Origin: Marsupella aquatica
Lineage: Eukaryota; Plantae; Marchantiophyta
Assembly (NCBI GenBank): GCA_973895155.1
Contig: OZ316897.1
Coordinates: forward strand, 15,561,375 to 15,625,374
Direction of reading: 5' to 3'
Length of the DNA stretch: 64,000 nt
Under the pieces are notes generated by a model that was given only the letters and a program-made list of their open reading frames with translations, had not been told where the DNA came from and did no database searches. Shown here piece after piece: positions 1 to 64,000 of this stretch (the first letter of the stretch is position 1; every line of letters starts with the position of its first letter). A program made the translations under genes and the position numbers.

Positions 1-893
1 CAAGAAACCCCCCAGCTCAAGCCGATTCCCGCAGGTTTCGTGCTTGGCGAGGCCGTTTCCGCGGCTTAGCGGCATGGGACGCTGCTAACCTTCTACTACT
101 ACTATTAACATTTTACACACATATACTGGACAGATCCTTCATCGGGTCATGAGATACGTAGCCGGCCTAATATAGGCCTTCCCCTGTCTTCCCCTGTCTT
201 CCCCTCCGTCTTGTTAGGTATGTTTGGATTCCGCCGCCGGAATGATCCCCAATAGGCTTGGTTAAGCCGCTAAGACCTCTCTTAGCTCGACACATCCAAC
301 TCTCACTCCCCTGCTTACTTTCCTTCCTTCTGTTGATGTGGGCACTCTTCACACAAGTTAATGCGACACACAAATAGCAAAATGACTCATTCTGACTGAG
401 TCATACCATGCACTTGCCATACAAACAGTACATCTCATACACAAGTTCTGCGAACTAAGCCGTGAGGCCAACTCTATTCAGCTCTTAGGCATGAGGAAAC
501 ATGAATATACACAAGGGTCACTGTATGACTAACCGAGAGCTTCTCGTACTACTTGATCCCAGCCCGGCTGGTGCAAACTAAAAACTTGCTAAAGAAGAGG
601 CCCTGAGCTCCCCGCTGCCCAGGTACTTATCCTGGTAGTGGATCCGCCATTCTTTGCATCGTAAGCCTAATCTACTTAACAGTAATCTACTTGCCCGAAT
701 CTACCTATGTACAGCAAGGCAGGAGCACAAGTGTTGCTCCTACCAGTGGGACCGCAATCCCACTAAGCTAAGTGTCAGGGCCGCTCCTGGTTCTGATCCT
801 AATCCTAAACGTGGAGATCCGCGCCCGCCCTGCCCACTCACGCCTCCTCCCTCCACGTCCGCCCTCCCTAAAAGGAACGGCGCCCTTGCACCG

Positions 894-3800
894 TCACGAC
901 ACCGGTGGTGGATCCTTAATGGACGCCCCCAACGCTTCCTCCTCAGCCACTGCCGTAGGCTCATTCCCTGACAGATTACCTGCCCTTGACTGAGTCAACT
1001 CTCCATCGGCCTGACTGGGTCCACCATCGGCGTCGGCATCGGCTCGAGAATCGGTTACGGCCTCAGCCTCGGCTACGGTCTCCCCGGCCTGCTCAAGAGG
1101 CGGATCTGGAATACTGGCCTCCTTACTGAGTAGTTCGGCTTGGGCCGCACCATCCCTACCTGTGATCATAGCGGGATCTATTGCCGTATTCATGTCGGAG
1201 GATGGTGCTGGTTCTACCTCTTTGGTCACCACGGCTTGTGGAGTCGGATTACTCCTTGACCCTGAAGGTTTCCGCTTTTTCTTCTTTTCTGGTTCGGCAG
1301 CTGGTCCCTTCCCCTTCCCACTTACCTCCGGCACTGGTGCAGTTGGCGCGGCTTTTTCTTCGGCCAGTACCACTCCTGGTAACTTGGTTGCCCCAATTGG
1401 AGTTGGGCCTGATGAAGACAAGCACCTAAATACTGCGGCTTGTTTCTTCAGCCGCTCCGTTTGGTTGTCGGCCCGCCGCTGGAGGTTCTCCATCTTTCTC
1501 GTGATTTCCTCCAACTCCTCCTGGGTCTCATCCAGGTCCTTGTGTGCCTCCTCTAGTTCCTTCTGGGCTTCCTCCCGTTCTTGTTTCAAGGTAGTCCTCT
1601 CCTCCTGGGTTGCTTTTAGCTCCTTGTCGAGCTCTACAATGATGACAGACTCCATCTGGTTCATCTTGGCGTAAGTCTGTTCGAGCATCTCGTCCTTCTC
1701 CCTTAGGTCGGCCTTGAAGCTGGCCGTCAGGGACGCAAGCTCCTGCTGCAGCGCCATAATCCCTTGATAGGATTTCCCTAACTCGGCCTCCTTCTGCTCA
1801 AGGGCTCCGCGGATTTTCTCGAGCTTCCCTTTCAACGCCCATTCCTTTCTTTGGGTCTCCGCCATGGCCCGGCTGTTGGCTGTTATGTGGGCCTCCTCTG
1901 TATTCTTCAGCTCTTGCTTCCACTTCTCCCTCTCTTTGATCGTGTCGACCAACTCTTCCTGCGTCTGAGTCAGTTTATCCTTGATATTCTGATTATCAGC
2001 CTGCGCGGTGTCCAACTGCCCCTGCATGATGTTCAGCTCATGTCGTTTAATCCGCAGTTCATCCTGGGCTTTCTTGGCCGCCCTTAGATCTTCAATCTCG
2101 GCTTCCATCCTCCTAAGCCGCCGAATGACCTCGTCCTTCTTGCTTCTCTCTAAAGCCACCGCTTCTTCTAATTGGTACTTCTCCAACTGCTCCCTATGGA
2201 AAAAGGGTCCTACCTCCAACTCCTCTCCAAAGATGCCGAGCGCAAGTTCCCCACACATCTCACCATACTCCATGGCTCTATTCTTAGCGTAGGTGGAGTA
2301 AGTAGAAGTGATCGGCATCGCCCATCGCGGCCTCTACTCCCAAGCCGTCCTGCGGATCTCTTCAATCGTGGCTAGAGGTTTGCTTCCTTTTTTGGCTAGC
2401 CGCCTGATGTCCTCCGGCCAATCTCCTCCTGGTAAATCCTTTTCCTTAGCCAGGGCGGCCTCCTCCTCCTGCTTGATTCGCTCCTGAAATTCCTGCACCG
2501 TCTGTTTTATGCCATCGAAGCTCGGGGGAGCAACATCTGGTGGGGGAGACTCAGGGCTACTCTGCTGGTTGGGGTCCCCTCGCACTACCCTTGGAAGTGT
2601 GGGGACAAACCGGCCACAGGTCCTTACTCCTGGAACGTGATGGTCCGACCCATAGCCGGAATTATCATGGCTGCAATCCTCCACTGCCTCCTCTAGTTCT
2701 TGGACGTCCGGCTTCTCCCTCTCCTCTTCGTCGGTAGGAGCTTGAGGCAATTCTGCCTCAGATTCGGAGCTTGAGGTTCCCACGTACATTCGAACACCTG
2801 GCTTGGATTCCGGCCTGATTCTCTCCTTGTCTCCAGCAAAGGGGTTTTCTCTTGTGAGCCGGTGTAGGCCTACCTCTGTAGTAGTGTCCTGCATTGTTGC
2901 CGTTGCCGTTGTTGTTGCCGATGCCGATTTCTTTTCTTTCTCCAGTAGTTTCAGCAGACTCTGCATGCCTGGTTGCTGCATCGGCAAGTCCTCCTTCCTG
3001 GGCCTAAACACCTGCTTGATCGTAGGACTAACAGGTGGTTGAGGCTTCTCAGCCAACGGCCTCGGCGTTGGAGCTTCCTCGGGTGCCCTTACCTGCAGGG
3101 GAAGTACCGGGGCAAAAGTCTGACCTCTGGCATACCGGCACAACAGCGGCATGTGATAGCCCAGCCGCGACACGCTCCCCATGCCGATTACCTGCTGCTC
3201 CTCCTTTAAGATCTTCTTCAATTGGTTGAGGAGGTACCCGTTGTAGTCCCGGCTTGGGTCTGGCCTTTCTGCCAGATAGACCTGTGCCTTGCCGATCTCT
3301 GCCCTCGGCAAGTTACAATGCATGGTCACCCGCAAGAAGTCGATCATCTCTCCTATGTGCGGGTTGGTGCAGGTGTTCCGGAAGAAGCCATTCTTCGTTG
3401 ATGGCCCGGGGAACGACCGGAACTCCTTGTCAGGCAAGGTCTTCCTGGTATCAACTTTGGTCTTATTGCCTATCGGCAGGCCAAACACTTCGGCAATTAC
3501 CTTGGGAGTAAAATAGAAATCCTTCCCATATATCCTCGTGCAATTGGTCTCGGGTTCCCATGACCCCACGAATTCTAATAGGTCTGACTCCGGTACCTCC
3601 GGCTTCAGCCATGGTAATCTTACAAAGGCCTCCAAGCCGGATCCGGCCATGAAGCCTTGGTACTTCTTGGTCTGTATGGCCGTAAAGCATGCATCCTCCT
3701 CCCGTGCAAAATGTAGTTGCACCTCCACCGGTAGGGTTGCCGCCCAGCCCTTCCAGGTGTCATCCCTGGTTGGAATGGCCTTGATGGGATCGACCTCCTC

Positions 3801-4526
3801 CTCTTCGGCTTCTCCCTGCCTCCTGTTCTGCTGCTCGGCTGGCTTCTTTGGTGCCGCTGACCTCGTTTTTTTTGCCGGGGTGGCTTCATCGTTGACGGCT
3901 CCCTTCCTCTTCATCTCTGCTGCCGTGGAGGTTTCTCCTAGCACCGTTGCCTGGGTCCACCTTTCCGTGCTACCCTTTAATTCCCAGTGTATGTCGTTGC
4001 AGTTCTTGATGGCCTCTCGGATGCCGACGACGCTGTCTTTGCAAAACAGAAGATCGTCGAGTTGATTGGAAGTAGGCGTCCACAGGAACTCGTCCTTGAT
4101 GAGTTCGCCTCCTAAGAAAGCCGTCTTCTACAGCTCCCACAATCGAGCGAGCTCCTGCCATTCTCGAGCTGCCCTTTCTGACTCCTCGTCCTCGTAAGTC
4201 TTGATGTACTCAGTTGCCCGTTCGAACAGGCATCCCCAGAAATGTGCCGCTTGATTGACGTTGCTCATACCCTCCTTAGGTCGATTGTCGGTATCTACTC
4301 TCTCCCCGAGTGCTTGCCTAAGCAGCTGACAGTAGTTGGCCTCCCGTAGTCGTCTGCCTAGTTTGTGCTCGCAAATGAGCCACCATCTCCTGCAAGCGCT
4401 CCTTACCCCTCTCCTCCGCCGGTCCTTCTTCCCGTTGATCCTTCCTAGCCGCCGACGCTTAACGCGCCCTAACCCTAATCGGGTTTTCACCCTCAGCCTT
4501 ACCTCCGGCCTCGGCCCGGGTTCCAT
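894..4526 (-). mobile_element. Large accessory ORF (~1,210 codons, two in-frame TAG stops) of an LTR-retrotransposon-like element. It has a plant-transposon-protein-like central domain and a long C-terminal coiled coil.
   Basis: ORFs 4128-4526, 2334-3944 and 894-2318 are all in one frame, separated only by TAG at 4128-4130 and 2334-2336. The region is intronless and GC-rich. The segment 'PEVPESDLLEFVGSWEPETNCTRIYGKDFYFTPKVIAEVFGLP' resembles extra ORFs of non-chromovirus (Athila/Tat-type) gypsy elements, and an E/K/Q-rich heptad region follows. The family assignment is inferred from resemblance. Confidence 0.65.
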
Positions 4527-4852
4527 GGTTGCCCCTAATTGTTTATATTTTCCTTGTTTTGTCCCTATACTAAGGTGTTCCTAGGGTGCTTTCCTGCTTT
4601 ACCCACTTAACCGGCCGAGTGATTCCTGTCTAGGCATCACAACGTGTGACGGTTTGGGTCATTTATGACCCCCCTAAGTCACTTTCTAGAAAGTTGTATG
4701 ACACCAATCATGTGATGACACGTATGCATTTTGCAATTAAATAACCCTATATTTCCATAGAAGACTTAATAAGTCTTCCGCCAAAACCATTTAAATGGCC
4801 CTATACTTCGTCGCACATGATATGCCACTTCCATGGAAGTGACCCCCCCCCC

Positions 4853-6440
4853 AAAGATTTCAGTACCATTGCACACCCATTGTATGCTTTGTTGAAAAAG
4901 AATGTGACTTGGACATGGAGTACAGATGCTGAGGCAGCATTTGCCACTTTGAAGGAGAAGTTGTCAGAATACCCGGTGCTGAGAAGACCTGATTTCAGCA
5001 AGGTCTTTGTGCTACACACAGATTGGAGTGCCCTTGGGATTGGTGCCATTCAGGGCCAGCATGATGAGGAAGGTAAAGAGTACATCATTGCCTATGCATG
5101 CAGGAGCAACAATCAGGTAGAGAGTCATTATTCTTCTTATGAGGGTGAATGCCTTGCTGTTGTGTGGGCTGTCATACATTACAGGCCCTATCTTTATGGG
5201 ACCAGGTTTTTTCTCTACACCGACCACCAGCCCTTGAAGTGGTTGATGACCAATGACAAGCATAGAACTTGTGGCATTGTCGGATAAGACCTCATGTAGC
5301 ACTAGCCAGGCATTCCTGCAACAAGTTCTCAGCCGCTTTGGAGCTAGTGCAGAATGTCTCACTGACCAGGGCTCAGAGTTTAGAGGAGAGTTCCAAGAGT
5401 TGCTTGATCAGGCCCTTATTGATCATCGCCGGACATCACGAGATCACCCACAGGCAGATGGCTTGGCAGAGCGCATGGTTTAGACATGCAAGAAGGGCCT
5501 CCGGAAGATCTGCCTCAACAAAAACAAGGAGGATTGGGACCTGGCCTTACCCTACATTGCCATGGGGTATAGGATGTCCAGACATGCATCAATGTCTAAC
5601 TTTTCTCCCTACTTCTTGTTGTTTGGTCGTCACCCTCCCTGGGCCCTCAGTCTTAACTAATACGTGGAGGACGTGCAAACGCTTGAAGGGTAATTTTTAT
5701 TCATTTTGAACTAATAATTATAATTATTACCGGTAATAAGGGAACTTTTAATAGTAAAATGGAAATAACAAGGGGTAAACAGGAAAAAGGCCCGATCGCA
5801 GGGGGTCCACTTCTTTTACACGGAGTGAGGGCCCAGGGGTCACCCTGTTCCACCTTCTGCTATTGCTGCTCACATGCTTCAAGTGGTGGACTTGGATACA
5901 GCTGTGACTTGGTCTGATGTGATCTCTGAGAGGGCTGCCCTATTCAGGAGGATTATGCCCATGGCCATGGAGAATTTGGCCATTGCACAGCACAGGGACA
6001 CACTACGTTATGCACACACACGAGGGGGCACTTTTCATCCCAAGGTCAGGAAGTTTGATGTGGGAGATTTTGTGTACTTGCAGCGGCAAGCTAACGACAC
6101 CCTGGACACCTCTACCAGTCGTACTATTCTCAAGGTTAAAGCTATTCGACCGTCTGGAGTGCTAGTTACAAGGGGCAGATGGGTGCACAATTGCTGACAA
6201 TGCCAAGAATTGCGCCCCTTGGACCATCTGCCTAACCTGGATCCCACCAGTGTGACTTCTACCTAGATTCCACCTGTGGACTACCCTTGCAAAGTGTGTT
6301 TGCGAATTGATGATGCTGACCAGATGCTGCTATGTGATAATTGCAATGGAGGGTACCATCTTTTCTGCCTTCGGCCTAAACTTACCCAGGTGCCAGAAGG
6401 GTTATGGTTTTGCCCTTCCTGTGCTCCACGTGCTACCTGA
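4853..6440 (+). mobile_element. Decayed Ty3/gypsy pol fragment: RT connection and RNase H, internal deletion, integrase core, C-terminal PHD finger
   Basis: RNase H motifs 'LHTDWSALGIGA', 'IAYACRS', 'YSSYEGECLAVVWAV' and 'YTDHQPL'. At ~5260 it jumps to integrase 'LTDQGSEF...HPQADGLAERMV*', 'SPYFLLFGRHP' and 'FDVGDFVYL'. The order RT-RH-INT indicates gypsy. There is a stop at 5481-5483 and a frameshift near 6165. Confidence 0.92.
5637..5838. mobile_element. 202-bp MITE with 13-bp TIRs and 8-bp TSD, inserted in the integrase
   Basis: TSD GTCACCCT at 5629-5636 and 5839-5846. TIRs CCCTGGGCCCTCA (5637-5649) and TGAGGGCCCAGGG (5826-5838). Removing it rejoins the integrase frame (FGRHP/VPPSAIAAH). 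Confidence 0.9.
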
Positions 6441-6478
6441 CTTTTCTTCAGCCCTCCTTTTGGCTGTGGTCTGGGGGG

Positions 6479-7191
6479 ATACAGAGGTTTACACCTCCAC
6501 TACGTACATACCACCTCAGTTGCTTTTTCTTGGCACTTGTGAATGTGATTGGACTTTTTCTAAGGATGTTGGTTGCTAGCAGCTTGCACATATGCATTGC
6601 TGATGACTTGTATGTTTTCGATACACTATGGCTACGATACTGTATGTCACAACAACTGTCATGCCAAGAGACAATGCCTCTTGTGCACATCGGCATGTCC
6701 CTCGCATGCCCGCTAGGTATGTAGTTAGAGCTATTGTACTACTTGAGTTAGTGTCATGTTCTTGTAGCGAGTCTGGGCCGTTCTTGAAGCAAAGGTGTTT
6801 GTTAGTGTGATGCCTGGACCTGGTCCTACTTAGGGCATGTTTTTCTTTGTCGTTTTTCAGTTCTTCTTGAATCGCTGTTGACAGAGCTCAAACAATGCTC
6901 GTCGGTTTTGTACACAGGATTCACACAGTGATTCGTTAGATGCTCCCGACCGATCTTGGCATCCCACCGGTTTTTGATTCGATTTCCGTACGCTTGTTTC
7001 TCTTACGCCTTTTATATACAGAGGTTTACACCTCCACTACGTACATACCACATCAATTGCTTTTCCTTGGCACTTGTGAATGTGATTGGACTTTTTCTAT
7101 GCATGTTGGTTGCTAGCAGCTTGCACATATGCATTGCCGGTGACTTGTATGTTTTCGATACGCTATGGCTACGATACTAGATGTCACGACA
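6479..7191 (+). repeat. Probable 3' LTR (~537 bp) of the PHD-gypsy element followed by a partial tandem copy
   Basis: A purine tract GGGGGGA at ~6473-6479 follows the pol stop. A 176-bp direct repeat lies at 6479-6654 and 7016-7191. Confidence 0.55.
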
Positions 7192-7439
7192 TCGTACATT
7201 AAATACATTAATAAGATATTCAGACAGACTCACTGATGAACACTTCTGTGCAATCTCAAAGAACAATCTGTCCATCTCAAAGAACATCTCAGTACACTTG
7301 ATTTTCTGGCTGGGTAACCCACAAGCCGTACTAGGCGAACTGACAAGCTGAGGTGATTGTCAAATTATTTCACAAATAAACAAAATCATTACACACTGCC
7401 AACTTTGAGCAAAAGTGTGACAGCCAAATGAAAGTGCCA

Positions 7440-8817
7440 TTGGATTTCATGAACTATAACTACTCTATTTTAGCAGTCAATTCATGAACATCTGTGGACA
7501 TCCGGTCCAGATCACCATTTTGTCTTTCAATTTCATATCCCATCTCCAAGGTCATGCACTTAAGCTCACCCACAATATTACTCAGATCTGTAAATGCTTC
7601 ATCTTGCACACTCTTTGCCATCTCTATTTGCCATCTCTATTTGCGCTTGTGCACTGGTCATATGCGTTCCTGAGATGTGCGGTAGAGGCCTCGCAGGAGT
7701 ATTTCCGGTCAAACAGACAGCACCCCTCTCTCCAAGCTTGTTCTTCTGTTTGTACCGATCCAGATCCACTTGTGGCCCAGTAATTTTGTGAGCCTTCTTG
7801 GGTTTCTAGGTCATGCTGAAGATACCCCCCAGCCTTCCCAGCAGCTGTTCGCTTCGCCCAAGCTCTTCGTCAACCCGAACAGCGGTTTCGTGAGTCTGGC
7901 GAATTTGTTCCTTTTGATCGTGCAACGTTTTCAAAGTGGTCGTGGCCACTGCCTTTGTGACTTCCGCAATCCATGTGGCAGTCTTGAGAATTCTCGTGGT
8001 CTCTTGCGATGTTTTCACTGCATATTGCTCATTCAAGCTCCTCCACATTATGTCTGGGTAGTGAAATTTCTCCGGCCCTGCTGGGAAAAATATTTGTGCT
8101 GAGTACTACTAGGATGGGTGGCTCGGGATAGATCACCAGATAACTCCCTCGATTGCTGATATATACTTCGACTTTCCAATCCTCTTGGATTCCATCTTGG
8201 GATGAGCACCGTGACCCTTAGCAGCAGCTGAAGACGACAAGGTCGCCAGCTCTTGTCGGCAGCTTCACGCTGCTTACCGACATGGACAATCGTTTTTTGA
8301 TTCTAGATCGGAGGCCATCCACAATCTTTCTGCGTAAAGACCTAGTGGCAGACTTGCACTCCTTAACAGCTCTGGCGGTTGATGGCTCACTAATCAAGAC
8401 AGACCCTTCGTCCAAAATACTATCATCACGAGGTCTTGGTTTGGAAGTGACGTCATAGTCATCATTGAAAAGGTTCGAAGTATCATAACTACTAGTGCTC
8501 TGGTTGGAGTGGCTAGACTTGACGTTGTCGACTTTTGGTACATGTTTCGACAGCGTGGGTGAAGACTCTTCATCATTGAATGGATTCCATGATTTCGCAA
8601 CGAGGTGATTGTCCACAGCGACAATCTTGGCTTTCGTAACACTGAGGCTTCGTGTCATCGTCGAACGGATTGTTGTGCCTTGTGGAAGGCGGTGCAGAGG
8701 AAGACGAAGACGACGAATTGGACTCATGCGACTGCGAACCGGTGAAGGACATAGTCGGCTCGTCCTCGTCCGAATCAAACGGATTGAGTATGTGCTGGAG
8801 CTTCGGTACTCCGCCAT
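7440..8817 (-). pseudogene. SNAP25-family (SNAP29/30/33-type) Qb+Qc SNARE pseudogene
   Basis: N-terminal NPF motifs (NPFDSDEDE, NPFDDD, NPFNDE). Qb helix 'NVEELE/QYAVKTSQETTR...TLKTLHDQKEQIRQTHETAVRVDEELGRSEQLLGRLGGIFSMT*KPKK', where the conserved Trp has become TAG at 7806-7808. Qc helix 'QDEAFTDLSNIVGELKCMTLEMGYEIERQNGDLDRMSTDVHEL'. Several frameshifts are present. Confidence 0.85.
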
Positions 8818-11692
8818 GGCACCTAGACAAGATACCAGCTATCTTTCCTTCCTGTAAAATAAGGCTTCCAACAGTATCCTTTTCTTTCCTACTGAGACAG
8901 TGATCCCGTCACCTGTTCAATTTCTAGTGCGCACGTAAATGGAGAGATATTATAGTTTCGCCCGTGAAGGCAAATCCCGACGGAAGCACTTATAATTAAT
9001 TACCCTCTATTAAATATCTCGATTGGATAAATTAGCAGGCAGATTCAGAAGTCAGCGGGATGAGTGCAGAGAAATTCTAGCGCGACTTTTCCTTTCCGTG
9101 GGGATGAGTCCCAGAGAAACTTAGATCTATCGGGATGAGTTTTATAGAAACACAAAAAACAAAAAAACATATGATGAACTTTCAAGTTGTGCGTTCAATG
9201 CCCGGTTCAATGCGTTTTATATAGGTGGTGTTGCACCGGAGCGCGTGAGATAGCTCAAGACCACACATGACTATGAACTCGCAAATGGCTGATGACTAAT
9301 GAATAAACCGCAAGAATACTGCTCATGCTCTGAAGGAGTTCGCATGCTGATGAAAACGATTGTACCACGGACAACAGATATAACATCATATCGATCTCTT
9401 TCTCGTGGGAGCATTTTCGGTATTTTCCTGGTTTATTTTGGCGAAGGGTGTTGTACTCCGAGCGAGGTCTGTTTCACTATAGCCGACACTCATGCTCTTT
9501 AATTCAGTAGTGAAGGCGTGAGGTAGCACGATTGAACTGGAGGACAAGGGTAGAGGGATTCGATAGATTCAAATGAATTGAGAATGGGAAACACTGCGTT
9601 ACCTCGACGATATATTTACTCCGGTCCCTTTCTGACGCCCAACGAGATCAACGACAATCACCCATGCACGGGAAAGCCAATAATTAACAGCCAAATAGGG
9701 TCTTCCCCATTTGTCAGACCTACCTTCTTGAAACCAGGATTCCTTTGGCAAAAGATAAGACTTTACTAGCAGAAATTGGCACCGGCTGCAGTAGCGAATC
9801 AACAGAAGCAACAAAACTCAATCGTGATGTTCCTCTCAAAATAAAGTGCCTGCTGGCCTCGGTTATTGTAATGATAAATGCAAATAGGAAAATCTACTGT
9901 GCGTTTGCGCATTTTAAGCACACCTTGCAAATCTTTTGGGGTACGTACTGGTGATAAGCGATTAAAAGATGCCATCGAAAGGGGCACAACTGCCTTGTTC
10001 AAGGAATTCAGAGCTAATTTTTTATCAAGGACCTAGGAATAAATACTCTGCCACATGGAGTTTACTCTGCAGCTAGCTATTATGAGTACGCAATTGACTT
10101 GACTACAGAGAGCCTTAAAAAAGTTGAATTGATATTGCTTCCCAACTGCACTAAGTGATCCTGACCATAGTTTTAGTAGTGGACTTTACTTACTCTGACT
10201 GGGACGCCAAAAACACCAATACAAGTGACCGAGGTTACAGGTTAGATCTGGAAGGGTCAATTTACCCCTGGTCTGGGGAATCTGAAAATTGCTTCCCAGC
10301 TAGCTAGAACATAGCTACTCGACAGAGTAACACCGGTGTGACCCTTATTCTTTCTCTAATGAGACAACATCTATATTCGCCTGCCATTAAAACGTTTCCC
10401 CATCTCTATAATTTGTTTTGAAAAGCACCACGTCTTACAATAAATGGTTCCTCATTTAGTTCTAAAATACCGCTAAGGTAGTCCTTGATTTCGCTGGTGC
10501 GGCATTTTCTCTCGCAGGAGTGTTTTGTCAGTGCTGTGTAGATGGACCTTTCAGTATCTGTAAACCAACATTAAAAGGATCCATTCGTTCGTTTAACAGT
10601 CTATTGTTTCTTTCCTGCGAAATCTTTTGTAGACAAAATTTGGCACACGCACTGGGCTCTGGGGATGAGGACTTGAGTGAGATCAAGTTGTCAAGGTCTG
10701 AATCTCTCTTCTTTGGAAATTACCTAACACACTTCACTGGAGGCATTCCCATTGGCCAATTGGCTGAGGGCGTCTACAGGTCGATTCCAATTCAAAGCCT
10801 GGTAATCGTGACCCATTTTCATTTGAACTTGCGCCCTAAGCCACCATTACTTTAGCATCTATCGGGATTATGTGATTCTTGTCTTGGTCGAACAGCATTC
10901 AATATGCACTTCCGACTGACTCAATATTAATTAGTATCATTTGTTCAACTATGCCAAGCCATTAGTAGCATCGAGATGTAGCTTCATAGCTCAGACACGA
11001 ACCAACCATGCATGCAAGGAACTCAGTCTTGCACCTTGTATAGTACGTCACAAGTCCACAGCAGGTTCAACAGAGCTGTCCTCGCAAGAATTTGACCGCT
11101 GCGATTTCTGTCTCATTACTATTATTTTTTTTTCGAGCCCCTTAATTAGCTCAGCTACTGTAGCCATTGTAAAAGGATCAAGTATATCTCATAAGAGGCT
11201 TGCCTTACACTAGACAAAATATGCTTCTCAGTCTATACTTGGCTGCATGTGCACAAAGACACGTTCACATAAATGCTGAACGAAGTTTTGAGCTCGCCTT
11301 CCAAAACGACTGCAGCCCTCTAGATCCCATCCCAACTCAAGCTATTAATAGGATTTCTCTGGCCTACGATGTTTGTTACAAGAGACAACCATATCGCAAA
11401 CTCGGAGAAATGTACTTGCTAACTCGTTCGAGTACTATTTTCTCTGGTCCCAAGAGGCAAGGTAACTCAGAGAAATATGGAAGCATTTAAATTCTGAACG
11501 CTTAGGACGCTTAGTTGTGGGCCTGTCAGGAATATATGGATGTTATTATCTAACTGTCAGCGTCCCTTGAAGGGGATGTACATTAGCAATGAGTTCGCAC
11601 AGAAAAGTCCCTGATCCAGGACAATGGCTGCGATTCAGGGTGTCCCAGGATGCTCTGAAAAATGCACAAATGTTTTGCTAATATCCGGGAGG

Positions 11693-11766
11693 GACCATAT
11701 CTTTTAGTGAGCCCCCGATTCTTATTCAAGACCATATCTTTTAGTGACCCCCGATTCTTATTCAAT
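11693..11766. repeat. ~37-bp tandem duplication
   Basis: GACCATATCTTTTAGTGA(G)CCCCCGATTCTTATTCAA occurs twice in tandem. Confidence 0.85.
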
Positions 11767-14700
11767 ATATACGTATGACAAGATAGACAGATCACGCGCA
11801 TGGGAATTTACAACAAGACGAATAACGCAAACCAATACAACTAATAAGGGTTCTCAACTTTCTGTATTCCTTATCCATTGTGGAAATATCTTTCGAATCA
11901 GCCACACAAACGGAACAGGGAACGGCACGAAAATGGCCGACAGTCTGTACCTCAGTTTCTGAGCACCAACGTCTAGATCAATAGATAGCTTTGATGTACT
12001 ATTTTGGCTGGGTCGCTCCCTTGTCCTAGTCATTCTCGCTGGGAGAATTATCATGCTGCTATCCCGTTCCCTTCAATCTGCGGCGAATCTGCTATTTACT
12101 GCCAGGCAACCACTGTCATGACTTTTGTGCCTGGCAGTGTCTATCCTAGCCGTTACCATGCAGACCGTCTCCAGATTTCATGGCCTGTCCTCGCCAACGT
12201 CCACGCCACTGACTTCTGAAAGCTACAGAGTTCCAAATTTCCAGCCAATAACCTTTTCTCCATGTCGATGACTGTAACGTAGACTTGTGATAAGATCCAT
12301 TCCAGCAAAATGCTTTGACTTAAATTTAAGCTCTCTTAGCCTTTGCTGTGCCAACAATTACCAGCTCTTATGTACAAGCTCGAGCAGTGAAACGATTTGG
12401 CTTTGGCACGGTTCAATTCAGTCGTGATCGATCCAATTGGCGCAGAGGCTCCTTCTCTGCGAATGCTCATGACTGTAGAATATCATCAGAATTCATGGTT
12501 ACGTCGACATGTTTAATTTAGCTAAAAAATATGTTGCTAGTATATACGTTAGCCGGATTGAAACCCTTTTCAGCCCAGGAATTCTAGAAGAGACTGTTCC
12601 GGCTCAAATATATACTAAGCTAGTGGCATATGACATAATTAAATAACACCTGGAAAGAAATCACGACACATATAATATAATCCTGAAACCTATGGTAGGT
12701 CATTAGCAGAAGCTCCGGAGAGTTACAGCTGAAGCTGCGGAAGATAATGAAAGAAAGGAAGTCCATGCCTCAGCATGCAGCACCCAAAGAATTCGGGCTG
12801 TCTCGTCAATTGCAGTGTAAATTCATATTCATTTATAGTGTTTTTACCCCCGCTTGACTCGCCGTCTGACAAATTAGTCAAGGTCGGCATGCAGTGAAAT
12901 ATGTGGGCTGATATATCATATGAGTGAGATGTGTGGGCTGACAGAATCATGACCAAACCCAAACGTTCTCTTGACTGCCTCTTCAATACTGAACTCACAC
13001 AGGTTCATAGACGCAATGTGAATGCAAAACTATCAACGCCAATGAATCCGTAGTAGCAATGTCACTGAAACTGTCGGTATTGGGAATTCGAAATTGATCT
13101 TCACAGGTCTAACCTATGCCATACTACTCTGGATAAAACTCTTAAATACCTTGGTTCCCACTGGGACACGATAGTGAACTTGCTAGAATGAACTTCAATG
13201 AATGAACTTCAATGAAAATAAGTGAATCGGAAAATCGAGGCAAGAACACTTCAAAGCCGTTGGCCAAATTGTAAATCAAATGGGAAGACCAGATTCGATC
13301 TGATTGTAGCTCGAGCAGTCCACAAATCTCAGTCTATAGCGGATAAATTTTATCCAGTAGCAAATTATATGTTCTGTCTCTCTGCAATGAACCTCTGTCC
13401 TCAAATTTCCTATGCAACCAATAAGCAACAGAAGTATGATGTAATTTGCACCAAGTTTTTCATTCGAAAGGTCTAGTCGGGGATTTAGTACTTGAATCTG
13501 GATCTGAATTACATGATCGATTCACTTTAATTTCACAAGGTAAAATTATCACGTCTTTGAAATCAAATTTATCCTATACCTTATGTGGGGCTTTATCTAG
13601 TTTGATGTTGGTGTTTATAAATCCTATTTACGAGAAAATACATCATAGAGAATTTGTATTTTCCCTGGTAATAAGTGGAAATTGCCAAATCTCTTGTGTT
13701 CATATGGAAGTTTGCAGACTTACCAACAAACACTAATATTACCCATAAATCTTTAGCCAGAGCATCAATTTTGGGCTACCAAACAGTGTCATTGAGTTCT
13801 AAATGGGTAGTGATTCACGCATGGATGCGTGCACTCTGTTCAAAAATGAAATTGCGCACAACAAAAATCAGAATCTGACCCTTGGAGCAAAAATTAGCTA
13901 TTTCTCCAGGGAATTTTGCCTACCTAAACCTCATCTGCTGTGCCTTTGAAATGTCTGAAGATGATTCAGTCAGCTTAAGTCTCTTCCCAAAAGCTTGCAA
14001 TTGTGGACGATCAGGTTTGACAGTGCAAAACATTGTTTTTATGCCTTTCCTGACCCAATTCCTGAACATGAATGTTTAAATACCAGCATAGTATTTAATA
14101 ATTAGACTAGTATGAAAGTTTGAATTGGCTGCCATTGCAAAACTATGACCTTCCAAAACTGGTGGGCTAAAACATATGCAGGCCGTTTTGGGAAATGGGG
14201 AAGAAACTAATTCTAGGCGCCATGCCTGAAATATTGTGTACGACAGAAAATAGCCCAGAAGACATGTATTCGTAGAAATAGGTCACTCACTGTTGGGATA
14301 GGTCACGAACACATGTATTAGCCAGGTATCAGCAAAATAATAGCAAAGCTAAACTGAGAAAACCTTTTGTTCTCGAAAATTTGAAATGGCCACCTGCAAA
14401 AGTCTGGAAGCATGCAAATAACGACCAAAGATTGCCACCTAAGTTACTACTATGCTAAGTGTTCTTGCAGAGTAAGGAAGTCGGGAAAGAAGTGCATCAA
14501 GGAGATGAGGTTTCTTCTTTGTAGTAGATAGTTGTGTGGCTTCAACACTACCTTAGTCCCGTCTCTGTTTGCCCAAGAATTAATTAATTATTAAAATCTT
14601 GGTTGGATCCAAAATATTTGGGGGTACGTTCTTGTGAGCCAAGAAGTACTTTTGTGCTGTAAATTTACAGAATGTTCTGAGCATTCTGGTGTAAACAGGG

Positions 14701-17163
14701 TGTAAACACTGACTTGCAGAGTGCATTGTTTTTAAGCTTTTTAAGATTAAATAGAAATTAGTACTCTCACCTTTCATTATTACATAACATGAAATAGTGA
14801 ATGCTACCTGCGCAAGCCTGGATGGCACTAAGGCAATTTGGGTAGTTGGGAGTTGAGTGTGTTGTTATGGCATTACGACTACAGAATGATGGCAACTACA
14901 GTAGTAGAACAGTGTAAGCCAGCAACCACTCTAGACATTGCAGATCTATATATGTGAATGAGCTCCCACACTTTTGAAAGTAACTATTATTTCTCATTCT
15001 CTTTTTCTTTTCTCCAAAGAATAAGACCTGGCACTTCACTTACTATGAAAAAGGGCAATCCATGATGTCTTTACAACCTACCCCCTTGGGCTGACAATGC
15101 AAGGGAAAGGAAGCTGCCTCTGTCCACTATGAACACTTGGGGGTCATGTAAATGCTAGGGACTACCAAATAATGAAAGGGGCCAGGTACGGAGCTATATG
15201 AGTATATTGGCAGCATTTTTACTCAAGATAGGGAAGGTTAGGGTCAATGAACTCAGGAACAAACCATAGCCTAACGAGCAGTAGTTGCCCATTGCCCACC
15301 ATTATACCTCCTAAACAAAGTGCCCCCACCCCTTGCTTCAGTAGTCAACAGATTTGGAACCTGGAAGGCAAACATTTCAACAACTAGCCCAAATACCCAT
15401 CAGTACATATAATTACACATGAAGGGCTTTATGTACCTACTAGACTCCCCATGCTTGTGCCTATCACCAGCAAAGTCTAAACATCAAGATTTTTGCTACC
15501 AGAGAAATTATGGCCACGCAGAAGTTATTAGGTCCTGTGTCGGCCAATGGGTTCACTCTAAGGTTAGTAGGTCATGAAGGGTAAGCTTAGATAGTGAATT
15601 CTATATATGTACGTTTCTATCTCAAATCTTTGAATGGGACTGAGTTGTCACCAAAGGAAAGTTTCTGACTTGCCATGCATGATTGTTTGTTCGTTCCCTC
15701 CCAAGTAAAAGAAATTGATGATTGAGACAGATGGAAATAGGAACTCGAGCAGCTATCATAAGTCAAAAGAAAAAGGTCCAACCATGCAATGAAGGAAATG
15801 ACTGTTAGTTACAGTAGCTGGAGATACTAAAGGAAAGACTGAATATGCACAACAATAACGTCTAAGTAACCAGGGGGGGGGGGGGAATCTCACATGAACA
15901 GTAGCCAATATCTGGAATTATGGAATAAGTGAAGTTGAACCTACTAAAGACATTTGACCGTGGAACTCAAATGGACCTAGTAGCTTCTGCGACCAAAAAG
16001 TGGGATCGTTCAGTCACACAGAGGAAAGATAGCATTGAGATCAGAGCAATGTTTGAAAATGGTCCATTCAAGCTGTTTGTCAAATGTTGTGGTCAATCTC
16101 TTGGGGTCTCACCTAATGGAGGTCTCCCTATCTCCTGGAACGTTTTGAGGCCTGAGTCGGACCCCATAACATGTAAGATAAAAAATAGTGTTTAAATTTT
16201 ATTTACTAAATTACACAATCATTGGAATATTCCAGAAAATTTGATTAAAAATTAGAAGTCTCAAAATTGTATTTAAAATACCAGATATTCAATCTTCAAA
16301 AACAATTCTCGAGTCTTCCCTATGCTTTGTCACACATGATGTGTCCAGTTGTGTACGTGAAATCCCAAGGTCAGTCTGAACTTGCAATTAATTAAAATGA
16401 GCGTGAACAATCCATAATTATTGAGGGGAGATGAAAAAGTATGAGTAGGTATACTCTCGTCGATAGCCTTTCATGACAATTGCAGAATTCTGTATCCATT
16501 AATCTTTCCTGGACAGTAGAGTACAGCTACACTAGGTTAAGAACTTGGAATCAACTCTAGGAATAGACCTTTGGGATGGATTAGAGTGTCTCAAACCTCT
16601 ATTTTGATGGACCTGAGACTCAATAGTTAAGGTTACAGACAGAAAAAATTATGAACTACCAAATTTATAGTCCATAACTTTTTGCCATATAGATTGGTTA
16701 TATGCCATGACAATAAATCACTGCAAAGGCTTGTGAGAAAAAACAAGAAGAAACTTCTACATAATTCTGTGAGAAAACTTTGGCCATTGGTTTATGGCCA
16801 AAATAGTCCGTAACTTACTGTGGAACTTTAAGACGCCCCATTGCATGCATCCAGGAAGTGGAGTACTATAGTCTCTAACCAGGTCCATGACTAATGAGAA
16901 GAATTTTAGTCAGAAACGATTGAACTGTAACTGTAGATTAGTAACCTGTGATGTACATATCATTCCTTGTTCTCATGATTTATCCCTACAGTAGCCCTCC
17001 TGTCAATCTCCAGGGTATGTTCTAACCCTCCTTGGCATTAATTTTTTGTAGCATATCTTTTTGCATGTGTGCTCTATTATTCCCAACTACCCCAGCTCGC
17101 ATAATGATTCCACATTTTGAGGTCGCAACACTACAGTAGTTACTTCAGTTGTTCATTGAGTAA

Positions 17164-17453
17164 GGGTGGCTTTACAAGACTTCGTTTCCTTTTATTCTCT
17201 CAGAGATTAAATCTGGATAGCATAATGAGTGTAAAAGGCTACAGTTGACTGTACAAGAACTAGGCCCAAGAAATTACTATTGTGGAATGCTTTATTTGTG
17301 GACAAGTTTAGACCACCTTTGGACGGGGTCCAAACATTTTCAAACTTTGGCTCATTCAGGGAATTTGCATTTATTGAAGTGCATTTCAAAAGGTATTGGG
17401 TTTAGAGTCCATCTTCTGAACAAAAAGTGCCCTTGTTTCTTGTAAAGCCACCC
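17164..17453. mobile_element. Tourist (PIF/Harbinger) MITE, 290 bp
   Basis: 16-bp TIR GGGTGGCTTTACAAGA / TCTTGTAAAGCCACCC, flanked by TAA on both sides (17161-17163 and 17454-17456). Confidence 0.9.
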
Positions 17454-17860
17454 TAAGTCCCCTTTCTCAAGACAACAAAAAGCTAACCGTGGTCAACTGC
17501 CTGTGGACCTCAAAGACCCCAGGGTCAAGAAAGCAAGACAATTTGTGACTTGCAAGTCTTCCCCAGGGAGCTCTAGTTTCGAAGGGATGGACATCACACG
17601 GTTGAATTAAGGTGAACTTCAACTTTTCACTTTTGATTCTCAGTCATTTGACAACTGTAGTAGTGAGAGAGGAGAAGAAGCTGAGTTACTTGGACCTAAG
17701 TGGACCTTAAGGTCAAAAGTGCAGGACAGCAATTTCTCTAGAGTCCTACAAGGAAGCCCTACAAATATTTTCAAAAAGATCCCATGATTTCTGTTTTCAC
17801 CTTTGATTTGTAGATAAATGGTTCATTTACAGACTTTGGACTAGTTGACTTGGAATTAAC

Positions 17861-19368
17861 TCCTATAATACAAGGTTGCGCCTTTTTATGCAGTGGTAGT
17901 CATTCAAAAATAGAGGGCCAAGAAAAGAAATAATCAATATACAGAATGGATAAAACCAAAAGAAAATGAAATACAGTGTGGACCAAAAGTACGGAAGATC
18001 TTTTCACACAAAAAGAGAATAAATGGTGGAGACAAAAGACAAAAAATGTAACTAACTCTCTTGCATGTACTTCTCACACAAAAAAGAATCTAATGGTGGA
18101 GACAAAAGACAAAAATATAACTAAACTATCATAAGTCACTATGGATAAATGTATATTTAAATGAATATATATACATTTATAAACTCAAGAAAATATGGGA
18201 ACAAATCCTAGCCCTTAATTAAAAATTTGTTTTTCTGCAACCGTAGGATCCATCCATTCCTCTGTTAAACTCAATACCTCTGCCCAAGCTACCCACAACC
18301 TACCTAAACCCGACCAAGATAAAATATTAATCCAATATTAATTAAAAACTAATTGTTAAAATTGTTACTTAAAGAATTGGATATTAATCTTAAAGTTTTG
18401 GAAAAAACTTGAGTACAAATAAAATACATACAATATTAATTTCTAAAAATTTAAAATAAAAAATAGATTTTTCTATCACTCAGTTGTGCTTGGACTCGAT
18501 GTTGTGGTGACCATTATCTCGTGACGTCAATTTCTATGTGCAATGCACGAGTTGTTAAACACCACTACAACAACTCTACCTTACCTTGACACATTTTTCT
18601 TATCTCGCCATTTTTTCTCACATTGACATTTTTATCTCTCGACAACAATTTTTGATCACCCTCGACATCTTTTAGGTCCTTATTTTTGTTTTTCTTCTCA
18701 ATATAGTTTCTCACCTAACTTGAATCTTTTTCTCACCCCCACATCTTTTCTCATCTTGACACGGGTCTTGACATCTTTATCTCAGCACAACATCTTTCTC
18801 TCCTCAACATCTTGTTCTCACCTCGCCATGTTTTTTCTGTCCTTGACATCTTTTTTCACCTTGACTTCTTTATCTCACCTCAACATATTTTTCTCTCATT
18901 GACATAATTATGTTTTCATTTCGATATCTAATCTTTTTCTCACCTTCACATTTTTATCTCACCACAACATCTTTCCCTCACATTCTGACATATTTTCCTC
19001 ATCTTCACATGTTTTTCTCACATTGCCATCTTTTCTCTCCTTCACATCTTTTTCTTCACCCCAACTTCTTTTTCTCACTGACCTCAACATCTATTTTCAC
19101 CTTGACATCTTTTTCTCACCACACCATCTTTTGTGCAACTTTTGTCTTAACAACATCTTTCCTACTTAACAACAACTTTTCTCTTAACAACATCTTGGGC
19201 AACGTGATGTCTCTTTTCTTAATGATATCTTGGTTGACACAATTCAATATCTTTTTTCTTAAGGACATATTGGGTGACACAATATTTTTTTTCTTAAGTA
19301 CATCTTGGGTGTCACGACATCTTTTTTCTTAATGACATCTTTTGTGCAATGCACGGGTATTGAGCTAG
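17861..19368 (+). mobile_element. Non-autonomous Helitron, copy A, with internal minisatellite arrays
   Basis: 5' TCCTATAATAC. 3' hairpin GTGCAATGCAC followed by GGGTATTGAG-CTAG|T. No TSD. Internal ~19-20-bp arrays (TTTTCTCACCTCGACATCT-like) and ~29-bp arrays (TTTTCTTAACGACATCTTGGGTGACAC-like). Homologous to 60928-62676 in inverted orientation. Confidence 0.85.
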
Positions 19369-20449
19369 TGACCCTCTAGAACTCAGATGGGACTCATCCA
19401 TCCAATTGGTCCAGTGGGACCCATTCAACCCCGCTATCGGTTTAATTTGACCATGCACTTTTGTCAGCGGATTTCAGTGACATTTAAGCGTACGTGCTCA
19501 AGGCTGAGCAATTTATCGTTGATCTCCCAACGTGGGTGCTAGTGTGCCTCCGCAGAGGCTTGCCCCCTTGGAAGACATCCATACATCACTTGCAGATTTA
19601 GTTATGACACCAAAGGTGTACCATTAGCTAATGACACATTTGTTTTAGCTGTGGACTACTGGTTCATCACACTGGTGAAGCCTGAGCTTGTTTTTTCCAT
19701 TATTTTTTCCTTCTTCATCCTCCTGGGTGTTGGGGTTGCATTTGCCTCTTGGTTTAGTGTTTGGTGTTTCTACTCTTTTGCGCAGTTAACTCTCTTTAAG
19801 TGCATGATCTCGGGAAGATGGAATCAGCATGCACTAAACCAGGTATTGTATTCCTTGAGAAGCCTACACCCCCTAAAAAGTGCACTTAACATTGATAAGT
19901 GTACCTGATTTACGTGCTTTGTGAAATGTGTGATGGGCCCCTCCATCAGTAAGCAGCCTTGTACCTTGTATCCCTGCCCTAAATTCTGTGTCCAAACTCC
20001 CTAAAAGTGCATCATTAACACTACTAAGAAAGGGCATGCATTTTTCAGTAAATGCAATGTTAAGGGATTGTGCATTTACCAATAAGTGCATATAAACACT
20101 TCTCAAGTAACCACTTATAAAGTTATTTTTTAGTGAAATGATTCCAGGACTCTGTGCCCTCAGGTAAAATCGTTATCTAAAAAATGTGTTATTCAGTGTA
20201 AAATAAAAGGGAAGAACGTGATGCCCTGCTCTTAACCAGGTAATGCGCTTAATGAGTGTGCACTTAGACACAGCCGACAACTGCACTTTGTTACCTCCTT
20301 TTTGTATAAATTATGGTCCTTTCTTGTGTTTCAAACGCATCAGATAATTCATTCTGCTTAACAAGACATTTATTGGCCCGAACCCTACTATTGCTGTTGT
20401 TGCAGTCACAATATACTATGCTCCCGGAAACGCCCATGTCTTTTCCCTG

Positions 20450-20960
20450 AAGAATCGTCAATTCATGCGATCACAATCTCTAGCTGCAGTAATCCACTGC
20501 GAACGGCTCCTTTCCCAAAGTGCGAGAGACGGATCGATCGATTCTAAATTGAGTTCCCAACTGTCAGCTCACATTCAATACTTCAGAGCCTCGGACGTTT
20601 GGTTAACGAGTTTCATCAACTGTTAGAAACTGCCGCGGATGTTACTTTTCGGTTTGATATATTCCAGGCTGCGCGCTGCATTTGAGATCCTGCCGATCAA
20701 TTGATCGAAATTCGAGACGACGGGAGCTTCAACGCTTCGATCCCACAACTATGGTGAAGTTTGAATGAACCTGCTGATCGAGGCGGAGAATTGAAAAGTC
20801 CAGAGCTCTCCAAACGTGTGGGTCCTCCATACGGTTGTGGTGACGCTTCACAGTGGTTTTAAGTCTTGGTCATGTTGAGCGACGGGAGTCTATAAGTTGA
20901 AGGCTCTGTTTGTTGAGGGCGGCGATCAAACGAGGTAATCAAGGACGGTGAGGAGCTAGC
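20450..20960 (-). pseudogene. Possible F-box/LRR (FBW2/SKIP19-like) gene relic
   Basis: Minus-strand fragments 'MEDPHVWRALDFSILRLD' (resembling an F-box C-terminal end) and 'SEVLNVS' (LRR-like) lie among stops and frameshifts. The evidence is weak. Confidence 0.25.
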
Positions 20961-22273
20961 GAAAAAGTTGGAGCTGGATCGAGGCAAGGTTCTCGATCCT
21001 ACGTGTGCTCAGAATGCGAAATTATGCAATGCACATTATGATGAGGAGATCGAGAAAGTAGTGTGGTACCTGCTGCCACAGGCACTCTACTTTACGTCTA
21101 CTATCATGAGTGCGCACCAACTACTGCGCCTAGCTTCCTTCCCATTTGCCGCAAAGTTAGCTTAGCTGTTCTAAAACTCTCGAGCCGAAATATACGGGGA
21201 CCGAGGAGGCTCGGAGGCTTGCAGACGTACTACTACTGATCATCGGTGAAGAGCGACAGCAGTCGCGAGGGGTTGTGTCCGCTCTGAGAATAAGACGCGG
21301 CTGGCTCGAAAACCCTTGCGTGGTGTACTGGTGTTGCCAAGCAACGTACGGTGAGTTACTTTTCCATTCCAATGGTCCGTGGTTGTTGTGTGAGTGAGTG
21401 GCTGCCTTGCACGCACTGTCATGAACTTTTCCCATAGGACCCATCGAGAGGACCGCCTTTATCCCTTCGGCCCCTCGACTGACAGTATTCTGTCGCTCCA
21501 GTCTCCTCCTTTTTGGAGTGCATGTGCGGTCGATTGCATGTATGGATGACCTACAGAGGCAGGTTGTAGTAGGACTATCTCTCTAGCCAGCGCCAAGAGT
21601 ATTCAGCTCTTCTGCGTTGGCCATCAATTTCACAACGCCACTGCAAAGACGAACAAGCTCATTAAGAAGGGTAAGGAGCTGGCTGGAGGGAGTAAGGAGA
21701 GTAACTAGCTTCTCCTCAAATATATTTCTCCCCTCGATCAATTGTCATAACCCCCATGCACACCGCATGAAGTGAAGCCTACTACTGCTGTCCAGCGACA
21801 CCATTCTGCAGTAGGATTTGCAAGTGTGGCGTGTGAGGGAATTGCATGATTTATTGTATGACTGTAGAGCTCATGCAGTAGCTCTAGCTGGAGCATGGAC
21901 AGCTCGCTTTGACATCAGTTTTCTGTTGTCAGATGGTGAATGTCTAGCTCGCCAGTTACGTACGATGGTGTCAGTAGAAGGCCTGTGATCGATGCCAGAC
22001 TGTGAAGAAACTGCTTCAGGCTAAAGGGGGAAAAGCTTCACCTTATGAACGTGATTCGAATTGTCAGGCAGGCAGCAATTCATTTTCTAGTGCTGTAATT
22101 CCTGCTGCCCAAACTGACAGTGTACGAGCTGCTGCTTCTGTAGCTGGCGGGATCGAGGCTGCTGTTTCACGTACCAGACAGTCTGTTGTTGGAAGCGTTT
22201 CTCATTGGCGGGCGGGTTCAGATCGATTTCGCTGCAACAATTTCGGTCCTGGCTAGCTGCAACGATTTTGGCA

Positions 22274-23815
22274 ATGAGGGCCATCATCCCTAGAGACACA
22301 ATGCAGCTGCTTGCTGCAGTCACGGTGGTGGTTCTTGTTGCGCTTGCACAGATCGAGGGTAGTCCGCAAGTGGCCCGGATAGATCTCATGCAATACCACC
22401 ATGAGAAGTCCCCTTATGCAACACCAAACCTATCCCTCCGGGATCGAGTCAAGATCGCTGTCGCGACCAGTTTGGAGCGGGCAGAATGGTTCAATTGGAA
22501 GATTTCGAAGGGTTCCAGGTTTTCAGCCAGCAAGGCCACCGTTCCCGTGTACTCGAATCAGGGAGATTACTTAATGAGGGTTAGCGTCGGCTCTCCTCCG
22601 CAAACGAAAGTTGCCATTGCGGACACTGGTAGTGATCTGTTCTGGTTGGAATGCAATTGCCTCTCCAGCTCCTCCTGCTTCCCCGAGCCGAATTCAGCAT
22701 TTAATCCCGCTACATCGTCGTCATTTGCCACAGTTACCTGCACTGATAGGCTGTGCTCGGTCCTCCCTAGTAGCGGGTGCACGTCCAACCTTCAGTGTGC
22801 GTACTTGTACAGGTTTGAGACATTCCCATGCCCCAAGGATCACACTTTTCTCTCTGCTACTACATAATGATTTCATCCAGGCAAGATTCAGGTTTACGAG
22901 ACGTGCTCTCCTTTTGCAATAATTAAATCTCTCCTCGATCAGTTAGTTAGCTTCTGGCTTTACAATTTGGCCATTTTGGTTTTTTGTGACACTTTGGATG
23001 GTCCCCGTGTGTACTTATCGATCGCTTGTATTTGCTCGTATAGCTATGGAGATCAGTCGACCACGCAAGGTATCTTGTCGTCCGATGTCCTCTCGTTGGG
23101 ATCTTCGAGCTCCACCGTCAGCTTCGGCTGTGGAGAGAGAAATCAAGGCACTTTCTTGAACACGGATGGGCTTGTCGGCCTCGGCCGGGGACCATCCTCC
23201 ATCGTCAGTCAGATAGGGATCAGTGCCTTCTCATACTGTTTGACCAGCTTCTACAGTGCCACATCGAAGACCAGCTCACTGTATCTCGGCGACGCTGGTG
23301 GCTCGTATGGCTACACTCCTCTCGCTTTCAACTCGGCAAATCCCACTTTCTACTACGTGAGTTTGAATGGGATCCTCGTCGATGGTAGCCCGCTGAGCAT
23401 TCCCCCAGGCACCTTTGCGATTGACTCTTCGGGTAGTGGTGGCTTCATCCTCGATTCGGGGACGACTCTCACTCAGCTCCAGATGGCGGCGTACAGCCCT
23501 CTCCTAAGCAAAGTTCAGTCCCTCATCACCTACCCTACAGTGGATGGTTCGACCGTGGGGCTCGATGCCTGCTACCACGCGGGAACATCCAGTCCCTCCT
23601 GGCCCTCGGTCACATTCCAGTTTCAAGGTGTGGATGTCGTTCTTCCGGGTGACAATCTATTCCTCCTATTGGACAACAATGGAGATTACTGCATGGCCAT
23701 TCAAGGGAGCGCATTCGGCTTCGGGATATTCGGCAATGTACAACAGCAGAACTTCAACATTAAATACGACGTAGGGAGCAACAGGGTTGGTTTTTCTGGA
23801 CCCACATCATGCTAA
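22274..23815 (+). CDS. Secreted atypical aspartic protease, pepsin family A1B (nepenthesin/CDR1-like), ~436 aa. Exons 22274-22812 and 23044-23815.
   Basis: Hydrophobic signal peptide. Catalytic motifs 'ADTGSDLFWLEC' and 'ILDSGTTLT', a Cys-rich insert, and 'GLVGLGRGPSS', 'FSYCL' and 'IFGNVQQQN'. A GT..AG intron at 22813-23043 joins 'CAYLY-S-YGDQSTTQG' in frame. An alternative start is at 22301. Confidence 0.93.
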
Positions 23816-26800
23816 TTCGAAGCTCCTAGCTGGCTCGCCCGGGTGGAGTGTAGATGTGGGCACAGAAAAGTACTTCCAAACGTGGTATGATTGGTAAGAC
23901 AGAATGATCAATGCACAACTCTGTCAGTCACGCATTGAGTTCGGTCGACACAGATTTACGGAAATGCAGTGGCAAACTCAACTGCAATCCGTGACACCCG
24001 GCACTATTTCTGGAGGATTGCTCTTCCATCATTCGGCCTGCTGATAGGTAATGAGGGGTTTTGCCTGTCATTCGATCAGCAATTGTTTGAAATCTTCACT
24101 CCTTTCATTAGTGAGGAAATGGCAACGTCCTCAATTCCTCCAGCACCTAGAAAATGCAGAACCGATCATATTAGCAGGTTTCTGTTCGATCATGACTTAT
24201 TTGTAAATCACTGGACTTCTCGTCCAGGAAATTCAGTTTAGTTGTAGACTGGCCCTCTTTCAAAACCGGGGCCACTTATTTGTTGGAGAGGACGACGGAG
24301 TAGATTGGCAGCGCTTTAGAGCCTTCCTACTGAAAGCGCTGATTTAGATGACTTTATTTAAGATCGCTCAGATCATCAATTAATAAAGGCAATTCAATCT
24401 CTTTCCTTTGAGAGATCTGTGGATCTTTGCAAGCTCTGGTGCATGTTTGTTTCTTGTATGTACATCTTCAGCGCATCGACAATTCGTCACGGAGGCGCCA
24501 TATTTCAAAATTACGAGTGGACAAGGTTGCGTCGCTTCAGTTTCAAGTGTGTAGGGAAGAAGATGGGTCCAGTACACAGGTTTATAACAAGATCGTACGT
24601 GTGGATTGAAGACTTGTGGGCTTCAAGATTATTAAATTGTATTCAGCAGACATGAGTCTGTTTCCCGTTATAGCAATAACTTCCAGTACTCACTCAATGT
24701 GGAGTACTAGAGGCCATAATTCTCATGCAATACATCTCTTTGCCCTACCACTAGATATAGACTTCAGCCCCATTACAGCACTCGAGATCACGCAAGGTCA
24801 AAACTAAGGACATCTAGAGTACATGCTACACGAGAGCGATTGTTGGACCCTGACACAGTGCTGAAGTACCCCACACAGGTTGTAATCATCAGAGATTGCA
24901 ATTTGACCAATTTGAGAGTGACTGACCGAGACAATAATTGCAGTAAGTGCCATAGATGATCACCATTGCAGTTGCAACTGAGGTTGGACAGAATGATGAA
25001 ACTTACTAACATTATGGTCAATTTATTCTCCTCCCTTATGCTCTGAGCAAAGTTTTCTCCTCTGAAGAAACAGAGACTCGGCCTGCAGAAACTGTTTTAG
25101 TGGACGAGGTGCAGGAAAAGAGTCTTTTCAGTGGCCCGTATGTCATGCGATGCTAGCTTCCATTGCTGTGTGTATACACGTCCTTTGTACGTAATGTCAC
25201 TCCCATTCCCAATCAAATCTCTCCGAAGAAAGACAGATCACTGGAGAAAGTCAATACAGAAAGAGAAAAGGAGGTCACGACACACAGAGACATTCACATT
25301 GTACGTCTGATACTTTGGATGTCTCTGAAGCCAACTATGGTCTACGGCACCAACATTGACATCGGAGGACAGCGCGCGTTGTGATCTTGTCCTTCCCTGC
25401 GTGCTGCCCTACTTTTCGTACACATCAGGTTGACTTGATAGTCTGCAGCTAGCTCGGAAATTTTCCCAAGCCCTTGTCATATGAGGATATGACAACTCAC
25501 GCTTACAGGGCCCCAACATTCTGATAACCTAGGCACCCGCATCGCCAAGCATAGAACGGATACTCATTCTAAAGTAGCTTACCCACATGTAAATAAGATA
25601 GGTGCAATAGCCTGAACCTTTGAAAGGTTTCATCCATGCTTTATCATTGAATATTAGGACGAGACAGGGGATACTGCCATGATTCGGGATGATCTGTGGA
25701 CGCTTTCTCAGTTAGCTTTTGGGACTTGTGATGGTCCCTGCTCTGAACAGATTTTCTTTAAATACAAATCAAACTCTTCCTAAAGACGAGCCGCAGTGAG
25801 TTATGAGCGATGGCTACTTGACCACAACAGAATTAATGACACCAACCCAGCTATTTTCACATTTCGTGCGTGCGGCACATCAGCGATGGAATTGATAGAG
25901 TCCTCCTTTTGCACTAACACACATGACGTCAAGACGTGGACCTCAATTGGTTTTCGGTAGGTCAGTAGGGTAAATTCGTGCCAACCACCGCACCAATCTG
26001 AGGATCCCGACATACACAGTATTGTAGCTCAGCGCTGCCAAAATGACAGGATTCCTCAAAATAATGAGATTTTTGGGTTCTGAAGTCAGATCCACTATTA
26101 GATATAATCATTGCCATGCAAACGTACAGATCCTTTTCTGACGATTGCGCTGGGTCCATTGCAAAACATTATGCAATGCTTGAAAGTAAAATACTCCCTC
26201 AAAAGTACAGGAACGTACTCCTCGTTGACTCGTTCAGCTTTGCATTCCAGTCCGTGGTCCATAAAGTGTCCAAACTCCATCGCCTCCCAACTCGCACCGC
26301 CGCATGCTCAAAACTTGTCGAAGTACGGGGATGGTACAGTAATCGTACGAGTTTCTCCGCTGGCGCTACGAATTGCTACTACAGATAGTACGGTATCGGC
26401 TCTACTGTAGGCACGATCGCTTCCCAGCATTACTTCTGGCTGATCAGGTTCGAAGCTTTCCACAGTGCACAGCACTGTACGTACTGTACAGGCTTGTGGA
26501 TAAAGTGAAAGATAGAAGGTCGCGAGTTGATCGAGATTGTTTCCACTACGCAGCAAAGTTCCGAAGTATCCTGTAATTAAGGACTGGTCGATCATGCTTA
26601 GAGCCTCCACAGTCCACAGCATTGTATATTGTAAAGACTCGTGTATAAAGTAAAACTAGAGGGTGACGAGTTGAGATTGTGTCCACTCCAGCGCAAAGAT
26701 TCTTCTCTTGCTACCTTTTACCATTGGTTCTCTGTCACTGTTTAAGTAAAGTTTACCGTTGGAAACAAACAACAACAAGAAAGAAAAGATTCTGACAGGG

Positions 26801-28348
26801 ATAGCCTCGCACACAGACATAATAATGATAGGACGCTTCGCAAAGTTGGTCAGTGTGCTACAGCGAGAATGACAGCGCTCGTGCAGCTCACTGTTCTCTG
26901 CATGTGCGCTGTAGCTGATTCTCGTCATACCTTCATGACGAGGTAGCTCGTAATAGAAAGTGATACACTCCCCAAAGTCAGAATACATGATCATTGAAAA
27001 CTGAGGGAAAGAGATGTCCAAACGAGCAGGCCATCAAGCCTTGTAATGGCGCATTTTAAAGCTTCCTGATCGATACATATAAAACAATACTGTTAATTCC
27101 GAGCAACATTCACCTAAAGTCTTCTTATCCTCATTTGAAGAAGGCAACCATACTCCACTTGAAAGGAAAAACTCTTGCAGTGACGAAGGAGGAACAAAAC
27201 TTGCATATTTTCCCGATCAGTTGAATTTGGATCAATTTCTCCCCCTCCTTGATGTCCAGGTTCTACATTGATCCTTTACTCTCCAGTGCGTGCACCTTGG
27301 TCCTTACTCGAGGTAGTCCATCAATTTCCAAGTGGAAAGAGAAACGCACGGAAAGCCAGAGACGAGCAATTGAAGAGGACGAGCAAAAGGGAGGAGGAAC
27401 GAGAAGAGTTGCTTTGGTTGAAGTTTTAAGGCCCTTTGCCCAGACTGATTCCTTTCAATCGTTCTTCGAGATGTTTGAAGGTTCAGTTTGTTGTCCATCC
27501 TTAGTATTAAGTCTTGATAATCATCCTATTGCTATGAGAACTGTAAGGATGTGCTTGAGACTGTCAGATTCTAGTCCACCGAAAGAATTAATTCTCCTCT
27601 GATCTAAAGACTAAGTCGGGCTTGATCATACAAGTTCACATCCTAGGTAGAGCTTGATATTGTCTGGGACACATGCGCAATCTGTCCATCTTGGCAGGTA
27701 ACACTCGAAGAACCTATGCAACCTTTTGCTGGTCTTCCTATTTCCTCGTTGCTCTCTAGTTTCAAATCAATCGACGGACACGGCAGAATGATTCAGGTCC
27801 CCACAAAGATTGGAACTGAGCGACTACGGTTACTTTCAGCGGTGTAACAAGATCTACAACCGCGGTGAAAATTAATCAACACGAAGACAAATCAGTGTGG
27901 AATGCTGGACTTGAAGACCGGGTTACAGGAAAAAGGACCGATGTACCAGAGATCTACCCGACAAGCTTAGTGATTGCCAATTTCAAATGAATACTTCCTG
28001 CGGTGTCGGAACATTTTCAATCGAAACGGACACAAAATCGGTGTGTTGTGGACTGGTGCGCATTGATTTGGTGACCCCATCGCGAAAATGGTACTTAGTG
28101 ATCGTCGCATTTACTCTTAAGTTGAAGGTTTGCCTTGCAATTGGAACCATTGCATTGTTTCAGAAACGGCTCTCCAGTTCATGCCTCGTAAATATCCGTC
28201 ATGCAGTATTATGGTCCGCCTCTTCGTTACGCAAATTCTGTTGCTCAAATGTACCTGGACCCGATCTAAACAACATATTCGGTTCCATTTTCAAGTCTAA
28301 GCCCCAAAAAGTTGAGCTCATTTACTCCGGGGTTCTTGCAATTGTACA

Positions 28349-28428
28349 TGCATTGGTAAAAGATAGAAACATTGTGTATGGAAAGTTCTTCTTTCCCATA
28401 CATAATGTTTCTATCCTTTACCAATGCA
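28349..28428. repeat. 80-bp near-perfect fold-back (~37-bp arms, 5-nt loop)
   Basis: TGCATTGGTAAAAGATAGAAACATTGTGTATGGAAAG-TTCTT-CTTTCCCATACATAATGTTTCTATCCTTTACCAATGCA, with 2 substitutions and 1 indel between the arms. Confidence 0.9.
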
Positions 28429-28773
28429 GCCCTACCAGGGAGACGTGGATAACTGTATTTTGACTGCCATGTTAAGGCTGATGCTTTCAAAGAGAAAAAT
28501 AACCAACCAACCAATACAGGTTTAGGGTTTAGGGTAAACCTTTAATTGCTGACAACAGCAACCTCAGCATCAATGTGAAAGTAGAACTCACTGCCACTCT
28601 TGTTGAAACCTCGTTCATGAAGAAAAGACTACAAAAATTCACTGCCACTCCTGTCAAAAGCTGGGTGATGAACAAAAGATTTCCCAAAATCTCACTAGAT
28701 TAGAGTTTTCCGTAAACTGGCAGAAGGTGGGTGATTCCTCCGTCGTTATGAGCCGGGTTCAGGGTAAGTTAAG

Positions 28774-28888
28774 CTTCCAGCTCAAGATCAACATTTGCCT
28801 GTCTGAATAGGGGATGAAAGTGCCCAAACACTTCCAGCTCAAGATCAACATTTGCCTGTCTGAATAGGGGATGAAAATGCCCAAACAC
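28774..28888. repeat. ~57-bp tandem duplication
   Basis: CTTCCAGCTCAAGATCAACATTTGCCTGTCTGAATAGGGGATGAAA(G/A)TGCCCAAACA occurs twice. Confidence 0.85.
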
Positions 28889-31425
28889 TTTCAAGACATT
28901 CTCGATCCTTTCGTTTGGGAATTGTTCAATGTCCATACTCCCCCGATCCCCTCTACATCTCATCCCCTCTACTATTCAACAATGAAGTCCTTTCTGAACT
29001 CCACAATTTTGTTAGTATCAACTTTCGATTGCCCACTTTCGTGGTCATACCGGATATGGTATGCAAATATATACTCCCCGTCCAGATGGTTTAGTTTATG
29101 ACCTGTCCTTAGTCTCGACAAATTTGGAAATCTAGTAATCTAGTTCCCTGGTGGGTCGGTCAATGGTGTATTAGTTTCCTCCATGGTTGGGATAGCTACA
29201 GCAAGACTGCATGTGTAGATAATTTGCAAAAATGCTTGGAGAGTGCAGCCATCCCTTTGGCAGGAAAGTCAACATTGCGTTTTATTCAGACAAGACCACA
29301 ACAGTCTTGTGTAATCTTCCCGCGCGGGGAAAGGAAAGATATGGGAATTGCAATGCGTCAACTGGGCAGCCCATCAGAACTAAAGGACAATGCACGCCGA
29401 AACCAAATGAATGGAGTCCTTGGAAGGTTGAAGGGATCTTCAACCTCTGTAATCCCACTTCGATCTTGTCCTTCAAATATTAAGCAGGTTGCAGGAGGCG
29501 AGTCGGGGTAAAGAGAAAGCCTAGAAATTCCTGCAGACGGAGCTGGTTTCTCTCAAAAAGCACCAGTAAGAAGCAAGGCCCTCCCACACAGCACAAATGA
29601 GGCGCTTTCCCGGGGGAAAAGAACCAAGTGGCACTCATATTGAAACAGAGACTTCATCACTACACACAATGACGCAAATTTAGTCATGAACATTCAATGA
29701 CGTTTCATTGAACGAAATACATGGAAATGGTCTATACAATAACTTCTCAAGCAAAAAATTAGCTTGCCGACGGTAGGATGTCCACAAGTCAAAAACTGAC
29801 CACCCAGGATGATACTCTTGACTACTTCAGTACATCTTGTAATGCTGTCCACAAATTCATACCATTGACAGCGAAAGTCCCTCAAGGTCCAGGACGAAAA
29901 TCCGCTTGCAATAATTGTCTGTAGACCTTCCTGCAACACCCCCGCGACAGCTGTGGTTTTCTAAAGTCATCCTCAGTGGTTCTCTTTCCTAGGCACGTGA
30001 GGACTGTAGACTTGATTTTCCAGTGGTTAATTACAATCTACACCATCAAGCTCATTTAAGTCGCACAAATAGCAATTCAGCGTCATCATTTGTCCTCCTA
30101 CACCCTAAACCCTAAAACATCACAATTGGATTCCAACAATATTGGAACAGTGCCTCAGATTGGGAAAGTCGTGTTTCCTGAATATCAAGCAGACTTTACC
30201 TAGAAAACATAGTAATTCGAATCTGCCATCATCCATCAGAAACCCAGCCGTGGCACATCTCTCCTCTCTCTATTCAGAGAAACGGCATAATGGCCTGCCT
30301 CTCGTTTTCAGAACAATATTGTAAATGTAACCATAGAAATACTTCTCACACAGGTGGCTACCAAGCCCAGGAAAAGAAATTGAACCATGTTCAGAAACTG
30401 CGACCAACACGTTGAACCTGTGGACATATCACAAGAGTTTCAAGGTTTCTTCAACAATCCAGATCACTTATAGCCACCAAGATCTCATGACCAATGCAGA
30501 CAACCGTTTTTACTGTTCATCACACTAGAATGAACACTAATTCAATAATTGCAACTTAAAAATATGCATCCAGCTGATCTTCTTGGGGGAGCATACCTTG
30601 CATGAGTTCTCCAAAATGTGCTGGTCCTTCGTTTCCATACTGTACTTCAATGTAATGTTTTAAATCCTGTTGCCCCAGAAACCATAAGCCAAAGGACCTC
30701 TCATCTGACATGTACACACCTCAAGACACTTGTTATATGCAGACTCGTCAAGCCACATGACTCCTTGTCCATGGCCTTGGTATCAATTTGAGCTTGATAG
30801 GTTCAACTAGAATGATTGGAGCATGCCACTGAAAGTGATGCCTCTTCCTACGGAATCCACGAAATGCTGTCGTGGCTTACGCCTGCAACCAGATGGAATT
30901 GAGGAGCAGCTACTCATCACGAGCTTGTTGTAAGCGAGTGTCCATTGGAAAGCGAGCTTGTATCCTGTATACTGGAGAAGATCACGAAAAACTTGCTCAG
31001 TTAGTTTCCATTCGTAGACAATGCCACATACGTCCAGTGACTTTCTGCACAAAAATTGAGGTTCGACCTTACCTGTTCTGGCCAAACCCTAATCTGCCTG
31101 ACAAATTTTGAATATGGACTTTCTAAAGCTCATAATCATGATAATCAATGCATACAGCACAGTCGAAAAAGGGTCTCACAGGATAAATAGGAACTCAGCG
31201 GTCCACTCGTTCCCAGTAAACTTCAGGCTAAAAATGAAGATTGCTTTAAGCCTATGCACAACTAGATTGAGCACAGTAGGTTCTGTATAACTGCAACAGA
31301 CAGAGGACAACTGAACACAGGAAAAACAGGGAAAATCTTCAAAATATCAATCCTCAAGATATCAACCATCCACAGGCACCCAAATCCGTACAATCAAGAC
31401 ATTTTCAACCACTCGTAAATATAGA

Positions 31426-34400
31426 TCAAATCAAGCCACCGATGGATCGATACCTTGGCCCACTAGAAAGATCTGCAGACCGCTCTTCCTTGATGGGTTG
31501 TAGAGTGTTTGACGAAGCTGGACCGGTTGCTACTGCATCTTGACTTGTTGGAGTCGAAGCCACGTCTTGTCGAACGAATGGATGATTGAGAAGTTCCGTA
31601 GCAGTTGGCCTCTTTGCGGGATTCACATCCAAACAGTGCTTGACGAAATCCTTAGCAGTTTCAGATAACGTATCGGGTATGGGTGGAGCGGTTCCATGTC
31701 CCACAGTCCACAATACTCGATACTGCAGAAGAAAAAATCTTGATCACAAATGGGAAACATTACAAACACCTAGCTTCTCAAGGCTCCCAATGATTACATT
31801 GATTTCCTGTAAAATCTTGCCGTCTCCTAACTCTCACCAGACTTTGCGATCTACGTGTCGTTCACATTCAAATACAACCAAGCGATCACTACAAATCAGA
31901 CACCCGCAATTTCCACCACGAGTAGTAAATCATATTGTCGCGCCCGCAGGAAGTAATCGAATTCAGCTTCTCCCATGAACCAGAAAACTTGGAATGCAAA
32001 TAGACACAATGACCACATAGTAAACCACCAACAATCGGATACTACCCAGTGTGGGCAATCACAAACCAAGCAGATTGCACAAACGCAGGACCTAACTGCA
32101 TGTAACTCAGGGGTAGGAATAAGCTGCAAGATCCGACACCGATCTGAATCCCATTGTGAGTTGTCTGCACGACTACGAGAACTAGAACTAAGTTGCACTC
32201 ACCCATTCCATGTCTCCAAAAGGAGGCGACCCAGTTGCCATCTCAAGAATACAACATCCCAGACTCCATATGTCGGCTGGAAGCCCGGAAAACTTTTTTG
32301 GATCAATGACCTGTAACGCAAACACCACATGACACACCGAACAAAAGATTCAACTCAGCCGCTGACGTCAAATTCCTTCAGACTTCAGATAAAACTGCCT
32401 ATTCGTCATATACACTTCTGGATATCAGGTAAGAAATAAGTGTTGCTGAAATTGAAGAAAACAGATGATATCACAGATCTTATCAGAAATAGATCAGGCT
32501 CACCTCTGGAGCCATCCAGTAAGCACTCCCTTTGCACGACTTCATCTGATCCAAACTATTCATCTGCAAAAGGTCCAAGTGTAAGACTATTTCAGGCCCA
32601 AAATGTTCAAAGCCTCGCCAAAAAATCAACGCCGCAGATATTACTCTATGCCAACCCCAACAAATAAAAATGTCCACTGAAGACATCAAACACAGATTTC
32701 ATCTCCGCAACGCAGATAAGATCAACAATGTACCTGTTTCGCCATGCCAAAATCGGCTACCTTGCATGTTCCATTTGTGTCAACAAGAATGTTTGCACAC
32801 TTAATATCCCTGCCCAGGATACAGCGTCGTCATCAGTAGATACACGATACAGAGCAGAATTCGCTCTAGGGACAAATGCCTTCGGAAAAGCCCTGCAAGA
32901 AAATCTAGAAATAGCGCCCAAGATCAAAAGTGATACGAACCTGTGCACAATATGTCGGTCATGGAGATATTTCAGGCCCTTCAAAATCTGCCTTGTGTAT
33001 GCACTAATTTGTGAGTGAGTCAGCTGAATTCTCTTACATATGGTTGCAAGTGATCCTTTGCTCACAAGCTCCAAGAAAATGTACAGTTTGCCATGTGCCT
33101 GAGGAAAAAGTTCGAGAAGTCAAAAATGGGCAACTTCTCCGGTTTACGTTGTCAAGACAATTTACTACGACCAGAACATGCGCATCATGAGATGGTCATT
33201 TTTAAACATAGGATAAACTATGGAGGCCTCCTGAAAAACAAGATGCCATTTCCAGGGAAACAGTTCAGCAGACCTTTTCCGTGCCTAGATACTGTACAAC
33301 GTTGTCGTGTTTGAACTGGCTCAACAGCTCAATTTCCTACCACAGCAACCATCGAAACAAGGGTAAACATGACAACACTGGGACCACCGGAAGAAACATG
33401 TAAAGAATATGTGTATATGACAGATGTCGAAGCACATAACACAGTTAGGGTCGAAATGAGGTCCTTCAAGTAAAGATTCGGATGCACAACCTTAAAGGAC
33501 AATTTAGACAAAACTACAAAGACGAAACTAATCCACGATACTTTGGTGCTTATCCAGTGTGAAGGGAAAGACATACCTGCATAAGCTGAGCAATACTTTG
33601 TTGCGCTTGTTTGTCTTGCTCGACCATAGAAACCTCTTTTACTGCAAACCACATCCCAACACTGGCCCACCAACCCACTGGTTATGATCATTGGAGTGAA
33701 AAACTCTCCACAGGTCAGAACCCTTGTGCAATTTATCCTAATCTGACAGCCTAACAACAACCAGGAATGTTTCCTGAGCTCGTAGAGTATTCAAGAAAAC
33801 CTTGATGACATCGGTGACTACATAGGCAAGTCAATACTACCTAAAGGTCGAACCACATTCTGATCATTTAATCGTCTGCGGATAGATTCACCGTTGACGT
33901 TCATGTTATGCCCCAAACTTACCCTTATCTACATACGATAGAACATTCCATTGCTCCCATAGCAAAAACTTGAATGCTGGAATGCATGACCACCGCTCAT
34001 TGTGCATCAAATCCTCATTCTACCAGTTGTAAGAATTCGAGAAAGCATGCACAATCGGTGGTCAGAGTGTTTACCTGTCAACGGCGTCGTAGACGGTTCC
34101 AAAAGAGCCCTGACCGAGTATGTCACCCTTGGACCACGGATGTTTTGGACCCAATACCACCACGGGGGTTTGAACAACCGGCGGTGGCAAGTCAGGTGTT
34201 AAATTCTCACCAACTTTGACATGCTCTACTGTACTAAGAATCCTCTCTGGCACGTCTACGGTGAGGTCGGTGCGTTTCCCCTGTCCGTTCCCGTCATTGG
34301 CAGCAACACCGCTCACATCTCCATTGCTTTGACCCTGTCCATTCTCTTCATCGGCAGCAACACCGCTCAAATTTCCGTTGCTTAAATGTTTGGACTGTTC

Positions 34401-35723
34401 AGGACTTGCACCAGAAACCGACGAACCAGCTTCAATAACGTGAGCCGAGTCCTGTTCATCGTCACTTTCAGACGCATTCTCCTTCTCGTCGTCACTTGCG
34501 CTGAAATACGAGCGAATGGCCTCTTCCGCTGCATCGGGTGCTAATGAACCCAAAATATCCTTTGTTGAGACTTGTTCCTGCGGAATTCTAAGTATACTCA
34601 TTCGAGGGGGGGGTTTCAGAACCATGGGTTGAGACTTGACATTATCTTTTAGTGGTCTCCGTCTTTCGGATGACAACGATGTAGTACTAACATCTGCGGT
34701 TACCTTCCCATGAGAAACCAAGACCCTGCTCGATCTGTCACTCACTGTCGGCGCTAATCCAACTTCAAGAGTCGTGCTCGGACTTTCACTGTCCTGATGG
34801 GTGGACTTGTTTTGTAATAACTCCCCATTATCTACAATGTCCACATGTTTCCAATTGAGACCACGTGACCCAACACTCTTGCCATTCAAAACTGATGTCT
34901 CGTCCCGCCTCGAGGGAGTAACAATGGGTATGGGTTCGCTCCGAGCCCGTTCTATTGGCTGAGCAACCACTACAGAAGCCATCCCTGTTCGCGACCTAAC
35001 AGAGGCTGCTCCTGGAGGACTTCGAGTATCCGCAGGGAAGGATCCAAGCCTGGGTATATCGCAATCTCCATGACTCATGATAAAATTCTCCACACCCGCT
35101 GCTTCGTCTTGAATTTTAGCCTGACGCTGAGCTTGCCTGACGACATTCGCAAAGCCCGGCAACACCCTGTCCTTATGTGCTGCTCCTCCATTACTCTCGC
35201 GGTTGAGGGCAGCTGCTCCAGCTGATGTTGGAGTCCTGTTCTCGACCTGAGCCCTGACCTTAGAGCCTGGTGGCGTTTGGATTAGCGGCGCTGGAAGAGC
35301 TGCATCAACTATCTCCGCCTCTGTACGAGCAAACTGCCCGACTACTGGTGGCGACTTCTGTGGAGAAAGGTAAGGAGGAGTAGTTTCCTGAGACGAAGTA
35401 GTTCGTCTGATCATTTCATAGTCTTCATTGTCAATACCCAGATTGGCTGGTCCGGGGAGGCCGAGGTACCTGAAAATACTGTTCATCTCCGCTACATCTT
35501 GCTTCCCGTGCACACTGAATTCCTCCAAGGCCCAATCACCTGAATGATGGGAGGACCTGTCGGAGTCATCGTCGTCATTATGGTGAAGAGTCTTGCTCGA
35601 TCGTCGCCGATAAGACCCGGTGGAATCGTAATCTATGCCTTTGTTGCCAAACGATCTATCTAATCTTGGCCGGGAGGCTCGCCCTGTGTGCGAGCTATGG
35701 CTGTGGCCTTTACTCGACGCCAT
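31426..35723 (-). CDS. MEKK1: Full-length MEKK1-like MAP kinase kinase kinase, copy 1, ~831 aa. Exons 35723-34075, 33661-33577, 33336-33274, 33098-32941, 32809-32734, 32563-32504, 32310-32203, 31722-31426.
   Basis: All kinase subdomains are present: [64 protein letters not shown]. All seven introns are GT-AG and the spliced length is 2,496 nt. There is a ~515-aa N-terminal region with 'RPRLDR...IDYD' and 'LKPPP' motifs typical of the plant MEKK1 clade. An in-frame upstream ATG at 35783 is an alternative start. The symbol denotes the clade, not proven orthology. Confidence 0.92.
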
Positions 35724-37870
35724 ACTTAGGAATTTTCTTCCCTTCTCCCTCCAATCAACGAACCCTGGATCCGTCAAGCTCATCTGCCCTACTCTTGTTC
35801 GCCTTTGTCGTTGCCACCAACAGCCAAATTCTTCCTTCTCTGCCGCCCACAACCCGACGCAGCGACAGTTGCTCGTAAGACATATTTCTACATGCCTAGT
35901 CCCCGGTTTTCAGCCACCCTAAACATCCTCACGCCCTGCCCAGCCGGGCCCTGCTCTGCCCCCACCTGCCTCTCCCTCTGTTTGTGCCTGCCTGTGAACT
36001 CACTAGCCACAGTGGCCATTCCACATTTTCCCCTGTTGCCTAATACTCTGGACCCAGTCCTACGCCTTGCCTCTAAGCTGCCGTTGCTGCTGCAGCAGCT
36101 CGCATATCACTCACATATTGTTTCGCCCCCGTCCTCCGCCTCCCCTCCTGCTACTTCCCTGGTTGCTCTACAGTCACCTCAAAGACGCCATGCGCAAACA
36201 ACCACTCCTTCCCGCTCCTCGTTCCCCTTATCGTCTCCTACCTCGCGTGGTACAGATGAGCTAATCCTGTAATCAAAACCTGCACCTGTATTTCCAATCT
36301 GCTCGATCAGACAACAACAGAGAAATCCGCCGTGGTGAGAATCCAGATCCTTCGAACCAGCTGAGACGAGAGCGTGTAACCACAAAAACGAGAAATCCTT
36401 CCAACTTTGAAAGCTAAAACCATTATTATCCCTAATCTTATATCCAGCACAAGGAATCCTCAACAACACCGAATCTTCCCACAGCACAGCACGTGACATC
36501 ATCAATCCAATTCATCACTCCATCATCCATGCTTACACGAGAAGACACGCTCGACGGTTGCGGCGCGGGTAGAAACAGACCTTGACGCTTCTCCCACCCT
36601 TCGTAACTCGTTCCTCTCGATCCCGGCAGGAACGCCAGCACAGAGATGGACAACTGCTGCGATACAAATCCGTCGGCAATCAATCAATCATCAACAATAA
36701 GTGCGATTATTATTCGCTGCGATACAAATCCTTCGTGAATCATATCAACTATAAGTTCCTTCATTATTCCGGCGGTCACACAGCGACACAACTCCGTTCC
36801 GTCCCGTCAGTCAAATCAACGAGAATAATCTAATCCGCCGGTCGTATACCGAGTCAACAACGCTTCGATCCGTCGATCGACCTGGCCCCCTCTCTCGTTA
36901 TTACTAGTTACAGTGGTCTACGACTCCGCCTTTCCTCGAAAGCGAGCTCCCTCCGCTCCTCTTTTCCGCACCACGACCTATCCTCCCCCTTTACCAATCT
37001 CCCCGTCATTAGACTACTGCTACGACGACTGTTTCTTTCTCCGAAGACTCCTTCACCTCCTCCACCTCCCTCCACCCTCCTCCTTTCCGCTCCTTCGTCT
37101 CCTTCGTCTCCTTCGTCTCATCGACGTCGCCCGCTCACACCTGCCTGCAGCAACCCGGCCTCTCCTCCGTGAACGTCAACTCCTCCTCCTCCTCCTTCTC
37201 CCGTCGCATCCGTCGTGAAGGAAGGATTCTCAGTTCTCACAGCACGAGAGCGCCCTTCGCCATCCGTCCCGATCCGCATGCTCTTCTCTCCGGCGACGTC
37301 AGTGAGGCGCACGGAAAGTCATCATCCAAAAGCAGCAGGGGGCCTGAATGGCGGCTCTTCTCTCTACTACTTGACAGTGCCCCTACTCCTGTGTCCTCCT
37401 GTGTACTCCTGTACTCCTGTAGGGGAGGGGTGTACCTCTCCCCTTCTCTCTTCCCTTCCCTCCTCTCCTCCTCTCCGGCTCTCCTCTCCTCTCTCTGCTG
37501 CCAATCTGGCGCTTTTGTCCGCTCTCTGTCTCGTTGGGGGCGAAAGCTCTCTCCTCTCTCTGCTGCCAATCTGGCGCTCTTTTGTCCGCTCTCTGTCTCG
37601 TTGGGGGCGAAAGCTGGGGCCAGAATAGCAGAGCTGGCACTCGCTTGTCTGGTCCGGCCTCGATTGCTTTCTAACAATTCTAAACAGGATCTCTCGACTC
37701 ACGAGTGAGTGCCTTCTGGCCACGCGACTGGACTGGACTCGACAGGACTGGACTGGACTGGACTGGACTGGAGCGGTGCGGTGCGGTGCGGTGGTGATGG
37801 TGCAGGTCAGAATCCTGGTCTGCAGGTGTGGTGCAGTCTGTCGCATCGCCCCCCTCGCCTGCTTGCATTC
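35724..37870 (-). promoter_or_regulatory. Long, probably intron-containing 5' leader and promoter region of MAPKKK copy 1
   Basis: GA-rich tracts on the minus strand. Candidate donors CAG|GTGTGAG (~37140) and AT|GTGAGT (36114), and acceptors at ~36268 and 35992. A ~68-bp tandem duplication at ~37482-37615 and (GACTG)n/(GCGGT)n microsatellites at ~37726-37792. Confidence 0.55.
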
Positions 37871-37889
37871 CTTCCTTCCTTCCTTCCTC

Positions 37890-38580
37890 CCCAGTCCCTC
37901 CCGTAGGACTCCGGTTACACGAGAGTGGTCCCTCCCTCCATCCCGAGTCCCTCCTGTAGGACTCCGGTTACACGAGGAGTGGTTGTGCTTGCTCCCCTCT
38001 GCCCTCTGGACGACTGGACTGTTCCCTAGGACTGCGGTAACTACACTAAAGTTGTGCTTGCTTGCCTCTGGAAGTAGTGGTCCCTAGGAGCGCACTCCTC
38101 CCGTACAGCGGTACAGAAGAATTATGCATGTTTTCCTCTGGACGACTGGACTAGTCCCTAGGACTCCGGTTATTGCACTAGGAGTTATGCTTGCTTGCAT
38201 CTGGACTCTGGAGTAGCCTCTACGACTACTGTATTCACGTGTATACTAGAGTTATGCGTGAGTACACTCGTAAAAGTTATGCTTGCTGGCTATGTACACT
38301 AGTCATAGTTATCCCTGCTTGCTTGCTTGCCTAGGACTATGGTAACTTCAATAGAGTTATGCTTCAGTTATGCTTGCTTGCCTTGCACTACGGTAACTTC
38401 ACTAGAGTTATGCTTGTTTGCTTCCCTACAGACAATGGTTTTTATTCTTTTTGTTTAAGGGGAATGGTAACTACGCTAGAGTTATTTCCTATTCTGGTAC
38501 TTGTTTGCCCATGGACTACAAAAAACTACACTAGAGTTATGCTTGCTTGCTTGCCTACAGACTACGGTAAGTATAGCTAG
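37890..38580. repeat. Degenerate minisatellite array
   Basis: Recurrent GACTACGGTAACTACACTAGAGTTATGCTTGCTTGCC-like units of variable length. Confidence 0.75.
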
Positions 38581-41500
38581 TAGAGTTGAGGCGGGTGTGC
38601 AAAACACGGGCAAGAGGCCGGGCCCATTGTTTCCTTTTATTCTCCTATGAGATTAAATCTGGACCGTTAATGAGTGGAAGTGGCTACTACTTGGATAAAA
38701 ACTTGGGGGCCCATTCAGGTATGGTGTCCAAGGGCCAAGACAACGCTGCTGTGGAAGACAGTTTTTGTCCTTTTGTATACAGGTGGTCCAAATGTTTACT
38801 AACTTTGGCTTTTTCATTCGAGAGAGTTGCAATTATGGAAGTTTTTCTTATTGAAGTTGGCTTCAAAAGATTTTTGGTCTAGAATCTATGGTCAGAACAA
38901 ATGTCGCCTTCTAATGTAGTTTGTTTTCACAAGTGGCCCCTATTTCTTGTAAACTCACCCTTATTTCCTTCCCATTTCCTTCTATACGATGAAACACGGA
39001 CATGAGATACAGTCTGCACTAGTGTTTTCTTTAGTGGCAAAAATTTGCCAAATTCCACCTCCCAAAAAATCTTTCACCACTTTTGGCAAAAATTGGTTAT
39101 TATGTTGCTCTCTCATTAGCCAGTGTTCCACCTAATCACAAGCCCCATTTTCCAGAATCTAAAGGTCAGCTTTAAATCTAGGGAGATCTGACAGTTAGGG
39201 ATATAATACAATAGGGAATCTTTTGAGCATCTTTGCATGCACACCCGGTACATTGGCATTTGCCACTCTGGCTAAAAATTAAAATCCTTAAAAAATAAGC
39301 TGGTCTGCACTACTCCGCAGTGTTGCACTAGACACCCTATTTGTGGGGTGAGATGCACGTCTGTTGTCTATGGAAACACTTCATCCAGCCCACCGCACCA
39401 CCTGCTCGTGTGTAGTATATTCTACAGAATCTGTGCCTTCTGTTCTTGCATGCATGAGACTACGTCCCAAATGTTCTCTTTGCGAAGTGGAAGCTTGTTG
39501 TCTAGAGCAATAAAGTAGAGAAGATTGAAGAGAGCACGTCATGGGCAGGACATTCTCACTTTATCTCGACACTCATGTAAGAAATTTATTGCAAATATCA
39601 CAATAAAGTTAACACTCTCCCTCCTGTCAGGAGTTGTCCAAAATGAAAGCCCTCGCCCCTCGGGAAGACAGCCCTAGTGCCTTTCTAACCTACGACGATT
39701 CTCTCCTGGGAGATCTTTTACCTAAAGCTCAAACCCCTTCGTCCTATCGTATTATATTTCTCTTTAGAGAGGTATTTTTCGTTTGATGAGCTTACCAGGT
39801 CCAGCCCTGATTGCTTCAGAACTTTTTCCACACCCCTTATCTTTTATTAAATTATTACTTTGCTTTATGGGAATACATTGATGGTTCCAATCCCAGCAGA
39901 TTAGATAAAGGTTAGTCCATCTCCTTTGATCTTATGTTTTCCTTTTAGGTGTCTTTTCCTGAACTTATGGGTTAATCATAATTAAGCCCAATGTGATATC
40001 AGAGGTATGCTTGGAACTAATACACATGTACTTTTCAAAACTTAGGGAAGCTCAGTGTCCAATTACATAATCACACTGTGAACCTACTCGTCATGTCCTA
40101 TTGTCAGGTCAAGTGAAGTCTCTAAACCGAGACACATGGGGCATAACTGAAGTTTGGGATGCGGGTGGAATATGGGGATTGGGGGCAAGGTGAGTCCATG
40201 AATATGGCGCAGCATGTGAGGAGTCACTGGAAACCAATTGAACCATGAATCGGTAAACACCAAAGGGCTTCAATGTCCTGGCCCGGGGTTATGGCCTCTA
40301 GTTACGTTCAAAGAATGGGCCTTCACCCCTTACCCCACCATGCAATCTTGGCTCTAAACTATAGCCTTGCTAAGATATACATCTGAAATATTTTTGGTTT
40401 TAATGTAATTATTATACATTCTCTGACAAATGCAATAAAATGTACCTGTGCAATCTGATCGGCCAATTTTGGCTGACAGAATGGCCTAACCTTGTCCATA
40501 TTTGCTTTTGCATCAAACCATCTTTTCCTCCATGATTATAGAGAAAACTGAAGATACTAATGTCCATGTATGGGGTTCCCAAAGGGGTTAGAGCATCTCC
40601 AACCATGGGCTGCAAAGGCAAGGTCCCTCCTCGGGTCCCTCAGAATCCAACAAGAATGGAACAAGGGCATAATTAGCAACACCCAGCTGTTCAACATGAT
40701 ACCTCATGTTACCCCTAGCATGATAACTCGTGCATCTCAATTATGAGGGGTTTTAACCAGAACGAAAGGACAAAATGCTAGAGGTCACCTTTGCTCAACC
40801 ATTCCGGATCCACAGGTCCATTGAGAGTGTCCCCTGATTAAAAAAAGGTGCTCAGGTAATGTATTAAATATTAGTTGACAGGATGAGAAGCAACTGAGAG
40901 GTCCTTTCAAAATTCCAGAGCCGGTTTCAGAGGTGGTCTAAATTTTGGCCAAAACTACACAGTACACATAAGGCATAGTTGTTTTCCAAAACATACTCTT
41001 CTTGGAAACCCCACAGAAAGGGAACAATCAGTCACAAAATTCTAACCCAAGACCTACCAATCTTCACTCAAGTGAAATACCACACAACCATGCTTTTCAC
41101 TAAACTTTTGTCAAAACGATTCAAACAAAACATTTGGTTTTTAGTATCTCTGCAGAAGTATTCAGATTCCAAATTAACTTGAAACTATTTTTGCCACCTT
41201 TTGGTATATATGCCATTTACTACATTGTCACCATTTCTGGGGTCAGACTATATTGTTTGCCACTCTTTTTGATCTAATTGTTATGTTGCCATCTTTTTCC
41301 ATCATTGATTAAGCATTGTAACTCTGTTCAGCTTGGAATGAGATGATAATCAATATCTTGCTAGGTTTTTGCATTAAAGGGTCCTCACCGTCCTTAACAA
41401 GGATGAGGCCAAGCCATACTAACCAATGACTTTTCCACATTTCCCTAAACTTTTAGACGTGCATCCAGAAATCCAGGATCATTCTGGAATTCCAAAGAGT

Positions 41501-41642
41501 TACAATTGAAGGCATGGCTTGAGACCTAATTAACATGGTGGTGGCTACTGTATTTAGGGTGGCGGCTGAATGAAAAGGAAGGAAATAGGTACATGCCATG
41601 AGATTGAGATGAAAAGGTAACCCCTGCCTTATGGGCGGGTCA

Positions 41643-41666
41643 ACCCCCCCCCCCCCCCCCCCCCCC
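41643..41666. repeat. Poly(C) run of ~23 nt
   Basis: Seen directly in the sequence. Confidence 0.9.
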
Positions 41667-44469
41667 GTGCTGTTTCTAATTCCTTACCTGGGTCCTATAC
41701 GGGTCCCATAGCTAGAGTTATGGGATGGACCATAAATCTGCAACGTTGAGTCATGCTCCAGGTTTGACACAAGCTTTGAGATGCCCTGATAGATGGACAA
41801 GCTCTTAATTTTGTTAGAAACTGGTCCCTACGAAGGAAAGGTTTTGATTGATGGGTTGACAACATGTATTGTGATAAAACCAATAAGTTTTGGTGTTAGT
41901 TGGGAGGTTGTATCCAAGATGGACATTTATCATGAGACGACCCCACTCCCCGTGCATTGCATGATTGTTGTTATAACAATTTCATTCTTGCAATCAATTT
42001 ATCACTGCCATTATTTCATTGTTTGGCCATTTCATTCTAGCCGCCATTGTGTCATTGCTCAATCCTGTTATTTCAAAAAAGACTTTAGGGTTTAATGTGT
42101 GTAACTTGGAGAATATACTTCATAGAGGGAATAGAATAGACTTCGAATTCTTTTTCACTTTTCTATAGATAATTATCTTAAACTCAAAACTATAATAAAT
42201 GTATTGTTTTCCGTGAATGGGGGCACACATATGTCCAAATGTTTTCTAAATGTAAGGTGGGACCGAATTAGATTCTCTTTTCACACGCATTCACCCATGA
42301 CCGCCACATGTCAGCTCAACACTCAATTTCAAAATCCTTGAGATTGGAGTCTTGTTACGGATGTAAGTGTCTAGGTGTGGGTGCACCTATCAGTTGATTT
42401 ATTGAACAATATGAAACTCAAATCGCCACCCACAAAAGAGAAGAAACCTCACAATTAACCTGGCTTGGTTGCTGGCGATGATAGTATCTCTTTCTGGCAA
42501 CTACATCTATTATGTAGACTGATCCCTAGACTGATCCCTATGCAAGGAAGGTGGTTGAATCAAGGATGCTGAAATTTTAGGCTAGGTTTTCATCGCCATT
42601 GGATCAGATGCACAGACCCTCACTACTGCCTGTTTTATGCCCCATCCCCACCCTTGCTTCCCTGTTTCCAGAGTGCTCTCCTCCACCCCCACCATAGGTA
42701 CCCCCAAATGCTCTGCTCCAAATGTGATAGAAAAACTCTTAGATTCCTCAATGTGGCAATCTCAGGGCCATAGGATCTTCTGTGGTTAACCAGGGTTGAG
42801 TCACTTAAGTTGTGACAACAAACGTGAGTAATGTATTAATTAATTATGTAGTGATATTTGACAGATAAGCATTGGCAGTGTAGTGGGGTGTCTCAAACCT
42901 TCTATCCCACCCAGGTTATATTCTACTGGAATGCTGTGGGCCGGGTCACAGCTTAAAAATGTGCAATTCTCAAGGCTTCTGCCACTGACTCATGCATTTG
43001 CACCAAAAATTGGTCGTCGCAAATGCAACATTGCCCTTCAGAATAGCAATCCATCTCAAACCAACACGTCCCCCCTCCCCCCTCTTTCAAAGCCTAGTTT
43101 ATAGCATTTTTCTTTTTCAGCCAGTGTGGCAAATGTCAGCCTTTTGGGAAGATGCTACAAATTCATCTGTTTTTTTCTTGGATTTTTTTTAATTTTTAAT
43201 TTTTTTTTCAAACTTCATTTATTCCGCTTGAACCCCATGGAGAGGGAGAGCAGCAGGCCCAAAAGGCAAAAGCAGCTCCAAAGGCCAGAAAACAGAGAAC
43301 AGATATAGTACCTTAAGTCAAATTCAGCATAGTAAGTCTAAGTGCACCCATTTCTACAATAGAGTTCTTCTGTGGAAGGAAGTAGCCCATCCTCAAGTCA
43401 GCCCAGTCCCTTAGCTACGTTCTACCTTCACATCTAAGCCGGTCCAAAATTCTACCTCCAGTTTCAAATTCTTGGATTATTTTCTTAGCCTTAGATCTCC
43501 CAAAGGATGATCGTTAGAAACTGGCTAAATCAGATACAAACAAACTATTCAATTAGGTGGAATCTGGCTAAAGTTTGCATCTAAAAGAATCCGCTGCCCC
43601 TTACGTTGAGTTTGGCTGAAAAACTAAAAAAACAAAGTACTTAACCACTAGAGATATTCCAATGACAATATTTCCATTATTTATATTTATAAAAATATCA
43701 GAATTTAGTATATGGATGACAAGTTGACCAAAGTAACCCAAAAGAAACATATAAAAAATAGTGTCATTTTAGCAAATAAAAAACTTATTTACAGTATTAT
43801 TGTAAACTAAAATATCTTTAGTGTCCATTTACATACATCTGGCAATGTGCTTAAAAGGTCTAAAAAAAAATAAGCTGCCCCCAAGGTTAAGTTTGGCTGA
43901 AATGGGTTTTACTAGGGTCGAGGACTGAAATTTACTGCTCATCCGTCTCATCTGACGCCTCAGCGATCCTTTCTCAACGATCGCTGATTCGCTGTTTATT
44001 TCCAGTAAACAAATCGAGCGAATTGTCTCAATCCTTTCTCAACGATCGCTGATTCGCTGACTCTCTGTCTACAGGAGTACATGGGCAACTCCATTATTAA
44101 TTTATTACTCCTCGTTTCAAAAACTCGCATCGTTCTGCAGTTCTGCTACACTTCTACGGCTCGTCGGCTCGACCTTCAAATCTCCAGCCGATCGATTGAT
44201 GGGCGACCCATTTGACTTCGACACCAGCCTGTCACACAGCTTTATTTTGTTGTGATATGAATCTATGAGGCTACGTTGTCGAGTCACACTGTCACAGAGC
44301 TTTACGGTAGTGATTGAGGCTGCGTTTTCGGATTCCAGCACACTAATAAGGTTCGATGATTGCTGCCGCTCCATACCCGTGCGGGCCGTGCGGCGGTGCG
44401 GGGCTGCTGCCGTGCTGCGTGCTGAGAGACTGCGGACGCAAATGAGTGAGTGAATGTAATTAATGATGA

Positions 44470-44960
44470 CAACTGGGAGTGATTTCGCTCGTCAACGGTA
44501 TTGCACTGTTCCTGACTTCCAGTTCAGGCCCAGGGAGTGGATGATTCTTGAGCCAAATTGGCACTAAAACCTCTGGGGATGTGATGAGTCGGTGCATTTT
44601 CCGTCCCTTCTTGTTGACGGGCGGTATGCTTGTGGCACTGTGGCCACTTCATTCCCTGAGTTGAGAGAACAACTGGCTGTGATTTCGCTTGTCAGCGGTT
44701 TTGTATTATTTGTGTCGTGTCTGCTTGTGGCATTGTGGCCTCACTCACCTTTGCCCCTTGAATCTGAATGAAGATAAGTACAGTAGGTGTGATTTCGCTC
44801 GTCAACGTTGTTGTACTGTTGCTGTTCTGGCAAAGTGGACGACACTGGAGCGATATCTGCAGTAGAACCTCTGTGAGTCAGTGATGAGTAGGTGCATTTT
44901 CCGTCCTTGATGAAGGGCGTGTCTGCGTGTGGCTTTGTGGCCTTATTCACTTCCTTCAAT
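44470..44960. repeat. Diverged triplication of a ~110-200-bp unit
   Basis: GTGATTTCGCTYGTCARCG at ~44479, ~44679 and ~44789. TGTGGCWYTGTGGCC at ~44631, ~44726 and ~44928. GATGAGTMGGTGCATTTTCCGTCC at ~44583 and ~44883. Confidence 0.75.
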
Positions 44961-47179
44961 CGCTCTACAAACTTGTTCATCTCATCCCTGTGCTTTGGGT
45001 CTTGCGTAACAGACATTGGGAATTTGCCAGCCCTTGAGCGGTCATGGGGCCGGGCGTTGTGGAGATGTTAGCAGGGCACTGAAATGTGCGTCTCGTTGAT
45101 GAAATTACTCTTCTGAACATTCGTTTTCACAAGTACTGTAGTTTCTGAAAGCGATACCAATGGCTATGGACTAAAAATCGACAAGACAATCTTCCTACGT
45201 ACTATTTCCTCCACAGAGAGATGGTGCTCGTGCTCGTGCTCGTGGGAAGAGAGAATGACATGCGCAGTTGCCCACTCACAGCGACCATCCTCACAGTTTG
45301 CCACAGAAATGTGCTGCTGGAGATTTGGTTTGTGGCGCAGGATCCGAAGACCCAAAACCTTACTTTGCGGCAAAACAACTTCGTAAATTTAATTGGTGTT
45401 CGTGGATTACCATAACGCTTTTCAAAGGAATTTTTGTACAGAGTAAAGCCCTCAAGCTATGGCATTTCCTCCATTTCCTCTGGGCACCCATCATGTGTAA
45501 CCATTTGGACTTTTGGTGATGCCGTTAGAAATTAAAAACAGCTCACTCTAACCCAATCATGTAATGAAATGTGATATTTTAAAACTTTTTGAACCTTACT
45601 CTATATACGTTTCTAAGAAGTATTCTTCAAAATGTATTGAAATAACCTTATTCTTTGTACACATGTGATGGTTCACTAGCACAGAAGTGAAGCCCCAGAG
45701 CTATGCGTCGAATCCACAAAAGCATGTATTTTATATACACATCGGTATTATACAACATACTAGCTGAAATATTTTAATACTCTTGAGCGTATAGGGTTAT
45801 ATAAAGATCTTCTGTGACCTTATGACTCATCAAATTGGATTGGCAGCAATGTTTCTCTGGATCATTCTAAAGACAAAAACACCTGTCACCCATATTTACA
45901 AACCAAACCAGAAAGATGGCCAAACAAAGATCAAGGGACCCGCCACACAGGCACAAGGAAACAAAAGACAACACCATGAAGGAGAGAGACGGAGGGAGAG
46001 AGGCAACTACATTTCCCCCCTTGGAATTTGCCTTTTTATTTCCAATAAACAAAAAGGGGGTGCTATAACATGGGAAGTCCCTAAATGGGATAGCCCCAAG
46101 GGGAATATATCCAAAATGGCAAGACAATTTTACAAAAGATGACAACGAGGACAGGAATTTGGATAATTGTTTTTGGCCTCCTTGCATGTTAAATCATTTG
46201 ATCTCTCACACATTTATGTATTTCATGGAAGCGACCGCCTCAAAAGATTAAATATTGAAGTCAGAGCCGGATTTATGCTAATGAAGAACCCAACCTAAAT
46301 TTGCATGGATGGTTTAATGTGTATTATATATTGTGGAAACATGGCCTCTGTTACGCAAAACAAATTCTTATCTGGGTTTACAAGCATCCTATGGTACCAA
46401 GGCAAAAATTCACTAGAGTGACTGAGCAACCAATACCCTAGTCATTCCAGACCTGTGCAAAACATTAATTATTTTCATTTTAGTAAATAATGCAAGGGTC
46501 AGTATATTATGAAACAAAAGTAGACCTAAAAGAAAAAGGAACCAGTTGTTGATCACAGTTGACTACTTTGATTACCTTGGGGAGAAAATAGTCAAGAAAT
46601 CATGGTGATCTTGAATAATGACATATTGAGTTGTCAGCTTACCAAGAAAACCAATTCGGTAATGGAATTGAAACCGGGTGCAAACAATAAAGAGATCATT
46701 TACAGGGGTCACATTTCAATTAAACGTGTAAATAGTGTCCTCTAAGTCAATGGAAATGTTCTGAGCAAGTCTATCTAAGCTTTGCTAGTCCATCTGGGCT
46801 TCATAGACAAAGTGGAGGTCCATCTAGGCTTTAGTTTCATATATTATTCACAAGATCTCATTTTTAGAACATGGTTACACTGAAAAGTTCTTTTTACACC
46901 ATAATACTCAGAATATTCCTAAAATTTGCATGACAGTTTTCTTTCTAGTTTTTAGAAAGACTTCAAAAGATTTTGTTGGTGCGACCCTAGATTAGAATTT
47001 GTTTTTCATTTATTGTGCAGACATAGTTGGGATTCCAGTTGTATTAAATACAAACTCAAACTACTATCTTATGATTACTCAAGGAAGTAATACCGGGAGG
47101 ACACTAGTCAATTTGTTAATTGATAATACGGCTGTCTGCTATTTGCACATCAAACATTCCAAATGATCACGAGTGCGGC

Positions 47180-47580
47180 AACGCAACTCCCCTTTTTATA
47201 TTCCCACTTTTGAATTCCTTGTAATGATTTTATTTCCAATTGACCATGCCAAGCTTCACTTTAGTCTATTACATTCTTGTACCTCTCAACTCAAGAATCC
47301 AAATATGTAACTTGAAGACAAACAAAACTTGTTTGTGCATGTAAAGTTTTTATCAAAACCAAATTATATGGTTTTTAATACTGGGGTCTACAGACAAACT
47401 AGCCAACATTTTAGTATTTCTATAACATTTAAAAAAAATTCAATCAAGATTACAAGAAGTTTAGTAATAGTTTTATTCTTATGTTGTAAAAGAAGAAAAT
47501 CAAACTTTGTATGACTCAAAAAGTTTTTAAGCCAAAAAGCCAACGTTTGCAATTTTTTATTTTCAGTGGGTATAAATGTA
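47180..47580 (+). repeat. Dispersed AT-rich repeat, homologous in direct orientation to ~63620-64000
   Basis: Shared blocks CCAATTGACCATGC, CTTGTACCTCTCAACT..GAATCCAA, ATCAAAACCAAATTATAT and GGGGTCTA..CAAACTAGCCA. Confidence 0.7.
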
Positions 47581-49111
47581 GATCTCTGTCTATTATACAA
47601 GAGTTGCAATGTTCCTTCATGCAAATATGTTATTGTTATCCCTAAATCAATTTTTACCAATTTTTTTCCTTTTTCTTTTTAGAAAAGGCGACAGTGCGCA
47701 AACTATTTTCAAAAGAACCTCAGCAAAAAACTAGCGGCAAAAAGAACAACAAACTCAATTTTTACTCAATAACAGCGGTGCTGCAAATATATTCTTGCTG
47801 TTCCTAAATCAGTTTTTACTCAATAACAGCAGTGCATGAAACCATACAATCCGCAGTCAGGAACAAAAATGCAAGTATTGTGTCAATGATGCCAAGATAA
47901 ATTTTATTTGATGCATGCACCAAAAACCAATTGTTCAAATGTATTGATGGAGCAATGAAATAGAAGCACTTAATTATATTGAAAATTATTGAGAGTGTTA
48001 TCTTAGAGCAAGTGTTATCTTAGAGCAATCCCCCTGAGTGGTTGTCCTCAACAGCTGGCCGATAAGGTATTCAGCATGACCGGAAGAAAACAGCCCGTCT
48101 GGAATCCCCCACTGGAACTCAGAATTTCTCCAGGAGGCCTCCCTCATCAATAAAATTCCCTCCCTTGTGCCAACCTTGCCTGCACTCTCACTATCGCACG
48201 GTGTCCAGCAAGCCAAGGCTTTAATTAGCTGAGACTCGCTCTCCTTGAATGACTGTGGTGATACGATTGAGCTCTACTGCACCTTCAACTTGTGGGCCCA
48301 CTGCTGCATGCTGGACAAGTACTTCCACCAGGGGTTCTTCAAAATTATGGATGATGGCATTTGGTCGTAAAGGAATTATCTAGATTTTTCACCAACCACT
48401 AGAGTGATTGACTGATGGTAGTGGCATAAAATTGAATCCTTGTGACAAAAAGTTATGGACTATGAATTTCATAAAGTGTTTGTATCCATAACCCATAACT
48501 AGGGAGTTAAGGGCCCCCTACTATGCCAATGGCAAACTAGCAAATAAAGAGACAAAAATTTCACATTGGAAGAGTTGAAGCAATTCTCTGTAGTTCTCGG
48601 ATACACTTTTTGCAGGATCCCATCATTGGAAATGGGCAGAAGAATGGAGCCCAAAGACCTCTCTATCTCTTCTCATTCTCTTAGGAAACTATTAGCTTAT
48701 GTCAAGAGTGTAGTTTTGGCCAAAGTCTAGACAACCTATCATTCTATGCTCAGCCTGCCAGTACACTATTAAATGGACTACATACCTGGCACTTTTGGGT
48801 CTCCTAATTGACATGTACCTGACCACCACCACCTTTCCGATCAAGAGAATCTAAATGGACCTCTGGATCCACAGGGCTGGTATCTTACTACATAATTGCC
48901 AACAGAAGCTACTTTTGAGGGTTATTGTCTAGAGTGAAGCATCTAGACACTCTAGGCTCTAACTCAAATAAAGACAAAATGTATAATGATTCTGAATAAG
49001 ACAAATGTGCACCAAAAAATAGATTTGCAAAGATAACTGAATATAGTTTTTTTTTTTCAATTCTATTTAAGTTCAAGAAGTAGTCAGGCTACCGTAGTAG
49101 TGAAACTATGG

Positions 49112-49259
49112 TGCTGAGAAAACAGAAGGACCTCTTGTTCCTATGAAGTGAGTTGTAAATTTTGTATATATGGCACTGCTGAGAAAACAGAAGGACCTCT
49201 TGTTCCTATGAAGTGAGTTGTAAATTTTGTATATATCGCACTGCTGAGAAAACAGAAGG
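49112..49259. repeat. ~65-bp tandem repeat (2 units plus a partial unit)
   Basis: TGCTGAGAAAACAGAAGGACCTCTTGTTCCTATGAAGTGAGTTGTAAATTTTGTATATAT is repeated. Confidence 0.9.
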
Positions 49260-49733
49260 CGCCCAACCGGGAGAAATCATCTTACCCGAATGAGACACAA
49301 TAGAGCCCGGAGAGGAAACAAAGGAAGACCCAAGGACGACCACGGAGCCGAGAAGTCCTGAATGACTCCACGAAAGTCCCCCAAAACAACAACCACCTAA
49401 AACCGTTGGCAAACTGGCAGGCCAGACAGAGCTTATTATGGCTCCTGCGGCAACTACAACTATCACTTCAGTGCGACTGACTGGCGAAGGCCAGAACGCT
49501 GCGAGATTCATTGTTGAAGGCCACCACCTATTGCACAAAACCCGTTCCAATGATTAAACTCGTTAGGATAGAGAAACCCATTCCAATGATCTAAGTCGTT
49601 AGGATAGAGAGTAAAGGGTACTCCATATGCAAACCCCATCGAAACACCACAGTCAAAAATTAAACCTATCCAAAGGCACCCAAATACTTTTATCCGTAGA
49701 AATCAAAGCGTTTTCAACCCTCTTGAATATATA

Positions 49734-52682
49734 TCAATACATGCCACCGATGGATCGACAGTACCTTGGCCTACTAGGAAAATGTGCACACCGCTCGTCC
49801 GCGATGGGTTGTTGAGTGTTTGACAACGCCTGACAGGTTGCTAGTGCATCTTCACTTGTTGGAGTCAGAGCCACGTCTTGTCGAACGAATGGATGATTGA
49901 GAAGTTCCGTAGCAGTTGACCTCTTTGCAGGATTCACATCCAAACAGTGCTTTACGAAATCCTTGGCAGTTTCAGATAATGTATCGGGTATAGGTGGAGC
50001 GGTTCCATGTCCCACAGTCCACAAGACTTGATACTGCAGAAGCAAAAATCTTGATCACAAAGGGGAAATATTACAAACAGCTTCTCAAGGCTGACAATGA
50101 TTAATTTAATTTCTCACAAAATCTTGCCATCCCTTGAATCTCACCACGCTCTGCAATCAACGTGGCAGTCACACTAAAATATAACCAAAGATAACTACAA
50201 TCAGACACCCGCAGTTAATATTGTCGCGCCCACCGACGCTAATCGAATTCAGCTTCTCCCATGAATAAAAAAAAGCAACACATTGACTACGCAGGCAACG
50301 ACCAACAATTGGATACTACCTAGTCGGTGCAATCGCAAACCAAGCAGATTGCAGAAACGCATTACCTAACTATATCTAACTCAAGCTGAGGAATTAGGTG
50401 CGATATTGGACACCGATCTGAATTCCAATGTGAGTTGTCTGTACGGCTGCGAGAACGAAAATAAACTTGCACTCACCCATGCCATGTCTCCAAAAGGACG
50501 CGACCGAGTTTCCATCTCAAGAATGCAACACCCCAAACTCCATATGTCGGCTGGAAGCCCGGAAAACGATTTTGGATCAATGACCTGTAACCGCAAACAC
50601 CACATGAGACACCGCACAAAAGGCTCAATTCAGTAACTCACAGCCAATTCCTTCAGGGCTGAGCTAAACCAGCCTACTTATCATATAGTCTTCTGCATAT
50701 AAGCTAAGAAAAAGATGTTGCTGAATTTAAGAGAACAGACAATATCACAGATCGTATCAGAGATAGATCGGGCTCACCTCTGGAGCCATCCAGTGAGCAC
50801 TCCCTTTGCACGACTTCATCTGCTCCAAACTACTTATCTGCGAACGGTCAAGTGTAAGAATATTTCAGGGTCAAAATGTTCACAGCCTCCCCAAGAAATC
50901 AACACCGCGGATATTACTCAATGGCAGCACAACCTAAACAAAAAGGTCACTAAAACCGTCAAACATAGATTTAACCTTCGCAACGCAGATAAGATCAACA
51001 ATGTACCTGTTTCGCCATGCCGAAATCGGCCAGCTTACATGTTCCATTTGTATCAACAAGAATGTTTGCACACTTGATATCCCTGCTCAGAACACAGTGT
51101 CGGCATCAGTAGACATATAATACAGAGCAGAAATCGCTCTAGCGACAAATACCTTCGGAGAAACCCTGCCAGAAAATCTAGGAATAGCGCGCACGATCGA
51201 ACGTGTTACGAACCTGTGCGCAATATGTTGGTCATGGAGAAATTTCAGGCCCTTCAGAATCTGCCTTGTGTATGCACTAATTTGTGAGTGAGTCAGCTTA
51301 ATTCTCTTGCATATGGTTGCAAGTGATCCTTGGCTCACGAGCTCCAAGAATATGTACAGTTTGCCATGTGCCTGAGGAAAAAAGTTCGAGAAGTAAAAAT
51401 GGGCATCTTCTTCAGACTACGTTGTCAAGACAATTTACTTCGACCAGAACATGCGCATCACGAGATTATCATTTTAAGAATTTGATAAAACTAAGGAGGC
51501 TCCTCAAACAAGATGCCGCGGCCAGGTAAACAGTTCAGCAGACCTTTTCCGTGCCTAGATACTGTACAACGTTGTCGTGTTTGAACTGGCTCAACAGCTC
51601 AATTTCCTGCCACAGCAACCATCGAAATAAGGCAAGCATGACAACATAGGGACCACCAGAAGAACAATGTAAAGGATATGCATATGCAACAATCCAAACA
51701 GATCTCGAAGACCGTAACACGTTGTCCACGATTTAGGGTGGAAATGGGGTCGTTCAGGTACTCATTCGGATCCACTACTCCGGCATTTCTTCTAAAGTGA
51801 CGAGTAATTGTCAAGAAATTCAGTAGCCTGTGCCGAACTGTTTTCAATGTAATTAGTGGTAAATTGACATGACATGTAAACCGTTCCGAACATGTTCTCC
51901 CACCAGATTTTCTACAGCTTAGACCCTGTTACAAGTCTGAAAATGGGAATGCACCCTCCAGCACTTCAGGTAGCAAACTTGACTTGAAGGTGCAGTGCAT
52001 CAATGCACATGCATTCCGTTACCACCTTAATGGGGACATTAATAGAAAACGAAAATAATCCACGATATTTCGATACTTATCCTGTGTGCGGGTAAACCTA
52101 GACATACCTGCATAAGCTGAGCAATACTTTGCTGCGCTTGATTGTCTTGCTCAACTATAGAAACCTCTTTTACTGCAAACCACATCCCATCACTGGCCCA
52201 GCAACCCACTGGTTACGATCATTGGGGTGGACGAGCTTCCACAGGTCATTTGACAGATCAAAATCTGACAGCCTAATAACAACCAGGATATGTTTCCTTC
52301 GGCTCGTAAAGCATTGAAGGAAGCTTGATGACTTCAGTGACTGCAAAGGCAAGCCAATACTACTTAAAAGTGGGACCACATTGTGATATTTTAATTTTGC
52401 AGATCGATTCAACGTCCAAAGTTACCCTTATCTACATACCATAGAACATTCTCTTCTTCCCATAGCACAAATTTCAATGCTTGAACGCATGACGACCGCC
52501 CATTGTGCCTCAAATTCTCATCTACCAGTAACAAGAGTTCGTGCATACGGAATCGGTAGCCAGAGTGTTTACCTGTCAACCGCGTCGTAGACGGTTCCAA
52601 AAGAGCCCTGACCGAGAATGTCGCCCTTGGACCACGGATGTTTTGGACCCATTGCCACCAGGGGGCCTTCAACTGGTATCAT
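49734..52682 (-). CDS. Kinase-domain-only MEKK1-like MAPKKK, copy 2, 319 aa. Exons 52682-52573, 52192-52108, 51606-51544, 51371-51214, 51082-51007, 50837-50778, 50584-50477, 50033-49734.
   Basis: Starts [31 protein letters not shown]. Internal exon sizes (85/63/158/76/60/108) are identical to copy 1. All introns are GT-AG and the 960-nt frame is open. K, E, HRD, DFG and APE are intact. Confidence 0.85.
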
Positions 52683-53488
52683 ATTGTTTCGCCCAGCCCT
52701 CCTCCTCCCATAAGCTATTTCCCTGGTGGCGCTACAATTATCGCAAAGACTTCATGCGCAAAAACCACCTCCTTGCCGCTCCTCGTCCCCCTTACCGTCC
52801 CCTACCCCGCCTAGTACAGAAAAGCTGATCCTGTAATCAAACCTGCACCTGTGGGTCCGATCTGCTCTATCAGACAACAGCACAGAAATCCGGAGTAGTG
52901 AGATTTTAAGTCCTTACCAGCTGAGATGAGAGAGAGTAACCAGAAACACAAGAAATCCTTCAAACTTTGGAAGCTAAGGCCATAACCATCACCCCTCATC
53001 ATCTATCCAGCACAAGGGATTCTCAAACAACATGGAATCCAATTCACCACTCCCTCATGCATGCTTACACGAGAAAATACGCTCGACGGCACCAACTAGA
53101 CACAGCCACACAACTCCGTTCTGGTCCGTCAGTCAAACAACAAGAATAATAAAACTCCTCCATCGGTCAATCGGCCTGGCCTCCTGTCTTGTTACTAGTT
53201 TACGACTATGGCCCCCTCAAAAAAGTGAACTCTCTTCCCTCCTTGTGATTACACGACGACTATCCTCCCCTTTCCACCAATCTCTGTCTCTCTCTCCGCG
53301 TTATCTACCTACTGTAGTACTACGACTATTTCCTTCTGGAGAAACCACCCTGCACCTTTTCGTTCACCTCGTCGATCTCTCCAGCTGATACCTGCTTGCA
53401 CACTTGGAACTGATACACGTGTGTATATTGGTTCATCATGATTGTGTTGCCGATACACAAATGCACTGCATCTTTGACTACTTCCAGG

Positions 53489-53980
53489 TCATCCCTGTCC
53501 CATCCATGTGCAAAGATGACCTTGTGTATAAGATGCATGTCATCCCTGTCCCATCCATGTGCAGGAGCATTTAGAACTTGATTGTGTTCTTTATTTTCTT
53601 TCATGCATAGTTAAGGGACTACCCACTTTTGGTGGGATGTGTTCTTTATTTTCTTTCATGCACAGTTAAGGGACTACCCACTTTTGGTGGGATGTGTTCT
53701 TTATTTTCTTTCATGCATAGTTAAACCACACCTGCCACTATAAAAGCTTCATTCCATGTCTCATTACTCACCATAAAAGATGGAAACCTAGCACCTTTTG
53801 TAGAAACCTAGCACCTTTTGTAGAGTACTTGCAAATTTATTTTTTTGCAGTCAGCACTTTTTGTGGAGCTCAAAACCCATTTTTTGAACTTGTACTCTTT
53901 AGAATGAGAGCTACGGGTTACCCGTAGTCCTTTATAGGGGCAGATGTGGTTTAAGGGACTGCCCACTTTTGGCGGGATTA
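53489..53980. repeat. Cluster of short tandem duplications upstream of copy 2
   Basis: TCATCCCTGTCCCATCCATGTGCA x2. A ~55-bp unit TGTGTTCTTTATTTTCTTTCATGCATAGTTAAGGGACTACCCACTTTTGGTGGGA x2.5, with an echo at ~53951. GAAACCTAGCACCTTTTGTA x2. Confidence 0.8.
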
Positions 53981-56157
53981 GATACTACAGTACTTGATGT
54001 GATGGACTATGTCACTCCATACCATGATAAACCAAGATATTCTGTTTGCTTTGATGGTTCCAATGGCATGTGGGATAGCTTTGGGTAATTGCACATAAAT
54101 ATGTGATATTATATGGTGTACAAAGTCCCTCAATCCATACCATAATAGACCAAAATATCTTGTTTCAATCACAAAGTGTTAGTCTAAATAGGTATCTGGT
54201 TGTCAGTTTTTTTATGCGCAATTACTGGGGACACTTGCAGGGATGGGGGGAGAGTCCTTATACCCATTATTTTGTCATCGTTGTCTTTTTTTACAGGGGG
54301 TGTCTCTTGACAGATTGGGAGTGTTGCACTACTTAATGCCCTTTGTGATTTTTCCATCCAACTTTATTTTCCAGTGCATTATTTCTTGCAGGAGAATGCC
54401 AGGTCAAGATTTGGGTCACATCTTCTTGTCTACTTTTACTAAGAATAGAAAATTAAATAATGTATCAGGGGCCTTTAAGTGTATTAAGGCCCTGGTTTGC
54501 ATAGAATTATGGGCAATAAAAGACCCCCTCAAAACTTGAACTTCAAATATCCCATAATGCTCTGTAAACAGTACATTCAGGGTCTACAGCTCAGCCATGC
54601 AATGAACTACACTGTTCACATTCAGGGTCTATTCACAAATTAGTGTTAGTCACACTAATTTTGAACTACCACTATTTCCGCCCACATGAAGTAGTGATAC
54701 TGTGGTATCAAGAGTGGGAAATTAGAGGGGGGAAAAAACTATTTTGAAAAAATACACATGAATTAGAGTTACATTGGACTCAAGATCATCCATTTTTACT
54801 AGCAGTTTGAACAAAAGTGGAAAAACACTATTCTGAGAAACCTACAAAAATTAGTGTTACTTGGACTCAATCAGTTCTACCAGAATTAGTGTTAGTAACA
54901 CTAACTATGGTGAACAGTGTAGCTACTGTAGCCATATGGAGTCTTAGAAGTGCACTAGAAATACAAAAGTCAGCCAAAATCATAAGTCTTAAAAAAACAT
55001 TTGCAGTAATTGATCCAGTGCCCCGGAAACTTTTTAACAGCCAGATCTTCAAGCTAGAAGGAAGTCATGGAGGAGAAGGTGAAGAATCACCCCAACTAAG
55101 TTGGCAATGCTTTGCAATGGAATGGGGTTTCAAATGACTCGCTTTTCCATGCCATATGGAGTGCAAGTGGATAGACGGTTCTAAGATGTAAACATTAAGT
55201 CATGGTGGTGGATGTGCTGATCAAACAGAGACGGACACTGTTCAAATCTCAACTGAAAGCCTGCTTCATCTCCTCTAGGGTGAGACTTTGCCCCACAATT
55301 TCAGGTAAAAGGTACTAAAAATGGTGAAACCTGGTGTGGGACCTGGTGGATCTAGGTTTTGGCATGGACAGTGGCGCTTTAAAACCAATGATTGGCCTCT
55401 GCCCTACAAAAGTATAGTGAATGACAATAAAAGTGCAAACATGATTCAAATCAAGATGCAAACTCTCCTCACTGTTGACCATTTTCTTTACCCTGCTCAC
55501 CGTCTACTCTTCCCTGCTGATACATTCCACTCCCCACTGTCATATGTATCATCTGAGCAGAAATTAGGGTTTCCCGGTCCATTCCGGGTCCAAAGTGCAT
55601 CCCAATGTTTCGAAAAGATAGAGGTCCATCCACACTTCTACATCTCAAAAGTTGCCTACAAATATACTCTATCATTCAAAACAATTTAGGGAAAAACCCA
55701 GGAAGACCAAGCCAAAAGCCCTGGAGTCCCCAATGAAAGTGAAAGCATCCCCCACACCAGAAACTAAAAACCTTGAACCCTTGGCAAATTGAAAGGCAGG
55801 ACAAAACTCAGGTGTAAATAGAATTGTGCATAGTCCATGGCTCCCATGGCAACTAGAATTATCAATTGGGTGAGACTGATTGTTGAAGGCGAGAACACTG
55901 TAAGATTCATTGTTGGAGCCCACCACCTATTGCACAAAACCCCATTCCAAATCTAAGTCATTAGGATAGAGAGTTTAGGGTACTCCGTATGCCATCCCCC
56001 ATCAAAAACAACGCAGTCAAAAATTTCAAGGAAGCAAAATATTTATTATCCATAAATTAAGACATTGTAACCTCCGCCTAACTACAAACCAATACAAGCC
56101 ACCGAGGGATGAAGAGTACCTTCAGTTGGCCCGACTAGAAAAATGTGCCTTGACAGG

Positions 56158-59100
56158 TTATAGAGTGTTTGATGAAGCTTGAAAGGTTCCTACTCCATCA
56201 ACACTTGTTGGAGTCGGAGCCACGTCTTGTCGAACGAATGGATGATTGAGAAGTTCCGTAGCAGTTGGCCTCCTTGCGGGATTCACATCCAAACATTGCT
56301 TGACGAAATCCTTAGCAGTTTCGGATAAAGTGTCGGGTATGGGTGGAGCAGTTCCATGTCCCACAGTCCACAAAACTCGATACTGCAGAAGCAAAAATCT
56401 TGATCACAAAGGGGAAACCTTACAAACACCTAGCTTCTCAAGGCGGACACTGATTACATTGATTTCCTACAAAACCTTGCCATCTCCAACTTTCACCATG
56501 CTCGGCAATCAGCGTGTCATTCACACTAAAATACCACCAAAAGACCACTACAAATCAGACACCTGCAGTTATGAACCAGCATTAGCAAATGATATGTTGT
56601 GACCACAACAAAGTAATTAATCCAATGCAGCTTCTCCCATGAATAAGAAAACTTGGAATACAAATGGACACACTGACTATGTAGTTAACCACCAACAATT
56701 GGATACTTACCAGTTGTGGCAATCACAAACCCAGCAGATTGCACAAGGCATGACCTAATTGCATGCAACTCAGAGGGAGGAATTAGGTGCAAGATCGCAC
56801 ACCGATCAGAATTCCAATGTGAGTCATGGCTGCGAGACCAGAATCAAGCTGAGCTCACCCATTCCATATCTCCAAAAGGAGGCGACCCCGTTGCCATCTC
56901 AAGAATACAGCACCCCAGGCTCCATATATCGGCTGGAAGCCCGGAAGACTTTCTTGGATCAATAACCTGCAATGCAAATACCACATGAGAAACCGCACAA
57001 AACATTCAACTTAGTTGCCATCTCAAGGATGCACCACCACAGACTCCATAGGTATGCTGGAAGCCCAGAAGTTTTTCAGGGATCAATCACCTCTAACGCA
57101 AACACCACATGAAATATTGCACAAAAGGGTTCAATTTTTATAATTGACATCAAATTCTTTTAGGCTTGAGACAAACCAGCCTATTAGTCACGTAGACTTC
57201 TCCATATCAACTAAGAAATAGATGTTGAATAGATAATATATATCATAGATATCTTGTGCATACATAACATGCACTGCCGCTTGTCACCTATATCCAACCA
57301 TGGGCACAATCTAACATCACAAATACAATAAATTTGAGTACAAATGTACCTCATGTACACATGCACCAAACACACAATAATTTTCCCTAACTAAGTCATA
57401 TGACCAATATTACCAACCTCAACTCAATCCAATGGCATCAACATGTCAAGTCAAATGCACCTTGCACTTCAATAAATTTATCATCATATATACACAACCT
57501 GGCTAGCTACACCATAATTGCCAAAACTTGTGCTTGAAAGGCTCAACATCAAAAAATTGTCTTTTGAGTCACCACAAGGGGATACATAATTATCTCTCAA
57601 ACACAAAATAACATTCAACGAATACACATATGAAAGCACTATACCTATGTAACGCAATGTATTATCACACTACTTGGAATCGTATGATAGCCATTATATC
57701 ACAAGATAGATCGGGCTCACCTCTGGAGCCATCCAGTAAGCACTCGCTTTGCATGACTTATTCTGGTCCAAATTATTCATCTGGAAAAGGTTCAAGTGTC
57801 AGACCATTTCAGGATCGAAATGTGCAGTCTCCCCAATATATCAATGCCGCTGATATTACTCAATGCCACCCCCACCTAAACAAAAAGTTCACTAAAAATG
57901 TCAAACATAGATTCCATTTCCGCAGCGCCGAAAAGATCAACAATGTACCTGTATCGCCATTCCAAAATCTGCCAGCTTACATGTTCCGTTTGTGTCAATA
58001 AGAATGTTTGCACACTTGATATCCCTGCTCAGAACACAGTGTGGGCATCAGTAAATATATGCTACAGAGCAGAATTCGCTCTAGCAACAAATGCCTGCGG
58101 AAAAACCCTGCAAGAAAATCTACAAATAGCTAGCTAGCATGATCGAAAGTGATACGAACCTGTGCACAATACTTCGATCATGGAGATATGCGAGGCCCTT
58201 CAAAATCTGCCTTGTGTATGCACTAATTTGCGAGTGAGTCAGCTGAATACTCTTGCATATGGTTGCAAGTGATCCTCGGCTCACGATCTCCAAGAATATG
58301 TACAGTTTGCCATGTGCCTGAGGAAAAAAGTTCGACAAGTAAAAATGGGCATCTTCTTCAGACTACGTTGTCAAGACAATTTACTTCAACCAGAACATGC
58401 GCATCACGAGATGATCATTTTAAGAATTTGATAAACTAAGGAGGCTCCTCAAACAAGATGCCGTGGCCAGGTTAACTGCAGACCTTTTCCGTGCCTAGAT
58501 ACTGTACAACGTTGTCGTGTTTGAACTGGCTCAACAGCTCAATTTCCTGCCACAGCAACCATCGAAATAAGGCAAGCCTGACAACATAGGGACCACCAGA
58601 AGAACAATGTGAAGAATATGCATACATGACAATTGAAACAGATCTCGAAGACCGTAATACGTTGCCACAGTTAGGATCGAAATGAGGTCCATCAGGTTCT
58701 TCGAAAGTGACGAGTAATTGTGAAGAAATTCACTAGGCTGTGCCGAACTATTTTCAATGTAATTACTGGTAATAAGAATAAGGTACTGTATCAAACTTGT
58801 CTTGAGGATGCAGTGCATCAATGCACATTTCGGCACCACTTCAATAGGCACTTTAGACAATATTAAAAAGACGGAAAAAATCCACGATATTTTGAGACTT
58901 ATCCAGAGTGCGGGAGTATCCATACCCAGACATACCTGCATAAGCTGAGCAATATTTTGTTGCGCTTCATTGTCTTGCTCGACTATAGAAACCTCTTTTA
59001 CTGCAAACCACATCCCATCACTGGCCCACCAACCCACTGGTTATGATCATTGGAGTGGACGACCTTCCACAGCTCAGAAGTCTTGCGCAACTTACCGCAC

Positions 59101-59274
59101 ATTGTGCCTCAAATCCTCATTCTACCAGTAGTAAGAGTTCGTGCACATGGAATCGGTGGTACGTCAGAGTGTTTACCTGTCAACCGCGTCGTACACGGGT
59201 CCAAAAGCGCCCTCACCGAGCACATCACCCTTAGCCCAGGGATGTTTTGGACCAACAACCGGTGGCGGTCTCAT
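56158..59274 (-). CDS. Kinase-domain-only MEKK1-like MAPKKK, copy 3, 290 aa. Exons 59274-59177, 59020-58936, 58546-58484, 58317-58160, 58024-57949, 57780-57721, 56966-56859, 56382-56158.
   Basis: Starts [27 protein letters not shown]. Internal exon sizes match copy 1. All introns are GT-AG and the 873-nt frame is open. The C-terminal tail is shortened by CAA>TAA at 56158-56160, after the kinase domain. Confidence 0.82.
57013..57090 (-). pseudogene. Decayed partial duplicate of exon 7 inside intron 6 of copy 3
   Basis: Translates as [25 protein letters not shown]. The acceptor TACAG has become TAGAG, and there is no donor. Confidence 0.8.
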
Positions 59275-60180
59275 ATTGTTTCGCCCAGTCCTCCTCGATC
59301 CACTCCTGCTACTTCCCTGGTTGCTTTACAATCACCTCAAAGACGTCATGCGCAAAAACCACTCCTTCCCGCTCCTCGTTCCGCTTCCCGTCCCCTACCC
59401 CGCCTGGTACAGATAAGCTGGTCCTGTAATCAAATCTGCACGAGTGGATCCAATCTGCTCTATCAGACACGAGCAGAGAAATCCGCCGTAATGAGAATCT
59501 AGATCCTGCCCAATTGAGACGAGCTAGAAACACTATAAACACAAGAAATCCTTCAAATCCTTCAATCTTTTACCCAGTACCAGGAATTCTCGAACAATGC
59601 GGAATCTTTCAACAGCTCAGAACGTGACATTATCAATCCAATTCACCACTCCCTGATGCATGCTTACACGAGAAAACACGCTCGACGGCTGCGGCGCGGG
59701 GAGAATTAAAACAGACCTTGACTCTTCTCCCACCCTTCGTAACTCGTCCCTTTCGATCCCGGCCGCAATTCCAACACAGAGATAGACACGACTGCTAGCT
59801 GCGATACAAATCGCTCGTCAGTCTATCATCAATAATAAGTGACGTTTCGAATGTCATTCCGCCAATTACACACAGCGACACGAATCCGTTCTGTCTCTTC
59901 AGTCAATCAACAAGAATAATATGATCCGCACGTGGTGTACCGAGTCTACAACTCCTCGATCAACGACGACAATCATGCCCCTTCCCCGATCTCTTTCCTC
60001 GTTATCAAACTAGTACTACGACTATTTCGTTCTGGGCGGAAAGAACCCTGCGCCTTCTCGTTCACCGCATCCACCTCATCCACCTCGCCCGCTCATACCT
60101 GCTTGCACACATGGAACGAATACACGTTTACAATTGGGCTCAGGGTCATCATGACTGTGCTGAGAAATAGAAGTCCACTC

Positions 60181-63001
60181 GATGTATATGCTTGATGGGC
60201 TCCCTGGCGTAACTTTGTCAACTGATGGGCCCTACGAAACCCTTTTATCCTAATAGGCCCCCTCTACACTTTTGCTTCAGTTATTCTTCTAGCAGTCTCT
60301 CTAACCAAATTTTGCTTTGTACAATGACCAACTAAGCTTTCAACCAACTAAGCTTTCAACCGGTTACTAAGCTTTCAAAAACTCTCTGATGGTCAACCAT
60401 GACTGTAAGGTGAACTGCACCATCAAACCACACACTGAACCTTCCATGGTCCGGGCACAGTCGATCGAACAGAAAGGGTTAGGGGAACCGCAGAATTGCA
60501 GCCACCGCTACCCAAACTTGCGAAGTGAAAACATTATGGACCCGGGATTATGGATTATGTCTTTGGATTCGAATTGCGGACGCTAGATGAACTGAGAAGT
60601 GAAGATAATGGGGATTATGTCATCCGATTTGAATTTCACGTGCTCCAGATAGGGTTTTCTCGACATTTTTTATCTGCGACAATCGGTTCAAAGGATATAT
60701 GCGATCATTCTGATCCTGGTACTTCCCATAGTACTTTTTTGTCACTGGGCACTAGGCATTGGGCTTCAATCATGCTCGGGTATGGACAAAACCCGAGCAT
60801 CGACAAAGCCCAAGCATCAACAAAACCCGAGCGCTTCCCTCCCACTACACAAAGAATCAAAAAGCGACGATTGTCAGGAAGCAGCGACAACCTTAAACCC
60901 CTCACAACACACGAATACATAATAAAACTAGCTCAATACCCGTGCATTGCACAAAAGATGTCGTGTCGCCCAAGATGTCGTGTCCTCTAAGATGTCGTTA
61001 AGACAAAAAGATGTTGTGTCGCCCAAGATGTCGTTAAGAACAAATACGTTGTGTCGCCCAAGATGCCGTTAAGAAAAAAAGATGTGGTGTCGCCCAAGAT
61101 ATCGTTAAGAAAGAAAATGTAGTGTTGCCCAACTGAAGATGTCATGAAGAAAAAAAATGTTGTGTCACCCAATGTGTCATTAATGAAGAAAAAATATATC
61201 GTGTCACCCAAGATGTTGTTGAGAAGAAAAATGTTGTGACACCCAAGATGTACTTAAGAAAAATGATATTGTGTCACCCAAGATGTTGTGGCACCCAATA
61301 TGTCCTTAAGAAAAGAAATGCCACGTTGCCCAAGATGTCGTTAAGAGAACAGTTGTCATTAAGTAAAGAAGACGTTGTTAAGACAAAAGTTGCACAAAAG
61401 ATGGTGTGGTGAGAGAAATATGTTGAGGTGAGAAAAAGAAGTTGAAGTGAGAAAAAGAAGTGGAGGTGAGAAAAAGATGTCGAGGTGAACAAAGATGTTG
61501 ATGAGAAAAAGAGATGTTGAGCTAAGAAAAAGAAATAGAGCAAAAACTATGTCAAGGAGAGAAAAGATGGCGATGTGAGAAAAATATGTGAAGATGAGGA
61601 AAAGATGTTGAGGGTGAGGGAAAGATGTTGTGGTGAGATAAAAATGTGAAGTTGAGAAATAGGTCAGATTTCGAGGTGAAAACAAATGTCAATGACAAAA
61701 ATAGATGTTGAGGAGAGAAAAAACATGGCGAGGTGAGAAAATGACGTTGAGGAGAGAAAATATGTCGAGGGTGAGGGAAAGATGTTGTGGTGAGATAATG
61801 ATGTCAAGGTGAGAAAAGATGTCAAGTCAGGTGAGAAAATATATCATGGACCTAAATGATGTTGAGGGTGAGAAAAAATTGTCATGACATAAAAATGTCA
61901 ATGTCATAAAAAATGGCGAGATGAGAAAAATATGTCAAGGCCAGGTAGAGTTGTTGTGGTGGTGTGCAACAACTCGTGCACTGCACATAGAAATTGGAGG
62001 CTGAGATAATAGTCACCGCAACATAGAGTCCAAGCACAACCAAGTGATAGAAAAAATTATTTAAAATTTAAAATTTTTAGAGAAATTAATATCATATATA
62101 CATTATTAATACTCAAGTTTTTTCAAACTTTAAAGTTCTTATCCAATTCTATAAGTCTCAATTTGAATAATTATTTTTTAATAATATTCAATTTTTTATT
62201 TTTAATCTTGGTTGGGTTGAGGTAGGTTATGGGTAGCTTGGGCAGAGGTAATCCAGATTAATAGAGATATGGATGGATCCTACATTTACAGAAAAACAAA
62301 TTTTTACTTAAGACCTAGGATTGTTCCCATTTTTTCTTGAGTTTGTAAATAATACCATATCCATTTTTAGAGGATGTGGTATATCACTTATGATACTCTT
62401 GCATACAACTGGGTTAGGTACATTTTTGTCTTTTTTCCCACCATTAGATTCTTTTTTGTGTGAAAAGTGCATGCAACAGGGTTAGTTACAGTTTTTGTTT
62501 TTTGTGTACACCAATTGATTACTGTTTGTGTGAAAAGATTTACTGTACTTTTTGGTTCACACTATATTTAATTTGCTTTTGGTTTTATCCCTTCTGTTTA
62601 TTGGTTATTTCTTTTCTTGGCACTGTATTTTTGAATGACGACCACTGCATAAAAAGGCGCAACCTTGTATTATAGTTCTTGATATGTTCTTCATGGCTAA
62701 ACCTGCCCCCACCCTATTTAGAACCCTGTGTCTATTGTGTTGTTGGCCGCTCGGTTGGGGGCATGGTTTGTTCACTATGGCGTGGACTGTGGTGGACCGG
62801 ACATAAACACGATGTGTGTAACACAGAACTTGTTGTGGTCAACTACACAGTTTGGCACCTCACAAGAACAGTGAGTACAACTCATTAAGAGGGGGCCTAC
62901 TAGATAAAAAATGTTTCCTAGGGGCCTATTAGGTAAGAAAAGTTTTGTAGGGCCCATCAAGTAAGAAAGTTCCACCTGAGGGCCCATCAAGCATATATCT
63001 C
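60181..63001. mobile_element. Non-autonomous Mutator-like element (MULE) with long imperfect TIRs and 9-bp TSD, containing a nested Helitron
   Basis: TSD AGTCCACTC at 60172-60180 and 63002-63010. ~85-bp TIRs GA..TATATGCTTGATGGGC...TGATGGGCCCTAC.AAAC...CCTAATAGGCCCC at both ends. The empty site aligns with the upstream region of copy 2 (~53450-53490). Confidence 0.88.
60928..62676 (-). mobile_element. Non-autonomous Helitron, copy B, nested in the MULE
   Basis: Minus-strand 5' CTATAATACAAGGTTGCGCC. 3' GTGCAATGCACGGGTATTGAG-CTAG|T. It has the same internal arrays as 17861-19368, with more copies of the ~29-bp unit. Confidence 0.87.
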
Positions 63002-64000
63002 AGTCCACTCTATCTTTGAAGGTTTCCAAGGGCATGAGGGTCCTTCAGTCTGTATTTTAAAAAATTATCCAAGGTGCCTCCCCACTTGCCTGCAGAATAA
63101 GGAAAGTTGGCTACCACTTGCATGTGGAGTAAGGAAAAGTTGGCTACCCCATGTGCTTTGGGTTTGGTTTGCAGCCAACTGGCTAATAGTCTCTTGCTAT
63201 AGTAAGTTGATTGGGCTAATCCCAAAGTTTGATAGTGCACTCACATGTGAATGGTAGGTTGATCAGCTGCTCTCGTTTATAAAAACAAAAACTAAGACAT
63301 AATTATCTCTGTTGGGGAATTGAACCCCGTTGCTGAGTATGTCACAGCCTTCCAAGGCAGGGCTTCAAGGGAGAATGCCACCGACAGGAGCTGCAAATTT
63401 GTTTGGGAAGAGGCACAGATAGGGTGTCTACTTGTGGCAACTTGCGAGTGGTGTTAGACAACTGGCAGTGACTAGCAACTATGTACATTAATTGCATGGT
63501 AATGAGCAGCGTGCAAACAACCTTTATCTTGCCTAGGGCTTGCTGGTGAATGATGTCATGGTTCCAAAATTTAGCCCAAGAATCATTCGCCACCCCCTTT
63601 CTCCGTAGGTCAAGATACACTATTCCCCTTTTTATAAGGCAAGTTTTTAATTCCTTATAATAGCCTGCTATCCAATTGACCATGCTAGGTTCAATTTCCA
63701 TCTACTAGACTCTAACTTGTACCTCTCAACTGAAGGAATCCAATTAAAAATGTAATTTTAAAAAAAAAATTAAAAAAGTTTTGATATAAAGAAATTTGAT
63801 CAAAACCAAATTATATAGCATTTTTTAATAGGGGGTCTAGAACCAAACTAGCCAGTATTTTGGGATTTTCATAAAAATTCTAAAAATATTATAATAAAAA
63901 TTACAACATATTTAATATTATGTGGAAAAAATGAAACCTTTTGATATGACTTGAAAAACTTTTAAATTGAAAACCCAGGTTTTCTCAAATTTTTATTTAC

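Follow-up and report, generated by a model that had tools for sequence, protein, structure and literature searches.

What becomes of a MEKK1 paralog that keeps the kinase domain and loses the region in front of it? MEKK1 is a MAPKKK with a central place in immunity and stress, and in Arabidopsis its tandem paralog MEKK2 has been recruited into an NLR-guarded circuit. The window examined here, a stretch of 64,000 nucleotides from Marsupella aquatica, carries three MEKK1-family paralogs on the minus strand, namely a full-length gene (c1) and two kinase-only copies (c2 and c3). Judged from sequence, the probability is roughly 60% that selection maintains c2 and c3 as protein-coding genes, each encoding a bare MEKK1-type catalytic domain, and both copies are likely to be functional as kinase-only paralogs. 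A lineage that diverged early among land plants would then have derived a different type of paralog from the MEKK1 locus, a bare catalytic domain of the form that researchers construct deliberately to obtain constitutively active MAPKKKs, with two natural copies kept readable by selection.

The three-gene array had been predicted to extend from a read-through stop of c1 at 31426 to the ATG of c3 at 59274. These coordinates, together with the internal exon sizes and the intron sizes, were reproduced in base-level gene models (Table 1). GT-AG boundaries are present at all 21 introns compared (7 per gene) and every frame is open. The predicted organization of eight coding exons and seven GT-AG introns applies to c2 and c3 but not to c1, which has a ninth coding exon after a 482-nt GT-AG intron. 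By tblastn (E 7.5e-5) exon 9 matches the C-terminal end of the orthologous Calypogeia protein, and in tblastn the Calypogeia fissa protein P0001 (935 aa) matches c1 across the entire P0001 length. Database searches were run exon-wise or with database proteins, and the spliced c1, c2 and c3 proteins were assembled for alignment, dN/dS and the tree. Pfam detected Pkinase on exons 4 and 8 of c1 and, exon by exon, on the c2 and c3 exons, and zero domains on the 612-aa N-terminal reading frame.

Table 1. Positions of the MEKK1-type genes and related features in the window.
Feature	Position	Strand	Details
c1, full-length MEKK1-type gene	30917..35783	-	9 coding exons, 860 aa, 8 introns
c1 exons 1-5	35783-34075, 33661-33577, 33336-33274, 33098-32941, 32809-32734	-	exons 1-7: 1709/85/63/158/76/60/108
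c1 exons 6-9	32563-32504, 32310-32203, 31722-31454, 30971-30917	-	introns 1-7: 413/240/175/131/170/193/480
c1 stretch missing from c2 and c3, ~1.92 kb	34191..36113	-	blastn and base-level junction reading
c1 upstream leader/promoter region	36114..36870	-	retained by c2 and c3; ATG-TGA 36116-36111; 5-codon uORF 36191-36174
c2, kinase-only copy	49734..52682	-	8 exons, 319 aa
c2 exons 1-4	52682-52573, 52192-52108, 51606-51544, 51371-51214	-	exons 1-8: 110/85/63/158/76/60/108/300
c2 exons 5-8	51082-51007, 50837-50778, 50584-50477, 50033-49734	-	introns 1-7: 380/501/172/131/169/193/443
c2 leader, homologous to c1 leader	52683..53150	-	uORF 52755-52738
c3, kinase-only copy	56158..59274	-	8 exons, 290 aa, early stop in C-terminal tail
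c3 exons 1-4	59274-59177, 59020-58936, 58546-58484, 58317-58160	-	exons 1-8: 98/85/63/158/76/60/108/225
c3 exons 5-8	58024-57949, 57780-57721, 56966-56859, 56382-56158	-	introns 1-7: 156/389/166/135/168/754/476
c3 leader, homologous to c1 leader	59275..59961	-	uORF 59349-59332
Decayed partial tandem duplicate of exon 7 and its acceptor, inside c3 intron 6	57014..57126	-	in-frame stop, no donor site

The assignment to the MEKK1 family was supported. The MEKK-subfamily signature is G(T/S)Px(F/W)MAPEV (PMC5025453). It is found in c1, c2 and c3 (G-S-A-H-W-MAPEV in c2), with its Pro changed to Ala in the array and likewise in the Calypogeia, Riccia and Ceratopteris relatives. The closest relatives and the tree position lie among proteins named MAPKKK1, names given automatically by their sources, in a tree built without another MEKK subgroup as outgroup. 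In an alignment of c1 with proteins of Riccia, Selaginella, Magnolia, Oryza and Brassica, the N-terminal motifs RxxLxR...Y, which is basic, and FR(I/V)xG...LG(L/I)xGP are present in c1; c2 and c3 lack both. Because these motifs are common to the MAPKKK1-like proteins of all five genera, the region deleted from the copies is ancestral.

The c2 and c3 proteins begin 7-13 residues ahead of the kinase domain. The catalytic motifs are whole in all three genes (GxGxxG, the VAIK Lys, the alphaC Glu, HRD, DFG and APE). The expectation that exon indels preserve the frame was borne out, every one being a multiple of 3; just upstream of the kinase domain c2 is without 2 codons and c3 without 7. In addition to the N-terminal region the copies lack c1 exon 9, homology ending 90 nt into intron 8, and are thus cut at both ends. 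They have also lost the 3' UTR and terminator of the parent along with its last exon, which counts against their being maintained genes. In c3 a stop lies 25 codons ahead of the point where c1 exon 8 ends, and the exon 7 duplicate in intron 6 (TRF period 124, 1.9 copies; self-blast 79.6% identity) forms a competing acceptor leading into a stop, which counts on the same side. On the other side, the used exon 7 of c3 is preserved whereas the unused duplicate has decayed; when both were compared with c1 along the first 76 nt of exon 7, the duplicate carried 16 differences and the used exon 7.

How the copies lost their N-terminal region can be read at the junction. In blastn both skip from c1 ~36114 to c1 ~34175-34187. 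The missing stretch comprises 330 nt of leader (or leader intron) and ~531 codons of the N-terminal regulatory region, so that the predicted loss is confirmed and its size adjusted from ~515 aa. A GTGAGT at 36114 may mark the start of an intron in the c1 leader. The start ATG of c2 and c3 is inherited from the 5' leader of the parent, and a single ~1.92-kb deletion joined it to about codon 532. The c1 leader region is 74.6-76.1% identical to c2 52680-53089 and c3 59269-59961 (blastn). The sequence of events was that a segment of the parent locus, from the promoter and leader through 90 nt inside intron 8, was copied; that the deletion then took the remaining leader and the N-terminal codons, so that the leader ATG, which in the parent is followed directly by TGA as a start-stop, came to lie in frame ahead of the kinase domain; and that a second duplication of this derived unit gave c2 and c3. 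A single origin of the two follows from their common junction and from their clustering in introns and on the tree. A retrocopy or processed pseudogene was rejected as the source, since the copies retain the parental upstream region and every one of the seven introns. The copies branch within a liverwort clade on the tree, in agreement with the predicted lineage-specific array that arose independently of Arabidopsis MEKK1/2/3, and on the tree the origin of c2 and c3 postdates the split from Calypogeia.

Purifying selection on both copies, proposed in the original prediction together with a dN/dS comparison, was upheld by a branch codon model, in which omega=1 was rejected for c2 (omega 0.39, p=0.012), for c3 (omega 0.35, p=0.0006) and for the two jointly (p=1e-4); such tests average across the whole history of the genes, and present-day function is beyond their reach. 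The strong divergence of the introns was likewise confirmed, although not as a matter of indels only: aligned intron sites are 17-22% diverged, against 6-10% in exons. Over 1590 aligned nt of intron, c2 and c3 differ by 25 indels whose length is not divisible by 3. At intron rates ~13 frameshifts are expected in the 849-nt coding region, versus 0 observed between c2 and c3. Simulation at the intron substitution rate gave a probability of ~0.08 per copy of remaining free of stops and predicted ~46 amino-acid changes, whereas 19 (c2) and 25 (c3) were observed.

The copies had been called intact, which holds for frames, splice sites and catalytic motifs, but the last coding exon is missing and the proteins of both copies evolve 4-10 times as fast as that of c1. 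Tajima tests of c1 against a copy counted 4 changes vs 16 in one comparison (p=0.007) and 2 vs 21 in the other (p=7e-5). In the branch codon model omega did not differ significantly between parent and copies (p=0.72), so that the acceleration is visible in the rate and not in omega. At 117 conserved columns c3 departs from the family 11 times, c2 8 times and c1 6 times. The rate, these departures and omega values of 0.35-0.39, high for a kinase domain, all count against the copies being maintained genes. In the 27-residue activation segment c1 equals Calypogeia and four replacements are found in each of c2 and c3, an enrichment that is not significant (p=0.14, 0.25).

If c2 and c3 are maintained, each would yield a catalytically competent MAPKKK module without the N-terminal region, which bears regulation and MPK4 binding in Arabidopsis MEKK1-family proteins. 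Its activity would then be set chiefly by the amount made, and the copies retain a parent-type promoter and leader with the conserved 5-codon uORF. Its targets, whether acted on or competed for, would be the MAPKKs used by the parent. For a member of the MEKK1/MAPKKK1 group these are expected to be MKK1/2-type MAPKKs upstream of an MPK4-type MAPK. Among functional roles, an active kinase serving as an extra input is a tentative proposal, held at somewhat less than even odds, and the roles of activator, competitor or effector decoy are speculation by analogy. The deltaN-MEKK1 and NPK1/ANP kinase-only constructs are engineered constitutively active MAPKKKs. They resemble c2 and c3 in retaining the kinase domain and lacking the regulatory region N-terminal to it, but they are laboratory constructs, whereas the deletion in c2 and c3 is natural, old and under selection. 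CA-YDA belongs with these engineered N-terminal deletions. It is cited as a constitutively active form (PMC7591502). By this analogy c2 and c3 may be constitutively active.

Rather less likely is that c2 and c3 function without catalysis, either as competitors that keep MAPKKs away from the parent or as immune proteins that serve as decoys or are guarded, comparable with the structural role reported for Arabidopsis MEKK2. The immune role of MEKK2 is independent of its kinase activity, and the MEKK2 kinase domain has an inhibitory effect on MPK4 activation (PMC8998894, PMC7519094). The faster evolution of both copies and the replacements in their activation segments would suit such a role. The Arabidopsis MEKK1-MEKK2-MEKK3 array (MEKK2 is SUMM1; the MEKK1-MKK1/2-MPK4 cascade is guarded by SUMM2) also consists of tandem MEKK1-family MAPKKK duplicates at one locus, and both arrays combine a conserved parent, faster-evolving paralogs and a kinase domain of the same family. 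The liverwort array differs in its independent origin and, further, in that neither c2 nor c3 has the N-terminal domain with which MEKK2 binds MPK4 (PMC8998894). Because the MPK4-binding part of MEKK2 is the part missing from the copies, the analogy is weak in mechanism. An immune paralog of the MEKK2 type would activate an NLR guard (SUMM2 in Arabidopsis) in dependence on its abundance. In the 64-kb window we saw no NLR or other guard candidate, and both copies have retained every catalytic residue after ~7-8% neutral divergence per branch, a retention that a purely structural role does not require and that disfavours it.

It is less probable again that the two copies are partial duplicates that lack expression or have recently died, once constrained and now decaying. 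The missing last exon and 3' end, the accelerated protein evolution, the tail stop and partial exon 7 duplicate of c3, and the ratio of c3 changes in exons (51/852 sites) to those in introns (108/1454), ~0.8, are what decay would leave. Against it stand the rejection of omega=1 for each copy, the absence of the expected frameshifts, the retention of all 28 splice sites (14 per copy), the low neutral probability of stop-free frames, and contigs identical to the window in both organisms among the sequencing reads. The read comparison used four DNA-like runs, which come from two studies and represent two organisms, and took in 50440-56420 at a 90% threshold, a span that contains c2 exons 1-7 and c3 exon 8. 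At this threshold contigs of paralogs cross-map, and rows from all four runs change c2 residues to c1 residues, so that only variants specific to organism B, a related sample, are informative, and even those may stem from another copy. In organism B there is a second, diverged version in which the c2 start reads ATG>ATA, at 52680, and c3 exon 8 has a 1-nt deletion, at 56319. Cross-mapping being possible at 90%, this version may carry a c2 start loss and a c3 deletion, that is, disabling variants. We counted these variants against the copies being maintained genes.

Least probable by far is that repeated gene conversion from the functional parent c1, and not selection on the copies, has kept the frames open. 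Conversion is at work in the array: c2 and c3 differ by 3.6% in intron 3, compared with 14-26% in other introns, exon 3 is identical in all three genes, and dS between c1 and the copies, 0.12-0.20, is below the intron distance of 0.23-0.26. Conversion would homogenise introns too, yet exons are gene-wide ~2-3 times better conserved than their flanking introns, c2 and c3 each have many private replacements, and the clear tract links c2 with c3, not c1 as donor.

Should the copies be expressed, c2 and c3 would be a natural experiment on the role of the MEKK1 N-terminal region and would show MAPK cascades gaining new inputs or decoys outside flowering plants; should they be silent, they would be an ordinary instance of partial duplicates in slow decay. 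A second leafy liverwort provides a comparison. Calypogeia fissa has kinase-only MEKK1 paralogs, P0005 (327 aa, CAM6112336) and P0099 (230 aa, CAM6107939), at both homeologous MEKK1 loci, which suggests that kinase-only MEKK1 genes can be retained. Like c2 and c3 they consist of the kinase domain only and are linked to full-length MEKK1 (P0261, P0001), sharing its chromosome-scale contig at a distance of 10-14 accession numbers, as judged from accession order; unlike c2 and c3 they are not adjacent to it. Their truncation is independent, because the N-terminal breakpoint and the leader peptide differ from those of c2 and c3. A bolder and unlikely extension is that leafy liverworts repeatedly evolve and keep N-terminally deleted MEKK1 kinases adjacent or linked to the full-length gene, having done so independently at least twice (in the Calypogeia lineage and in the present array), and that these form a layer of regulated bypass or bait on top of the MEKK1 cascade in which the dose of a constitutively competent module would be set via the inherited promoter and uORF leader. 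The Calypogeia kinase-only lineage is older and much more diverged, with 73% identity to the full-length kinase domain and a branch of 0.33, and a Tyr-to-His change before MAPEV is common to its members and c2.

A reading-frame scan and a self-comparison revealed three homologous minus-strand units in the window: c1, the full-length MEKK1-type parent gene, and c2 and c3, the kinase-only copies. Only one close relative emerged for the long reading frame that opens unit 1, the full-length Calypogeia fissa MEKK1 P0001 (935 aa, E 5.5e-218), with 62% identity across the N-terminal part. Splice sites were positioned by frame and score with P0001 as guide. GT-AG borders were present at 21/21 introns (introns 1-7 of each gene) and every frame was open. 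The internal exons measure 85, 63, 158, 76, 60 and 108 nt in all three genes, and an exon-by-exon Pfam search detected a protein kinase domain in each. These exon sizes and the intron lengths reproduce those of the original prediction, which had described an eight-exon array with open frames and GT-AG introns 1-7; the exon number of the parent had to be revised. A small extra exon of c1 is matched by the Calypogeia C-terminus (E 7.5e-5) and is preceded by a 482-nt GT-AG intron with its donor directly after the residues SSGP. This brings the parent to nine coding exons and 860 aa. The homology of c2 and c3 to c1 stops at 31364, 90 nt inside intron 8, and no copy of exon 9 was found downstream of c2 or c3, so that the copies are also cut at the 3' end. 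c2 would terminate by read-through into the intron remnant and c3 at an earlier tail stop.

Coordinates of the kinase genes, their leaders and other features of the window
Feature	Position	Strand	Details
c1	30917-35783	-	start codon 35783; 860 aa, 9 exons; introns 1-7: 413/240/175/131/170/193/480 nt
c2	49734-52682	-	start codon 52682; 319 aa; introns 1-7: 380/501/172/131/169/193/443 nt
c3	56158-59274	-	start codon 59274; 290 aa; introns 1-7: 156/389/166/135/168/754/476 nt
c1 exon 9	30971-30917	-	
c1 leader ATG-TGA	36116-36111	-	ATG at 36116-36114
Leader uORF, c1	36191-36174	-	5 codons
Leader uORF, c2	52755-52738	-	5 codons
Leader uORF, c3	59349-59332	-	5 codons
c2 intron 3	51372-51543	-	
c3 intron 3	58318-58483	-	
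c2 exon 6	50837-50778	-	
Deep stretches	53640-54040, 54640-55040, 55240-55440		
Inverted repeat	17863-19333 / 61183-62675		1.5 kb
Aspartyl protease gene	22205-23815	+	TAXi_N/TAXi_C (nepenthesin/CND41-like) type; two long reading frames
Retrotransposon fragment	4817-5709	+	RT-RNase H domains

c2 and c3 are each preceded by 0.4-0.7 kb of sequence with 75-76% identity to c1 36114-36870, after which the alignment skips to c1 ~34187. Read base by base, the junction in both copies is ...AACAAT ATG, continuing in frame with the c1 residues immediately before the kinase domain. The equivalent ATG in the c1 leader is directly followed by TGA, 330 nt upstream of the true start. The junction together with this ATG-TGA shows that a single ~1.92-kb deletion took the remaining leader and ~531 codons and made the leader ATG a start codon. 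In c1, the G of this ATG opens GTGAGT, a possible donor site for an intron in the leader. Each of the three leaders retains a uORF (M-x-S-L-R-stop) ~60 nt upstream of the ATG. The common junction, the tree and the closer c2-c3 introns (p=0.166 vs 0.194 and 0.217 to c1) indicate that the deletion happened once and that a second duplication came after it. The lost N-terminal part is ancestral: the c1 N-terminus carries two motifs common to MAPKKK1-like proteins of Riccia, Selaginella, Magnolia, Oryza and Brassica.

Relatives were sought with two queries: P0001 in a full HMMER scan, and the best short match from that scan in a word-indexed search. Calypogeia fissa has its own kinase-only genes, P0005 (CAM6112336, 327 aa) and P0099 (CAM6107939, 230 aa), each sharing a chromosome-scale contig with a full-length gene, P0261 at a distance of 10 accession numbers and P0001 at 14, respectively. 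P0261 and P0001 are 94% identical and lie on different chromosome-scale contigs. In the tree (P0005,(P0001,(c1,(c2,c3)))), P0005 and P0099 branch before the P0001-c1 split and c2 and c3 after it; Marchantiopsida proteins (Riccia, Marchantia paleacea) are sister to the group of Calypogeia and c1, c2 and c3. This order, and N-terminal ends of P0005 and P0099 unlike those of c2 and c3, show that leafy liverworts gained kinase-only MEKK1 paralogs on at least two occasions. At the aromatic position before W-MAPEV, c2 (exon 6), P0005 and P0099 carry His in place of the Tyr of c3 and every full-length relative examined, which might reflect parallel evolution.

c2 and c3 retain every catalytic motif intact. 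Measured against 117 columns that are conserved among 20 relatives, c1, c2 and c3 show 6, 8 and 11 departures, none at a catalytic residue. Pairwise dN/dS was 0.29-0.42 over 283 codons. A self-written three-branch codon model gave omega values of 0.30 (c1 plus stem), 0.39 (c2) and 0.35 (c3), with omega=1 rejected at p=0.027, 0.012 and 0.0006, respectively, and at p=1e-4 for c2 and c3 jointly. The c2-c3 introns hold 31 indels in 1590 aligned nt, and 25 of these have lengths not divisible by three; on that basis 13.3 frameshifts were expected in the 849-nt coding region and none was observed (P about 2e-6). Simulation at the intron substitution rate gave a probability of 0.08 per copy of having no stop and ~46 expected amino-acid changes; 19 were observed in c2 and 25 in c3. 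Omega below 1, the absence of frameshifts and the deficit of amino-acid changes therefore indicate that both copies were constrained as proteins through most of their history, and the purifying selection originally proposed for them is borne out. A useful internal control lies in c3 intron 6 (754 nt), where part of exon 7 has been tandemly duplicated together with its acceptor; the duplicate is now 20% diverged and has an in-frame stop. Within the initial 76 nt of exon 7, this decayed duplicate differs from c1 at 16 positions and the c3 exon in use at 7. The constraint on c2 and c3 is relaxed. With Calypogeia as outgroup, changed sites numbered 4 in c1 vs 16 in c2 (p=0.007) and 2 in c1 vs 21 in c3 (p=7e-5), and the exon/intron ratio of per-site change increased from ~0.2 on c1 plus stem to ~0.5 in c2 and ~0.8 in c3.

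We put at about 0.6 the probability that c2 and c3 are functional kinase-only genes with the predicted kinase activity. Their proteins would be made, would be active without the N-terminal region and would touch the parent's cascade. Their architecture resembles that of engineered constitutively active MAPKKKs, among them the N-terminal deletion deltaN-MEKK1. CA-YDA is likewise an engineered N-terminal deletion with constitutive activity (PMC7591502). Alternatively, the copies, with catalytic residues intact, could act as a non-catalytic competitor or decoy. In the Arabidopsis MEKK1/2/3 tandem, the role of MEKK2 is structural and its N-terminal domain binds MPK4 (PMC8998894, PMC7519094), whereas c2 and c3 lack that domain and are therefore not MEKK2-like in mechanism. 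Recent pseudogenes are a further alternative, to be weighed against the long-kept frames and alongside variants among sequencing runs. The sequencing runs in which the stretch was found comprised four DNA-like runs from two organisms and no RNA run; the four were mapped to 50440-56420. Organism A yielded contigs that match the window exactly. Organism B (runs X3 and X4) yielded such exact matches and also a second version, which is ~7% diverged between genes (54034-54394, for example, has 25-26 differences and 9 gaps), so that the sample may be hybrid, polyploid or mixed. Calypogeia likewise has two full-length genes on different contigs. Variants confined to organism B include two synonymous substitutions in c2, several clustered changes at the c2 start, among them ATG>ATA, where a second in-frame ATG persists 10 codons downstream, and, at partial depth, a deletion of 1 nt from c3 exon 8. 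The ATG>ATA change and the deletion may be disabling variants of a related genome or subgenome, or may reflect cross-mapping or another copy; if truly disabling, they are among the findings that the original prediction named as refuting it. Maintenance by gene conversion, the remaining alternative and a process visible in the nearly identical intron 3 of c2 and c3 (3.6% divergence vs 14-26% in other introns), which with exon 3, identical in c1, c2 and c3, looks like a local conversion tract, cannot account for the exon-specific conservation.

Between c2 and c3, the contig depth of three stretches runs to thousands in each of the four runs, vs 15-100 in adjacent DNA; they are inserted high-copy repeats, probably small transposable elements. 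An inverted repeat, 75.7% identical and with many tandem units of 17-19 nt and 35 nt, flanks the aspartyl protease gene and the entire kinase array.
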